DNA of 63,096 nucleotides, counting the filler. It is 14 parts of 14 records of this genome, joined end to end, with 100 filler letters (N's around TTAATTAATTAA, not from the genome) between each part and the next. Parts side by side here need not be neighbours in the genome. Positions count along the whole stretch, not along the records: positions 3,178 to 7,389 come from SRR7504441_22902; positions 7,490 to 12,051 come from SRR7504441_22909; positions 12,152 to 15,920 come from SRR7504441_22939; positions 16,021 to 20,814 come from SRR7504441_22959; positions 20,915 to 24,432 come from SRR7504441_22968; positions 24,533 to 28,637 come from SRR7504441_22972; positions 28,738 to 31,950 come from SRR7504441_22979; positions 32,051 to 35,137 come from SRR7504441_22985; 6 more parts are not named here. One strand, written 5' to 3'. Shown here in pieces: positions 1 through 63,096 of this stretch (positions are counted from its first letter, which is position 1; every line of letters starts with the position of its first letter). The position numbers and the translations under genes were made by a program. Below the pieces are notes generated by a model. That model had not been told where the DNA came from. It ran no database searches and saw only the letters and a program-made list of their open reading frames with translations.

Positions 1-116
1 GTATCGATACCGTCAGTAGATGCATTTTGAATTAGATTTAGTTCGTATTAATTAATGTCTTTTGATTAACGCCACTCGTTTGGCAATCCCGCTAGACGCA
101 CTTTGACTTGATTCAG

Positions 117-1835
117 TCAATGAGAGTGCGCGGTCATTTCCATGGTCGTGGTGGTGCGTAGATCTCCGTCTTCAAGCATTGAGTAGTACTGTGCGCCGGT
201 GTCGTCAATCACATATCGCGAGCATCGGCCAGCGACCAGTGATTGTTGACCACAAATATCTGAGTGCGAGGTTGCTGTTGTCTTCAAGGCCGGAATGGCG
301 ATGCCTTCCTGTTTGGTACCAGGAAATGTGATAGTCGTATTGGGAATTGTGAATTCTAGATTAAAGCTTGCTGCTTCGTGACACGGATTCCAGAGACTCA
401 CCCAAAGCCCATAGCAGTCAGACCCAAATGTGACTGCTGTGACGAAAGGGACTGCTAGCATAATCACGAAGCGTGCCAGCACAATCAACCCTACGACCCT
501 ATGAGCACGGTTTGCTCCCACCACCCAACGGGCAGCACCAGGCACCAGGACCGTGTCAATGAGACTGAGCAAAGGACTGAGAGCAGTGGTGCTGGCCAGC
601 TTTGCAGGCACAGTGCCGCTGAGAGAGTTGGAGTCGAGGAAGAGCTGAGTGAGGTTAGCCAAACCGGCCAGCTCAGGCAACGTTCCACTAAGGCTGTTGG
701 TGTTCAGGTGCAGGTACTCGAGCTTGGAGAGGCTCGCCAGCCCAGCGGGTATTGAGCCGCTCAGGCTGTTGGTATCTAGGGCCAACGCAACCAAGCGGGT
801 GGCGCTGGTCAGCTCGGCAGGCACCGTCCCACTGAGACGATTGGCTTGCAAGTAGAGTATGGTGAGCTTGGTGAGGCGGGCCAGCTCGGCAGGCACAATG
901 CCACTCAGGCGGTTCTCATTAAGGTAGAGTCCAGTGGACTGAGAGAGGCTGGCCAGCTCTACAGGCACTGTGCCGCTGAGGCTGTTGTTATACAGATAGA
1001 GCTTAGAGAGCTCGGTGATCTTGGCCAGTTCCACAGGCACCGTGCCGCTAAGGCGATTGGTGTCCAAGGCGAGCTCAGTGAGCTTGGTGAGGCTGACCAG
1101 CTGCGAAGGCACTGTGCCGCTCAGGCTGTTTTTGTGCAGGAAGAGTCCACTGAGCCCAGAGAGGCTGGCCAGCTGTTCGGGCACGGTGCCACTCAGCTGA
1201 TTGGTGTCCATGACAAGGTAGAGGACCCTCGTGAGGCTGGCCAGCTGTTCGGGCACTGTGCCGCTGAGGCGATTATTCCGCAGATAGAGGTGGGTGAACC
1301 GAGACAGGTTGGCCAGCTGGTCAGGCACCGAGCCACTCAGGATGTTGCTGGACAGGTCGAGTGTGCTGAGCTCGGTAAGGCTGGACAGGTCTGCAGGCAC
1401 CGTCCCCTGCAAGCTGTTCCGCGGCAGCAGAAGCTCCGTGAGCTGGGTGAGACCGGCCATATCGGCTGGCAGCGTCCCGCGCAGTCCGTTGAGGGTTAGG
1501 TCCAGCGATACTACATTGCCCTCCTGATTGCAATGGACGCCATCCCAGGAGCAGTGACTCAAGGTTAAGTTCAGCCATCCGCCTTTGAGGGTCCACGCCT
1601 CCCCAGCGGTGGCCTGGTAAAGCGCCACCAGTGCCGACTGCTCCTCGGACGCTCCGAGCACTCGCCTGGTCAGCTTGGCACAAGAGCCGCAGCTGAAGGG
1701 GCAGGCGAGCCGTGTGGCAGCTGCCAGGTGGCAGCCTCGGCGCTGGACGAGCCTCGAGCACTCTTCCCGTGTGTCCTGGCACCTCGCGGAAGCACCGCAC
1801 GCCATAGCCAGCAGCAGCCAGCCCGGGGGCCCCAT
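117..1835 (-). CDS. Secreted/membrane LRR protein with N-terminal ShKT-like domain, LRRNT cap, ~13 plant-type LRRs and a C-terminal hydrophobic segment
   Basis: Signal-like MGPPGWLLLAMAC; ShK-like CQDTREECSRLVQRRGCHLAAATRLACPFSCGSC; cap ALVALYQATAGEAW...HCSWDGVHC; 24-aa repeats LxxLxLxxNxLSGTVPxxL. Start placed at ATG 1835; the ORF track begins upstream at a non-ATG codon. Confidence 0.8.
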   Translation of the reverse strand: MGPPGWLLLAMACGASARCQDTREECSRLVQRRGCHLAAATRLACPFSCGSCAKLTRRVLGASEEQSALVALYQATAGEAWTLKGGWLNLTLSHCSWDGVHCNQEGNVVSLDLTLNGLRGTLPADMAGLTQLTELLLPRNSLQGTVPADLSSLTELSTLDLSSNILSGSVPDQLANLSRFTHLYLRNNRLSGTVPEQLASLTRVLYLVMDTNQLSGTVPEQLASLSGLSGLFLHKNSLSGTVPSQLVSLTKLTELALDTNRLSGTVPVELAKITELSKLYLYNNSLSGTVPVELASLSQSTGLYLNENRLSGIVPAELARLTKLTILYLQANRLSGTVPAELTSATRLVALALDTNSLSGSIPAGLASLSKLEYLHLNTNSLSGTLPELAGLANLTQLFLDSNSLSGTVPAKLASTTALSPLLSLIDTVLVPGAARWVVGANRAHRVVGLIVLARFVIMLAVPFVTAVTFGSDCYGLWVSLWNPCHEAASFNLEFTIPNTTITFPGTKQEGIAIPALKTTATSHSDICGQQSLVAGRCSRYVIDDTGAQYYSMLEDGDLRTTTTMEMTAHSH

Positions 1836-1901
1836 GTTGATGTTCGTCGACCAACTGCATTTTAACGGCATCCTCTCCAGGAGCTGCCAGGGGGCTGGGG
1901 G

Positions 1902-3074
1902 ATGGCGGCACGCCGCCGGGCGGCGCACCTGGGGCTGTCAGACTTGGGCCATGGCGGGGTGGCGCTGGAGCAGGACTGCTACCATCCGGTGGCTGAGTAC
2001 ACCTGGCAGCGCAGAATCTGGCGCTTTGGCAGCTATTGCACCCTCTGCCTGTCCGCCATGCTCACATTGGGCGCGCTGTCCCGGAATGCGGGAGGGCTGG
2101 TGCTGCTGCTGAAATCGGGTATCAGAGCCGGTAGGGTGAACAAAGACGAATTCCTCAAGCATTTATACATGTTTTCCCGCGGACTGTCTGTGTTCTTTGC
2201 CATCTGTAGCGGCACCTGCCTAGCTCAGGCAATGAGAGAGGAGCCGGCAAAGCTCATCGGCTCCGGGGTCGTCCTGTGGCGCCTTTCAGCGGGGATGTTT
2301 GGCTTCTCGGCAGTGACCGCTGGTCTAGGCGTGTCTGGGATGTCATGGGCTGGCCTGGTTCTCGCATCCATCCCACAGCACAAGTTCAAAAGCTTTGTTC
2401 TGCATCACGAGCAAGAAATGCAGCTCCTGCAGATGCTCTTTGACTCTTCATTGCTGCTACCTCTGCTGGCTTTGACAGCGAGAATGCTAGCCGAGCACCC
2501 AGTTTGGGGAGATGGCAATGCATCCGACAAAGCGGTGGGGTGGAGTGCTATTTGTTCGATCGGGCTCCTGCTGTTTATCGTATTTAGATTCATAACGATG
2601 CTGGGGGCGGCTTTCGATGAAATACCGGGCTTTGACGATCAAGCTTGGCCTGGTTTTATGTGCAGCGCCCAGGCTGTAGCTGAGAGCCACAAATCCTTTA
2701 CTGCAGGGTTCACGGAAAGAACGATGCTCGGACCAGAACCACCGGAGAGGGAGTCGGCGCCTGAGCACTGGGAGAGGTGGGTTGTTGCGCTTGGGCGTGA
2801 TCTGGATCGATTCCTGGATGCGATGAAAGCAGAGGGCGTGGTTAGTGTGAGCGATATTTCAGAATACTTGGTCGAGGACGACCTTCGAAGGATTGGGATG
2901 ACGACTGTGCAGTCTAGAGTATTATTGCAAGCGGCCCACGCAGCATCGGCAAATATGGCAAAAGGCAAACCGCCTCTAAAGGAAGACTCATCCATAGTGG
3001 AGACATTTGAGAACCCTATGAGCGAAATAGCTACAGTACTAGCAAGTAACGAGAGCGGTGCGACAATGCTCTGA
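1902..3074 (+). CDS. Multi-pass membrane protein with C-terminal SAM-like domain
   Basis: 390-aa ORF with ~6 hydrophobic segments, then WERWVVALGRDLDRFLDAMKAEGVVSVSDISEYLVEDDLRRIGMTTVQSRVLLQAA, which fits the SAM pattern. Confidence 0.6.
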   Translation: MAARRRAAHLGLSDLGHGGVALEQDCYHPVAEYTWQRRIWRFGSYCTLCLSAMLTLGALSRNAGGLVLLLKSGIRAGRVNKDEFLKHLYMFSRGLSVFFAICSGTCLAQAMREEPAKLIGSGVVLWRLSAGMFGFSAVTAGLGVSGMSWAGLVLASIPQHKFKSFVLHHEQEMQLLQMLFDSSLLLPLLALTARMLAEHPVWGDGNASDKAVGWSAICSIGLLLFIVFRFITMLGAAFDEIPGFDDQAWPGFMCSAQAVAESHKSFTAGFTERTMLGPEPPERESAPEHWERWVVALGRDLDRFLDAMKAEGVVSVSDISEYLVEDDLRRIGMTTVQSRVLLQAAHAASANMAKGKPPLKEDSSIVETFENPMSEIATVLASNESGATML

Positions 3075-3077
3075 TAG

Positions 3078-3177
3078 NNNNNNNNNNNNNNNNNNNNNNN
3101 NNNNNNNNNNNNNNNNNNNNNTTAATTAATTAANNNNNNNNNNNNNNNNNNNNNNNNNNNNNNNNNNNNNNNNNNNN
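3078..3177. other. Artificial contig spacer (first of 13)
   Basis: N44-TTAATTAATTAA-N44 gives stops in all six frames. Identical spacers at 7390-7489, 12052-12151, 15921-16020, 20815-20914, 24433-24532, 28638-28737, 31951-32050, 35138-35237, 39177-39276, 43077-43176, 55415-55514 and 59546-59645. Confidence 0.98.
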
Positions 3178-4079
3178 GCTGGGGCAATGGTTGAATCTGC
3201 AACAGTGGCCCAACTCTCAGAACCCGCACTCGGCCTAAAGCACTGCCCGCCAAAGGTGAGGCGGAGAGGGCGCAGTCGGTGCTCGAGAGTCTGCAGCTCA
3301 AGAGAGTGGTGTGGTGTGCAGTTCACGATTGGGCGTGCCAGGCAGACAAGCTCGTGAGCCTCTGAAAGTCTCAACTGACAGTGGAGCATCAGGAACGCGG
3401 TGACGATGGCGGGCGACCGGTGGATGCCGCTGCGGCAGTGCACAAACACCGCCTTGCCCTTGCGCATCCATTCGGCTATGAATTCTGCAGCGGGCTCAAA
3501 GTGCACCCCGAGCGGTACGTCCGGGCTGTCGGCCACTGCCACTCGCAGATAGCCTTCGAGACTCGCGGCGTGTTTCGGCTTGCCGCCTCCGATGTTGGCC
3601 ACGGCGCACACGCCGTGCCGTTGGAGCAGCTCAAGCTCCTCGGCAGCCACCCGGTTCCCTAAAAACAGCAGCGGGAGCACTGTGGAGAGCCGACCGCTGT
3701 GTCGGGCTGGAGGTGGCTTCGCTCGCCTCTTGCCGCCCGGCAGGGGCACTGCAGCCTCGCGCAGCGCTCTCAGCTGCTCCAGTGCGGTCAGCCTGAGCTG
3801 CGATGGTGCGCGGTCTGGGCTGCACTGCTGCCACAGGCCGTCGGCCAGCAGGGCGTTCTCGATGAGCTGGTGGACCCGCCTGCGCATCCGAGTGGACACG
3901 GCGGCAAACCGGACCAGCTCCGGCGGATCAAGCAACTCCAACACGCGGAAGTGACACGTGTGCCCCAGCTGCCCCCATCGCATGGCCAGCGCCCCCGGAG
4001 ACGCTGCACTGGCTTCAGCTGCAGTTTCCGTTAGCTCAGCTGAGGCACCAGCACCCGACCGAGTAGCCGGCGCAAGCAT
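3178..4079 (-). CDS. F-box-like + dual-specificity protein phosphatase (3' end truncated by contig end)
   Basis: PTP signature VHCRSGIHRS, LFLGN and VADSP acid loop; F-box-like WGQLGHTCHFRVLELLDPPELVRFAAVSTRMRR. The start could be ATG 4079 or ATG 3983. Confidence 0.8.
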
Positions 4080-7000
4080 GCCCTCAGCTGTCGACGGGGT
4101 GCGTCTGCCAGTGCAGGCCTGCAGGCGAGCTGGCCAGGCCGGGCAGGCGCTGCCGGCAGTGGTGAAGAGCCCGGATGACCCGCGGGAGTACCGGCTGATC
4201 CGGCTGGCGAGCGGACTGACCGCGCTGGTGCCGGGCCGGCCGGGCGGGCGCGAGGGGGGCGCAGCTGATCCACGACCCCGAGATACAGTCGACCGACGCG
4301 CCGGAACAGCCGATGGAGCAGGACGGCGAGGAGGACGAGGAGGACGACGAAGAGATGGAGGAGGAGGGCGACGAGGAGGGCGACGAGGAGGACGACGAGG
4401 AGGACGAGGGCCGGCCGGACGGGGAGAAGAAGGCGGCGGCGTCGCTCTCGGTCAAAGTGGGCAGTTTCAGCGATTACCCGGAGGTGCAGGGGCTGGCCCA
4501 TTTCCTGGTGCCCCGCGCGCCGGTCCGGCCGGTCAGGCTGGTTCAGGAGCACATGGTGTTCATGGGCAGCAAAGAGTACCCCGGGGAGAACGACTTCGAG
4601 TCGTTCCTGACCGCGCACGGCGGGAGCTCGAACGCGTACACCGAGTGCGAGCTGACCAACTTCACATTTGAGGTGCAGCCGCGCGAGTTGCTCCAGGGGC
4701 TCCGGATGTTCTCAGGCTTCTTCAGCTCGCCGCTGCTCCGGGTGCGGCCCAGGCCCGGCGGGCTGCAGGGCCGGGCAGCCGGACGCGATGGACCGGGAGC
4801 AGCAGGCGGTGAACAACGAGTTCGAGCAGACTGAGCAGAACGATGCGAATCGAATCGAACAGGTGCACCACTCAGACCGGCTGCGCGATCCAGTACAGGT
4901 GCTCTGCTCGAGGGCGGCAGCCGCGCACCCGTACGCTAAGTTCGGCTGGGGCAACACCAAGAGCCTAGTGCACGACCCGGCGGCCAACGGTCGGGCCCTT
5001 GCCCGGCTGGCTGCGAGCGAGCGGCAGGTGTCGACGTGAATGCGGCGCTGCGCAGATTCTTTGGGGCTTACTACCAGGCGAGCGCCATGTGCCTGGCGGT
5101 GGTGAGCCACGAGCCGCTGGCCGAGCTGGACCAAGCGGTTCGGGACATCTTTGGGCAGACGTGCGGCAGCCCGGGCTACTCTCCGCCTGAGTTCAGTGGC
5201 TGCGAGATGCCTTTCGCGGGCTCGGTGCTGGCTCACAGGATCGTGGTCGGGTCGGTGCGGCAGCGGCACCGGATGAGTCTGGTGTGGACGCTGCCGTCCA
5301 AGCTGGCTGAGTACGCCAAGAAGGCGCACGAGTACGTCGAGTCTTTGCTAGGGCACGAGGGGCCTGGCTCACTGCTCTCAGCGCTTAAAGCGGAAAAACT
5401 GGCCGATGGGCTGACCGCTGGGATTGGGGATGACGGGATTGAGAGCAATAGCTGCTGCATGCTCTTCTCGCTTGAGGTGAAGCTGACTGATGCTGGGGTG
5501 AGCCGGATCGATCAAGTGGAGCTGATGGTGCGGTCGGGCGGGCCAACGAGTGAGTGAGGACAGGTGTGGGGTTATATTGGGTTCATCGCCCGGCAGCCGG
5601 GAATGGAGTGGTACTATCAGGAGAACAGGAACCTGAGCCAAGTGGCGTTTAGATTCAAGGACCCGGACGATGCTTGGACGCTTGTCGAGAATGCCTCCGC
5701 CAGCATGTGAGCACTGCACCTGCTCGGGACCGACCTGTGGACAGGCAGAGGTACAGTCCGGAGCACGCGCTGGTGGGCGAGTACCTGTGGGAGGAGCAGA
5801 TGGACCCGGAGGCCATCAGCCAAGTGCTGGTCCACTTGACACCGGAGAACGCGATCCAGATGATCTCGTCGCCACCCGATCAGAGCGGCCGAGTGTGTGG
5901 CTACTCGATGGACCAGACCGAGAGCTGGTTCAACGTACCATACGCGATCCAGCCAATCCCGCCCGAGGTGCTAGAGCGCTGGCGTGAGGCTGCTGGGTCG
6001 AGCAGCGATCAGTTTGAGCTGCCCAGCCCGAATCCGTACGTGCCCACAGACTTCTCTCTTGTACAGGCCTTGCCAGAGCCGATGCAGGCACCCCAACCCG
6101 CCCGCTGGGCGCTCACAGCTGGCTGCAGGAGCCAGTTTGCCTGCTGGACGCGCCACGGAGCACGGTCTACCACCTGCAGGAAGCAGCATTCACTCAGCCC
6201 AAGCTGTTTGCATTCTTCGCGCTCACGCTCGACAGCAAGCTGCGCAACTCGAGCGCGCTGTGTACTGTGCTCTCCGACCTATACTGCGACGTGTTCAACG
6301 ACGTGGTCCAGGAGCCCTCCTACTTGGCTTCGCTGGCAGGGCTGAGCTATGGGCTGCGTGCGACCGACTTTGGGTTTGTTTTCTCAGTTTGGGGCTTTAC
6401 GCACAAGATTAAGGAGTTTGTGGTCAGTCTGGCCTCTGTACTGGCAGCACTACCGGTGGACAACAGCAGGTTTAAAGTCATAGTAGAGAAGCGCCGCCGT
6501 CGGTACTCCAACAAGCTGTTCTCGCCCACAGACCACTCGTACCACAACAGACTGCGCATGCTGCAGGGCCGGTGTGGCCGAAAGCCGATCGATGAGCTGC
6601 TTGAGGCCATCGACAGCCCCGAGTGCAGCCCGTCGGCCCTGGCAGCCCACGCCCGGTCGATCTCGTCCTGCGTCAAGATAATCAGCTACGTGCACGGCAA
6701 CATCTGCGCCAAGCCAGCCTTAGAGCTGGCTGCGGAGGTGCTCGCCCCGTTTGAAGCTGCCTCCGAACCGGAGCCCAACCCGGGCGGGGCGCTGTGCAGG
6801 CAGGCGGCCATGGTGCCCGCTGGCCAGACAGTGGTGAGCATGGAGCCCTGTCTCAACCAGGACGAGAAGAACAACGTGGCGGAGGTATACGTGCAGCTAG
6901 CTGAACCAGGTGAGGCCCGACCGGCCGTTGGCTAGCCGCGGGCAGGGCTGCGCACTCTGGCGATAGTCGACTTGCTCGAGCAGATCATCTACGAGCCTTT

Positions 7001-7389
7001 CTTCGACCAGCTCCGGACCAAAGAGCAGCTCGGGTGGGCCACAGCCCTGCGGCTGGCTCAGCTGTGGGCAGGTACAGCGTCTGGTGCAGCAAGCTGTGCA
7101 CCTGGGGTGTATCCGGTTTCTGCTTTGTGGTGCAGTCGTGCAAGGTAAGTCCGGCCGGGGCTGCGGCCAGGATCGAGGCGTTCGTAGAGCAGTTCAGCAC
7201 GGGGCTCAAGCAGATGCCGGCCGACAAGTTCGAAGAGCACCGGTCGGCATTGATTGCGCTCAAGCTGCAGAAGTCAAGCAGCCTGGAGGAAGAGGCCAAC
7301 AGGCACTGGCACGAAGTCGAGCAGCAGCGACTGTGCTTCCGAGGCAACCAGACGATAGCAGACATTGTCAAGACGATCACCCAGCCCGA
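4078..7389 (+). CDS. Peptidase M16A, nardilysin/insulysin-like (about 10-11 short introns; 3' truncated)
   Basis: KSPDDPREYRLIRLASGLTAL|LIHD, acidic insert, KKAAASLSVKVGSFSD, GLAHFL|EHMVFMGSKEYP (HxxEH split by intron 4508-4546), GGSSNAYT, LGHEGPGSLLS, FFDQLRTKEQLG|Y. Confidence 0.92.
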
Positions 7390-7489
7390 NNNNNNNNNNN
7401 NNNNNNNNNNNNNNNNNNNNNNNNNNNNNNNNNTTAATTAATTAANNNNNNNNNNNNNNNNNNNNNNNNNNNNNNNNNNNNNNNNNNNN

Positions 7490-8649
7490 GAAGCAACAAT
7501 TGTACAACTCGAGAAGGCACAGACCAGCAATAGGCAGCTCACAGCAGAGTTGAAGATGCTGAAGCAGCAAGGGGGTGTAGCAAATGGAGATTATCAGCAA
7601 ATGCTGAATCAGCGCAATGCAGCGCTTGTTGAGTTGGAGATCCTTAGAGAGGACACCACTCAGGACGGCGAGGAGTTGGCGACTGCTCAAGAGCAACTTG
7701 AAAGTGCGCAATCCGAGATCAAGAATTTGAGCGAGGCTTTGCAATTCACCGAGAAGAAGATAGTCGAGTTGAGTGAAGAATTGCATCAGGCTTCGAACGA
7801 TGCTCATGACGTGGATGACGAGGTCAATGAGTTGTGTCGCGAGCTGAACGACCTCAAGGACCAGTTGGTGCGCTGCCTGTTGGTTTACCCTGTTTGATTA
7901 TGGTTGGAAGGTTTCTTCAAGAGAAAACTCTCTTGAACTAGAAAAGCAGAGAGATGCATTCAAGCGGATGTGTACAACATTACGAGAGGCAGTGAGCGAA
8001 GATGCAGGAGAGAACCAGCGAACCTTGGCCAAAGCAGCTGCTCAGCATGGGAGTATCGAAGCCATGAACGAACAACTGATTGCAAAGATTAAATCAATGC
8101 AAGAAGACCAGGTGAAATAGCTGTGCTAAAATGTCAATCTAAGGGCTGCTCTGATGTCAGGAGCGATCAACCAGTGATTACAATAGAATGTTACAGGAGA
8201 GAGATAGCATCAGAAATAAGCTGGAAGATCTCAAGCACGAGAATGCTGCATTAGCAAAGGACTTGGAGGATTCGGAGACGAACTTTGATGCTGCACGTGC
8301 TGATGTGAAGCTGGTGAAGAATAAACTAGAAGCCGAGATAGAGCATGCAGAGAAGGAGTATGGGCGAGCGTTGCAAGAGCGAGATAGTGCGATTGACAAG
8401 CTCGAAGAACTCAAAGAGGAGCGTGCTGAGGCATCAAACGATCTTGAAGATTCGGAGGCCAAATACAGCCACGCGCGAGCACAGTACAAGGAGTTGAGGC
8501 AACAAATGAAGGAGCGCAATATGGAGTTGAACGGGCTAAGAGACAAATATGAAAAAGCGAGAGAAGAACGAGACAGCGCCTTGAGTGAGCTAGCGGATCT
8601 CAAAGAGCGGTACAAGAGCGCTCGAACCATGCTCGCTCGAAGAAAATAA
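7490..8649 (+). CDS. Coiled-coil protein, 5' truncated, with short introns
   Basis: Heptad-rich E/K/L/Q ORFs 7550-7897 and 8188-8649 joined by GT-AG segments; internal repeats (QERDS...LEDSE). Confidence 0.6.
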
Positions 8650-8695
8650 ATTGATATTGTACATGCAACACATATCCTGCAGCTGATTTAAACCA

Positions 8696-9310
8696 TTAGT
8701 TTCTAAGTGCCTTAGGTTGCGAACACGCCTCGAGTGCTGCTTGTGCTGCACGTGATTCTTTGCTTTTGGCGGATAGCTCCGCTTTGAGGATGTGAACTTG
8801 CTGCTCGATATTGGACTCCTTTTTCACGGGGGCTTTTTGGCTTTTCAGATCTCGCAGTTCGGCCTCTAATTTCTTCATCTTTTGTTTCTGAGGCGCCTGT
8901 GCAGCCGTCATTTTCTGCATCGATTCGCTAAGTTTCGCAAGCTCGGCGCTCTGGTCAGCTTGCAGCTTGGTCATCTCGCCGTTCAGGCTCTCCACTTTAG
9001 CCTTACAAGTCTTGCTTTGGGTCAGGGCTTTCAGCGCTGCACGCTTCTGCTTCGCACAATGCTCGTCCGACTGACGGCTGTCGAGCTCTGCTTGCATGCT
9101 CTCGAGCTCCTCTCGTTTCTTTTGCAGCGTCAGTCGCTCTTGCTCCAGCAGAGAGGCCACCTTTTTCTTGATATACTTTTGGGCCTTCATCGATCTCCGC
9201 TGCTTCCTCCCGGTCAGCATGGTCTGTGCGCTCCGACAAGCGTCAGCCGACTGCAGAGCGCTGCTGAGGATTGCGCTCGGCGGGAATCTTGGAGAATGTA
9301 AATGACGCAT
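8696..9310 (-). CDS. Coiled-coil protein of unknown function
   Basis: K/E/Q/A-rich helical ORF converging on the previous gene; start uncertain. Confidence 0.5.
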   Translation of the reverse strand: MRHLHSPRFPPSAILSSALQSADACRSAQTMLTGRKQRRSMKAQKYIKKKVASLLEQERLTLQKKREELESMQAELDSRQSDEHCAKQKRAALKALTQSKTCKAKVESLNGEMTKLQADQSAELAKLSESMQKMTAAQAPQKQKMKKLEAELRDLKSQKAPVKKESNIEQQVHILKAELSAKSKESRAAQAALEACSQPKALRN

Positions 9311-10040
9311 AAAATAATGTTCAGCGCATTCAGTCAAGTAGCGGAGTTCAAGACCAGTGTGAAGAGGACTGGAGCTCACCTTGGTAGACTTGGTACGTAC
9401 GAAGACTGAGATGCTTTAATTTGTGTGAGTGCTTTAGTGTTTCTTGAATGTGCATAAACTCATCTAGTTTAAAATGTTGCCACGCTTTCCCGCAAATCTG
9501 TGATACTAAGCATCTTAGATGGCTTTAGATATATGTTAAATTCTGTTGATTGTTGTACAGTACGCTGCAAGTTCGTACAAGTGCACCATGAGTACGTACG
9601 TACGAGTACAATCATCGCACGATAATCATAAGCAGTTAGCTATGCATTTTTGTTGCCTTGCCTCATTGGTTGCGATGCGGGACGAACAACCACCGATCCT
9701 GCGGGAGGCGCCAGGTGATAAGTTTCGTTACGTGAGAGCATCTGGGCCGAAATCCATCCGACGAAGCGTTCGGATCTTGTGCTGAGCACAGCCTAGGTGA
9801 TCATCCAGGAACTAGCACAACGCGTGCTCCTTTTGCTGGCTGCCCGTGAATTACCTCTGCCGGGACGAGAGACAGCCCGGCCGTCAACGGCCGCCCGCAT
9901 GGGTTCTCAGAGCACTCTCGGCTGCCCAGAAAAGCACGAAGAAATCCGCTCACCGTCTCACGAGGAGTGCAGCGAGTCCCCAGCATGCCCTTGGCACCTC
10001 GGAACACCTCCGGATGCCACGGGCCGGCCACACATCAACT

Positions 10041-10616
10041 CTACTGCGCCTTCTGGATCGGCAGGAACAGCTTGAACTCGGCCGGCAGCTCGTCCTCTGA
10101 GTAAAGCCGGTCCGAGAAGTAGATCCGTCGAATCCTGCAGTTGGCGTGGATCTGCACTCGCAGAGTCTCGATGTAGTTGGTGCCGTATGCGCGGCGGGTG
10201 AAATCGGAAAGGTTGAACTGGATCTGGTTCCAGCCCTCGTCAAGCCGCATCGGCATCGTACAGATGAACGGCTTGACCCGCGTGGTGGACTGGTAGTTGG
10301 ACGCGCGGAAGCGGCGGCGAACGTTCTTGTCATCGAGCACCTGGACCTCGAAGGTGAAGTACTTCTTCAAGTTCTTGATGATCATCACGAGGAACGGAAG
10401 CTTGATCCCGAGCGTCTTCTGCGGGTCCGACGGTGCCGTGATGTAGGTGGTCGAGACGTTGGTGCCCATCAGCTCAATCACGCACGACTGGATGTCGGTG
10501 TCGGTGATGCGCTTGATGTGCCCGTCTCTGGTCTGAGTATCCCAGATCTGCAGCGGCTCGGACGGCTGGCTGGCGTACAGGATGGACAGGAAGCCCGAGC
10601 CCTCCGGCTTCGGCAT
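10041..10616 (-). CDS. CFAP20: Cilia- and flagella-associated protein 20 (BUG22)
   Basis: SGFLSILY...PLQIWD...GHIKRITD...[70 protein letters not shown]...[15 protein letters not shown]; intronless. Confidence 0.96.
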
Positions 10617-10659
10617 TCCGGCCAAATTCCGTTGACGCTCCGGCGCCGAGCCGCCGACG

Positions 10660-11978
10660 ATGCTGTGCTGGCGGCGGCTCAACCCGCGCACTTTCGGGCT
10701 CGACCGGGCGGACAGGACCTGGGTGCAGCTGCAGCAGATGCTGCAGCAGCATTGCTCGGCTGCCTGCGCCGACCTGGCCGACGCCGACCCCGACAGCCAA
10801 CGCCTGGCCGGGCTGCTCGGGCGGCTCGCAGACGGTGCGGTGGCCGCTGCCAGCGACGCGGCCGAGCTGTGCTGGGCGCGGCTCGCGGAGGGGTGGTGCA
10901 GCCCAGCAGACAGCACTGATCCTGGTGCCAGGTGGCCGCACGTGGCCTGGCGAGAGGCGTATGTTCTGGCCAATCTGGCACTGGCGCACGCGGCGGTGGC
11001 GGCGGGGGCGTGGCCAGAGGCGATGCGGCGCACCGACATCTGCATCATCTTCGGGGCGCCATCCGAGGCCACTGCCGCATTCGTGGACACGATAGAGCCG
11101 CAGCTACGAGGGGCTCAGCCTGCGGTGGCGGTGCGGCTGGCCCCGCGGCAGCTACCTGAGGGCTGGGGCCGGATGCTTGGTCGGCGGGCGGCAGTGGCTG
11201 AGCACACCGGGAGCATGACAGTGGCGCAATTTAGGGCACAGCACTACCGGCCGGCCAAACCGGTGGTGATGCGACGGGCCGCAGCCCACTGGGAGGCGCT
11301 GGAGCGGTGGAGCGACCTCGGCTGGCTCCAGAGTCAATTCGGGCACAGGCTGGTACCGGTCGAGCTGGGCCGACACCGCCGAGGCGAGCCGTGGAGCGAG
11401 CAGTTGATGACGGTGGGCGAGTTCTGTGACCACTACCTAGCCAGGTCACCACCGGGTTCTCCAGAAGAGTGGCCGCCAGCTGAGCAGGTTGGGTACATAG
11501 CGCAACACCCTCTGATTGAGCAACTGCCGTTACTGCGCCGGCACTTTAAGACTCCGGCGCTGGTTAATGTGTCGCGGTTGGAGAAGGTAAACTGCTGGCT
11601 AGGGACTGCGGGCACCGTCACACCTCTGCACTTTGACTCGTACGATAACCTGCTAGTGCAGGCATGCCACATCCCAGTGCAGGATATGACCGGGCGTGGC
11701 AGGTCGTTGGGTTCAAATATGTTCAGCTGTTTGCACCCGATCAATCACAATACTTGCACATCAACAATGACCGGTCCGCTGCCAAGTCGACAACTGCACA
11801 GCAAAACATTTCGCCGGTCGATCCAGAGTCGCCGGACGCCACACGCTTTCCTCGATTTGCGGCAGCAGAAGGCACTGAGGTGATTCTTGCTCCTGGGGAC
11901 ATGCTATTCATGCCAAAGGGGCACTGGCACTATGTGAGATCACTGACTCCTTCGTTCTCAATCAATTTTTGGTTTTAA
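10660..11978 (+). CDS. KDM8: JmjC-domain protein, JMJD5/KDM8-like (GC-AG intron 11662-11702)
   Basis: [19 protein letters not shown]...[73 protein letters not shown]. Confidence 0.9.
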
Positions 11979-12736
11979 AGTTGTAATGACATTGTAGTAG
12001 TACAAGATTTCATGTATGTACACACATGATTGTATGATTGTACATACATGANNNNNNNNNNNNNNNNNNNNNNNNNNNNNNNNNNNNNNNNNNNNTTAAT
12101 TAATTAANNNNNNNNNNNNNNNNNNNNNNNNNNNNNNNNNNNNNNNNNNNNCATAGATATTCTATAATCATTCTAAATGACACTTGAGCTGTTCCCCAAT
12201 TGGGTTTGCATTTCCAGGAGAGCAAACAGTCGCCTTGGCAGCGTAGAGATGGTTCTTTTTATCTGAAAAGATGACTTCGCCCACCTGATCGGCAGCCGAG
12301 AGTGCTTTGATTGTGCACATAGCTATTTTAACCCTTGAGAATGGTACCCTCCCCGCTGCTGATCAAGAATTTCCCGAGCTAGTGCCGCCAGACACATGCT
12401 CTCCGTACTGCGCTTTACTCAGGAAGTGTTCTGCAGCACCAGAATCCTAAGTAGCACCATGACATGTACAGATTGTACACGCCCAGCCCGATATCGATTA
12501 GCGGCAGCACTCAATTTTCGCCGGACGGCGGAGCTCATCCATGGACAAATTATTTATTAAACTAACTTTAGTAAGTTTAGTTACAAGTAGTTTAACAAGG
12601 GGCGCGATGAGCGTCGGAGAAGCTGGTGATCGGGCTATGACCGGGCGCGGCAGTTGCCGCCCAGCGACTTAACAAGCACCTTCAGGAGAAGAGGCGCAAA
12701 CGCAAGGGAGCGGCCCGCCCTCGGCCTGACGCACTA

Positions 12737-13030
12737 GTGCTGCCACGGCTACAGCAGGCCGGGACCGGCACCGAGCAGAAGATTGTACCGCCCCGGGCTT
12801 TGAGCGAACAGTTGGCTCGAAAGGTCATGCAAAAGGCCGGGGTTCGCACAGGTCGAGAGGATGATACAATGGTTGTCACCTTAACAGGGCTGCAGGAGCG
12901 GTTTCCCACTCACCGCTTTACACGCTGGCTGTCTCAAAATCAGGAAGCGGCGCATGTCATGACCATTAGTGAACTTGCAGAAGCATGCCATAGATTCCTC
13001 CAAGATTGCAACACTCGCACTAAGTCCTGA
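12737..13030 (+). CDS. Small hypothetical protein, weakly TAF10/histone-fold-like; 5' exon structure unresolved
   Basis: PRALSEQLARKVMQKAGV...VMTISELAEAC loosely resembles TAF10 helices; followed by an AT/GTAC-rich 3' region. Confidence 0.3.
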   Translation: MLPRLQQAGTGTEQKIVPPRALSEQLARKVMQKAGVRTGREDDTMVVTLTGLQERFPTHRFTRWLSQNQEAAHVMTISELAEACHRFLQDCNTRTKS

Positions 13031-13254
13031 TAAATGACCGATTGTGCACTCGTACTCGTATGTACTGCGTATGTACCGTTACAATGACTACGAGTATGTA
13101 CATGTACGTATGTACAATCGTTCAGATGTCCCCACAATCATGTACGAGTACGGTACATTCATATTAATTGATTTGACAATCCGAGTCGCATTTCATTGTA
13201 CGGTACTTTCATTGTACAGTACAATATGATTGTATTCAAAAGCGTCACCGGTAC

Positions 13255-15410
13255 CTAGGGCCTATGGTGACCATGGCCAGAGCACTGCACCAAAGATTCA
13301 CGACAATACGAATGTTTCGTAGTTGAAACAACAGAGATTATAGATTGAGTGGTGCACGCGATCAGCAGCAATATTCCGAGAATGAGCAAGCAGAATGCAG
13401 GTAGGCGGTACCGATTCAGGTCCTGGACACACCGCAGTCTATTAATAAAGCAGTGACCAAGCGCAGCACCTCAGTAATGCCTCTCCTCTGGACTGGTTTG
13501 GACTGGCTCTGGCTAAGAATCACAGATAAAGATTCCGTCTCCTCTAGCCGCGGTGGGGCGTGAGCCTCGACAAATGTGGCCGAATCAGGTGTCGGCTCAC
13601 GTAGCCGGAGGTAACAGGCAGCGGGAGCGATGAACCTACACCACAGCCACCAGTCAGCCGCCAAAGTAACGGTGCAGCTCTCACCCGATTGTTATCGAGA
13701 CCGTGGATCCCAGGAAATTCCTGGCAACACACCCCGTCAATCCATTATGCATTCAGACTAGCCAGCGATCGGAAGCTTACCAAACAGTGACAACTGATGT
13801 GACTCGGGAGGCGATAAACGCAGCCGAAAAGACAATCAGAATCGACTCGATCAGCACAATGTACCACGGAAACTCCGGCTGCTTCCCCTTGCTGAGAAGG
13901 TTCTCTACACAAGCTCTGCACGGCCTCGTGATCAGAGGCAACGAGAAGATGAGCGAGCACGAAAGCCCGCACTGGCCGACAAGGATGAAACTGAACTTGT
14001 TGTGATCTGCAACCAAGCACTGGCATGCTGTATGCCCGAGTAGCCGCGCACCGTAATTCTTGAGTAGATTGTCACAGATCGTGTCACGAAACTCCAAGTA
14101 CCTTGTCACAACTCAGGCGCGAGCAGCGAGCAGCACACTCACGCGAACACTGATATGATGGCGTAAAACACCCACACGGAGGCCATCGTCACATAGATCA
14201 TCACCTTGAGCCGCTTGCGACTAGGCTCTCTCAGCGCCCGGTGCAGCGGCAGTACGTTGAAGTGGCACATGAAGGCGCACGACATGATCGAGATCGATTC
14301 TAGCAGACCGGAGAGGTCGTCTGGGAAGAGGCGGACCCTGTTGTACAGCTCGGGGTACAGCCAGGGGCCCTTGAACCAGCTGGGCTCCTGCACCGGCAGC
14401 TGAGCATGACGTGGCTCCTGTACTAGACTGTACTATACTATGCTGTACTGTACTATAATTATACTATCAAGTAATAGAATTACCCGATGCCCGAACTTGG
14501 ATTTGGAAGCCTCGATCGCTATGGCCACGCCCAGAGTGGAGATAGACATCATCGAGAGCAGGCTCGTATACCGCAGCGCTGAGATGTCCTGCGCGCCGTC
14601 GCTAATTAAACTGTTTTTGCACCAGACTGCGCACCTTAGGCAGCTGAGCCGGTAGCACCAGCGTGGCGCAGATAAAAATGACATAGAATCTGCCCGACCG
14701 GTCAGCCCGGCCCGCCCAGCGGCCCACCGCTTCTCGCTCTCCGAGGCTGTGCAGACCCAGCCAAAGCTGTCCTGAAGCGCGAGCACAAGCACAGGCACCA
14801 ACAGGTCCGCGAGCAGGATAAGGTATGCTATGGCCGCCAGGAAAGTGAGACAGAGCACCATTCCAGTCAGGCACAGCTTGGCGCACGGCCCGAACGCGGC
14901 GTACACCACGTCCTCATAGCTCTCGGCCGCGCAATTTGAAGTCTCGCCCCGCTTGCGCTTTGTCACCCGACGGGAGGACGAGAGCAGCAGCATGGCGCTG
15001 TAGGCCGACATGCCGGATATGGCCATCAGCAGGATGGGCGCGAGCACCACGCCGCACCGGTGACAGGTGTACGGCAGCGACAACACCCCGCCGCCGATCA
15101 CAGTGCAAATCAGGTTGAAAATGGACGACTTGACTGTCCCGTCCCGGCCCTCAGCCTCCTCCTCAGCGGTCTGGACCGCCTCAACGAACCCGTCCTCGGT
15201 CAGATTCCCGGCGCTCAGGTTGGGGGTCATGTGCCCGCTCGACCCAGAAGGGCTAAGTACCGATGGCCCGACCTGCCCAGTCCACAAGCGGCCCGCCTCG
15301 CTGTCCACCTTGGACAGGGACGGCGGGGTAGCGAACGGCGTATAGCTGCCACCGAACCGCTCAGACCTACCCAGGGCTAAGGCGCGGCACTCTGCCGGCG
15401 TGCTCCCCAT
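13255..15410 (-). CDS. Amino acid/auxin permease (AAAP/SLC38-like) transporter, multi-exon
   Basis: SSIFNLICTVIGGGVLSLPY, SYEDVVYAAFG, LRYTSLLS, SISIMSCAFMCHFNVLP; manual splicing gives W|NFLGSTVSITIG|FIAPAACYL and a final TM before TAG at 13255. Confidence 0.88.
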
Positions 15411-16022
15411 CCGGCTTGACCGCCCAAGCGCCGCCCCCCGCTCGCAGTGGCGTATCCAGGCAGGTGCACGTTACTATAAGATGTGACTCAGCGGCGCCGT
15501 GTGCGGGCTGCAGCTGCTGATTGGGCTGCTAGTGTGATCGGCCGGCGGGGCGTGGCCCGCGTGGGCCAGCACGTTGCCCTTGATGGCCCAGGCCGTCGCC
15601 CGGTGTCTCCCGGTGCCTCTGACACCGTGCCCCTCGAGACGTCGAGAACACCCGGTGGCCGCTCACGCGCTGCGAGGCCGAGGACTGTAATACATGTAAT
15701 CATGCAGGGTACAGGGTAGTGCAGGCGGTTGCTTTGGGGCTAATTGGACTCGCATTGGTGATCGGTGCCGGGTGGGGGCTTTTCGCGGTCGGTTGCCTCA
15801 ACGTCTGCTGTGTCATGTATTTCGGTGTGGACTGACTGCAGGGACCTCAAACCAGCCAACGTTCTAGTCCTCCCCAGACCCAGGACAAAAGCCTAGAGAT
15901 TGGGGTGTCTAGAGATGGGGNNNNNNNNNNNNNNNNNNNNNNNNNNNNNNNNNNNNNNNNNNNNTTAATTAATTAANNNNNNNNNNNNNNNNNNNNNNNN
16001 NNNNNNNNNNNNNNNNNNNNAG

Positions 16023-16151
16023 AGGTCGCTGTCCTCGTGCATGCAAGGTTGTGGCTGCACTGGCTACAAGAAGTGCTCAGTGTGCGGTCAGTGCACCAAA
16101 CCATGGAGTAAACAGTGCTTGTCCTGCAAGGATTGCGCGTGCAAGAAGTGA
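16023..16151 (+). CDS. Cys-rich C-terminal fragment of a truncated gene
   Basis: RSLSSCMQGCGCTGYKKCSVCGQCTKPWSKQCLSCKDCACKK* starts at the contig edge and is followed by an AT-rich 3' region. Confidence 0.45.
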   Translation, partial: RSLSSCMQGCGCTGYKKCSVCGQCTKPWSKQCLSCKDCACKK

Positions 16152-16401
16152 ATCGGTATAATGCGACGCAACCGCTTGCTAACTATGCTGCTAACTCGGC
16201 TAACTGTTTGAATTCTACAATCATATGATTCCGCCATTTACAGGCGATGTCGACAAAGATATGCACGCAATCAATGAACTAGTAGATGATTTCAATTGAT
16301 TATACTTGTACAATATAATTATAATTGTCGTGCACTCACCGCTAACTCGCCGCTCTCAACTGACACCACGATTGAGAGATAAACGCCGTGCTGCGGCAGG
16401 C

Positions 16402-16998
16402 TCAGGTATTGACCTCCTCCTTGCTCTCCCTGTCCTTTCGCGACTTGCAGCAGCCGCCGCCGCCGCCGCTCGACGTCTCTTTCTTGGCCGCGGCCGGCCG
16501 GATGTCTTGGCAATCGATCTTGTGCATCGGCCAGTGCTTCTGCTGGCACTGCCAGCCGCAGTAGAAAGCCTTCTTACAGGCCGAGCAACGCATCTCGGCG
16601 TCCATCCCGCACACCAGGCACACGCCCCCGGCCGCTGACGCCCGGCCCAGCGCCACCATCGAGCCCCGCAGGCCCGCCGCCGCCGACGACTCGGTGCCGC
16701 CGCCCCCCCCTCTAAACCACTTGCCGTCGGGCGGACTGGGCGGGGGCTCGGCCGCTTGCGCTGACGATTCAGCCACCGCCTGCCCCGCGGAGGCCGTCAC
16801 CCCGACCTGCTGTTGCTGGCTAAACCAGTTGGGCTGGAGGGTCCCGCTGGCCGTCCCGCCGGCGCCGGGTGCCGCATCGGCGGCGGGTGCCGCATCGGCG
16901 GCGCGAGAGTCGGTGAGCACAGGCTCCGGGTCCAGGCCGGGCTCGTGCAACGGCTGCGCCGGCGCCTCGCTCCGTTCGCAGCACGACGTCGCTCCCAT
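16402..16998 (-). CDS. MYND zinc-finger protein with putative acylated N-terminus
   Basis: CLVCGMDAEMRCSACKKAFYCGWQCQQKHWPMHKIDC is a MYND finger; N-terminus MGATSCC. Confidence 0.85.
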   Translation of the reverse strand: MGATSCCERSEAPAQPLHEPGLDPEPVLTDSRAADAAPAADAAPGAGGTASGTLQPNWFSQQQQVGVTASAGQAVAESSAQAAEPPPSPPDGKWFRGGGGGTESSAAAGLRGSMVALGRASAAGGVCLVCGMDAEMRCSACKKAFYCGWQCQQKHWPMHKIDCQDIRPAAAKKETSSGGGGGCCKSRKDRESKEEVNT

Positions 16999-17115
16999 AG
17001 ATCGCCCTCTGCGCCGGGTCGTGGCCCTCAAGTGGCCGGCGAGATGGCCGCCAACGGCGATAATAACGGACTCTTGACTCGAAGCCCGGACTCACCGACT
17101 GGCGAGTCGAGCACG

Positions 17116-20100
17116 ATGTTGGGATCTGCTCGTGCCGCGGGGCTGGTCTGCTATGCGCTGCTCATGGCTAGCTGCTCGGGCTCTTCGGTGCGCTCCTGCC
17201 GCACGCAGCTGCAGCCGGCCGACACCCCGCTGGTGACGGGCGTCCCGGCCGGTGCGGTGCGGCTCGGCTGGCAGCTGGCCGGAGCTCGGGCCACGCGTCA
17301 GTCCGGGTACCGGCTCGAGATCTCGGGCGGCAACGGCACCCTCGCCTGGCAAAGCGGCTGGGTGAGCTCGGACCGTCAGTCCGTCACGGTCCCGGCCCGG
17401 CTGGCGGATGACGCCAGCTACCGCTGGCGCGTGGAGGCACGGCTCTCAGACGGATCGGTCACCGGCTGGGGTTGCGGCCCGGCCAGTTTCGACACAGCCC
17501 CGGGCCCGGGCCAGTTCCCTGCGGCTGCCCGGTGGATCGGAGGCGGCGGACAGCTCCGGGCCAAGCGCGGGCTTATGCTGCCGGCAGGGGTGATCGCGCG
17601 GGCGAGGGCGTATGTCTCGGGGGTCGGGGCGTTCTACTTGTTTGTCAACGGCAGGCAGGTGGGGCCTAATCTGATGGATCCGCCGCAGACGGTGTATTCC
17701 AAGACAGTGCTGTATTCGAGCCTGGACCTTGGAGCGTTTTTGATCCCCGGCCAGCTCAACCATCTCGGTGCGCTGCTCGGACTGGTTAAATGGGGATACA
17801 CCGACCTTTGGTGCAACCTGACTGCGGCCGGCCCCGACGGCTGCAAGGCGCTCGTGCTCAGGGTGACTGTGGAGATGGCGGACGGCTCGATCCATGTGCT
17901 TGACACCAGCGACCCGAACGACTGGCAGGCCAGGCAGGGCCCCGTGCTCTATGACCATTTCTTTCATGGCGAGAGCTTCGACGCCACCGTGCCGTTCGAT
18001 TGGGCGGCCGATAGCGCTTTGAATGCAGATCCGGCACAAGCGTGGCGCCCGGCAAAGCTAGCCAATCCGATTGCGACAGCCCCGACTGGAATGCAAGTTG
18101 TTGGGCCTGACGGGGCTGCTGTGGCACTGGGGACGCTGAAACCAACCCAGTCGCCGCCGCTGCGGGTGACAAAGCGGTTCGCAGCCCAGTCAGTGACCCA
18201 GGTGCTCGCTCGAGACGTGGGGGAGGCGTTTGTGTATGACTTTGGGCAGAACATGGCAGGGATGGTCAACCTCCTGCTCCCGGCCAACCACGGCATACCT
18301 GCAGGGACCGTACTCAGGATTGAGCACGCCGAGATCGTCCAGGGCCGGAGCCGGGACATCGACGAGATGTGCAAGATCTGTCCCAAGTGTTCGTCGTGCT
18401 CGGGGGGAGGTGGGGGGGCAAGTGGGCCTGCAGGCCAGGGCAGCTGTGACAGCAGAGGCCAGGGCGCGGTGTGTGATACATACTGCCACAACCCTTCGCA
18501 AGACAAGGGTTCTGGCCAGCCGGACAACCACCCGCTCAGACACGAGCCTTGCTTCCCGCACCAGTCGTACAGCCCTGGGTTCCCTGCTGGGGCCCCGGCA
18601 GCGCACGACACCCCTTACACATTCATCGGCGACTTCAACAATGCCAACCAGACTAACCTATACACCGTGGCCGGCGACCCGGCCGGTGAGCAATACACTG
18701 CGTACTTCGCAGCCGCCGGTTTCCGTTACGCCCAGCTGTCCGGGCTACCGGCTGGCTTCAAGCCAGGCCTCTTGCTGCTCTCTGCTCTGCGGGTGCACAG
18801 CAACGTCCCTGTCGCGTCCAATCTCACACTGCCGCAGCTCAAGGGGACGCACTTCGGGACTCCAGATGTTTTGCAGCGGATTCATGAGATCACCACTGCT
18901 GCTCAGTCGAGTAACCTTTGGTCAATCCCAACAGACTGCCCACAGCGGGAGCGGCGGGGCTGGATGGGAGACGCGCAGTCGACTGCAGACGAGGCCAACA
19001 TGAACTTTGATATGCACGCGTTCTACGAAGAATTTCTCAATAAGATCCGCGACGACCAGGCACGGTACAACGGCAACCACCCGACCGACACGGGCGCGCT
19101 TGCGGACGTGGTGCCTTACGATGGAATCGGAGGCAACCCCGGGTGCCCAGTGTGGCAGGTGGCGTACATTGTGATTGCCCGACAGCTATGGAAGCATTAT
19201 GGGGAAGACGCACTGCCTTCGCTGAAAGAGCACTACCCCGGGCTACTCGGGCTGCTCGGGTGGTTCGACCGCCACGCCGATCCGTCTGACGGGTTGCTCA
19301 CCATCGCCTGTTACGGAGACTGGATGGGATTCAAGCCCTCGTCCGGCAACGGCGGAGGGTCGCCACTCACACCCGCGGGATCGGTCAGCTCGTTTTTCCA
19401 TGTTCTGGCTGTGCAGTACTTGTCAGAGATTGCCACTGCTCTTGGCAACACCGCCGACGCCCAAAGGTTTACCCAAAGGTTCCACAGAGGCCAAGCAGCC
19501 TACCATGCTCGCTATTACAACGCCACCGTCAGTGGCTACAGCCCGTGCACAGACCAATGCGAAGGCACCTCCTCGCGTGGCTCGCAGACTTCGAACGCGC
19601 TCGCACTTGCACTCGGTGCGCCGCCGACTGCTGAAATCCGGAAGGCAGTGCAGAAGAGCTTGGTTGACGATGTTGTCAAGTTTGGCCGCAGGGCTACAGT
19701 CGGAGTGACAGGGATGGCCTACCTGTTCGAGGCACTCGATGCTGGTGGCTTCTCGGGCACTGGCATTGACGTGCTCTTGAACGACGCCTATCCCAGCCTG
19801 GGCCACATGGTCCACCAAAATCAAACCACTTTGTGCGAGAACTATGCTGTAAGTCTGCCCAATAGCTGCCCTTTATTGAGCCGGTGGTGTAGTGCACTTT
19901 CCATGACGCCGGCGGCGGCTCCCAGAATCATATCATGCTCGGCGGCTTTGACGCGTGGCTGCTCTCTTCGGTAGGCGGGCTCGATTCGGCAGTGAATGGC
20001 TCCACTGGTGGGTGGCGTGACGTGATTGCCCGGGTGGCGCCTGGGGCCATCACCAAGCTCAAGAGCTCGACATACGTCAAGCGCACAAGGTTCGGGGATG

Positions 20101-20390
20101 TGAAGCTCGACTGGCGGTTTGACCAAACCAGCTCAAAAGTGCTGGCAAGCCTCACACTTCCGATCGGCTCTGCCGGGACTTTCCACGCGCCTATGTCGTT
20201 GGTGCGAGAAGATGGCACTAGGCTGCAGCTTCAGAGCTTGCGGGAGAGTGGCGTGGAGCTCTGGGCCGACCGTGCTGACCGCACGTTGCCAGCAGGCGTA
20301 GAGGCAGTTCGGGAGAGCCAGCTCGATCGGGAGCTTCTGACGAGCGTTGGCAGTGGTGGCTTCAGGTTTGAGGCGCGGTACTCGATGTGA
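17116..20390 (+). CDS. Secreted alpha-L-rhamnosidase, GH78 (intron 19849-19892)
   Basis: Signal peptide; ARARAYVSGVG, YDFGQNMAG, IPTDCPQRERRGWMGDA, YGDW; splicing restores TTLCENYA|CTFHDAGGGSQNHIMLGG. Confidence 0.92.
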
Positions 20391-20914
20391 CCAGACTCTA
20401 CATTAGGTGCGGCTTTACGAACCGAGTACTTAGCACTCCGGCCCAAACAATCTATATGATAGCAATATTTCTCGTAGCGAGCTGGACGTATGATTGTATA
20501 AATTTGTATTGGACTCTGGTAGGCAAGCTCACGCGCTGCCTACGCGCTGCCAGTACGCTCTTACATTAGGATCCCTGCGGCATGCGGCCTACTGCATCGG
20601 TACGAGCACGTACACCGCCTAATGTAGAGCAGGGATGGACGATCGGTAGAGTTAGCACGTTTATCATTGTAATGAACAACCTCCTCTTCACAAGAAATGT
20701 AGACCTGCAAGACAGCTTATGGAACGTCATATTCTTTAACTCACTCGAACTGGATTAGGCAGATGTAGAGATGGAATATCGGTAGAGTTAGCCAACTGGG
20801 TAGTTAATCTTTGTNNNNNNNNNNNNNNNNNNNNNNNNNNNNNNNNNNNNNNNNNNNNTTAATTAATTAANNNNNNNNNNNNNNNNNNNNNNNNNNNNNN
20901 NNNNNNNNNNNNNN

Positions 20915-21511
20915 TCCTCCTCCTCCTGTTGACGCTGCCGCTGCCTAATCCTGGCTGTTTGCTGCTCAGTTAGCCTCTGTTCATCCTGCTCGGTGCGTTC
21001 GTGCACCTTCTGGGCTGCCTGTTGCTCGCTATCACTCAGAGACTTCCTACGCTGCACGCTTCGGCTCATCACTGGCCTGCCGTTCACCATGGTAACCACT
21101 CGATTGTTCAGGTAGCTATCCCCGGCCGAGCTGCTGGGCTGCGAGTCGCGCTTTTTAATGTGGATCGCCACGCGGTCCGTTGCCGCACTGTCTCGCACGG
21201 TGGGGTCTGGTCTGCTCGAGTTCCGGCTGCGTCGCGGGGGGGTGGGAGCGCGCCGGGCCGTCACGGTGCTCGAGTTGATCCGGTACCTGTCCACGTTCGG
21301 CCCGAACGGGCCACCGTCCTTCAGCAGACGTGAAGCAGAACCTCCGCTGCCGAGCAGGACGAGTCAGGCCGGCGGGCGGGCCAACTCACTGGTTCTGGGT
21401 GATGACCAGCGCCTGCCGGATTTCCTCTTCCGACGGGTTGCCCAGCGCTGCACGCCGGTTGCATAGCGACCTGAACACCCCCTCGTCCACTGCGGTCTCG
21501 TTGCTCGCCAT
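20915..21511 (-). CDS. Hypothetical protein with N-terminal UBA-like helical motif (intron 21347-21389; 3' truncated)
   Basis: MASNETAVDEGVFRSLCNRRAALGNPSEEEIRQALVITQN-H-GGSASRLL continues into ORF 20863-21294 after splicing. Confidence 0.55.
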
Positions 21512-21654
21512 GGGCCCTGTGATCAGCGCACGCAGCCGGGCTGCTCAGCACCACGCAGTGGCCAGTGCAGGTGCGACAACGGCACGGTGAAGACCGGAAG
21601 ACAGTTGCGACAGTTGGCTCGGTGGCCGGCATGGAATGTGCCAGTCGGCCACCG

Positions 21655-21935
21655 CTGGTCGGGCTTGACCACGTGCTGGCCGATGAGCCCGACGCCTGGT
21701 CCGGCGCCTACTCTCACGATCAAGTCGGTCTGCTCAGCCTAGCCTAGTCGCCACCGGGGGAAGAGCTTGACCCGGCCCGGGCGTGGTAGCGACATTGAGT
21801 AGCGAGGTAGCCGCCGGGTCAGGCTCTTCCCGGGGTGGCGACTGGGCTGGGCTGAGCAGGCAGACTTGATCGTGAGAGTAGGCGCCGGACCGGTCGTCGG
21901 GCTCATCGGCCACCAAGTCGTCAAGCCCCGACCAG
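21655..21935. repeat. Long imperfect inverted repeat (arms 21655-21776 and 21813-21935, 36-nt loop)
   Basis: Left arm CTGGTCGGGCTTGAC...GGAAGAGCTTGACCCGGC matches the reverse complement of the right arm, with about 12 substitutions and 1 indel over ~122 nt. Confidence 0.95.
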
Positions 21936-21952
21936 TCTACCGACCAGCGGCG

Positions 21953-24172
21953 ATGCGGTGGCTGAAAGCGGATGCGCTTCCGTTGAGCGATCGACGGATT
22001 CGTTTTGCTGCAATGCCGCGTGGTGGCCAGACGGGTGACAGGCAGACTCCAGGGAGCCGGACCTCGATCCTCAGCCAGTGAGCCGCAGCCGTGCCTCCCT
22101 GCCTGACAGCTGGCGGCCAGTGTCGCCCGCTACGACCGATCAAACCTCGAGGACGCCTCCACGCTGGTGCTGTCCTACAGGAGGTGCTGGCCTGGAGAGG
22201 GAGAGCTTTTCACTGTGCTGCCGCAGCATTGGACCGGAAGTGACCACCCTCAAGCAGCTTGGGCCGAAGAAGCGCCTCGCAGAGGTGGAGACGATCTTCC
22301 TCGACCACAATTCGCTGCGCAAGGTGCGCCATCCAGCCCAGCGCAGTCTGGCTCCAGCGCGCTGTCGCCCAGCTCACCGTTGTGTGCGCGCAGTTCGAGC
22401 CGGATCACGGGGTGCGCACACTCCGCGAGCTCTATCTGGACCATAACTACCTGAAGGAGGTGAGTCGCCGGCTTCCCGCCCCAGGGGCACGTCGATCGTG
22501 CTGAGCAGTGGGTCAGATCGACGGTGCCAATCCGATGCTCTCGCAACTGGAGACTCTCTCGCTGACATCCAACCGGCTCACAGCAATGAAGAACATGTCA
22601 GGATTCAAAAGGCTGCGCGTGCTCCGATTGGGGAACAACCGACTGGCCTCGCTCAGTGGCCTCACTGGCGGCGCCACATCCAACACGTGAGATCCGCAGC
22701 CCGCTGACGCTGAACCAGCCGCAGGCTAGACACTCTGGTGCTGAGTCACAACCAGATCGCTCACCAGTACCAACTTTCTGAGCTGGCCAACTTCCCAATG
22801 CTATCGGTGCGCTGCCGCCCAAAGCTGGCTTCCGACAGCCAGTTCAGGTGCTTGATATTCGAGAGAACCCGATCGGAACGTCGCCTGAGATCATGAAGTT
22901 TGCTCTCCTCTGCTGCCCCAACCTCCGCATCTTCAATGGGCAGAAGGTCTCCCGTCGCGCTCCAGTGACCTGAAAACCATTCACTGCAGGTGACCGATGA
23001 CGATGTCATCGCTGCATCCGAGTGGGGCTCGGGCAGTGCTCGGGGTCGATCGGTCAACTGTCTGATTGAGGTGATCCGGGAGATGGAAACCCTGTCGCGA
23101 CAGGCTCGAGAGCGGTCCACCACTGGATTGCTTCGGTCAGACTTTATCGCGTATCTCTCCACCTTCGACGATGTGACATAAATACCTTGCAGCACATTGC
23201 CGGGTCTGAGATGGCGTGCAGGCGTCTGCGTGTGGATCTGCAGTGGCCGCTGATCAGTATGTGCGCACTTCTCCGGACATACTATCATTCCAGGACCCAG
23301 AGTTCCTATGCGAGCAGGTAGAGCACCAGCGGGTGCATAGTACCAGCGCTCATGCTCTTGGGCAGGACCGCGACATTATTCGCAAGGAGAGAATGCTGGC
23401 TCAGTGGGATGCAAAGGTGCCTCTTCATCACTAAGCATGTATTGACGCTGCTCTCTAGGTGGCTCGCGACCGTGCCGAGGGCATCTACGACGACACTCCT
23501 GTTGAGATCGAGCAGTATGACGAACCTATGTACCATTACGATGAGCCAGAGCAACCCCAAATGCAATCTAAGGCCATGCAGCCAAGTGATCCTAGCCCAG
23601 CTGCTGATTCTGGTCGCTTTGTGCCACCAATCAGTCAGGTTTCAGAGACTCCAGTCGAGGCAGTATATCAGCCGGAGCTCGAGTCACAGCAGGCAGATTA
23701 CCCGCCAGCAGATTCACAAAGTGCTCTAGATGTTCATGCAGAGACCAGGCCAGTTGAGGCGGTCCAGCACGGGGCTCCTGACAGCCAGGCGAAGGATGTT
23801 GCGGTAGAGGACCACGAAGAACCTAGTGAAAGGGAATACGCACCAGAAGAGCTTGCGAGACAGAGCGTTCTGGTGCAGCCTGAAGTCGATCAGGAGGATG
23901 TGGACGGTCAGCCTGAAGGGTTATCTTGGAAATCCCCAGAGCAAGAGGGTGATAAGGATGCTAATGCAGAACACATGGCACAATATGGGGCAAGAATTAG
24001 GCAGCAACGTCAGGACAAGAAAGGAATCGGGATCCTGCCACGTCGGGAGCGTATCTTGAATGTGCGGTACATGACCAATTCAATCAGAGAAACGAGTAAA
24101 TCACAGAACACCTTGCTGGAATCCAAGGTGCGATCACTGTTTATTCAGCATTTACGTGAGCAGGATTCTTAG
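21953..24172 (+). CDS. SDS22-like leucine-rich repeat protein with acidic low-complexity C-terminus, multi-exon
   Basis: VETIFLDHNSLRK, LRELYLDHNYLKE, LETLSLTSNRLTAM, LRVLRLGNNRLASL, NPIGT...LRIFNG (LRR cap), separated by short GT-AG introns; start uncertain (21953 or 22013). Confidence 0.75.
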
Positions 24173-24532
24173 AGGACTGATTAATCAGCTAGGGAGATTG
24201 CTTCCACGTCTCGCACCCCCTTCCAAGATTGACCAAGCAAGTGTGTGAGATAATTTGATCCGAATCACGTTACGCGTACGTACGATGTCATAGTAAAAAA
24301 AGCGCATGGTCACTCACAAATTTAATTAAACCATGTTAAAACCATGTACTACCTGTACTAATGTACTATGCAAATAAGTAGCATAGGTTATGTAAGCCCT
24401 ACGGCCCCGACTTTCTAATAAATGTACTTATANNNNNNNNNNNNNNNNNNNNNNNNNNNNNNNNNNNNNNNNNNNNTTAATTAATTAANNNNNNNNNNNN
24501 NNNNNNNNNNNNNNNNNNNNNNNNNNNNNNNN

Positions 24533-26586
24533 GCCCAGATTCTAGTCGGACTGAGCTGGCGCGGGCAGGAGATGATAGGGAGCGTCGAGCTCAACCTGAC
24601 CGACTACGCTGCTCAGGAGTCGACGCCCGACTTGCAGGCGACCCTCCTGTCGAAACCACTGCCCCAGAGCCTGGTGTCTGAGGGCGTCGGGAGTCGCAGC
24701 TGTCACTGTTACAGCTAACGGGTCCTGCCAATCTGATTAATGGCGGAACACAGCCCCCAAAGCGACTTCTGTGGGATGATCATTGTGGCAGGTCGAGTTG
24801 CGCAGCATAGACGACCGGCACGTCGGGGATTTAGTGATGAGTATCAATTGCTCGTTTATAGGCGGCAAGGGCCAGCAGCCCAAGAACGGGCGACTCAGCA
24901 GCCCAAGACAGCAGCGGTCTGGTGCTATCCACTCGCTTGTGACGGCTGGCAGGCCTGGCCAAGACAAGAGCGACTCAGACCTGAGCAACAGCGTTTCGAT
25001 CGGGGCCTGTGAGTTGCTGCTGCTGCGCTGCAGCTGACTCTGTGCGCAGCCGGCACCCCTCGGTCCGCAGCAGCTCTCAGGGCAGCCCAGCGCGGTAATT
25101 ATCACCTTGGCTCTGTGGTTGTGATTTATTGTTTAGGTTCGTCGATCGATGATCTCTCCATATCGGATGTGCAGACGAGCAACGGGAGTTCTGCAAGGTG
25201 CTCGCAGCTCGGCCTAGGCTGCCAGCTGATAGATGGCAGGGAATCGCCATTCCCAAAGTCCCCGCGGACCTCCGACGGCAAGCTAGTTGCCCGGATTTAC
25301 TTTTCGAACGGGACCTACACGTCTACAGTGGTCAAGCCTAGCTACACGGTCCCCCTAGCCTCAACACGTGTCCATCGTTGGGTTCAGGCTAAGTTTGTGG
25401 CGGATCAAGTATGCAACAGGCGGCGGAGTGGCGGGGTTAACATTTTGCCTGATGGTGACAGCGTTCAGGGCCGTTCGTGCACTGAGCGACTGATTTGGAC
25501 AGGCGAAGTGCTTGAGGAGATGCGGCTGTTTGAGGGCGCGGTCGAAGGCCGGTCGATCCGACAGCTCAAGGACGATGAGCTAGTAACCAAGGTGATGGCT
25601 CGCTGGCCGGAGGAAGAGGACGCCTTCCTGATTTTCATGATGCCCACCGTGAATGTTGAGTGAGTGCCGTGTTTGGCTCGATTGAGCTGTGCTAGGATCG
25701 GTACGGAGATCACCTCGCTGTCCGACCTAGACGAGGACGAGGCGACTTAGTCTGCGGCCCAAAGTGATCGATTGTTTCAGGTGACGGAGGTGACCGAGAT
25801 GTCAGAGCAGCCTGAGGTTGGGCCGGATGAAGAGGTGGTCCAGTGGCACTGGGTTGCGCTGATGTTCAGTGGGCAGGATTACGAGGATGAGAGCTCTATC
25901 GTAGACACAGAGCACGAAGAGCCCGGATACGGGCTGCGAGACCTGCCAGTGATTCAGGCAAGCCGGCTCGCAGTGTATGTGCTGATGTGGGCAGGGGGAG
26001 GCGCCGGGGAACATTGATGATGAGATTGAAGAGGACGAAGATTATGACGAGGAGGACGAGGATGAGGAATCTGATGAGGAGGAAGACGAGGATGAGGAGG
26101 AAGACGAGGATGAGGAGGCAGAGGAAGACGAGGACGAGGAGGAAGCTGAGGATCGCCGTGCAGCGGAGGAGCAAGAGGAGCGAGAGCAGGCTATGCTGGC
26201 CTGGCACCAAAAGCAGAACGCCGACCTGGCTGCCCGGTACTCGTTCTAGCTGCTCAATCCACTGTCTGACTGGGTTTTTAGGGCGGCGGTAGCTGAGCAA
26301 AAGGCCAAGAGCGATGCCGAGCAGCTGGCAGGTGGGATACAGCTAGGATGCAGTGAGGCCCAGGGTTGACATTGGTGTGTGCAGCAATGAAGAACCAGGA
26401 GGCGGCGCTGCGGGCTGAGCTTGATGCGATGAAGCAGCAGGCATGCTGATACGCATAACAGCCGAATTCTTATCACAATTCTTGTTGCAGGTCAATCAGG
26501 CCAGTGGACAACGACTGGACCAAGAGCGAGAACCCAAGCCGAGCGCCCAGACCAAGGGCGCGTGTGGAGGCTGCCAAATCTCTTGA
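24533..26586 (+). CDS. Multi-exon protein: NT-C2-like fragment, RA/ubiquitin-like domain, acidic tract, coiled coil, CaaX-like end (5' truncated)
   Basis: IGSVELNLTDYA; VARIYFSNGTYTSTVV...RQLKDDELVTKVMARW; D/E run at ~26030-26180; ends ACGGCQIS*. Confidence 0.55.
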
Positions 26587-26694
26587 GCTCATAACTCCAC
26601 ACATGTAGTAACTAGCTCTAATGTAGCTCTGTACATATAGCAAAGGGTCGGCATTTGTTTAAAAATTGAATAAGGAATACAAGTACGTAATATT

Positions 26695-27664
26695 TTAAAA
26701 ATCATCATGCGCCGCGCCATCCTTGGCACGCCAGTCATCCCCTGCAAGTAGCGCTTCTAGGTCCACCTCTTCATCTTGCTCTTCAGCCGCTCTGTCGGCC
26801 TCTAATTGGGCCTTAGCCGCCTCCGTGCGCTTGGCCGGTTTGGAGGCCTGCAATAGATCGTCATTTCCTGCGCGACAGCAGGGGATTGCCTTCGCTGGCT
26901 TGAGCCTCTCCCTTAGTTGCCCCACCTTGGACAGCAGCCCACTGCCGCCCCGTGATCAGAACATAACAAGCCAATCGGCACATCTGCTCGTTTGCGGTCT
27001 CGCCCAAGTAATCCGTTGTAAGCTCCTCGAGCTCTTTGCCCTCGTCCTCTTCCCGCTGACCGCTCGCCTCTCGCAGCGTGGCCTCAAATTGCTCGTTCTG
27101 CACGGCCGCTTCAAATGATTCCAGCTTCTCCTGCATCTCTTTCTCCAGGTCGCGACCGTGCGCCTTCGCGTCAGCTTGCTGCGCCCCGCCAGCTAGCGCC
27201 CAACACACTGCCCACTATTGCTAAGTCACCGCATCGTCAAAAAAACCCTGCGGCAGTGCGCTGGCTGGCTCCTCCTCGGGCTCCTCCTCGGGCTCCTCTT
27301 CCTGCTGCCGGGCGCGCTTGGCTGGTGGCTCCGCGTCGAAGAATCCCTCCGGCAGCCCGCTCACCGCTGCCGGCTCCTCCCCGCCGCTCTCGTCCACCTG
27401 CACCCCGCTCAGCCACCGGGCCCTCCGGCCGCTGCCTGCTCGGTCAGCTCGGCCGCCCGTTGGGCGTTCCAGGCCGGCTTAGGCGGGGCCGGATTGGAGG
27501 CCCGGGCCGCCGCCCGCTTGGCCGCGATCTGCTTGAGCAGCTGCCCGCTGGTGAGCCAGGGCTGAGCGCCGGGGCACCGCGCGCTTCTTGGCCAGGTCCG
27601 CGGAGGCCTTGGGCGCCCCCCCGCCACCAGTGGCTTGCTTGAGCAGCCCGCGCACATTGGACAT
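26695..27664 (-). CDS. ZNF830/CCDC16-like spliceosome-associated protein, multi-exon
   Basis: LPEGFFD, ALPQGFFDD..ADAKA, EMQEKLESFEAAV and a C-terminal DWRAK motif. Confidence 0.7.
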
Positions 27665-27784
27665 TGTGCCGCTGAGCTCGGAGGGTCGAGCAGGCCGCCG
27701 GAGCAACGGATTGTGCCAGTCGCGCTCGGTGGAGAAGGCGCGTGCCGGCGGCGGTCGGGGCCGGTGAGGCGGGTGTGCAGGGCG

Positions 27785-28243
27785 ATGGCTGAGAACGACA
27801 CGCTAGACAATGAGGAGAGCGAAGTCCAGAAGAACAGCGAGGCTGCCAAGACCGCCGCCCAGATGGATTCGGTGACCGATCACCACGAGGAGAGCGAGCT
27901 GGACGCCTCCAAAGTCAACACGGTGCCCCCGCCGCATCCCACGGCCCGACCAGGCGCAGTCGCTCGGGGCGCTGCAAGAGGCAGAGGAGGCGGACCAGCA
28001 GGCGGCCAACGAGCGGTTCTGCTGTGCCCGGGCCCGGGCAGACGGGTCGGGGCAGGGCGCGGGCGCTGGCAAAGGTGCAAGTGTCGGCAGAGGACATCGA
28101 GCTGGTGGCGGACCAGATGAACATGAGTAAGGAGCACGCGGAGCAGACGCTGAGGGAGCACGAGGTGCGGGCCCGGCTGGCTGGCGGCGACCCAGTTGCA
28201 GGGTGACGCCAAGCGAACGCTCAGTGCGCTGGTGCACCAATAG
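27785..28243 (+). CDS. HYPK: Huntingtin-interacting protein K-like (NatA regulator), 3 introns
   Basis: Spliced product MDSVTDHHEESELDASKVNT|SLGAL...ER|ARALAKVQVSAEDIELVADQMNMSKEHAEQTLREHE|GDAKRTLSALV*. Confidence 0.88.
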
Positions 28244-29013
28244 AGGAGAAGCGGCCGGCGTGTTGGAACAGCGCTGGACAGTAGGGCCGTGTGTGTGTGC
28301 TGCACGTGTGGGCAGTCCATGAGTGGACGGACGTGGGGTTGTCGCCTTGGGCAGCGTGGTGTCATGGTGTGCCCTTTGTGTTTCAATAAAGCTACAACGC
28401 GTTGGAGCTAGATATAACATTATGTAATCTCTCCGACCTTATTACTGAACTGCACCTAAGCTGATGATTCCTAATGATCGTTAACCAATTACTCGTGAGC
28501 GTGCTCGTGAGTACAAGCACAGCGGGTACAGATTACGAGCAGAATACTCAAATGTTACAAGTGCTTGTCGCTTCGGGCGCTTCATTGATCTCTTCATGAT
28601 TGTCGAAGCCGCAACCTGCGTGCTCGCCCGGGGTCCGNNNNNNNNNNNNNNNNNNNNNNNNNNNNNNNNNNNNNNNNNNNNTTAATTAATTAANNNNNNN
28701 NNNNNNNNNNNNNNNNNNNNNNNNNNNNNNNNNNNNNACAAGGGTGGAGGGTTCACCAAGGGTGGAGCGAGCTGGAAGCCCAGGTGTGGAATCAAGAAGC
28801 CACCAAGAAGAGATAGCGATACCCGTAACCCTAACAAGTTGTATGGAGATGGTATGAATAGAAAGCAAAGACGCGAGGCGGCGCGACAAGCGGAGGCTAA
28901 GTCTTAAAAAACGTCTTGGGCGAAGGTAGGGCGAAGCATTGTTCTACTTTATACATAGTCATTCTATTGTAATTCTACCGTGCATGTAATTCTGTTGTTA
29001 TTCTGTTGTAATT

Positions 29014-31632
29014 CTAGTGGTCAGATGATTTGGTGCACTTGAGGCTCACGGTGCCGTGCGGCGGCACCAACGCTGTGTAGCTGTCGACATAGAGACCCAC
29101 ATCCCGGCGGTTCCAAATGTCACGCACGTGGGCGGTATGTCCCCAGTCGACCCCTACTTGCCCCCAGGATGCTGTGATGTTCGTGCTCACAAGGCCACGG
29201 TTGAGTAGAACAACTGCCACGCCATCCACCAGCGGCTTGGCCCACACCTCGCCTCCAGTAGGCGCTGATGGGCTCACTCGCACCCCCTGGACTCCGAGTC
29301 CATCTTGATTGACGGCGATGAGCTCTGGCGACAAAAGGATCTTCAGCGAATCTTGAGACAACAGCGACAAATCGGTTGAAATGAGCAAGGGCCCAGTGAT
29401 CAAGCACCAGAGACTGAAGTGCGAGATCTGCTCTGTGTGCGAAAGCCCGGTATTACCAATCTGTAGCATGTCAGGGTCATTGTAATGGCCTCGATACTGC
29501 ACCTTAGCCATCAAATTGTTGGCGTCTAGGTTCTGGAGGATCGATCCCCAAGTGGCTTGGATATCGCCTGTGGTACGCCAAATGTCTGCACGGACCAAAC
29601 CCTTGGCAATCCACTGACCACACCCGTCCGGTTCGTTGCACGAGCTACAAGCCATCAGCACTTTGTTCCCCGTCTGCGCCTCGCATTCGTCTAGAGCCTC
29701 TCGGAACCGAATCCAGCTCGTGTTGGCCTCATTGAAGCCTGCACCACCGCAGTGATCGATCTTAAGGTACCCTACACCCATGGCACAGAATTCGCGAGCA
29801 TCCTCTTGCTCGTGCTGGTACGAACCAACTTTCATTTGGCATGTAAAATCAGATTGAGAAGTATAGATGCCAAACCGGAGCCCCCTCTGGCGCACGTATC
29901 GAGCAATGGCTTTCATTCCAGACGGGAAACGCGAAGGGTCATGCACCACACTGCCATTATACTTTCCTGTTTCGGGCACGAGTGCTCTGCGTTCCGCTTG
30001 CCAGCAGTCGTCGATGTTGAGATAGGTATACCCAGCCTTCACCAGACCGAGCGAGACCATCAGGTCGGCGGTCTGACGAAGTTTGTGCTCATCGACCCAG
30101 CAATGCCATCGGTTCCAAGTGTTGAATCCCATCGCAGGCAGCACAGTCGTTCTGTTGGCAGCACCGTCCCAAAATAGAGGTGCATCCTCGACGTCTGAGA
30201 CCGGAGCATTTACCGATGAGACGTTCACAACAAACGCCGCCGCGGGCACCCCTGACCCTTGGTTATGCAGCACGCATCTCTCGCCTGGGTCGGCGCCAAA
30301 TCCGTACTGCACGCTTGCTAATGCCAGCCCCATTGGTAGCACCGCCTGCAGCTCGGCCTGTCCCTCCACAAGGTATGGCTCGAGCTCCACTGTCGCCCCC
30401 GACTTGGTCATTGCCCGCAGGGTGCCGTTGCAGTCATCTCCCCTAAGAATGAGTGGTGCGAGCCTACTCACTGGAGTCGCACCTTGAGCAAACGTCACAA
30501 CTAGTCGGCCAGCCCTTACAGTCGCTGGAGAGACTGCCTCCGGAGGTGCCCAACGGAGTTGCGGCGCTAGTTTGGAGTAGGCCACATGGAGCATGGCAAG
30601 CGCAAACCGCCTCCCAAGCTCGCCCGGCTCGTTTGTATCCATACTGGAGACCATTGCTGTGGTATCTATTCCGTCTGATGAAGGCCTAGCTGCGCCCTGC
30701 GCCAGCCGGAGCGAAGTGGCGGCCGCTGAATCCACCACCCTCGGGTCTCCGCTTCCGTATTCCAAATAGACCACCGCCCAGTCGCCCACCGGCCCGAGCT
30801 CGCGCCAGCCCTGGACTGCGGCCTCAAAGCAAAGCCCCCAGCTGTTGGCGATGGCCTTGGCGCCAAATTTGAGATCGGCGGCGCCATCGATAGTCCAGAG
30901 CAGTCCGCGCGTGGCAAGGCCGAGTAGCGAGGACAACTTGTCAAAGCCGACAGAGCGGTCTGCATCCATTGCAGTGAGCGAGGCGCACTGCTGGGTCGCT
31001 GAAGGCGGAGCGTACGAGTGGAGATGCGACCAGCCCTCTGCTGCGTGCTGCGGCGAGACGACGATCAGTCCCATGGGACATGTGAGGTTGGACGGCAGAG
31101 GGCTCCCGGTCGGATTGTACATGCGGGTCAAGTGACTGGCGAAGCTACCGCACACCGCCGGGACGGCAGCCTTGGACCAGCCGGATTGATCACTCCACGC
31201 CGAGACTTGCGGCGGCAGCCGGACACCCGTGGACCCCAGCGCGTCTGAGACGCAGATGAACACATCGCCGAAGCTCACATTCCGTATGATGTGGGCGGCG
31301 GGGCCGGCATCAGCCACTGTGATCTCGTACGGTCCGAACTTTGGCCCGCGGCGGCCGTGCGGGTCGGCCAGATAGCTCCCGTCCAGCTGGACCGACCAGC
31401 GGCCAGTGGCACTGTCCACCGCCGCCGTGTAGGTCTTGGCGTACAGCGGTGCGCCGGACCGGACGGTGAGCGTCACACTGGCCGAGGCTGATGTGCCGTA
31501 CACGAAGGACCGGGCGTCCCCCTCCACCCAGCTCTGGAGCACCAGCCCGTCCGAAAACACCGCCGGCAGCTCCAGCCCGCGGCACCCGCCCAGAAGCAGC
31601 CCCATCACAACCACCCCACCAGGCGTCAGCAT
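29014..31632 (-). CDS. Secreted fusion: degenerate sialate O-acetylesterase-like module + GH27 alpha-galactosidase
   Basis: N-terminal LPAVFSDGLVLQ...GRWSVQL...GPYEITV...NVSFGDVFIC; C-terminal PAMGFNTWN, YLNIDDCWQ, RFPSGMK, YLKIDHC, WRTTGDI, YNDPDML; intronless. Confidence 0.9.
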   Translation of the reverse strand: MLTPGGVVVMGLLLGGCRGLELPAVFSDGLVLQSWVEGDARSFVYGTSASASVTLTVRSGAPLYAKTYTAAVDSATGRWSVQLDGSYLADPHGRRGPKFGPYEITVADAGPAAHIIRNVSFGDVFICVSDALGSTGVRLPPQVSAWSDQSGWSKAAVPAVCGSFASHLTRMYNPTGSPLPSNLTCPMGLIVVSPQHAAEGWSHLHSYAPPSATQQCASLTAMDADRSVGFDKLSSLLGLATRGLLWTIDGAADLKFGAKAIANSWGLCFEAAVQGWRELGPVGDWAVVYLEYGSGDPRVVDSAAATSLRLAQGAARPSSDGIDTTAMVSSMDTNEPGELGRRFALAMLHVAYSKLAPQLRWAPPEAVSPATVRAGRLVVTFAQGATPVSRLAPLILRGDDCNGTLRAMTKSGATVELEPYLVEGQAELQAVLPMGLALASVQYGFGADPGERCVLHNQGSGVPAAAFVVNVSSVNAPVSDVEDAPLFWDGAANRTTVLPAMGFNTWNRWHCWVDEHKLRQTADLMVSLGLVKAGYTYLNIDDCWQAERRALVPETGKYNGSVVHDPSRFPSGMKAIARYVRQRGLRFGIYTSQSDFTCQMKVGSYQHEQEDAREFCAMGVGYLKIDHCGGAGFNEANTSWIRFREALDECEAQTGNKVLMACSSCNEPDGCGQWIAKGLVRADIWRTTGDIQATWGSILQNLDANNLMAKVQYRGHYNDPDMLQIGNTGLSHTEQISHFSLWCLITGPLLISTDLSLLSQDSLKILLSPELIAVNQDGLGVQGVRVSPSAPTGGEVWAKPLVDGVAVVLLNRGLVSTNITASWGQVGVDWGHTAHVRDIWNRRDVGLYVDSYTALVPPHGTVSLKCTKSSDH

Positions 31633-32050
31633 GGCTCGGGCGGCGTACGACCGGGCACTGCGTACGTCTTGCACCGTCTCCTCCGCAGTGGGATGAATGC
31701 CTGCATCTCGCCGGTTCCGTTATTTTAGAGCGGGAAGCGGCGGCAGGTGCGACGGCGTCTGGATGGCAACATAGAGCCGACGGGCAGGTAAGGCAGGTCG
31801 ATCCGGCCGCCTCTGCATCGAGGTTGATGACGACGCCTCTTATCCGCGCGGTCGACCTGACCATGACAGACCGCGTCTGCGAGACAGTCACCCTCGTGCT
31901 TATGGCCCTTACCGTCTTTATGTACTGCGTGCCCCGCCGGAGATGCTGCGNNNNNNNNNNNNNNNNNNNNNNNNNNNNNNNNNNNNNNNNNNNNTTAATT
32001 AATTAANNNNNNNNNNNNNNNNNNNNNNNNNNNNNNNNNNNNNNNNNNNN

Positions 32051-35000
32051 ACCTCACTCTTTCCTCCCGCAACCACCCTACCACACACAGCGGACACGCG
32101 CAGCAGCACCGACCTACCAACGGACATCGGCTCCGAGCCGCAGGCCCCACACCGTCCTGCGGGTCCGCATCCAGCACCAAAGCCTCTAACAATCCCTCGG
32201 TGGCCTGCCGCGCCGGCAGCACCTCGCATAGCCGCGCGCTGCAACACTCTCAGCCCAAGGCTGCCAGCCGTCCACCGGTAGCGCGGGAGCACTCTCGCCT
32301 CATACGCGGCTCGTTCAAACCCGTGCCCGCAGCTAAACAACACCAGCTGCCCACTCACCGCTCAGCCTCGCCCTGCTGGCACACACGCCTGGCTGGCCCC
32401 CGTCGGCAGCAGCGCCGTGTCGAGCCGGGCTGCCGCGCACCCGGCCATTTGCTGCTCCAAGAGCAACACCAGCCCTGCCAGCTCGGCCCGCAGAGTGAGC
32501 TCTGGGTCGGCCCCGAGCTGGGCCTCGATCTCGGCCTTGGTCCCAGCAAGCCTGGCAACGGCCACCTTGGCCCTGAGCTCAGCGGACAGCTCCGGGAGCA
32601 GACTAGGATCCACTTGGCCTAAGGCCGGTGACAGCTGCTCTAACCTTGAGACTAACAGCGCCTGCAGCCACAGGGCGGGCAGGCTGTGTCGTGACCAGAA
32701 CTTAACTAGATTTCCGACCGGCCCCACCCGGGCCCGGGCCGGCTGCTGGGCCACCGCCTTGCACAGCAGGTCCATCAGCGGCTGGCAGAGCGAGAGGACG
32801 GTCTCGATCTCAGCCGAATTGGCCTGGGCTTGGAGCAACTGTTCGAGCAGTGGATGTAGCAGGCAGATCAGAGACTCGCTGTACCGGTGCACGTACTCAT
32901 ATACGGCCCCGGCCACCCGCCACGCCCCGACTGCCTTGGCCTCGGCGGCCACTGGCGGGGCGCGGTAGCTGCCGAGGCTACGCCAGAGCAAGTGCAGCAG
33001 GTCCGTCTCGGGCATCCCTTTGTCGGTGTTGAGAAGCTGGATCGCGGCACACAAGAAGACTTCGGTTAGCTGGGACGGCAGCGAGGCCGGGGCTGACCCT
33101 CGGCTGATTGCGGAGCTGACCAGCTCAGAATCTGGGTGCAGCTTGTCGGTGATCGCGAGCGCTGTCCGCTGGCCCCCGAGCTGGAGCAATCTCTGCAGCT
33201 GGCCTGCCTGTAGCTCGAGCGCTGCCGGGTGTGAAAGCACCAGCCGAAGCTGATCAGCAGGCCGCACACACCGCCGAAGGAAGCAAGGGTGCCGCGCGCA
33301 GGCTATGCTGGCTCGCTCGCCCCAGCTGACCAGCAGCTCGAGGTTGTCAGCAGTCACTGCTCGCACCACTGGTGACACTAGCACGTCGAGAGCTGCCAGC
33401 ATCCGGCCATGCCAGTACCCCAACTCGAGCACCAGCCGCACCATCCCCGCAGACCCTGCAAATGGCAGCAGCCAGCCCAATTCCATCGGCCGGTCGGGGT
33501 CGCGCACCGACGTCCACAGCTTTGGTTCAAGCTCGGACGGTGAGTCTGCTTGGAGCAGCATGCTGACCTGCACAGCAAGCAGCACCGAGCACATCCTCTG
33601 GTCGAGCTTAGCGTTCGGGTCGGCCGCCTCGAGCCGTTCAATGTGCTCAGCCACCAGCCCGAGCTGCCCAACAGACACAAACCGTCGCACCACGCTGCCC
33701 AGGTCCAAGTCTGCCATCGCCAGAATCGCCGCCGCCCGAGGGTACTCGCCCGCTTCAAAGTGCTGCTCGCCCACCTGCCCACCAGTCACCACCACCGCTC
33801 ATGCTCGAGTGCCTGAGCATATAGCCTCAACACGTCCAGCTCCAACGTCTTACCCAGCGGCTCGGCGTGGTTCTGCTCTAGCCCGGCCGTTACTAGCTGT
33901 GCGAACAACTGCTCGGGAGACGTATCAGGCACACACTCGTACACGGCACTCTCTGTCCACAGCAGCACTGGATCGTCCGGTTGCTTTGTGTCCCAGCGGA
34001 CCATCCCCAGCGCCGGGCCCGGCAGCTGCAGATGCTGCATGCACGCCTGACTCGGCGCAACGTCCGTCCGCTCGGCTAGCAGCCGCGACACTACAGAAAA
34101 TCTGGTCCGTTGAGCCCCGGAGAGTACGAATAACGAGTTCGGTGACAGCTGAACCTGCACAGCTGACGGGACGAGATTGTACTGAAACAAGGCGAACTCC
34201 GAGCTCAACTCGGCGTCAAACAGCTGCCCCGCCGCTCGCCCCCGGGCCGGGCCGGCGGGCGCCGTCAGTGTGGAGGCGCGAGGGTCGCCGCGGTTTAGAG
34301 CCGCCACAGTTGGGCCCTGGGGCGCGGGCTGGACTGATACCGCTGCTTGCGGCCCGAGCTGCGGCTGCTGGCAGTGAGCGCCGTCGCTCGCGGAGGGGTA
34401 CCTTTGAGCCTGAGAGCCATACCGGGGCGAAAGCGGCATGATTTGGGTCTGTGACGAGCGTGTGGAACTGTCGGCCTCGCAGTCGGATCCCCAGGTTCAG
34501 CCTGCAGGTCGGCTCAGCCAGGCAACGGTGGGACAACGGACTGGAACACGCCGTGGTAGGCTGAGTGGATGAGCAAATAGGCCGCTGCCCCGCCTGGATC
34601 CTCGACGAGCTCCAGCTTGCTCAGCTGAGCCTTCACCTGCCTAGGCTGTCGGATGTGTTCATCAGGCAACAGGCACTCGGAGAGAGCGGACCAGGGCCAG
34701 CTTTGCGAGCTCGACCACCTCTATGGCGCCCGAGTCGAAACCTACGATCCCCAGCGGCGACTCATCCCACCCGGACCACCAGACCACAGAGACTGGGCTG
34801 CCGGCCCTGCCCAGCAAAGGCACCGGCTTGGACGCGTCCAGCTCCGCGTGCAGCCTGTCCACCAGCTGGGGCAGACCAGGCCCAGGGGCTGGCACTGGAG
34901 AAGGACTGGGCCGAGTGGTGATGAGGCCACTTTCGCCAACTCGGCCAGCGAAGAACGCGGGGCCAGCTGCGCCCTGCGACCGGCTCGCCGGCCGCTGGGG

Positions 35001-35137
35001 CGCGAGGGGAGGACTTGGCGAGGAGCAGCCGGTGAAGCGGGACCAGGTACAGGTTTGGCCGGGCGGTGACCACGAGCAGGATCTTGGCCGTTGGGTCCAG
35101 CGTCATGGCCGCCACCGGCTCCCCGCTGCCCCCCCCC
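32051..35137 (-). CDS. Beta-propeller/alpha-solenoid protein with C-terminal RING-like motif (VPS/HPS tethering-subunit-like architecture), multi-exon, truncated
   Basis: Beta-strand-rich N-terminus (ILLVVTARPNLYLVP, GIVGFDSGAIEVV), Leu/Ala helical middle, C-terminal LFSCGHGF...CACPLC. Confidence 0.5.
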
Positions 35138-35496
35138 NNNNNNNNNNNNNNNNNNNNNNNNNNNNNNNNNNNNNNNNNNNNTTAATTAATTAANNNNNNN
35201 NNNNNNNNNNNNNNNNNNNNNNNNNNNNNNNNNNNNNGTGTGATTAAAAGTATAATACAATTTTATAAACACGGCGACCGAGTCTTAAGTTAGTCTTAAG
35301 TAACCAGAGTCTTCTTAAGTCTATCGAGTCTTTCAGAGTTAGTAAGCTTATTAAGAGCGCAAGGCGCGGACAAGGGCCACGTGCACACGACCCCTACCGC
35401 GAGTGTCAACCTGGCGAGGATGATTCTGCAGCTGATCAAGTGAACCCGAGGACCCCGACAGCTCCCGAAGTAGAAACAAACCAAACCACACGTCGA

Positions 35497-36537
35497 ATGG
35501 CACCAACCCAGCAAGTGATCCCGCCGTGGGGCGTAGACCCAGCCCCATCCAGCGCCAGCCGGAGCCGGGCCACTCCGCCGCGGATGCTGGCCCAATCCGT
35601 GGCCCAGCGCCGCCGGCTCGGCGTCTCCGGGCGCGCCTCGCAGGCCGCCTCCGACTACCGAGCCAAGCAGCGGACTCCGGCCAAGCAGCTCTACACCCCG
35701 CGGCCCAGCCCGGCCAGCCCAATGGCCGGAGCAGCCCAACGGGTGCTCAACCGCCAGAAGTACGGCCAACTCTCGGCCCGGTCAGTCAACCTGCCGGACT
35801 GGGAGCAGCGCAAGCGGGAGGCTTTCGCCTACGCCGAGAGCATCGACGGGCAGGCTGAGGTCACCAAGCAGGCCGGGTCGGCGCTGCGGGTGGAAATCCC
35901 GGGCCGGGCCGGAGCCCCGACCGAGCCGAGCCCCTCGAGCCCGGCCCAGCTGATCAAGTCTTCCCGCGACCCGTGGGGGGCCGAGCAAGCCGAGAGTGCC
36001 CGGCTCGAGAGCGCCAGAGCGGACCTCTGGGGCTACAGCGGCAGCTTTATTAAGGCACAGTTCGAGGGCGAGAAGCCTGGCTATGACTACCGGGCCGGCC
36101 GGCAGGGCGCTGGGTATTACAAGATTGGTGTCGAGAACGAGGCCCCGAGGAGCCCGGCTCAGCTCATCTCCTCGAGCATCCAGCAGCGCGAGCAGCGACC
36201 CTCCAACGAGTTTGTGCCCAGCTCCATCCGCCGGGCCACTAAGCGCCCTGGGAGCGCGCACCCTGGCGGCCGTGGCGGGGCGAATGCAGTGCGGGAGAAG
36301 CCAGTAGTGCCAAGCCTTGAGCTGTCGGGGTCCGGGATCCAATCGCTTGGGGTCTCCAACCGGCCTAAGCCCAGGCCCAAGAGCGCGGCCATCTCGAGAT
36401 CCAAGGGTGTCAGCGCCAAGGGTGACTGGCCAGCGGCTGGCGGGTTGCTGACTGGTTTGGGTTGGCAGCTGCTGCACAGGCGTGGCAGTCGAGCCAAGCC
36501 CGAGCCGCAGGAAAGACCCGGATCTGGTGAGGCCTGA
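35497..36537 (+). CDS. Low-complexity hypothetical protein
   Basis: Long P/S/R/A-rich ORF carrying the motif FIKAQFEGEKPGYDYRAGRQGAGYY; 3' end probably spliced. Confidence 0.55.
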   Translation: MAPTQQVIPPWGVDPAPSSASRSRATPPRMLAQSVAQRRRLGVSGRASQAASDYRAKQRTPAKQLYTPRPSPASPMAGAAQRVLNRQKYGQLSARSVNLPDWEQRKREAFAYAESIDGQAEVTKQAGSALRVEIPGRAGAPTEPSPSSPAQLIKSSRDPWGAEQAESARLESARADLWGYSGSFIKAQFEGEKPGYDYRAGRQGAGYYKIGVENEAPRSPAQLISSSIQQREQRPSNEFVPSSIRRATKRPGSAHPGGRGGANAVREKPVVPSLELSGSGIQSLGVSNRPKPRPKSAAISRSKGVSAKGDWPAAGGLLTGLGWQLLHRRGSRAKPEPQERPGSGEA

Positions 36538-36729
36538 ACATACTTTCCCAATGTACAATCCTCGACAAGCAGCTAGTCTGGCTTGAAAGCACGCGCCATG
36601 TATTGTTGTAATATGAATGGCGTGATGTGCTTTACTTTTGCTCCGTTGCTACGTACTGTAGTCAATAATCTTAAATTAAGGTGACAGCAACGTTTAATAC
36701 TCGAGTGCTCTGCGAGGGATGCTATTATC

Positions 36730-37587
36730 CTATCGTTTCCTAGGCTTAAGCCTTGCCTTTGCTCCGTCCCAAAAATCTGGAGGCTCTTTCATCATTAACC
36801 TGATCAGCACTTCATCCGAACACTCGGGCAAATACGGCCTCTCATTCGGCAACTCCGGTATAAGCTGCTCTATTTCCTTGCCACCGACCTTGTGTGCCGC
36901 GTGCACCCTATGCGCAAGCTCGGTGACGTCTTGAATGCACACCGCACTCTCCACAAACAGCTCAGACAGCTCTTGTTTGACCCCTATCTGGATTGCCCGC
37001 GTGCCCCGGAGCAGCTTGCGCGGCTCGCGACCCTCCATGCTAAACAGGTCCCTTGCCGGATCCCACTGAACTCGCCCCTTGCTCCCGCCGCCGCCCTCCT
37101 TGCACTGACACCGCTCCAACAGCGCGGCCAGGCTGGGATGAGAGAGCTTGATCTTTAGGACCCGAGTCTGGTTGTGCTTGCGGGCGTACCCAGAGCGGTA
37201 CAGCACCCAGGCCATCGACGGCTTGAACCAAGTCATCCGCCGCGGGTTGAACCCCGGCCCGCCCAGCCGCTGATGGGCCACCGCCCAGTCAGCGATGTCC
37301 TCACAGTAGGCCTGATACACCCACACCCCCTCCTGGTCCCACTCAGCCGTGAAGCACTGCCGGGCGTCCTGCGGCACCCTGGCGTGGCGGTCAGGTCCCG
37401 GGCTCTCCTCGGCCTCGGCCCCAGGATCACGTTGCCGCCTGGAGCGCAGGGGCGAGTCGTCCGCGTGCGGGGCGACCGCGAGCACCAGGCCTGATGCGCC
37501 GGGCCCCAGATACCAGCTGGCCGACCGCTTGAGCTGCGAGGCCGCCTGCAGCGACGCCGTGGCACCCACGCAGCTCGAGACGTTCAT
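36730..37587 (-). CDS. DUF4291-family protein
   Basis: VWVYQAY, RMTWFKPSMAWVLYRSGY, QTRVLKI, RVQWDPARD, RAIQIG; start uncertain. Confidence 0.8.
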   Translation of the reverse strand: MNVSSCVGATASLQAASQLKRSASWYLGPGASGLVLAVAPHADDSPLRSRRQRDPGAEAEESPGPDRHARVPQDARQCFTAEWDQEGVWVYQAYCEDIADWAVAHQRLGGPGFNPRRMTWFKPSMAWVLYRSGYARKHNQTRVLKIKLSHPSLAALLERCQCKEGGGGSKGRVQWDPARDLFSMEGREPRKLLRGTRAIQIGVKQELSELFVESAVCIQDVTELAHRVHAAHKVGGKEIEQLIPELPNERPYLPECSDEVLIRLMMKEPPDFWDGAKARLKPRKR

Positions 37588-37727
37588 CGGGCTCCTCCCG
37601 CGCCGGCGAGTGCACACTGCACCTGGCGGCTGTTCGTCATCATTTTCGGTTGGAGATCGGCACCGCCTGCAGCGGGCACTGCTGGACAGCCCCGGGATGA
37701 GCTGGCGAGGCGGCGAGCGGGGCTGAG

Positions 37728-39176
37728 ATGACGTCCGATGCGCAGCAGGGCGGGGTGACCCTCAAGAAGCGCAACCTCTGGCTCACCCGGATCAGCTCGG
37801 GCCAGTACCGGTGGCTAAAGTATGGGGTGCTGCTGCTGGCCGCAGGGCTGGTGGTGGCCATCGGTGTGTGCGGCGGGCACCATGGGAAGAACAGCGTCAT
37901 GACCATCATTGACGACAGTGGGGAGCCGTACAAGGTACAGCCCCGCGCCTCCACCAGTGCGGCCACCGAGCCGTCCGACAGCCTCCACTACTGTGTGCCG
38001 GGGTATGGAACCAACCCGCCCCAGCTGTGCTCAGCCCGGTCCGGGGCACTGTTCTATCACCGGTGGGCAGTGTTCCGCACCAAGTCTAGGTTCTATGACG
38101 GTCTCGCGAGCCACATCTCGGTGCTCTGGCGGTGCGTGCTCGACGCGCCGGCCGTGGCACTGGTCAAGGATCCGAACGACTCCCGGATCAGAAACGTCCA
38201 GATCCAGTACCCGTCGTCGGACGGGGCCCTGGTCGAGGTGGCGGACAGCCAGGTGTCGCACTTTGTGGGGCGGCGGCTGTTCAATTTCTGGTATATCAAT
38301 CCTTCTGACTACGCGACCAATGAATGGTACATCAATGTCACGTTCTATGACCAAAACGAGATGAACCTGATCAACGACATGCGGGTCAAGTGCGGATCGG
38401 CCAATCCCAGCGCAGTCGTGGCGATCGTGGGACTACTGAGCGGCGTGAATGGGATTACATTGCTACTGCTCGCATTCAAGACAGGGTTCAGGTACTTTTG
38501 CCAGAAGGACAACTGCTGCTCCCTCCGGAAACATCTGGCTGTGGCGCCGCTGCAGAGGCGATCAGGAGCGATCCTGCTGCTCGTTTTCATCAACGGCTGT
38601 GCAGTGCTGCTCAAAGCGACAATTCCAGGCGGGTTTGGAATGTTCTCTGCGATGCACATCACGCATCTATTTGCCGAGTGGCTGGCGATATTGTTTATTC
38701 TGAACCTGCCAGAAGTCTCCAAAAAGAATGGAGGGCTACTTAGCTTCAGTCCGCTATTCGCAGGTACTGTTCTAGCCCCGGTGACCATGCTCTGTCTTCG
38801 GCTATGGATATGGCTGGCCTATGCCAAGAAGGTGTACGAGAATCCGTTTGAATACTCAGTCTTTCGAGGCGCCGACTTCACGCTTCTGAGTCAAGCCCAG
38901 CTGCTGCCAGCCGAGTTGTGCTGTGCCTTGCTGGTGGGGTATGCCGTGTGGAAGAACTACCACTACCTCAGCCGGCGCGATGGCGACCTTTCGGTGATAG
39001 ACTACACCTTCCACAGGGACTGGATGATCGCCAAGATATTCTACTGGAAGGCCGCTGGGGTCGGCTTCCTGACCTCATTGGCTTGCAACCTTTACATGCG
39101 CTTTTTCTACCAGACTTCACCTTGGTTCGGGTTTGAGTATTACTTCGACCGAGGTGCATTAATGGCTATCCTCTTA
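37728..39176 (+). CDS. Multi-pass membrane protein with extracellular domain (3' truncated)
   Basis: One N-terminal TM, a ~180-aa Cys-containing ectodomain, then at least 6 hydrophobic segments; intronless. Confidence 0.6.
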
Positions 39177-39276
39177 NNNNNNNNNNNNNNNNNNNNNNNN
39201 NNNNNNNNNNNNNNNNNNNNTTAATTAATTAANNNNNNNNNNNNNNNNNNNNNNNNNNNNNNNNNNNNNNNNNNNN

Positions 39277-42200
39277 GTTTCAGTCGCGCCACGGCTATGG
39301 CGGTTCTTCAACCATCCTGTGGCGGAGGTTCGCGGGTCTGTTGCGGTCGCGGTCGCTGCATTTGCGGATCGGTTGTCTGAAGACATTACGAGCCTGCAGC
39401 ACGGGCTGCAACTGCTGTTCCAGGCGGTTATATGCGAGAGCGCTGGTGGGGCGTTGAATGACGCAGTTGCCAGCTTGAACATGCTTGTGTCATGCACCGG
39501 TCCTGAGCAACTCCAGGCTGCAGCGGCGCCTTGTGTCTCTGCCTGCTGGATCCCGTTGCTTTCCAGCTGCCCAGGCGCAACGCTCGACTCGGCTCTTTTC
39601 TTTTGGGACCAGCAGGAGGAGTACAGCAGCCCAGCGGCATGTAATGCCACCATCGATGGCCAGAGCCGAGGCTTGTGTGCGCTCGCTGCGCTGATCAACA
39701 AGTGCGCTGATTGCACAGACCATGTTGAGGCCATGTTGGGGCCGCTGCGTTTGAGTCTAGAGCATGCGCTGCGAAGTAGCTCGGGCTCCGCGATCTACGC
39801 TGCAACGTCACTCATAGCAGCGGTGCCCGCGCTGCGATCTGAGTGTGTGCACGGGCAAGTGACGGCAGCCGCTGCTCGAATCGCGATTCTAACCGGTAAT
39901 TGCTGTTGGCGAAGGCACGTTTGATAAGGGGCCAGGGGATGAGCTTGATGAAATGCGAGACCGTCTACGCAAGGTCAAGGTGGAGGCAGCCGCACTTGTC
40001 GGGAGCTTTAGAGTCCGAGGGGAGCCTGATTATACTGCATGCGCTCCGGCTGTACTCGAGTCCCTTGATGAAGCTCATGAGGTCGTCAGCGCATCCTACC
40101 TGGCCTGGAAGGCTGCGGCCAACAGGCCTGCCAAAAGCCACCTATCGGTCCGTGCGGAATCTATCCGCACCCAGCTGGTTTCAACAATCGCCGAGGCAGT
40201 AGCACGGCGTACCGAGGTAACTCGATGGCCTAAGTTGCCGATTCTTAACGCGGGCCTGGGTCGCAGATTAAGCAGAGCACTGCGGCATACCTTGCGGCTG
40301 CTGTCGTTACCTTCGGAGACCTCCCGCAAAAGGTGAACTCGGTTCTCCAGCCACTTATGGCGATTGTCAAGAGCAATTTCAACGAGCCACATTTGCTACG
40401 GGCAGTGGCCAACGGACTTGCTTGTACCGTGGCTGTGCTTTCCAAGCGTGAGCCGTCACCAAACGACAAGGTACTGACCAATATTTGCAAGGCGGCGTGT
40501 GCGGGCTGTCCAGGGGCCGTGGCAGCACTCTCAGGTTTTGCGGCCTACTTTGGGCCAGACTTGTTCGAAGTGCTGCCGCGTCTATGGATCGAGGTGAGCA
40601 GTTGCAGCGAGGCAACGAGGTCTGCAGCAATCGCGCTGACCGCAATTCTGTCCGAACTTGATTGCAAATTGCACGCTCGAGTGGCCGGGCTGCTCCCAGC
40701 CATGTTCGGTGAGCTCGAGTGCGCCGAAACTGTCCACGCAGTGTCCCAGTGCGTCGCTGCTGCCGCATGCGCAATGCAGTCGCTCGCTTTCGTACAGATT
40801 GTGGAGCACTTAGTCCCCAGGCTGCAGGCTGCGAGCAGCGCTCGGGTCCGGCTGGGCGTGGTCTCGGCGCTTGCTGAGCTCGTAAAACAGCTGCAGGTCA
40901 GAGTGGTGCCCTTCGGGGTCTTCCTAGTAGTGCCTCTAATGGGCGCCATGACTGATCAATCAATCGAGGTACGGCAGCAGGCGAGCAGCACATTCGCAGA
41001 GGTCGTGCAGTTGCTGCCTTTGGACCCAGTCGGAGCTCTACCTAGCGACTTTCCGGCCCAATTGGTGCAGCGTAAGCAGCAGGAGAGCGGACTGCTACAG
41101 CAGCTGCTGGATCCGTCGGTGGCACCAGACTTTCAGATTCCTCTGCAGATAAACGCCACCCTGCGCCCATACCAACGGGCCGGTATGGGCTGTGAGCGCG
41201 CGGTACCTGATCATTCTGCAGGTGTGAATTGGCTCGGGTTTTTGTACCGGAGTAACCTGCATGGGGCGCTGTGTGATGACATGGGCTTGGGCAAGACCCT
41301 GCAGGTACTGGCCATTTTCCATAGGCCGTGACCCGCGTGGGCAGTGTATCTGTATTGTGGCCGCCAGCTGCGTAGAGCAACGCCGCGCTCAGGAAGCGTT
41401 GCGTAGCAAACACCAGCGACAGCTTTCTGCAGGGGACCAAGACTCCCAAGCGCTGCCCCTCGCACCCTCGCTGCCATCGCTGATCGTGCTTCCGGGCACT
41501 CTCGTCAGCCATTGGGCCTCCGAGTTTTGCAAGTTCTGTGGGGATCAGATCTCCGTCCGTACACACGCTGGGTGCAAGCGGGACCGCAGTCGGCTGGCTG
41601 TCAGCGGCACAGACGTGCTGTTGACTTCATATGACGCACTGCGGAGCGACGTGGAGTTGTTTGCCGCCCACCGTTGGGACTGGGCCGTGCTTGACGAAGG
41701 GCACATGATCCGGAACGCGGGGTCCAAGACAACACAGGCGGTCAAACGCATGCAGGCAGCTCATCGACTGGTGCTGACGGGGACCCCGATTCAGAACTCT
41801 GTGCTCGAGCTATGGTCAATCTTCGACTTCCTCATGCCAGGTTTCCTCGGGACACAGAAACAGTTCAAGCATGAGTTTGTGAAGCCTTTGACCGCCAGTC
41901 GTAAGCCCAAGGCGACTGCCGCCGAGCACCAGGCCAGTGAAGCGGCGCTGAGCAAACTCCACCGGCAAGTGCTTCCGTTTGTCCTCAGGAGGATGAAGAC
42001 TGAAGTGCTTGAAGACTTGCCTCCCAAGATCATTCAAGATCTGAGCGTCGACCTATCGCCATTGCAGCAACGGCTCTACAACGAGTTCACTAGCTCTCAG
42101 TTGAACGGGCTCCGTGAACAGGGTGGCGAACAGGGTGGCAAGATGCATGTTTTCCAGGCGCTGCACTACCTTCGAAAGCTGTGCAATCACCCAGGGCTTG

Positions 42201-43036
42201 CGTTGCTGCCCGAACATCCGCTGCATGCCGAGATCAGCCTAGACTTAGAGAGGCAAGGTGTGCCGTTGATGACACACATCGAGCACGCACCCAAGCTGGT
42301 GGCTCTCCTACAGCTGCTCCAGGACTGCTGCGTGAGCCCGCAGGTGGAAGACGAGGAGCCCGAGCTGGCGCCACGCGGGGGTGGACACAGGGTGCTGGTG
42401 TTCTGTCAGCACAGGTCAATGTTGGACTTGATCGAGAGGCTCGTGCTGCAAGATCAGTTGCCCATGCTGAGCTACCTTCGTCTAGACGGGGCGGTGGAGC
42501 CGACCCGACGAGGCGAGCTTGTGACCAAGTTCAACGCTGACCCAACCATCGATGTCTTGTTGCTTACCACGCACGTGGGTGGACTCGGGCTCAACTTGAC
42601 CGGTGCTGACACAGTAGTGTTTGTCGACCACGATTGGAACCCACAAAAGGACCTGCAGGCGATGGACAGAGCGCACCGTATCGGGCAGACGCGCACAGTG
42701 AGCGTGTACCGTCTGATCACCACAGGCACGCTGGAGCAACGGATCATGGGTCTTCAGCAGTTCAAGCTGCATACGGCCAATACCGTAGTAAACCAGCAGA
42801 ACTCGTCAATGCTCTCGATGCAAACGGACAAGCTATTCGACTTATTGCACTACAATGGGGAGGGCACTGCCGAGGCTGAGCAGTCTGCCATGTCTTCAGT
42901 CCCGGGGCTAAAGGGCATGCTAGAGGAGATGGGTGATTTGTGGGACGAGCAAGAGTATGCTGAAGAATACGATCTCCGGAACTACATTGGATCCATCCAT
43001 GACGAACGAACCTTGAAGAGTGGTAATCCTGAATAA
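39277..43036 (+). CDS. BTAF1: TATA-binding protein-associated SNF2 ATPase (MOT1), 5' truncated, multi-exon
   Basis: HEAT-like region with KVLTNICK and VVPLMGAMTDQ; LRPYQ..G|VNWL, LCDDMGLGKTLQ, VLDEGH, LTGTPIQN, LHRQVLPFVLRR, LLLTTHVGGLGLNLTGAD, QAMDRAHRIGQ, LWDEQEYAEEY. Confidence 0.95.
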
Positions 43037-43399
43037 CACGTTATCCATGACGAAAGATCCGTGACGAAAACTAAAANNNNNNNNNNNNNNNNNNNNNNNN
43101 NNNNNNNNNNNNNNNNNNNNTTAATTAATTAANNNNNNNNNNNNNNNNNNNNNNNNNNNNNNNNNNNNNNNNNNNNACTGTGATAACTCCCAAAATCCCC
43201 TTCTAATAATGTACTTATTAGTACTTATACTGCGTAACGATCGCGAGCCGACCTGTATACGTAACGTTAACCAAGTTGCCGTTATCGGGTTCCCATGTCC
43301 CACTGACAGTGGCGGGCTCGACCTATGGTGACTGGTAGCCTTGAGTAGGCTCACTCCGCCTGGGGTGGCAGGGGGAGCCAGACGCAGCGGCCTGGCGAA

Positions 43400-43807
43400 T
43401 TGGAGCACAGTGTCCATTTTGAAAACCGTGTAGATGCACTCCAGGCCCAGCTTGACGCCAAAACTGAAGCAATGAGCATAGCACACGAAGTGATCGAGAA
43501 ACTAGCCAGCAGGGTAGCTATCCTTGAGCTACTTAAGGATAAGGTGGTCGATCTTGAAGCTGAAGTTCAGACCAAGATCAATTCAATGCAAGAAATGGAA
43601 ATGAACGCCAAAGCACAACTCGACGAAAGAAGACAGGTAGAAATCAACTTGAGGGATCGAGTCGCTCAGCTAGAGGCAGAACTTGTGGCGAAGCAAAATG
43701 AAAGGAAGCATTTGGCAAAGTCAGTGAACGATTGGCTTGATCAACGAACACTGTTGCCTAGCCCGACGGCCCCCGAATCTCCCGCATATCCTTCTAAGAT
43801 CGTCTAA
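43400..43807 (+). CDS. Short coiled-coil protein or terminal exon
   Basis: Heptad-rich 135-aa ORF; start uncertain. Confidence 0.4.
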   Translation: MEHSVHFENRVDALQAQLDAKTEAMSIAHEVIEKLASRVAILELLKDKVVDLEAEVQTKINSMQEMEMNAKAQLDERRQVEINLRDRVAQLEAELVAKQNERKHLAKSVNDWLDQRTLLPSPTAPESPAYPSKIV

Positions 43808-44125
43808 ACCCAAGGGAACTGCACAAGATAGGACCTGAAGTCCGGAAACCCCCTAGAAAACCCTGCGCATTCCTCGTCACCGCCGTCACTCGACTTAAGT
43901 TTTGATTTTGTTTAATCGATCTAGCCTAGTGGTTAGAAGAAAATTTTAGGTTAGAATTGAACTCAAGTGGTATAGAATCTCGTAACCCTTTAGGAGGGCT
44001 TATTAGGGAGGGCTTCGCATTAGCTCCACATGAGAATTGACCATGATTAATATGTGGAGGTCGCGGTGTAGTCGCGGCGAGTCATACTTATAGTGGTACT
44101 GGGCCTAGTAGGACGTGTGGTCATT

Positions 44126-47100
44126 TTACAAGGAGATGCCAGATGGACCCCTTGTAATCTGAAAGTCTGTGTTGGCAATGGCATTGTTGACAGGGAGCTT
44201 TCGTTGTGACAGAACATCACTCATGACACTCAAGAGTCGCGTCACAGCAATGGACGGAGCTTCTCCTGCCCAAACCAGCACATCCGCACCTAAGCTATCA
44301 GCTGTTTTGAGATCAGCAGGCGCGTCAGCACACACAAACACAGTTGGAATGTGTGGATGCGCCTGTCGTCTCCGGCCGACCATCTCACTGTGGGTTGCCA
44401 CAACAATGATCATTTGCACACCAGAGCTGCCGAGCCCTGAGATTATCTCGACCCAATCGAGATTGACCGCAGGCATCTCCATCACGTGTAATCCAGGGGT
44501 CAGACCATACAAGTTGCCACCGAATTGCAGCGACGTCACAAACTCCTCCAGTGGCGGCGCGGTCGGGTTTTGGCCGTCATCATCATTCTGGCCTCCCACA
44601 ATCATCTGCATGAAACTGGTTGTCTTGAGTAGTGCTGAGCAGCTTGGCATCACGACAGAGCCGCCATTGCACACCACGCCGAGCGTGATCTCTGCGAGAG
44701 CGCTTGCTAGCTGTGAAGCGCTTTCGGATACCTGATGCACTGCGATTTGGAGCTGGCCCAGCGTGCCGGGCGAGCGAACCGGTGGCGGGTGCACTGCTAG
44801 TCGGCGGGTGGCCCAGTCTGTAATGCTCGTGCCCACCTGGTCGAGCCCGCCCCCGAGCTGGAGCGAGAACCAGCCAAACAAACTTGACAGGTCGACCGAG
44901 TCTGGGAGCCGCTCTGAGAGCACGCTGTAGAAGAAGTCGTTGTGGGTCTTCTCGCAGCCGTGCTCTAGCAGCAGCCCGAGCTGGACGGCCGGGTTGAGCA
45001 TATGCCCCACAAGCACCCGACTCGACAACGAGCACTCAGACGACCCGCAGCCTTCCGAATGCGGCAGCGCCACGCACCGTATGCCAGCTTTGCCGCCTTG
45101 CTCAAGAGCGCGGTTGACTTTTTGAGCAATCATTTGGGCAGGTTGTGAAGAGCACAGCGAAGTGGGGACTATCAGGATCAGCCGCTCGGCGCATAACTTG
45201 CCATTCAGGCCGGGGATGGCCGATTGGCTTTCCCAGGCTAGATACTCGAACGGCAACGATGCCGGCGCCGCTTGCTGGATTTGGACCGGCTCTGCTGTCC
45301 GCGGCTGCTCGCCCCAGCCACTGGCAGTTGCCTGGCCAGCCGGCTGGCCCCAGTTCCGCCAGATGATCAGTTGGGAGTGCCCAGCCGCCTCGCCACAGGT
45401 CTGCTCGCCACAGGCCACCCGGAGCATCAGCTCAAACGTGTCCTGTCCGAGCTGCTCCATCGTGCGCTGCCCGAGCAGGTACTGGCCGGCGTCCACATCC
45501 ATCTCGTTTGAGAGCATCTTGTACCTGCGCAAGATGAGCAGCTGTTAAGCGGGGGGCACCTGGTGGAGGTGGACACGATCTTGATTGTGGGCACAAACGG
45601 GAAGTTGGTCACGCTCCCGTTGCCGGTCGAGAAGAAGACCACGTTACACCCGCTCGCCACCTGGCCGGCGATGCTCTCCAGGTCGTTCCCCGGGCTGTCC
45701 ATGAACCCAAACTGCCCGCCAGCTCAGCCCCGCGCTGCAGCCGCTCGCCTTGTTCGGGCCAGCCTTGCGCTCGAGCTGCTCGCCATACTCTACACACGCG
45801 TCGAGCGGCACCTGCTCGTGTCGCTTCATGGCAGCTCCTAGCGACTTGATTGAGATGTTGTACAGCCCGCGAAACTTGTTCCCACCAGACGGATTGCCCT
45901 CCGGCGAGGCCCCGTGCCGGTGCGCCCAGCTCCGGAACCGGTCGATCAGCCCAACAAACTGTTGGGCTGTGTCGGCCGAGCTGCATTTGGCCAGGACGTG
46001 GCTCTCCGCGGTCATCAACTCGTCGGTCTCAGCCAGCAGCGCCGAGCTGCCACAGGGCTCAGTCGCACTGGCAGCTGAGGGCTCACCCGCCGTGCCGGAT
46101 CAGCAGCCTGGAGACCTCGCCGATCAGCGGGTTGGATGATATGCCGGAGAAGGCATCCGACCCGCCGCACTGCTGGGCGAGCGTGAGTCGGCCTGAGCCG
46201 ACCGGGGTGCGGCCCATGCTCCGGACGGCCGGGATCATCTGCCCGATCAGCTGCTCGCCGGCGGCCAGGTCGCGCTCCCAGTGGCCGGTCAGTCTGAGCT
46301 GTCGGTGCTCGAGATGCTCAGTAGGGTAACCGTGCTCGGCCATGTATTCACTGAGCAGCGCACCGCTCACCAGCCCGCCCGCGTCCACCAGCAGCGCGGC
46401 CGCCACGTTCGGGTGGACCACCAGCCCGGCCAGCGTCCTGAGCAGCAGCTGGGTGTGCGCCGGGTCCTCGGCCTCCAGCTTGCCGCCCTCAGTGTGCGCG
46501 CAGCCCACCACCCCATCACACTCCGGGCAGTCGTCCGTCAGCGCGCTCGCCCTGGATTCGAGAGCCCTCACAAAGCTCCCGGCCAGGCTGGTCAGCCCGA
46601 ACAGCACCACGTAGTTCCGGGTGCCCGCCCCTCGCCCGCCGGCCCGCTCGAACCCCTGCCACTCCCGCTGGCTGGCCGCCCGGGCCATTGGGGCCGCCGG
46701 CTCGAACTGGGCCGGGTCGAACTGATAGCTCTTGACGTGGTCCACGAAGTTGGCCGCCGGGGGCAACTCAAACTCGAGCCGGCGCAGCTTGAGCGCCTCC
46801 AGGATCGACTGGTTGCGAGCGTACTCGCCCGGCCCGATCGGATCGGTGGCGAACCCGAAGGTGAGCCCCCACGAGAGCAGCGGGGCCTGGGCCGGGATCG
46901 GGACCGCGGCCAGCCTGTGCCCCTCGAGCACGGTGTACGGCACCGAATGCACCTCGCCCGGCCCGATCGGGAACAGCACCTTGGTCCCGGCCTCGATCTG
47001 GCGGATGGCCACACCCACGTTGTCGCCCGGCGCCGGCAGGATGGCCACCTCGGCCAGCGGCACTGCCCCGGAGGCTTGGGCCACCGCCGGCGGGCTCGAG

Positions 47101-47147
47101 CTCTCATCGCCGTAGCCGATTTCCACCCGCGGCCGCTGGCTGCTCAT
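44126..47147 (-). CDS. UxaA/GarD-family (altronate/galactarate) dehydratase with SAF domain and tandem duplicated core; 3 introns
   Basis: SAF GDNVGVA...[56 protein letters not shown]. Second module PTSLC, PHSEGCG, HGCEK. Introns 46047-46086, 45712-45748 (GC-AG) and a 35-nt intron near 45525-45559. Confidence 0.9.
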
Positions 47148-47262
47148 CACCGCAGCGGCTCGACAACGGAAACTGAAACAACGGACGGATCCTCTCAATG
47201 AAAGGAGCAGACTGGCTGAGGCTCCGTTGGGATGAGCTAGAGGGAAGCGCACGAGGGCCGGG

Positions 47263-48768
47263 ATGAAGTTCGGCAAGTCGCTCCAGGCGGAGATGGTCCC
47301 GGAGTGGGCGGCCCACTACATTGACTACAAGGGGCTCAAGAAAGTGGTCAAGGAGCGCATGTTCGAAAGCCTGTGCCGGACCGACGACGTGACCGACCTG
47401 CTCGGAGTCAACATCGTCGGGTCGGACGTGGAGATATTCTTGAGGAAGCTGGAGCCGCAGGTCCAGAAGGTGCACAAGTTCTTCCAGTCGCAGCTCTCGA
47501 TCGAGCAGCGTAACGTGACCGACCTGGAGGCCGCGGTGGCCGCCATGAGCCTCCAGGCCCCGGGCGGACGGGTGGCGGACCCGCAGGGCAAGATCCAGGG
47601 GATGCTGAGCCAGGTGGGCCTGCTGATGCTGCACGTGGGCCACCTGGAGAAGTTTGCGCACCAGAACGAGGAGGGGCTGCGCAAGATCGTCAAAAAGTTC
47701 AACAAGATCCTGGGGACCGAGCTGCTGCACGACAACTTCAGCCGCAACTGCAGCTTTCACCGGAACGCCCGAACCATTCCATTGGTCACCATCAAGGCCG
47801 GTACCTGCTGCATCAACAACACACTGCAGCAGTTGCTGCCCACATTTGCAGTGCCGAGCCCCAGGTTGGAGCTGAGCCGGAGCCTGACTGAAGGCGAGAT
47901 CGACCTGCCCGCGTTGCAGAGCCACTTCCACCAGCCGCTCAAGGAAGCGGCCAAGGCGTTCGGTGTGTGTGTGACTGTGTTCAAAAGGATCTGCCGCTCG
48001 CAGGGGATAAAACGCTGGCCGGCTCGACGGGTCAAGATGGTCCAGGCAAAGAAAGCCAAACTGTGCAAGCGCATCGGGATAGAGCAGACCGCTTTCGACG
48101 CGATACAGCCGTCGGGGGAATCGGACCCGACTGGCGAGGCGATGCTGCACCAGCTGCAGCAGGCGTTTGAGGAGCAGATCCCGGCTGGCAAGAGGAGGAT
48201 CAAGATCTGGGACAAGCTCAACCAACGGAAGCTGACTGGGATGGCCGCCCCGCTCGAGGCCAACTTGGAGGAGTACCTGAAGAAGCATCCGGACCGAGAG
48301 CCGTATGCAGGGCAGGACGGGCAGCAGTCGCAGCGGTCTGACAGGTCGACGGATTGCGGTTCTGTGGGGCTTCAGGCGGATCATCTGCGAAGCATTGTGG
48401 GTGCCAACCAGAACTCGGCCAATCGTGAGACCAAGCACGAGATGCAGATCGCCGAGGCTGCAGTCGAGCTGGGCAAGAGCCTCGTTGAGACTAAGCTAGA
48501 GGCAAGAGTCTCGCTCACAGAGCCGCCAAACAGCTCAGACGTGCAGGCGCTGCTTGCCAGCTCGCCTGAAGCGAAGCCGGTCTCAGTGACCTCTTATTCT
48601 CCATCACTGTCCTCGCACAGTGCTGTGCTTGCCAAGTGTGCTCCCTCCCCCCACAATGCTAGTGCGGAGCACCCTGCAGAGAATATTTGTGTCGAAGGGC
48701 TACTGGATGCTGTGCCGAAGCCACATCCTGATACGCAACCTGACCTGCCACTGCTGATGGATCTGTGA
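47263..48768 (+). CDS. SPX + RWP-RK + BRK-like domain protein (putative phosphate-sensing transcription factor)
   Basis: MKFGKSLQAEMVPEWAAHYIDYKGLKK...EGLRKIVKKFNK (SPX); LQSHFHQPLKEAAKAFGVCVTVFKRICRSQGIKRWPARRV (RWP-RK); RIKIWDKLNQRKLTGMAAPLEANLEEYLKKHPDREPY (BRK-like); single exon. Confidence 0.88.
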   Translation: MKFGKSLQAEMVPEWAAHYIDYKGLKKVVKERMFESLCRTDDVTDLLGVNIVGSDVEIFLRKLEPQVQKVHKFFQSQLSIEQRNVTDLEAAVAAMSLQAPGGRVADPQGKIQGMLSQVGLLMLHVGHLEKFAHQNEEGLRKIVKKFNKILGTELLHDNFSRNCSFHRNARTIPLVTIKAGTCCINNTLQQLLPTFAVPSPRLELSRSLTEGEIDLPALQSHFHQPLKEAAKAFGVCVTVFKRICRSQGIKRWPARRVKMVQAKKAKLCKRIGIEQTAFDAIQPSGESDPTGEAMLHQLQQAFEEQIPAGKRRIKIWDKLNQRKLTGMAAPLEANLEEYLKKHPDREPYAGQDGQQSQRSDRSTDCGSVGLQADHLRSIVGANQNSANRETKHEMQIAEAAVELGKSLVETKLEARVSLTEPPNSSDVQALLASSPEAKPVSVTSYSPSLSSHSAVLAKCAPSPHNASAEHPAENICVEGLLDAVPKPHPDTQPDLPLLMDL

Positions 48769-49209
48769 GCTCACATGTACAACTGAATTATAACTTATAT
48801 AATGAGCAAGAGGACATAGGAGAATTGGCTGATCTTTTGTTGATCTACGAGCACTCATGTTATGCCCCGTTGACCTGCCGTTACTCATGTTACGGTTGGT
48901 TTCTAGTTGGTTTAGCTAACACATGAATATTATACTAAACATAAATGTTTTACGTTTGTCTAGTGGCAATATTTAAGCCGATTATGGTTATCATACGGTG
49001 TGTATGCGCTTTAATAACGCTTTGCAAGTATTTCTCTGTGAGTTTTCATAACCTTAAATCTAGCTAGAAACATGAATAAAAATTGCAGTTGCTCAATGCA
49101 CGTTTGCCTTGTACTACAGTGTAACTACAAGAGCGGCGAGCGCTTCGAGCTTGCCAGCAGCTGACAATTGTAAGAAGCTGCCAACTGTTAAATGCATCAG
49201 CCTACTTGC

Positions 49210-51205
49210 TCAGCATTTCCAAATGCGACAAGTGTTATCTTTTGACCCTACACAGAAAGTCATCAGTACCACCGCCAGTTGCACTATACAATCCGAGTGG
49301 CAGGCCACTTAGGCTGAATAGATATGAGCAGCACCTGTGATTACTGTGTCGCCCTCGTAGTTGAAAGCACAGGAGAAAATCTCATCTGTGTGACCCTCCA
49401 TCACTTGCAAGCATTCGCCACTTTCACAGTCCCATAATCGCGAAGTCTTATCCGAGCTTGCCGTCAAGATTTTAGTTCCTTGAGGATTGAAACACACCTG
49501 GACAGCACGAAGTGGATTACGACCTTCGTACTACTGCACCTTAGAAATCTCTCCCTCGTGACCGATCAGAATAGCCAAGCATGCCCCAGTCATCGTATTA
49601 TAGATCCGAGCAGAGCCTGAAACCTCTGCTCACCATCCGGTCCGGACGCACGGGTTCACCGTCTGCCGATGCAGTCACCAACTTGCTGCCTGATGTGTTG
49701 AAGCACACATCAAGGATCTCGTCCGTGTGGCCTCTGCACACCAAGCTTTAAGAGCTTGCCCCACATGCTGCTGCAAACCTCAATGTGTTGACACATTCCC
49801 CTGTGTTGCAGTTCCAGATCTTGGCTGTGCGGTCCTGCGCACCTCGTTACACGGCGCGCAACGGGGCCATGCTCACAATGCTGCCTGTCAACGCCAGATC
49901 CCCAGTGTAGTTGAATTGGACACTCGAAATTTCACCACCGTGGCCAGCCAGTGTGAACATGCACCTGCAGCAGCAGATCAATCGCAAAGACAAAACAACC
50001 CCAGCGGCGCAGTATAGTGGCTCGACTTACTGCCCGGTTCGGACGTCCCAAACTTTGGATGTATGATCGAATGAGCCAGTCATGATCTTTTCTCCAGTCG
50101 TGTCAAAGCACAGGCTCACAATCTCGGCAGAGTGGCCCTGTCGAAGCTGTGAGCAACTCGAGCTCTAACGGGATGTTCACCAGCAAGGTTGACAGCGATT
50201 CCCCAGTATCAACATCCCACAGCTTGGCTGTGCTGTCCATTGAACCCGTTGCAACAATGGTGCTCTGCACCCGTTCGTGAGCACAGCACACACGCAGTTG
50301 GATCGGACCTGCGGGTTGAACGACAGGCATACGATCTCAGTCTGATGACCTCGCAGCGTGGAAATTAGCTCCCCAGTGTGAGCATCCCACAACTGCCCAG
50401 CAGCATTCAGCCATTTGCGGCCCTGCAGCAGCACCTTGCATGTTTTGTCAAAGGAGCCGGTAATGATCTTATCCCTACCATTAGACGCTCAGCCCAGCAG
50501 CGCCTATCCCCCTGGTGGCACCCGTAGGGATTGTTGAATGCGATTGCGTAAACTACATTCTTGTGCCCCTCCAGCGTCAGCAGCTCTTCGCCAGTGTTAG
50601 TGTCCCAGACTTTGCACGTTCTGTCGTAGCTTCCGGTGATGAATCTGTCGTCCGATCAGTCGGTGCTCTGGACAGCAGCCCCGACCTGTCGCCGGACTTG
50701 TTGAACGCGCAGTTGGTGAGTGGCAGGATGTGCGCCCGCAAGATTTTAAACAGGTAAAAGTTCTGGCTCTCGTTCAACTCTTGCTTCTCGATCAGCTCTG
50801 GGATACCCCCAGTTTCAGCCGACGCGCCAGCCGGTGCGTCTACGCACTGAAAATCAGCTTGCGGAGCTGAGAGCGGCGGCTCTCTTTGATGAGCGGCTCG
50901 TGCTGGATGATCTGGTCCAGAATCAGCTCGACGTCGGTCCTGGGCCAGCTCGCTCGTACTGGTTCGGGCCAGCCGGCGGCGCACTCGGCGCTCAGATTGA
51001 GCAGGTCGATCGACTTGTTGCGCAGCTCGTTGGCTTGCTCGTACTCGAGGATGATCCCTGGCCCTAGGGTCAGCAACCACTGCGCGCCCCACTGTCGAGC
51101 CGCGCACCAGGGGGGTAGTATCTGCAACCAGCCAGTCACGAGTGAGTGGGCAGCCCCGCCGCGCAGGCCGGCCGCGCACCTCAGCAGGAACCGCTTTAGC
51201 TTCAT
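49210..51205 (-). CDS. DAW1: Dynein assembly factor with WD repeats (ODA16/WDR69), intron-rich
   Basis: [97 protein letters not shown]. Confidence 0.95.
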
Positions 51206-51372
51206 CCTGTCAGCGGGCCCCACCTGTCTCGAATTCGATCCAACTCGCTTTTCTACTTTGGGGGGCAGCTGAGCAAGTTGAGGACGCGCAGCTGAGCCTT
51301 GGGTGCCTCCCAGCGGCGCGAGCGCTGGGCGTGCGGCGTGCGATGTAGGGCAGTGACCGGCTCAGGTGCCGG

Positions 51373-53346
51373 ATGGTAGCACGGGAGCAGAACCCGTCGG
51401 CGTCTGGGGAGCTCCCACACGAAGCGGATGCTCCGGAGGTCGAGGCCACGCTGCTGCATCCAACGGCTGATATCAGCGCGGAGGGAGACCGGGTGCCATA
51501 CGCGGAGGAGGATCAAAGGTGGCAGCAGCCGAGCTGGCTGGGCACCCGCTCCTGGGCGAAAAATGCGACCTCAGCCGCCATGGTCATCAAGGCCCTCAAC
51601 CAGCGAGCCAAGGCAGTCCACGACCAGGGGTTGAGCCTCATGCGCGCAGCTGTGCAAGATTGGGTGGCAAACTCGGACGCAGCGGCACACACCCAGGGGG
51701 GTATTCGAGGTCTCGCCCTGCGCATCGTGGACTGGGAATACTTCGAGACTGTCATTCTGGTGTGCATTTGTATCAACTGCGTTCTTCTGGCACTGTACGA
51801 CCCCTTGAATCAGGATAGGTTCCAGGAGGTCACCAAGCACATTGAGACGGCCTTGCTCTGCATTTTTGCTCTGGAGATTGTGGTCAAGATGCTGGCCTAT
51901 GGTGTGTGCGGTGGCAGGAGAGCCTTTTTCCGCAGTGGCTGGAACTGGTTGGATCTCTTTGTGGTGTTAGTTGGAATCCCAGGCCATCTGTTTGACGATG
52001 CAAGTGACGCTGAGTCATTCACAGTCGTGAGATGCTTTCGAGTTCTCCGGCCTCTCCGAACGATTACACGAGTACCTGGTCTGGCGGTGCTTGTTGAAAC
52101 ACTACTTGAGTGCTTCAGCGGAATGCTGCCTGCACTTGTGATCTTCATGGGTTTCTTCCTCCTATTTGGCGTCACAGGTTGCCAGATGTTCATGGGACAG
52201 CTGAATCAGGATTGCTATGATGCCAGCACACACGAGCTAGATGTAGCCTGGGGTCGCAAATGTGGATACATTGATTGTCCTCAGGGCGACATTTGCGCAG
52301 TATCACAGACGTCACCAAACTTTAACACGACGAATTTCAACGATGTGTATCATGCCATCATCACTATCTTTGTCGCAATGACACTTGAAGGCTGGGTTGA
52401 TGTCATGTATGCACTGCAGGATTCGTATTCTCTTGTAGCAGCAACTATTTACTTCCTGCTTATAGTTTTGATTGGCTCATTCTGTGTGCTTCAACTGACG
52501 ATGGCCATCGTCTCGAACCAATATGAAGTCCATTCAAATGCAATGGAGGAAAAGAAGCGTCTCGAAGATGCTAAACTCGCCCAGACCACAGTTGACCAAG
52601 TCACTCCTAAAGAGAACGAGAAAGACTCTGCGACTGTCGTTGAGCCGAAGCAAGATATTACAGAGGAGAAGCAAACATCAATTGAGAGTGCTATCGAGCA
52701 AAAGCAAGATATCACAGAGGAGAAGCAAACATCAACCGAGCTCTCAGATGTTTCAGATGGCTGTACAGCAGTGTAATCCGCCAAATACGTGGGCCAACGC
52801 CAATATGCATTTTGATGACATTGGGAATGCCTTACTAACGCTGTTCCAAGTTGCGTCGCTTGAGCTATGGCCAAACGTGATGTACAGGTCTCTCACTGCC
52901 AGCCTGACTGCCTAGTGTGTTCTAGTGTCATGTATTCTGGTCCAACCTGAACCTATCCTGATTGGCAATTGAGTACTGTGGTGTACAGTACTATGGATGC
53001 ACCGTCTGAGATCGGGCAAGCCCCAGAGGAGAATGCCTCCTGGTGGGCGGCATTCTACTTTGTTTTTTATGTGTGTATTGGATCATTTCTTATTCTCAAC
53101 CTCTTCATTAGTGCCGTGGTCGACACATTTGAAACAGAGCGAGACAAGGCCACGGGTATGGTGCTTTTGACAGACTCGCCAATATCAGCTTCACTTTATT
53201 CCGATGGAAAATTCCATTTCATGGAGGTCTTCATGGCGCTAGCTAAGTTCGAGTACGGTCCAGAAGAGATCTTGAAGCTGACAGGTATGTTAATTGGTTT
53301 GAGCTCTGGGTGCTTCCATTACACCGAGAAGCCTGCAATCGGATGA
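51373..53346 (+). CDS. Voltage-gated Ca2+/Na+ channel-like gene, internally deleted (repeat I complete, then pore/S6 fragment, then C-terminal fragment); possible pseudogene or misassembly
   Basis: FETVILVCICINCVLLA, RSGWNWLD, S4 VRCFRVLRPLRTITR, pore TLEGWVDVMY; after TAA 52776, FDDIGNALLTLFQVASLELWPNVMY and IGSFLILNLFISAVVDTF, then DGKFHFMEVFMALAK. Confidence 0.75.
52641..52740 (+). repeat. 54-nt tandem duplication in the channel linker
   Basis: EPKQDITEEKQTSIESAI / EQKQDITEEKQTSTE; CAAGATAT recurs at 52651 and 52705. Confidence 0.85.
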
Positions 53347-53617
53347 AATAGCTTTCAGGTCGGTTTGAGATGATTTAGAGATGATTGTACATACATTGAA
53401 GTAGGCTGGAACATAAGTAGGTTGGTTTGGTAGATTGAAGTAGGCTGGAATATAAGCACAAATTTATGAGTTTAATTGTAAACCTGAAGTCAAGTAATTA
53501 AATACAGTTTTCTGATACAAGTCAAGGGCTCATTGACAACTACTTGTTCCCAAATCATGAGAGCTAATCATGAGAGCTACGGCCATGAGCACATGGATTG
53601 TGTCACACGATCTGACA

Positions 53618-55163
53618 TCATACGGCGGGGTTCCTGTACAGATAAGGAAGATCCTTCCCATCAGTGATCTCTCCTTGCCGGTGCAATCTATTCTCCTCGT
53701 TGTGCACTGCAACTTTCACTGCAGGCATCCCGTGTCGGCCAAACTCTGCAAGCAGCCAGCAATTAGCACCGTGCTGTCCAACCACCACACCAAGACTTAC
53801 TTTCATGGTCGTTTGGGTCGAACTTCTTGGATTTCTTTTCAACGATTTCAGCCAGCGACTTGGTCGAGTGTTTCTGTCTCAGGTTCTGTCAACCCAAAAC
53901 AGTTACTAGAAAGGCGCCCTCAGGCTGCTGGTTCACCGGGTTCATCTCTAACAGCTCTTCCGCCACTGCCCGTGACAACCGCGACACTCTGCTCTTCTTA
54001 GATTCAGCACTGCACACCTGCAGAGCAGTCTCACACGCTGCAAGTAAGACTGGCAGACCGAGCCATCCCACTCCTTGTCCCCCGCCGCCTCTGCGGCCTC
54101 TTTCTCGCGCAACGCCGCGCTCATCGCCGTGTGCACCGACCCGGCGGTCATCGCAGTCTGCTCGCTCATTATTGTTGGCTGCTCCTCGTCCGGCTCTGCC
54201 TCGTCCTCGCTCTCCAACTCTGAGATGCGAGCTTTGGCTGCAGCAAGTGCCTCACGAAACTCACAGTCGTCCATATACTCGTCGATATCCAGCTCCTCCG
54301 CGAACTGCAGCAAGTCCTCCACCTCTGCCTCCTCGGTCACCTCATTCTCAGCCTCTGTCCGTGCCCAGGCTGGCTTGTCGACAGCTGGCTTGGACTCCTG
54401 CTCCGGCTCCGGCTCCGGCACCTTGGCTTTCTGGTCAGGAAGTTTGCTGTGCAGCTCTTCGACGATGTCCTTGTTCAGCTTAGTTTTGAGCTCGCCAAGC
54501 ATCTGCTCCTTGGACAGGATCGCACCCGCTGCAGCTGGACCTTGCACATCGTCGATGTTGGCCATGTTTCGCTTGATCTGTCTGATTTGGTCGCGCACCT
54601 TCTGCGAGTCTTCCGCCAGCTGACCAGAACGATCGGCCACCCGGCCGGCCGGGGCCCGGTACCTGCTTGCGTTGCTCCTCCTCCTTCAGGCGCTGTGCCT
54701 CCTCCTCGATCAGCAGCTCCTTCTTAAGCTGCTGCAACGAGCGTAGCCAGCGCCTGTGATTAGTCATCGCCGGATTCTTGGGTTTCGCTGCACCACCAGC
54801 TCAGTCCGGACCCCAAGCGCTGGGCTTGCCTGGCCGGTCGCCATCGGAGACGGGGCGCGGCTTCCGGATAGGATTTAGCCCGAGCTGCTGCGGGGCGTTC
54901 ACCGCGGTCAGGAAGGGCTCTGGGTGCCCGCTGTCCCATGCGCTGGCCAGGGTGCTGGCCGGCCGGGCGCACCCGTAGTCCGGGGCGTGAGTGACCACTT
55001 GGATCCCAGGGCGGTCGCAGAGCATCACGCCCTTGTAGTTGGATGAATAGTTGTTGTCGGACGGACCAGGAGCCGGGGCCGTGGCAGCGCCGCTGTGATG
55101 ATCCGACAGGGAGGCCCCCGCCTCGGGGGCCATCCTCATCGACATCATCACCTCCTTCGACAT
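53618..55163 (-). CDS. Hypothetical coiled-coil protein, multi-exon
   Basis: NYKGVMLCDRP, NHRRWLRSLQ, KPAWARTE, DLLQFAEELDIDEYMDDCEFREAL, C-terminus LPYLYRNPAV*; the ORFs are linked by short GT-AG introns. Confidence 0.65.
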
Positions 55164-55514
55164 CCCGGGTCTCTCCCTTTGCCGCCCAGTGCCAGTGCCG
55201 GTGTCTGGGGCTATTTGTGGAATAAATATTATTCGGAGCGATCTGAAAATCCAAATGCCCAGACGGACCTCGCGACGGCTGTCGGGTCAGGAGCCGGAGG
55301 CGCTGCCGGAGGCCAGCTACCTGGCCGGGAGCCGGTGCCAGCCTGCTGCCCGTTGCCGACTCAGCCCTGGCCAGGGCGCTCCGGCTGCTGCAGGCCGAGC
55401 CCAACCAGCCCCCCNNNNNNNNNNNNNNNNNNNNNNNNNNNNNNNNNNNNNNNNNNNNTTAATTAATTAANNNNNNNNNNNNNNNNNNNNNNNNNNNNNN
55501 NNNNNNNNNNNNNN

Positions 55515-57031
55515 AGAACCAACATGAATACCGCCCATCGCCACAGCCCGAGCTTTGGCTCAAACATGTCTTCTTGCTTGTCGATATCGTGCTTCTTGGC
55601 ACTCTCACTGAGCAACTCCTCGTCCATGTCTTCGTCATTTGCGGGCTCTGCATTAGACTCAGCGATACGCGCTCGGTACAGCCTAGCGTAGAGAAACCCA
55701 GGAACAATGTAGCCTACCATCGTGGCCCCGGTGGCCCCAGTCAAGGCAGCCACTATTCCTAAATCGCTGACCGCTAGAGCCACCCCGGTGGTGCAGCACA
55801 TGATGAACAAGGTGGCCCAGATCTCTCTTTTAGAGCTCACGAAGTGCTTGCAATGTCCTGCGTCCTGCTGCTGCTCGAGGGCGGTGCGGTGCTCAGGCTG
55901 GAGCAGTCCACAACACAAGGCAAGCTCGGTGAATAGATTGAGGACACTAATGCGCGTGACGAACATGAGCAGCGGGTAAGAGGAGAGCACGTCTATTACA
56001 ATCCCAGAGAGAGCTACCAGCACCATGGGAGAGCTCTGGGGGTAGCTAAACAGCACATTCGAGTCCACAGTGTCTCCAAATGTCCAGTACCCAGCCACAC
56101 CCACCAGCATGAGCAGCAAACACACCATTCCCATTGCCCCAGTGACCACCGCCAGACGCCGGGCGCGGGTCGGCCGGTGTAGTTCAGCAACGATCGGCAC
56201 CATCGCGTGCTGGCACGTGTATGCGTTGGTAAAGATCACGAACTGTGTGATGACGCCGCCAATGTCTGTAGAAACCAATACGTCTCCCTTACAGCCCCAG
56301 CCGCCGTCCTTGCAAGGCTCAAACGCGTGGCCTACGCTGCTCGAGTGGCTCCAGGGCATTGAAAACAGCACGATCATCACGGTCACCCACGCCAAGGCAA
56401 CAATCGCCAAGAACGAGGAGAAGCGGAGCATGTGTACCCGCCGGACCAAGCACAGCGGGGCCACCAGTACCAGCGCCATCGCCACATACACCTGCCGCGC
56501 CACCCAGTCGTGCCCCAGCCCGTGCTTGACCAGCCTCTGCACTGTGGTGGACGCGATCACTAAATAGCTGATCATCGCCCCGACATTATTCATGCAAACC
56601 GAGACATCGACCAGCACGCTGCCAAAGGTGCCGCCAGCCTTCCGGCCGAGCGCGTTGAGGGAGGGCCGGGTGCCTCCTTCTGATGCTACCTCGCAGAGCA
56701 AGAAGAGCGTGAGCGCGGCCATGGCCCCCGTGAGCGCTGTGAAGACGGCGCCAAAGAGCATCCCGCACCCTTTGAACGCGAACGGCAGGGTCAGGATTCC
56801 GGTGCCCACACAGGTCTTGGCAAGGTTGACGATCGCGCTTGGGACGGAGGCAACCCTCTGCTGGCGAGCTGGGGCCGGTTGGACTTCGCCCAGAGTGGCA
56901 TCAGTCTGTGTTGAGTCGGCCCAGTGCGGGCTCGGCGCTTGCCCCTGTATGTAGGGCTGCTTGACATGTGGGGGCGGGGCCGCTGCCGGGGCCGCTGCCG
57001 GGGTCGCCTCCGCGAACTCATCAAAGCTCAT
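55515..57031 (-). CDS. AAAP/SLC38-like amino acid transporter (3' truncated)
   Basis: SAIVNLAKTCVGTGILTLPFAF, LRFSSFLA, FTNAYTCQH, GYWTFGDTVDSNVL, LTGATGAT; intronless. Confidence 0.9.
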
Positions 57032-57167
57032 GTCTCTTTGTCCGAGCGGCTACGCCGCTACGGTTGCTCTCAGTCTGACGTCTGTTACAAAGCGATCAGC
57101 ACGGTTGGTCAGTGCGGCGCGTGGCAGAGCCTGAGTCAGTCTAGGTCTGTACTAGGTCGGCACCAGT

Positions 57168-58547
57168 ATGGGCGACGGGCCGCTGCTGTCCCCGGCTGCC
57201 GTGGACCGGTCGCATGCGGGCAAGCACCGGTCGCATCCACCGGTGGACCGGATCCATGTTTCCAGCTTCCACTCAGCCAGCTTCACCGGCTCCGGGGTGT
57301 GGTCCACCGGCTCGGCCGAGCCGCTGCCGGAGATGCCGGGCACCACCTGGACCCGGATGGCTGCAGTGATGGTGGCCAACATTCTCGGCACGGGGGTGCT
57401 CTCCCTGCCGCACGCGGCCTCAAAGCTGGGCTGGCTCCCGTTCAGTGGGGCGCTGGTGCTGTTCACGGCCGGGGCGCTGTACTCTGGTGCGATATACTCT
57501 CGGCTGTACAGCGCTGTCCCATCGGCGCTGGTGCTGGCCGATGTTGCCACCGCTGGATATGGCCGTGTGGGCACACGTGTGGTGAGCTCGGTAGTGTATC
57601 TGTATGTGGGAGGGGTCACGATCATCTTTCACCTCACTTGCAGCCTAGCGGTCCAGCAGCTCTTCAGTGGCACGGGGGTGTGCGCGCCGTGGCTGTCGCT
57701 GGCCGTGGCGGGCCCGGTCCTTGCGCTGCTCCAGTTCAGGGAAATGCACTCTGTAGGAGGGCTGGCCATTCTAGGCTCTGTGGCGATCTTTGTCCCGTGT
57801 ATTGTAGTGCTGGCCGAGCTGCTCAACAATCCTGTCGCCGGGGCCCAGACTGAGCTGGTGGCCTCCGACGCCAGCTTGGTCCAGCGAGGCGTGAGCGTGA
57901 TGGACGTGGTCTTTGCCTATGCGGGACAGGTTATATTCATTGAATTGCAGAGCGACATGGCAGCGCCGGAGACCTTCCCACGGGCGGTCTACGTGTCGAC
58001 TGGGGTTATGGTGGCTGTGTATGGGGTTGTGGCCTGCGTAGGCTACTGGGCGCTTGGTGCCCATGAGTTGGACGACGGTAAGCCTATCACCAGCGACATT
58101 CACGACCAGACTGCGCTGCGAGTCATCAACTGGTTTTTGGCGGTTCACGTGCTGATAGCGTATGTTGTTGAGGCAAACGTGTTGTCCCGGGGCATTTGCT
58201 GGATGATGGACCTAGAAGAGGCAGTGACTGGCACCACCAGGACTGACCGGATGCGCTGGTTGAGCATTACTAGTTCGATCGTGGCAACAGCTTTTGTCGT
58301 GTCTAATGTGCTGCCATTCTTCTCGGCAATCATGGGGCTCATGGCGGCCATGTGCTCGATTCTACTGACCTACACCTTTCCGATCTTGTTGCTTCTCAAG
58401 CTATGTCATGTGGGTCCTAAGGAGAAGGCAGTCTGTTATGTTTTGATACCCCTCAGTCTCATGCTTGCGCTAGCTGGGACTGTAGCCAGTGTCGCCGACA
58501 TCATCTCCAAACTCAATGCTACTCCACCCTTTTCATGCAACCCTTGA
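57168..58547 (+). CDS. AAAP-family amino acid transporter (proline/GABA-transporter-like)
   Basis: VANILGTGVLSLPHAASKLGW, VFAYAGQVIFIELQSDM..P..F, GYWALG, LPFFSAIMGL; intronless. Confidence 0.9.
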   Translation: MGDGPLLSPAAVDRSHAGKHRSHPPVDRIHVSSFHSASFTGSGVWSTGSAEPLPEMPGTTWTRMAAVMVANILGTGVLSLPHAASKLGWLPFSGALVLFTAGALYSGAIYSRLYSAVPSALVLADVATAGYGRVGTRVVSSVVYLYVGGVTIIFHLTCSLAVQQLFSGTGVCAPWLSLAVAGPVLALLQFREMHSVGGLAILGSVAIFVPCIVVLAELLNNPVAGAQTELVASDASLVQRGVSVMDVVFAYAGQVIFIELQSDMAAPETFPRAVYVSTGVMVAVYGVVACVGYWALGAHELDDGKPITSDIHDQTALRVINWFLAVHVLIAYVVEANVLSRGICWMMDLEEAVTGTTRTDRMRWLSITSSIVATAFVVSNVLPFFSAIMGLMAAMCSILLTYTFPILLLLKLCHVGPKEKAVCYVLIPLSLMLALAGTVASVADIISKLNATPPFSCNP

Positions 58548-58848
58548 TTGAAAGTTGGGGTCTCGTGAGCCCTTGACGTAAACTATATAAAGTCAGGACT
58601 CGTGATTCTAAACTAAAGCCAATCTGTACAAATCCAAAAATGTACCGATACGTGCACTGTGAGGCGACTACGCGAGTGCCGGACTGCGCATGCCGCGCTC
58701 AGTCGCGTCAGTCCTTTCAAATGAGGCCGATCGCGAGCGCTTAAATTATAACTGACTGGTCCTGAATTAATTGAAATCATTGAACCAATCACTGGCTCGA
58801 ACGTTGATTACTCATTGATCACTAGGGTAGTCTAGGTCGCCACTTGCG

Positions 58849-59545
58849 TCACTTTTTCCAGTTGCTCATCCGCGACAACATTGCGGATTCGTCGGGGGGT
58901 GCTTTCTTTTGGTCTGAAGCGATGGCATTCAATGCTTTACTAGGTGACCTCCGCTTCATGTCGTGAACAAACTTATACTTTGAGCCTCGAGCTCTCTCTC
59001 TCAACGGGCTGATGTGATCCTCATGGTTACAACCTGATGATGACACACTCCGACTTCTCTCAGGGGAGGGTACAGAGTCTTCCTTTTGCCTTGCTGCTGG
59101 GCTTTTGCGATCGCCATGTTTGGGAGGAGACCATCCACCCATTCGCGACAAGATTTTGTCCTCATTTAGTACTGGTGAGCGGTCACCCGTGTATGAACTT
59201 TTCATACGAGCTATCATTGATTCCTTGGTAACCGTCTCTCTGTTACGATTTTCATTTGGAGACTTTCCTGCCAATATCGCATCCCCAGCGGCATTAGGAG
59301 ACTTTCCAACCATCTCATGATCCCCAGCTGAACTCTCTTGGTCCAGCCATGACTGTCGAAGCTTGGCCTTACGCTTCTTATAAGAACCTTCGAGCAAGAG
59401 CAGTGAGCTCTCTTGATTTGTGGCACCTTCCTGCTGCTTTAAACGGGCCCTCAACGCGGCTGTCTCTTCCTGCAATCGATGTTTCTCCGCTATAGCTGCC
59501 TGCAGTTGGGAGTGGACAAGCTCGCTCTTGATCTTCTCCTGCGTC
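58849..59545 (-). CDS. C-terminal part of a low-complexity/coiled-coil protein (5' truncated)
   Basis: Open frame from the contig edge; repeated motif ESMIARM / DKILSRM / SAMLSRM. Confidence 0.5.
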
Positions 59546-59645
59546 NNNNNNNNNNNNNNNNNNNNNNNNNNNNNNNNNNNNNNNNNNNNTTAATTAATTA
59601 ANNNNNNNNNNNNNNNNNNNNNNNNNNNNNNNNNNNNNNNNNNNN

Positions 59646-62600
59646 GGAATCCCCATGATGATGCACTCACTCACCCCTGACACATTGAGCTCAAAGCAGC
59701 ACACACCAACCCTGACCTGATATTTTATCCACCCTCGAGCGTACAGCGGCCTCAAACAAGTGATCCGCTGTCTTCTCAAACGATGCCAACATCAGCACTG
59801 AATCGCGCATCTTTTCTATTCCGAAACGGGTGATACCGAGCACCTGCATCCGGCCTATCACCGACTGCCCTCCGGGGGGCGATGCCTCGCCACGGTAGGT
59901 CATTGTATCAGCGAGCAGCCAGATATGCCTGATATCAATCCCGATAGAGTAAGACTTGAAAATCTTGTTGATCTCCGTGACAATTTGGCTCCGGGCCTGC
60001 AAGCGCAATGAGCTCCAGCTGCAGCAGCGTCGGCACCGCTTCTATTCCGAGGCAGTTCTGGATCTCTATGATATGATTCGAGTACGTCGTGGTTCCCTCC
60101 ACTCCAGGGATGCCGTACACACTATCCATCCCGTATCCTTCCACATACACCTAGCCGGCCTGCTCACAGCCAGCAGCCAGGAGGGCTGCCTTGTAGGTCT
60201 TGTCCTCCTCGTTGTTGGAGATGACCGCCCGCTCAATCCCAGGGATCCCAGCCACCTAGCCCACAGCAGTAAGCCCACGGATCCTCGAGATCCATGTCGA
60301 CGCAGGTTTAGTCACCTGAACGTCCGGAACAAACTTTTGCACAAACTGCAACTTGCCCAGCATCGCCTCTCGCTTGTAGTCGCTACAGATCACGTGTATC
60401 TTGTCGTTGCTGCGCACCTTGACGTCCTTGAGAGTGAGTTTGCGTTTCGACTGTGCTACAATCGCGTGCTGGACCCCGACAATTGTGACCTCAAGCTGGA
60501 GCTTTGAGATGGTCAACAGGTCTAGTTTGATGCTGATAAAGCTGCCCGACACCTCGTGTACCTCCTTGATGTAGAGTGATACTTCCTTGAGTCTGGTGCA
60601 TTCAATTCGGCCTTTCACGATGCGAGCGGCCTGCAGGTCTAGAGGCTCACACAGCGAGACATCCACAATCGGTGTGGAGACAGTCTTTGCTGCGTTGATG
60701 ATCTCCTTGATCCGAGGCACCCCCATCGTCACATTCATGCTTGCCACGCCGGCAAAGTGGAACGTCTTGAGCGTCATTTGTGTGCCAGGTTCGCCAATGC
60801 TCTGGGCAGCAAGCGCACCACAGGCGGTGCCAGGCTCGATGAGTGCCAGAGAGAATCTTTGTTCGCAAGCCTTGAGGTAGCTGCCAACTTGACTCTTCGT
60901 GATCCTGTGCCGCTCCAATGCCCGGGCCTGCAGAATCTTTTGAGTCTTTTTGCTTTCACTCTTCTTGGCCAAAGCATCGAGCGCAGTCATCTCATCCTCC
61001 AGCCTTTTAGCGAACTTCCCGAGCTCCAACAGCGCCCGCTCGAGCCACTTAGGCTCCGAGCCGTGCTTAGTCACATGCTTGGTCCGCTGTTTGGTCACCA
61101 TCTTGCGCAGCTCTGACGGCTCGAGAGGCTTCTCCTGCTCGGCCCCTCGCATCGGCTGCACATGCACCGTGTGCTCCAGCTGGCGCTCAAAGTTGAGTCC
61201 GCCATTCTGCTCGTCCAAGTCCGTCGGGTCGAGGCCGTCCTCCCCGTACACAAACTGCACGATGTCTCCCGCCGAGGTGCGACAGGTGGTGTCCCATTGG
61301 ATCGACAAGTCTTCCATCGCCTTCATCAGACGGCGCTGCATGTACCCGGTCTCTGCGGTCTTCACGGCTGTATCCACCAGACCCTCGCGTCCACATATGG
61401 TGTGGAAGAAGAACTCGGTCGGAATCAGCCCGGAATAAAACGAGTTCTGGACAAACCCCTTGGCGGCAGGGTCGCGTGCAAACATTGGGAAATGCGGCAG
61501 CGTGCGGTTGACAAAACCGTGCGGAATCCGTGAGCCCGAGACAACCTGCTGCCCGACACATGCCACCATCTGGGCAATATTGATGTCTGATCCCTTGGAC
61601 CCAGCCCTTTCCATGATCCGCGGCGCGTTGTTCCGGGCCAATTCCTTGACGCATAATCCGCCTGCTTCATTCCGGATCGCAGAGAGGACGCCCTGCCACA
61701 CCACAGGGTGAATAACGCAGCACAGGCCTGAGATTTACCTGGATCTCAGTCTCCAGCGACTTATCTAGGTTCATACCAGGCAAGCACTCCAGCTGGCCGT
61801 CTTGGTACTGCTTGATTAGGTTATCCACTTTGGCAAAGCCTGCGTTGATCATCTCTTGTTTCTTGGTCACAAGGTTCTCGGAGGCCGTCACATCGTTGAT
61901 TCCTATCGAGAAGCCTTGCTGGCCCATGAAGCGTGCTGCCAGCTTAGCAACTCGCCCCATGCACTCGCCAGCAACGTGTGGCCCATACTGTCGCAGCAGC
62001 AGATAGAAGAGCGAGTCCTTACCGCCACCAAGCGTTTTCTTATCGAGCACCCCACAGAGCAGTTCAGAATTCTCGATACAGACGTACCCATCATTCGGCT
62101 CAAGCCACTTATCGCCCTTCCACTTCTTATCCCAAGACTTGCACTTGAGCTGAAAGCTCACAAAGATCGGCGATTCCTTGCTCGGCCGGATCAGGACCGA
62201 GAAGACCTGTTTTCCTGTCCAGAGCTCGACTGGCTTAATGATAGCCGGTGGAGGCAGATCGATCAGCTCGTTGGCGTCTGTTAAGAAACATATCAGCTGG
62301 CAGAACATGGATCGGTCGTAGAATCTGTCCTTGGAGGTGAGCAGGTATGCCGCGGTGAGGAAGTCTTGTGTGGCAGCGATGACCAGCTCGCCGTTACGAG
62401 GCGTCACCAGGTTTTGCAGAGTGCCCATCAGCTCAATCGCCTCGGTCCGAGCTTCCTCTGTCTGAGGGACATGAAGGTTCATCTCGTCACCGTCAAAGTC
62501 AGCATTGTATGGCGCGCACACGCACTCGTTGAACCGGAGTGTGCGCCATGGCATCACCTGCCGATCATCAGTATCGTCTTTCAGAGCAGCGCCACCTTAG

Positions 62601-63096
62601 CACGATGTGCCATAATCGAGAGCTTGTGCAGCGACGGCTGCCTATTGAAGAGCACAACGTCCCCGTCCCGAAGGTGCCGCTCCACCACTTCGCCTTCCTG
62701 GAGCTGCTTCGCCTCGAGCACCTGCCGACCGGCTCATGACAACCATCCAAGAGCGGCTAAATACCCGGTCTGACACGAACCGGAGGAATTTCTTCCGGCC
62801 GGACTTCTTTAAAATGTAATTCGCCCCGGGGTGCACATCGGACCCGTTGATCACACACCGCCGAAGCTCGTCGATGTTGTATATGTTCACCTGCAGCGCG
62901 GATCAGCCTGCGGCAAAGGGGCGCGGACCTTGGCTGGGTAAGTGAGTGTCTTGGCCATGTGTCGGGGGACACACACTTGGTCCACGCCTATATTTGGATC
63001 TGGCGAGATCACAGTCCGGCCGGAGAAGTCTACCCGCTTGCCCGACAGATTGCCTGCCCAGCCGCGGTGACCTCGGAATCTACCAGTCTAGGTAGT
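59646..63096 (-). CDS. POLR3A: RNA polymerase III largest subunit RPC1, partial at both ends, at least 9 introns
   Basis: [139 protein letters not shown]; the latter motifs are pol III-type. Confidence 0.97.

Follow-up and report, generated by a model that had tools for sequence, protein, structure and literature searches.

The genes of this window (the whole analysed stretch of 63,096 nt, composed of 14 short contigs with N spacers between them and originating from a marine eukaryote) are interrupted by very small introns, many of which had been described as having 5' ends complementary to the bases just before the 3' AG, and the question is whether their splice sites are defined by such pairing, whether the paired ends are remnants of introner-like insertions, or whether these are conventional introns of extreme brevity. 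With regard to the host, an RNA polymerase III subunit (RPC1) encoded in the window is identical at 766 of 1028 positions (75%) to the protein of Telonema subtile, and it is very probable, jointly with a reading of the introns as conventional minimal spliceosomal ones, that the window belongs to a telonemid-like marine flagellate and that the introns are nuclear. Among the papers listed by literature searches, none describes nuclear introns in the telonemid lineage. Run shares were 0.06-0.10, and no habitat is concluded from them beyond what the run labels state.

The validated set comprises 41 mini-introns, 17 by RNA (spliced contigs from public metatranscriptomes) and 24 by protein evidence (gap-free homolog alignment or Pfam profile continuity across the junction: 9 in RPC1, 9 in an insulinase-like M16 gene, 3 in Mot1 and 3 by Pfam profile), the borders of the latter being set by the GT/GC-AG rule together with the reading frame. 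A wider set of 93 introns adds 52 that are predicted only (frame-shifting or stop-containing). The RNA contigs were compared with one N-free contig of 12.2 kb, on which their cover is restricted to 43.6-44.4, 47.3-48.1, 48.9-51.3 and 53.0-55.0 kb; they derive from three runs (X4, X5 and X6) of two studies and are mostly 95-100% identical to the window. Among the 15 RNA joints listed, of 20 in all, 14 are clean CT..AC skips, i.e. GT..AG on the minus strand. These comprise two introns of a WD40 gene (49248-49334, 87 nt, skipped in X4 and X5; 49498-49539, 42 nt, in all three runs) and, on the same strand, 49617-49659 (43 nt), 49734-49778 (45 nt) and 50265-50308 (44 nt), skipped in all three runs; 49835-49876 (42 nt), 49965-50030 (66 nt) and 50138-50180 (43 nt), in X4 and X5; 50393-50434 (42 nt), 50475-50521 (47 nt), 50645-50685 (41 nt) and 50940-50984 (45 nt), in X5; and 50798-50847 (50 nt), in X5 and X6. 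The fourteenth (53746-53800, minus strand, 55 nt, skipped in X4) lies in an unnamed gene, from which a GC-AG intron (54788-54829, minus strand, 42 nt) was also retrieved through the loose end of an X6 contig: the aligned part stops at 54832, and the remaining 21 letters agree with 54769-54789 at all but 2 positions. One more joint, in which an X5 contig links 51058 to 51180, resolves into two GT-AG introns (51122-51179, 58 nt, upstream, and 51058-51107, 50 nt, downstream) flanking a micro-exon of 14 nt (51108-51121, minus strand), the reverse complement of which is matched by the 13 letters intervening in the joint.

The protein-validated introns are similarly compact. Alignment to the Telonema subtile protein (P0001) shows no gap at any of the nine RPC1 junctions (minus strand): GT-AG introns at 59677-59716 (40 nt, junction 965), 59997-60036 (40 nt), 60256-60315 (60 nt, TAG acceptor), 61693-61738 (46 nt), 62558-62595 (38 nt), 62722-62764 (43 nt) and 62891-62928 (38 nt), and GC-AG introns at 59844-59885 (42 nt, junction 923) and 60151-60189 (39 nt, TAG acceptor). 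In the M16 gene (plus strand), whose homologs from an exhaustive search are only about 30% identical and for which a word-index search with an insulinase exon gave no match, homolog alignment places GT-AG introns at 4228-4264 (37 nt, gap-free against 9 homologs), 4508-4546 (39 nt, in-frame, its removal restoring HFLEH), 4742-4778 (37 nt, gap-free), 4863-4898 (36 nt, in-frame), 4990-5027 (38 nt), 5528-5563 and 6910-6945 (36 nt each, with an in-frame stop), 5707-5744 (38 nt) and 7034-7071 (38 nt, gap-free, cited in the original prediction for an internal stem), the last being marked by a tblastn frame change (7037 to 7073) and by a spliced product (...KEQLGYSVW...) that matches homologs. Three further GT-AG introns interrupt the Mot1/BTAF1 gene (plus strand), at 40217-40266 (50 nt, gap-free against 8 homologs) and, by homolog alignment, at 41183-41221 (39 nt, in-frame) and 41305-41344 (40 nt); a telonemid Mot1 was absent among the 120 matches listed. 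Profile continuity identifies a GC-AG intron of 41 nt in a JmjC/Cupin_8 gene (11662-11702, plus strand), where the Cupin_8 profile breaks off at position 158 before the intron and resumes at 159 with the first residue after it, and two GT-AG introns in an altronate/galactarate dehydratase-like gene (minus strand), at 45525-45559 (35 nt, GD_AH_C positions 180 then 183) and 46047-46086 (40 nt, 36 then 39). Hence, by homolog or profile continuity, the introns cited in the original prediction at 4228-4264, 4742-4778, 7034-7071, 11662-11702 and 59844-59885 exist where it had placed them; its intron at 14589-14634 (minus strand, GT-AG, 46 nt, a gene-finder call) and both introns of HYPK (plus strand; 27923-27959, 37 nt, and 28016-28055, 40 nt, the exon after the second bearing positions 1-29 of the UBA_HYPK profile) are predictions that restore the frame.

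The picture of small, GC-rich and tract-free introns was borne out by the validated set, in which the median length is 42 nt (interquartile range 38-45; 36 of 41 at most 50 nt) and GC amounts to 0.654. The termini are GT-AG in 37 cases and GC-AG in 4 (~10%), and all 41 end in AG (37 CAG and 4 TAG acceptors, with G at -4 in 27), the consensus being G|GTG(C/A)(G/C) at the 5' site and (G)CAG|G at the 3' site. A polypyrimidine tract is absent (pyrimidine fraction 0.45 at -12..-4 vs 0.52 in the interior, n=41); the final 10 nt are G-rich (G fraction 0.44 in the same -12..-4 test). A branch-like TNA with its A at -11..-16 is present in 29 of 41 introns, as compared to 7.0±2.4 (maximum 15) in 500 interior shuffles, and YTNAY with its A at -9..-22 in 11 of 30 (3.3±1.6 in shuffles). 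This degenerate motif is often CTGAC, CTGAG or CTCAC, and the putative branch points, placed by motif position, have their A mostly 25-32 nt from the 5' splice site. The U12-type start [AG]TATCC (consensus [AG]TATCCTT) occurs in none of the 41 validated introns, an Rfam search of the window gave no match and no snRNA gene, and a tRNA scan of the window found none. Many genes are rich in introns; those for the WD40 protein, RPC1 and the M16 peptidase have one every 150-350 nt.

As to the ends themselves, we compared flush helices (those beginning at +1:-3) with controls in which donors and acceptors were re-paired at random, within GC quartile or within contig. Cognate ends form 2.41 pairs on average and re-paired ends 2.41±0.15 (p=0.51, n=41; GC-quartile re-pairing p=0.45, same-contig re-pairing p=0.47), the outcome laid down beforehand as contrary to structure-defined splice sites. 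In the 63 kb sampled, the comparison is blind to any excess smaller than about 0.3 pairs per intron for n=41, or 0.2 for n=93. The best offset helix, the pairs in 8, positions +2..+6 vs -4..-8 and duplex energy each gave p>=0.35, every p was at least 0.25 across five end-pairing measures and three re-pairing schemes, and in the 93-intron set cognate ends were likewise no better paired than re-paired ones. The 5-6 flush pairs previously reported are indeed present in single introns (5 in 4228-4264, in the GCATC...GATGC-AG intron 59844-59885 and in HYPK intron 1; 6 in 14589-14634 and, including G-U, in HYPK intron 2), whereas 4742-4778 has 2 flush pairs and an offset helix of 6; such cases do not exceed chance, as introns with at least 5 flush pairs number 3 of 41 (2.9 expected; the third being 53746-53800) and 6 of 93 (5.9 expected), and the earlier list resembles what would be expected from picking the best cases among about 100. 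Neither short (<=40 nt) nor GC-rich (>=0.70) subsets show an excess. Per-position covariation, proposed as a check, did not survive correction for ten tests (the pair +4:-6 reached p=0.02 among 39 validated introns, a signal not seen in the 93), and pairs at +3..+8 (2.61 of 6 vs 2.63 expected from base composition) showed no excess over slid registers. Folding energy was at shuffle level (mean MFE z -0.08, n=30; 0.01, n=96), and end-to-end pair probability showed no excess over shuffles. In one run with 60 shuffles, MFE z fell below -2 in 4 of 30 validated introns, so strong hairpins exist in a few of them. G+1 is always opposite C or T at -3, and U+2 is opposite G or A at -4 in ~78% of cases, so that the consensus (G+1:C-3, U+2:G-4) endows any donor-acceptor combination with about 2 baseline pairs, to which GC-rich sequence with G-U allowed adds ~0.43 chance pairs per further position. 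The apparent pairing of the intron ends is thus a by-product of the consensus and of GC-rich sequence, and since the consensus alone supplies two pairs, any claim of 'complementary ends' for GC-rich GT...CAG introns should be checked against re-paired ends.

As end pairing does not rise above the re-paired level, these are to be regarded as ordinary minimal introns and not as structure-defined ones: we consider it very likely that they represent, in a telonemid-like nuclear genome, spliceosomal introns of the conventional major type that have shrunk almost to the smallest workable length, in agreement with their exact removal at GT-AG termini (GC-AG in ~10%), seen in RNA for 17 of them. Under this interpretation, the splice sites would be matched to each other over the intron's span (intron definition) through two fixed distances, and the 3' AG would be picked by its nearness to the branch point without a tract bound by U2AF65. 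The suggestion that length, rather than a U2AF-type tract, defines the splice sites holds as a description (narrow length range, no tract, A at -11..-16). Structure-assisted splicing, where a short end helix joins the splice sites and substitutes for the tract, would account for the missing tract and for the single introns with 5-6 flush pairs (three validated, along with 14589-14634 and both HYPK introns as predictions), yet we deem it extremely unlikely: helices are as frequent as re-pairing predicts in both sets, no excess appears in the short or GC-rich subsets where the cited examples fall, and neither a register preference nor excess folding energy or end-to-end pairing is seen. A helix starting at +1 would, moreover, cover the bases read by U1 and U6. 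End-pairing definition, if true, would have been a new way of defining GT-AG introns; the re-pairing test contradicts it. Assembly errors or frameshifts in a metagenome bin, in place of introns, have a negligible probability, even though the window is stitched from short contigs, as RNA contigs of three independent runs skip exactly the interrupting stretches, which end on GT..AG, removal restores the alignment at every junction tested, and splice and branch motifs are consistent.

The other origin put forward, in which the introns are eroded introner-like transposons and their end complementarity a fossil of terminal inverted repeats, is very unlikely as well, although erosion of great age could escape notice in 63 kb. 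It draws on shared 8- and 9-mers exceeding mononucleotide shuffles (at k=9, 57 pairs vs 18.2±4.1, n=93) and on 4-mers resembling target-site duplications (p=0.014 and 0.039); the shuffles, however, kept neither dinucleotides nor the branch motif nor GC-rich simple motifs (GGCTGGC, CCGGCC), the loss of which can explain the 8-9-mer excess, and duplication-like matches at k=3, 5, 6 and 8 show none, leaving no consistent duplication signal. At k=12 a single pair remains (0.4 expected, n=93; 0 vs 0.0, n=39), blastn-short returned 16 rows (8 reciprocal pairs of 12-17 nt in mixed orientation), so that no two introns share more than 12-17 nt, and end complementarity is at chance. Like the introner elements of marine algae, the window introns reside in a marine protist and are numerous per gene; unlike them, they form no multi-copy families (no near-identical copies among 93 introns within 63 kb) and lack a consistent target-site duplication signal (93 introns, the 4-mer test alone being nominal). 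Introners are also far longer than these mini-introns.

Set against known systems, the introns resemble the minimal introns of ciliates and other short-intron eukaryotes in their GT-AG borders, in a narrow length peak near the lower limit, in weak or degenerate internal signals and in a high intron density in many genes. Ciliate examples of such introns are AT-rich, whereas those of the window are GC-rich (0.65), with a mode of ~37-45 nt, ~10% GC-AG and a G-rich last 10 nt. Lin et al. (in 2016) reportedly described fish introns with complementary simple repeats at both ends. The window introns carry neither complementary repeats nor an excess helix, and at ~40 nt they leave no room for repeats of the fish type. 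The idea of a helix that spans the intron and stands in for U2AF2 and a pyrimidine tract is common to those structure-dependent fish introns (PMC4691745) and to the structure-assisted reading. The known system with genuinely pairing ends is that of the euglenid nonconventional introns, which lack GT/AG at one or both sites and possess terminal base-pairing motifs (PMC11170887); with GT/GC-AG borders in 41 of 41 cases and terminal pairing at chance, the window introns display neither of these two defining features.

It is a plausible, if tentative, reading that the window provides a first view of telonemid-like nuclear gene architecture: intron-dense, minimal and tract-free, with TNA at -11..-16, ~10% GC-AG, at least one micro-exon of 14 nt, and a 3' choice that would be made by branch distance (as implied by the tract-free, G-rich 3' ends and the fixed branch motif) with little or no U2AF65-type reader. 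Without end pairing, the remaining finding is useful but modest. As Telonemia represent an 'orphan' branch near SAR, their intron architecture adds a data point on the evolution of minimal introns. It also bears on annotation, as gene callers will fail on a telonemid-like lineage unless tract-free introns of 35-50 nt and frequent GC donors are allowed. The Viterbi gene finder employed here, with signal models fixed rather than self-trained, over-called introns and mis-called acceptors, and a self-trained version, whose calls swelled from 140 to 389 with in-frame 27/33/39-nt fragments of true exons in the majority, was rejected. The calls at 40969-41010, 42299-42343, 45776-45811 and 52004-52042, as well as 7072-7135 and 7145-7187 in the M16 region, proved false on later checks; these six, together with those of the second contig at 3256-4024, upstream of all homolog-aligned sequence, were removed before the 93 introns were counted, and 4111-4146 (an in-frame prediction) was never part of that set. 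The stretches 53886-53936 and 53966-54010 were kept out of the validated set; at 53801-54017, where no GT/GC-AG pair of such a length is present, the record lengths imply a skip of 41 nt.

The mini-introns are real, as the original prediction had held: 41 of them are validated in total, by RNA contigs, by alignment to homologs or by continuity of Pfam profiles. Contigs from one DNA run and from three RNA runs of two studies were aligned to the 12.2-kb contig. Of the 15 joints listed out of 20, 14 cleanly omit 41-87 nt and have plus-strand ends CT..AC (GT..AG on the minus strand), 13 of them situated in a WD40 gene (49.2-51.0 kb) and the remaining one at 53746-53800. The fifteenth joint (51058 to 51180, with 13 intervening letters) was resolved, by comparing the intervening letters with the window sequence, into a pair of introns (50 nt and 58 nt), both starting GTGCGCGGC, that flank a 14-nt micro-exon (51108-51121, minus strand, in an RNA contig of the public metatranscriptome run X5). 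The GC-AG intron at 54788-54829 (minus strand) is supported by a contig of a second such run (X6), since its loose end matches 54769-54789 with two mismatches. Two further observations concern the same contig: an RNA contig carries 22 T ahead of 48996 (plus strand), which likely marks where transcripts of the WD40 gene (minus strand) are polyadenylated, and the piece lengths of X5 RNA record 18 imply a 41-nt skip within 53801-54017 (minus strand), although no GT/GC-AG pair 41 nt apart occurs in that interval; the gene model there, with putative introns at 53886-53936 and 53966-54010, is tentative.

Homology validates 24 introns beyond the RNA-backed ones, with nine supported junctions in the M16 (insulinase-like) peptidase gene, three in Mot1, and three at which a Pfam profile runs on from exon to exon (Cupin_8 158|159, GD_AH_C 36|39 and GD_AH_C 180|183). 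In the gene for the largest subunit of RNA polymerase III (RPC1), all nine junctions (two of GC-AG introns) are gap-free against the Telonema protein. Five of the six introns that the original prediction had located entered the validated set, while 14589-14634 and the two HYPK introns stand as frame-restoring predictions. A wider set was predicted with a purpose-written Viterbi gene finder, which over-calls in-frame ‘introns’; six false calls were taken out, and its calls at 3256-4024 (contig 2) were dropped, lying upstream of all homolog-aligned sequence. The resulting clean set (n=93) comprises the 41 validated introns and 52 predictions, each of which either changes the reading frame or has a stop codon in frame.

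The validated introns have a median length of 42 nt (IQR 38-45, range 35-87; 36 of 41 not exceeding 50 nt) and a GC content of 0.654, with donors GT (37) or GC (4), most commonly GTGCG, GTGCC and GTGAG, and acceptors CAG (37) or TAG (4), preceded in 27 cases by G at -4. As had been stated from the sequence, they possess no polypyrimidine tract, since the pyrimidine fraction at -12..-4 (0.45) falls below that of the interior (0.52) and G accounts for 0.44 of those positions. What they do possess is a TNA motif with its A at -11..-16 (29/41 introns, against 7.0±2.4, maximum 15, in 500 interior shuffles), the fuller forms YTNAY and CTRAY being likewise enriched at the same position; this A mostly lies 25-32 nt from the 5' end, and in 25 of 32 introns no AG intervenes between it and the 3' AG. 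Intron GC correlates with flank GC (Spearman 0.57, p=1e-4) and is the higher of the two (0.65 vs 0.58). GC-AG introns (11662-11702, plus strand; 54788-54829, 59844-59885 and 60151-60189, minus strand) constitute 4/41 of the validated and 13/93 of the wider set, and their donors read GCA(T/A/G)(G/C)C; in most eukaryotes they usually make up about 1%. The anatomy of the 93-intron set agrees with that of the validated one.

The headline of the original prediction, that intron 5' ends pair with the bases preceding the 3' AG, was assessed with five measures: the flush helix (consecutive pairs from +1:-3, G-U allowed), the best helix when each end may be shifted by as much as 3 nt, pairs among the first 8 positions, pairs of +2..+6 with -4..-8, and the duplex energy of the first 12 nt against the 12 nt preceding AG. 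As control, acceptors were redistributed among donors 10,000 times (across the whole set, inside GC quartiles or contig by contig), a design able to detect an average excess of ~0.3 pairs at n=41 and ~0.2 at n=93. In the validated set the flush helix averaged 2.41 pairs against 2.41±0.15 after re-pairing (p=0.51, 0.45 and 0.47, respectively), the other four measures showed no excess (p 0.35-0.70), and in the 93-intron set all fifteen p-values lay between 0.25 and 0.80. At least 5 flush pairs were found in 3/41 (2.9 expected) and 6/93 introns (5.9 expected), and there was no excess in the subsets holding the originally cited examples (≤40 nt, GC ≥0.70, or both). Cognate ends thus pair as re-paired ends do, an outcome named beforehand as refuting, and the end-pairing interpretation is refuted, the observation behind it being partly confirmed. 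The apparent pairing arises because the consensus supplies two pairs (G+1:C-3 and U+2:G-4 come free with any GT...(G)CAG intron) and GC-rich ends pair by chance (~0.43 per further position at 65% GC, G-U allowed), so that about six introns with at least 5 flush pairs are expected per ~100, which equals the number first singled out. At the level of single positions, +1:-3 is ‘paired’ in 100% of true and 100% of re-paired introns and +2:-4 in 79% and 78%, while positions beyond are paired at 0.31-0.59. Two further checks of the kind proposed with the prediction agreed with chance: covariation by position gave a lone nominal p=0.02 (+4:-6) in ten tests, gone in the larger set, and whole-intron folding energy was the same as after dinucleotide shuffling of the interior (mean z -0.21, n=15; -0.08, n=30; 0.01, n=96). 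Moreover, pairs at +3..+8 numbered 2.61 of 6 in register; eight slid registers gave 2.07-2.56, and 2.63 are expected from base composition. The probability mass of pairs linking the first 10 nt to the last 14 was the same as in shuffles.

We consider it very probable that these are conventional minimal introns of a poorly sampled lineage; exact GT/GC-AG removal, motif positions, narrow lengths and the presence of neither tract nor structure are established. A normal spliceosome would recognize the sites across the intron, with the distance from the branch point selecting the 3' AG; a 5' site-to-branch spacing of ~25 nt may be near the steric floor, which would account for the sharp lower limit near 35 nt. 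The suggestion that the introns are eroded introner copies or TIR-derived insertions appears highly improbable. Introns do have 8-9-mers in common more often than mononucleotide shuffles, an excess that in our view reflects the branch motif together with simple GC-rich motifs, and TSD-like matches are nominally enriched (p=0.014 and 0.039) at k=4 only; against this, blastn-short matches among the 93 introns (16 rows, 8 reciprocal pairs) span only 12-17 nt in mixed orientation, 12-mer sharing is at chance level, and neither search revealed any intron family in the 63-kb window, a stretch in which old, eroded families could escape notice. Conventional minimal introns have counterparts in several lineages with very short, degenerate introns (PMC2483917). 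True terminal pairing is described for euglenid nonconventional introns, which are without GT/AG borders (PMC11170887), and for fish introns with complementary repeats (PMC4691745); the window introns fit neither definition. In full-text searches of the literature (subscription journals and supplements lying outside this scope), none of the papers listed concerned telonemid nuclear introns, and a telonemid paper deals with mitochondrial genomes (PMC12432456).

The 63,096 bases derive from 14 contigs (3.1-12.2 kb each, GC 0.55-0.66) and not from a single locus; as these are stitched together with spacers of 44 N + TTAATTAATTAA + 44 N (3078-3177, 7390-7489, 12052-12151 and ten others), a feature apparently crossing a spacer is an artefact. 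Pfam searches of the 150 longest open frames found eukaryotic genes, encoding the M16 peptidase, CFA20 (a flagellar protein), a JmjC/Cupin_8 protein, amino-acid transporters, HYPK, Mot1/BTAF1, an RWP-RK/SPX protein, an ion channel and an RNA polymerase largest subunit. One 492-aa polymerase exon matched RNA polymerase III subunits, the top match (labelled EP00656_Telonema_subtile) at 68% identity and other eukaryotes at ~50% in the same search. Because the spliced RPC1 model is identical to the Telonema subtile protein at 766 of 1028 residues (75%), the host is, as judged by protein similarity, a telonemid or close relative. The runs that contain RNA contigs near-identical to the window carry the label marine metagenome or metatranscriptome.

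Among the other genes, two open frames are almost without introns in this intron-dense genome, namely a GH78 alpha-L-rhamnosidase (16765-20387, plus strand, 1069 aa), whose C-terminal domain lies in a different frame and is joined by one predicted 44-nt intron (19849-19892), and a 901-aa frame (29017-31719, minus strand) whose C-terminal ~370 aa match Melibiase_2/Melibiase_C; both were possibly acquired from bacteria. An altronate/galactarate dehydratase-like gene (44126-47147, minus strand) carries, after its C-terminal domain, a second GD_AH_second domain (44795-45523) that may have arisen by tandem duplication or by fusion, and a single open frame at 47236-48765 (plus strand) brings together SPX, RWP-RK and BRK domains.

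What the first reader, a model, noticed from the sequence alone, without database searches (positions are those of the whole stretch)
47263..48768. SPX-RWP-RK-BRK fusion: candidate one-component phosphate-sensing transcription factor
Seen: one uninterrupted ORF carries an N-terminal SPX domain with both basic ligand patches intact (YIDYKGLKK and RKIVKKFNK), an RWP-RK DNA-binding domain (~47899-48035, variant RWPARR) and a BRK-like motif (~48196-48306). Established: SPX domains bind inositol pyrophosphates and in plants control separate PHR transcription factors in trans. RWP-RK proteins (NLP/NIN, RKD, MID, NIT2) regulate nitrate responses and gamete identity. BRK occurs in CHD7-9/Brahma remodelers. 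Inference: a direct fusion would couple cellular phosphate status to an RWP-RK regulon, possibly linking P sensing to N or sexual-cycle control. I do not know this architecture from characterized proteins.
Basis: partly seen in the sequence, partly recalled or inferred. Interest (0 to 1): 0.85.

Follow-up and report, generated by a model that had tools for sequence, protein, structure and literature searches.

The report
SPX-sensor fused to RWP-RK regulator
A single gene of an uncultured marine flagellate related to Telonema joins a phosphate-status sensor domain (SPX) directly to a DNA-binding gene regulator (RWP-RK) and a small docking domain (BRK), a layout that is real, conserved in its relatives and apparently undescribed, and that could sense phosphate and switch genes with one protein.

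Summary
Window 47263-48768 (+) is one uninterrupted 501-aa ORF. Pfam finds SPX, RWP-RK and BRK, all above the gathering scores. A fold search supports the SPX fold, and a second one the BRK fold. The six SPX ligand-contact positions known from plant SPX1 (Tyr/Lys cluster, lysine cluster) have the same spacing here and are invariant in 7 of 7 family members.

Five clusters of orthologues carry the same architecture. One is from the Telonema subtile transcriptome, so this is not a chimeric join.

A profile search of 1.84 billion representatives listed 150 best hits. Four were full SPX-RWP-RK-BRK clusters and two were fragments. Fifteen had RWP-RK-BRK without SPX. The fused forms sit on one side of a branch with 100/100 support.

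Best reading (0.55): an inositol-pyrophosphate-regulated transcription factor in one polypeptide. This is inferred and untested.

Two precedents temper the novelty. Rice SPX4 controls the RWP-RK factor NLP3 in trans. EIN3-SPX fusions are reported in Selaginella.

Verdict: new variant of a known kind; interest 0.6.

The parts
47263..48768 (+). Whole single-exon coding sequence, 501 aa plus stop (P0001)
   Evidence: The N-terminus MKF(G) aligns with the first residue of all orthologues. It is the only SPX, RWP-RK or BRK match in the six-frame translation of the window.
47263..47835 (+). SPX domain, aa 1-191 (helical bundle)
   Evidence: Pfam PF03105, 61.8 bits. PDB sequence match to the SPX chain 5ijp_A, E 3.4e-10 over aa 1-154. 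Foldseek: 5ijj_A target TM 0.80, rmsd 3.4 over 196 columns; 30 matches at E<=0.001, and all those listed are SPX-bearing chains. Model helices run to aa 191.
47317..47343 (+). YIDYKGLKK, aa 19-27. Y22 and K26 sit at the positions of AtSPX1 Y25 and K29 (phosphate binding cluster).
   Evidence: Sequence. Residue roles from passages of bioRxiv 10.1101/2019.12.13.875393. Y19, Y22, K23, K26 and K27 are invariant in 7 of 7 sequences. They align to HYIDYDGLK of 5ijp_A.
47680..47706 (+). RKIVKKFNK, aa 140-148. K141, K145 and K148 have the spacing of the AtSPX1 lysine surface cluster K136/K140/K143; K144 has that of K139.
   Evidence: R140, K141, K144, K145 and K148 are invariant in 7 of 7. They align to YKIIKKHDK of 5ijp_A.
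47836..47898 (+). Variable linker between SPX and RWP-RK, aa 192-212
   Evidence: pLDDT under 50 for aa 197-211. Length and sequence vary among orthologues. An RNA-library contig of run X4 (47825-47975) covers the linker; a second (47689-47836) ends at its first base. No joint is seen.
47899..48036 (+). RWP-RK DNA-binding domain, aa 213-258 (motif RWPARR, aa 251-256)
   Evidence: Pfam PF02042, 72 bits. pLDDT 93-96 in the module model. Weak fold matches to small helix-turn-helix DNA-binding domains: GcrA Z 4.3, NtrC1 Z 4.3, Fis Z 4.0.
48022..48078 (+). Basic helix after RWP-RK, aa 254-272 (ARRVKMVQAKKAKLCKRIG). It holds residues invariant only in the SPX-fused clade.
   Evidence: Helix 254-271 in the model. 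M259, A262, K263, A265, C268, I271 and G272 are invariant in 6 of 6 fused sequences but not in the 13 SPX-less relatives.
48124..48138 (+). DPTGE motif, aa 288-292, specific to the fused clade
   Evidence: D288, T290, G291 and E292 are invariant in 6 of 6 fused sequences and different in the SPX-less relatives; P289 is invariant in the fused clade but also present in 8 of 13 relatives.
48190..48318 (+). BRK domain, aa 310-352 (beta-beta-alpha-beta)
   Evidence: Pfam PF07533, 24.7 bits against cut-off 23. Module model pLDDT 86-98 across this block, strands 111-113, 118-120 and 141-143, helix 128-137. Foldseek top 5 are CHD7/CHD8 BRK domains; 2cka has rmsd 1.0 over 39 columns at 33% identity. 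VIA-align: 2cka Z 5.7, BRG1 BRK 6sy2 Z 5.5.
48319..48765 (+). Poorly conserved, probably disordered C-terminal tail, aa 353-501
   Evidence: pLDDT under 50 for aa 350-373 and 381-495. pN 0.60 against L001. The alignment is mostly gaps apart from a short acidic end motif.
47148..47262 (.). 115-bp divergent intergenic region shared with the altronate/galactarate-dehydratase-like gene on the minus strand
   Evidence: ATG of the minus-strand ORF at 47147 and ATG of the SPX gene at 47263. Pfam of the neighbour.

Best explanation
The gene encodes a nuclear transcription factor of a telonemid-like marine flagellate. An N-terminal SPX domain, the eukaryotic receptor for inositol polyphosphates and pyrophosphates that report cellular phosphate, is covalently joined to an RWP-RK helix-turn-helix DNA-binding domain. 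A BRK domain, a predicted peptide-docking module, follows. Proposed working: the basic SPX patch (Y22, K26, K144; K141, K145, K148) binds InsP6/InsP7/InsP8 when phosphate is plentiful. The ligand-bound SPX then acts in cis on the RWP-RK domain and the basic helix behind it. By analogy with SPX1-PHR this would block DNA binding or oligomerisation. When phosphate falls the factor is released and acts on its target genes, with BRK recruiting a co-regulator. Shown here: the domains, their order, the conservation of the ligand residues, purifying selection, and the single origin of the fusion. Inferred: ligand binding, the direction of the switch, cis action, the regulon and the role of BRK.
For: All three domains score above the Pfam cut-offs. 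The SPX fold is supported against solved InsP6- and InsP8-bound SPX structures: 5ijj_A target TM 0.80, 5ijp 0.76, 8tyv 0.69. The six residues whose mutation abolishes the PP-InsP-dependent SPX1-PHR1 interaction in Arabidopsis (Y25, K29, K139; K136, K140, K143; passages) have identical spacing here. They are invariant in 7 of 7 family members although overall identity is only 42-49%. They also align with the same residues of 5ijp_A. Five homologue clusters share the same order of domains. One is from the Telonema subtile transcriptome, with a 450-aa isoform. All 5 orthologues scanned have SPX and RWP-RK above cut-off. Against the orthologue on L001, synonymous sites are saturated (pS 0.88) while pN is 0.37 in SPX, 0.20 in RWP-RK and 0.18 in BRK, so all three parts are under constraint. 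The fused forms are one side of a branch with 100/100 support in a tree of the RWP-RK-BRK module (6 fused, 14 SPX-less). They also carry clade-specific invariant residues in the basic helix and the inter-domain segment, as expected if a new contact evolved. Precedent that SPX controls transcription factors, including an RWP-RK factor: rice SPX4-NLP3 (passages of PMC9161090) and SPX1-PHR1. Contigs of poly-A or oligo-dT RNA libraries match 799 of the 1506 ORF bases at 99-100% with no joint inside the ORF. One contig covers the SPX-to-RWP-RK linker and a second ends at its first base.
Against: Nothing functional was tested. The whole-protein model has pTM 0.39 and low confidence in the linker, so it gives no confident packing of SPX against the rest. 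The RNA evidence is thin: short contigs at depth 2-4, and the tool warns that DNA can be present in RNA libraries. Telonemids are, as I recall, phagotrophs that obtain phosphorus from prey, so what a phosphate-starvation regulon would contain is unclear. Whether this organism has the kinases that make InsP7/InsP8 was not tested, because no genome is held. The direction of the switch is copied from plants. SPX-less relatives with the same RWP-RK-BRK module exist, so the module works without SPX and SPX could be an accessory.
Confidence: 0.55

Rival explanations
1. The SPX domain does sense inositol pyrophosphates, but the output is not direct cis control of DNA binding. Instead SPX is a handle for a partner in trans: a ubiquitin ligase or a retention factor that sets the stability or nuclear entry of the factor, as for rice SPX4, which is degraded through NBIP1 or SDEL1/2.
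For: In plants, SPX4 turnover by E3 ligases is the regulated step for both PHR2 and NLP3 (passages of PMC9161090). The model shows no confident SPX-to-module packing (pTM 0.39). BRK is a predicted peptide-recognition module, so the protein has docking surfaces (passages of PMC7096718).
Against: No partner is known. The clade-specific invariant residues in the helix behind RWP-RK fit an internal contact at least as well.
Confidence: 0.2
2. The SPX domain is a ligand-independent helical scaffold or oligomerisation domain that was recruited to dimerise an RWP-RK factor. The protein has nothing to do with phosphate.
For: RWP-RK factors need partner or oligomerisation domains, such as PB1 in the plant NLP-like hits P0007 and P0008. 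The SPX-less relatives lack any such domain. Solved XPR1 entries include dimerised SPX domains (titles of 9jxf and 9jxg).
Against: All six ligand-contact positions are invariant in 7 of 7 sequences while 45% of columns vary. A mere scaffold would not need to keep a surface basic patch.
Confidence: 0.15
3. The RWP-RK-BRK module is not a sequence-specific transcription factor here but a chromatin-associated or RNA-associated adaptor, with SPX tuning that role.
For: BRK is otherwise known from chromatin remodellers and a splicing regulator, and its function is unknown (passages of PMC7096718). Other profile hits combine BRK with a histone deacetylase domain (P0052) or with zf-CW (P0020).
Against: The RWP-RK domain scores 72 bits and is the best conserved part together with BRK. 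Characterised RWP-RK proteins are DNA-binding regulators (established knowledge, recalled).
Confidence: 0.05
4. Artefact: two neighbouring genes, or a chimeric assembly, read as one ORF.
For: The window is a chain of joined contig pieces, and the source looks like a metagenome-derived assembly.
Against: The gene lies more than 4 kb from the nearest spacer. The same order of domains occurs in 5 independent homologue clusters, including a cultured-organism transcriptome, and on contig L001 with a quite different GC content, 47% against 61%. An RNA-library contig covers the linker without a joint. Conserved residues continue through aa 164-188.
Confidence: 0.02

Closest known systems
Rice SPX4 - NLP3 (with NRT1.1B and NBIP1)
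   Same: An SPX-domain protein controls an RWP-RK transcription factor, linking phosphate and nitrogen signalling (passages of PMC9161090 citing Hu et al. 2019).
   Different: In rice these are two separate proteins acting in trans. NLP3 has GAF-like and PB1 domains that are absent here, and there is no BRK. Here the two functions are one polypeptide, in a non-plant lineage.
Plant stand-alone SPX1/SPX2 with PHR1/PHR2 (Myb coiled-coil factors)
   Same: The same SPX fold and the same six ligand-contact positions (7e40 is among the fold matches). It is the model for how PP-InsP-bound SPX silences a transcription factor.
   Different: The target there is a Myb-CC factor bound in trans. No Myb or coiled-coil PHR domain is present here.
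EIN3-SPX, EIN3-S6PP_C-SPX and SPX-RING-BET proteins of Selaginella, liverwort and algae (PMC8717665)
   Same: SPX fused in one protein to a transcription-related domain. Those authors voice the same idea, that SPX could put the partner domain under phosphate control (passages).
   Different: The partner domains differ and SPX is C-terminal in the EIN3 forms. They were only listed from domain scans. No RWP-RK or BRK partner is listed in the passages I saw; the supplementary tables were not opened.
SPX-less RWP-RK-BRK proteins of environmental eukaryotes (P0016, P0019, P0021, P0026, P0028-P0030, P0032, P0033, P0035, P0037, P0043, P0058, P0063, P0111)
   Same: The same RWP-RK then BRK module with shared invariant residues: RWP.R, W316, K323, G326, AAP 328-330, Y348, Q351.
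   Different: They start 1-37 residues before the RWP-RK domain and have no SPX. They lack the fused clade's invariant basic helix and DPTGE motif. All 10 looked up are unnamed.
BRK domains of CHD7/CHD8/CHD9 and BRG1/BRM chromatin remodellers
   Same: The same beta-beta-alpha-beta fold: rmsd 1.0-2.5 over 39-46 columns at 28-33% identity; VIA-align Z 5.0-5.7.
   Different: Those proteins are SNF2 ATPases of animals. Here BRK sits behind a DNA-binding domain in a 501-aa protein of a protist. The function of BRK is unknown even in animals.
Yeast Pho81 (SPX plus ankyrin CDK inhibitor) in the PHO pathway
   Same: An SPX protein at the head of a phosphate-responsive transcription programme (recalled, not checked here).
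   Different: Pho81 acts through a kinase on Pho4. There is no DNA-binding domain in the SPX protein.

Membership tests
SPX domain (Pfam PF03105) | Profile match above the curated cut-off, at the N-terminus starting MKF | tested here: met
   61.8 bits against 27.8, starting at residue 1. 5 of 5 orthologues also pass.
SPX domain (Pfam PF03105) | Helical-bundle SPX fold | tested here: met
   Foldseek: 30 matches at E<=0.001, and all listed ones are SPX-bearing chains. 5ijj_A target TM 0.80, rmsd 3.4 over 196 columns. The model is of moderate quality: pLDDT 70-88 in the helices.
SPX domain (Pfam PF03105) | Phosphate binding cluster (Tyr, Lys, Lys) and lysine surface cluster (three Lys) on the basic patch | tested here: met
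   Y22, K26, K144 and K141, K145, K148 have the spacing of AtSPX1 Y25, K29, K139 and K136, K140, K143. They are invariant in 7 of 7 and aligned with 5ijp_A. The mapping rests on spacing and on the 5ijp alignment, not on a direct alignment to AtSPX1.
SPX domain (Pfam PF03105) | Binds InsP6 / PP-InsP | not testable with these tools
   Needs ITC or MST with the recombinant domain.
RWP-RK domain (Pfam PF02042) | Profile match above the cut-off, with the RWPxRK motif | tested here: met
   72.0 bits against 29.3, profile positions 2-47 of 49. The motif is RWPARR here (K to R) and RWPARK in 5 of 5 orthologues.
RWP-RK domain (Pfam PF02042) | Sequence-specific DNA binding | not testable with these tools
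   Only weak fold likeness to small helix-turn-helix DNA-binding domains, Z 4.0-4.5.
NIN-like proteins (NLP) | N-terminal GAF-like nitrate-responsive region and C-terminal PB1 domain beside RWP-RK | tested here: not met
   No PF22922 or PF00564 match even at E<=10. The plant hits P0007 and P0008 carry both, but match the query over only 15% of its length at 49% identity.
RKD / MID-type minimal RWP-RK factors | Short proteins with RWP-RK as the only known domain; role in gamete or mating-type identity | tested here: inconclusive
   The protein has two further domains. Atlas neighbours include an RKD5 cluster at 0.86, below the tool's 0.9 lead level. No phylogeny against RKD or MID was made.
BRK domain (Pfam PF07533) | Profile match above the cut-off | tested here: met
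   24.7 bits against 23.0, which is marginal. Orthologues: 2 of 5 above (25.6, 25.2) and 3 of 5 below (21.5, 21.1, 18.5). The family profile also pulls in 106 tandem-BRK proteins among the 150 best hits.
BRK domain (Pfam PF07533) | beta-beta-alpha-beta fold as in the CHD7/CHD8/BRG1 BRK structures | tested here: met
   Model strands 111-113, 118-120, 141-143 and helix 128-137. The fold is described in PMC7096718. The Foldseek top 5 are all BRK domains with probability 1.00, though E is only 0.05-0.17 because the domain is short. VIA-align Z 5.0-5.7.
SPX-RWP-RK-BRK architecture (the family proposed here) | All three domains in this order in one protein, in several organisms | tested here: met
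   10 of the 158 proteins held have it by local HMMs: the query, 5 cluster representatives and 4 close members. Among the 150 best profile hits, 4 are full forms and 2 are fragments.

The most novel reading that the evidence does not exclude
This is a true one-component eukaryotic phosphate switch. A single polypeptide receives the InsP8 signal on its SPX patch and turns its own DNA-binding domain on or off. That would be the shortest phosphate-to-transcription path known in eukaryotes. As a natural 'Rosetta stone' fusion, it would also suggest that the SPX / RWP-RK partnership seen in trans in rice (SPX4-NLP3) is an old or repeatedly found solution for tying phosphate status to a nutrient or life-cycle programme.
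Probability: 0.4. Interest if true: 0.75.

Novelty: new variant of a known kind. Interest (0 to 1): 0.6.

Why it matters
SPX domains are the general eukaryotic receptors for inositol pyrophosphates. How ligand binding is passed on to a transcription factor has so far been studied only in two-protein plant systems. A natural fusion would give a compact, soluble, single-protein system for measuring ligand binding and DNA binding together. It would also be a ready-made design for phosphate-controlled synthetic regulators. It lies in Telonemia, which an abstract calls a poorly known major phylum, sister to stramenopiles, alveolates and rhizarians (PMC8924772, listing), and for which almost no gene regulation is known. 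It also reveals an undescribed RWP-RK-BRK regulator family and shows that BRK domains are common outside animals in environmental eukaryote data. The limits are that the organism is uncultured, that only Telonema subtile offers a culture-derived transcriptome with the gene, and that every functional step is still inference.

Tried and rejected
1. Complex prediction of SPX (aa 1-195) against the RWP-RK-BRK module (aa 205-356). The verdict was 'no answer', score 0.00; the alignments were not used and no controls were folded. It says nothing either way.

2. The whole genome is not held. PP-InsP kinases, other SPX genes and SPX-less paralogues in the same organism could therefore not be sought.

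3. Taxon from the same-contig ion-channel gene. Only unnamed environmental homologues at 56-58% identity were found, so it gave no answer.

4. ESM Atlas on aa 205-356. It returned only generic RWP-RK clusters, mostly Streptophyta, best score 0.91. It was of no use for the BRK combination.

5. Scan of metagenome contigs. It gave one orthologous contig (L001) and one unrelated AT-rich protein (L002) whose only tested match is a 23%-identity SPX stretch. By eye the long hydrophobic remainder of L002 looks like an SPX-EXS transporter; Pfam was not run on it. No larger genomic context was found for any orthologue.

6. Sequencing runs. All 20 holders have shares of 0.18 or less. No habitat or abundance claim is made. 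Parts of the ORF without cover (47263-47688 in the RNA runs) mean nothing.

7. Names for the SPX-less relatives. 0 of 10 looked up carry a name.

8. Earlier notes of this scan held nothing on this gene. The RWP-RK notes returned concern other genomes and did not change my reading.

9. NLP membership was rejected because there is no GAF-like or PB1 domain.

10. Limit of the architecture search. Only the 150 best of 6072 profile hits are visible, with the lowest at 85.5 bits. A very distant SPX + RWP-RK protein scoring below that would have been missed. InterPro architecture tables could not be queried.
Full report
WHAT IS THERE

Window 47263-48768 (+) is a single open reading frame of 501 codons with no interruption. 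Pfam-A finds three families, all above their curated cut-offs:
- RWP-RK: 72.0 bits against 29.3, aa 213-258.
- SPX: 61.8 bits against 27.8, from residue 1.
- BRK: 24.7 bits against 23.0, aa 310-344.

The two long antisense ORFs over the gene have no Pfam match. The sense frame has the GC3 (0.80) typical of the other genes in the window. No second SPX, RWP-RK or BRK match exists in the six-frame translation of the window.

The window itself is a chain of 14 contig pieces joined by N44-TTAATTAATTAA-N44 spacers. The gene sits inside a 12.2-kb piece (43177-55414), more than 4 kb from either spacer.

On that piece it is divergently paired with an altronate/galactarate-dehydratase-like gene; the start codons are 115 bp apart. 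Downstream lie a multi-exon WD40 gene and an ion-channel gene. The organism therefore has introns, but this gene is a single exon.

IS THE FUSION REAL?

A word-indexed search of 5.8 billion proteins gave 7 hits at E<=0.001. Five have the same architecture, at 47-56% identity over 60-81% of the query. Two are plant NLP-like proteins that match only the RWP-RK domain, covering 15% of the query.

One of the five, together with a 450-aa isoform in its cluster, carries the EukProt accession of Telonema subtile. The others are unnamed environmental sequences. All 5 orthologues scanned have SPX and RWP-RK above cut-off; BRK is above cut-off in 2 and just below in 3.

All start with the SPX N-terminus at residue 1, and conservation runs from residue 1 to about 352. 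One orthologue lies on a 1611-nt contig (L001). It has 123 nt before the ORF and 69 nt after it, and a GC content of 47% against 61% for the window gene.

Between the two genes, synonymous sites are saturated (pS 0.88). The proportion of non-synonymous differences is 0.37 in SPX, 0.20 in RWP-RK, 0.18 in BRK, 0.49 in the linker and 0.60 in the tail. All three domains are therefore held by selection.

Contigs of three poly-A or oligo-dT RNA libraries match at 99-100% over 47689-47975, 48049-48406 and 48615-48856. That is 799 of the 1506 ORF bases. They cover the SPX-to-RWP-RK linker and the stop codon, with no joint inside the ORF. This cover is thin, and the tool warns that it does not prove transcription. 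A chimeric join or a merged gene model is nonetheless very unlikely.

THE DOMAINS

SPX. The sequence matches solved SPX domains; 5ijp_A gives E 3.4e-10 over aa 1-154. The AlphaFold model has mean pLDDT 60 overall and 70-88 in the SPX helices. It gives 30 Foldseek matches at E<=0.001, and all listed ones are SPX-bearing chains. They include InsP6- and InsP8-bound forms: 5ijj_A target TM 0.80, 5ijp 0.76, 8tyv 0.69.

The residues that form the ligand patch in Arabidopsis SPX1 are Y25, K29, K139 (phosphate binding cluster) and K136, K140, K143 (lysine surface cluster). Their mutation abolishes the PP-InsP-dependent interaction with PHR1 (passages of bioRxiv 10.1101/2019.12.13.875393). The same spacings occur here as Y22, K26, K144 and K141, K145, K148. 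All are invariant in 7 of 7 family members, whose identity to the query is only 42-49%. They also align with the same residues of 5ijp_A.

RWP-RK and BRK. A second model of aa 205-356, built from 19 sequences, is confident: mean pLDDT 88. Its five best Foldseek matches in the PDB are all BRK domains of CHD7 or CHD8, with rmsd 1.0-2.5 over 39-46 columns and 28-33% identity. The E-values are only 0.05-0.17 because the domain is short. VIA-align gives Z 5.0-5.7 for BRK domains of CHD7, CHD8 and BRG1.

The beta-beta-alpha-beta order agrees with the published BRK fold. Its authors call the function unknown and propose peptide recognition (passages of PMC7096718). The RWP-RK part resembles small helix-turn-helix DNA-binding domains only weakly, Z 4.0-4.5. 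The last 150 residues are predicted disordered and are poorly conserved.

HOW WIDE IS THE ARCHITECTURE?

A family profile was run with HMMER over 1.84 billion representative proteins. It found 6072 hits at E<=0.001, of which the best 150 are listed. I classified these with local HMMs of the three parts and cross-checked 48 of the 146 new ones with Pfam. The 150 split as follows:
- 4 full SPX-RWP-RK-BRK clusters;
- 2 SPX-only fragments of the same family, one ending in adapter-derived residues;
- 15 RWP-RK-BRK proteins without SPX;
- 106 proteins with two to six BRK domains;
- 23 proteins with two to five RWP-RK domains.

The SPX-less RWP-RK-BRK proteins begin 1-37 residues before the RWP-RK domain, so SPX is truly absent in those with an intact N-terminus. 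All 10 that I looked up are unnamed.

In a maximum-likelihood tree of the module, with 6 fused and 14 SPX-less sequences, the fused forms are one side of a branch with 100/100 support. I left out the short P0058, the truncated P0006 and three near-copies of P0005. The tree is unrooted, so it shows one gain or one loss but not which.

The fused clade has its own invariant residues in the basic helix behind RWP-RK (M259, A262, K263, A265, C268, I271, G272) and in a DPTGE motif.

One limit applies. A very distant SPX + RWP-RK protein scoring under about 85 bits would not be among the 150 rows shown.

WHOSE GENE IS IT?

No genome is held. Two lines point to a telonemid. The only named orthologue of the gene is from Telonema subtile. 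An RNA polymerase III largest-subunit fragment on another piece of the window has T. subtile as best hit at 68% identity, followed by two unnamed sequences at 65% and then nothing above 55% among hits that cover most of the query (a few 60-62% matches cover only 38-41% of it).

I therefore take the source to be an uncultured marine relative of Telonema. This is an inference, and it assumes the joined pieces come from one organism. Telonemia is described as a poorly known phylum sister to SAR, with seven described species (abstracts in the listing).

HOW IT PROBABLY WORKS

I commit, at 0.55, to a one-polypeptide phosphate-responsive transcription factor. The SPX patch binds InsP6 or PP-InsPs when phosphate is plentiful. 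The bound SPX acts in cis on the RWP-RK domain and its basic helix, and the factor is released when phosphate falls. BRK docks a co-regulator.

Shown here are the domains, the intact and invariant ligand patch, selection on all parts, a single origin, and clade-specific residues between the domains. Inferred are ligand binding, cis action, the sign of the switch (copied from SPX1-PHR1), the regulon and the BRK partner.

The main rivals are:
- SPX as a ligand-dependent handle for a trans partner such as an E3 ligase, as for rice SPX4 (0.2);
- SPX as a ligand-independent scaffold (0.15), which the invariant basic patch argues against;
- a role other than a transcription factor (0.05);
- an artefact (0.02).

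COMPARISON WITH WHAT IS KNOWN

The closest functional parallel is rice SPX4, which restrains the RWP-RK factor NLP3 until SPX4 is degraded (passages of PMC9161090). The present gene does in one chain what rice does with two. It is not an NLP, because it has no GAF-like or PB1 domain.

SPX fused to a transcription-related domain has been listed before, in Selaginella and algae: EIN3-SPX and SPX-RING-BET. Those authors voiced the same idea of phosphate control (passages of PMC8717665). The principle is therefore not new.

Surveys of algal and dinoflagellate SPX proteins list no RWP-RK partner in the passages I read. I did not open their supplementary tables.

Full-text searches gave these results:
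- 'SPX' with 'RWP-RK': 29 papers, 27 distinct titles listed, all on plants or Chlamydomonas, none on a fusion judging by title and abstract start.
- 'RWP-RK' with 'BRK domain': 0.
- 'Telonema' with 'SPX': 0.
- 'SPX domain' with 'domain architecture' and 'protist': 0.

VERDICT

This is a new variant of a known kind: an SPX sensor with a new output module, restricted as far as seen to a small telonemid clade. I score interest at 0.6. It remains well above ordinary because it offers a compact natural system for a central open question, namely how SPX passes the inositol-pyrophosphate signal to transcription.

Noticed in passing
window 3078-3177, 7390-7489, 12052-12151 and 10 further places: The window is not one piece of genome. 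It is 14 contig pieces joined by N44-TTAATTAATTAA-N44 spacers (13 spacers), so gene order across spacers means nothing.
   Followed up: yes
window 44129-47147 (-): An altronate/galactarate-dehydratase-like gene (GD_AH_second and GD_AH_C) lies in three ORF pieces in different frames, with a second partial GD_AH_second after the first copy. The cause is short introns, frameshifts or a tandem fusion. This family is mostly bacterial (recalled). The gene is divergent to the SPX gene, with start codons 115 bp apart.
   Followed up: partly
window 49309-50655 (-): A WD40-repeat gene is split into at least five short exons, so the organism has introns while the SPX gene has none. RNA-library contigs of other organisms hit its conserved repeats (places 49207-49386).
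   Followed up: no
proteins P0016, P0019, P0021, P0026, P0028-P0030, P0032, P0033, P0035, P0037, P0043, P0058, P0063, P0111: A family of 243-445-aa proteins has RWP-RK followed by BRK and no SPX. All those looked up are from unnamed environmental data. A search for 'RWP-RK' with 'BRK domain' found 0 papers.
   Followed up: partly
proteins among P0014-P0158: BRK domains, described as typical of proteins of higher eukaryotes, are abundant in environmental proteins. 106 of the 150 best hits carry two to six BRK domains. Among them are a 2504-aa protein with a histone deacetylase domain (P0052) and one with a zf-CW finger (P0020).
   Followed up: no
proteins P0006, P0013, P0037: Some public ORFs have ends that look like translated sequencing adapters (recalled pattern): P0006 ends LSLIHISEPTRPY, P0013 ends NLSLIHI, and P0037 starts with ...SEMCIRDR. 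The 317-aa Telonema isoform is therefore an artefactually cut copy of the 450-aa one.
   Followed up: partly
window 60259-62596 (-): An RNA polymerase III largest-subunit gene lies in at least two ORF pieces. The best named relative is Telonema subtile at 68% identity; apart from two unnamed sequences at 65%, other hits covering most of the query are at 55% or less.
   Followed up: partly
window 51373-52773 (+): A single-repeat voltage-gated-type ion channel (Ion_trans) has only three close relatives, at 56-58% identity and all unnamed. Its more distant matches are to bacterial-type one-domain sodium channels.
   Followed up: no
window 16765-19971 (+) and 29017-31719 (-): Large alpha-L-rhamnosidase (GH78-like) and alpha-galactosidase genes sit on other pieces of the window. 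This would fit a predator that digests algal or bacterial prey (speculation).
   Followed up: no
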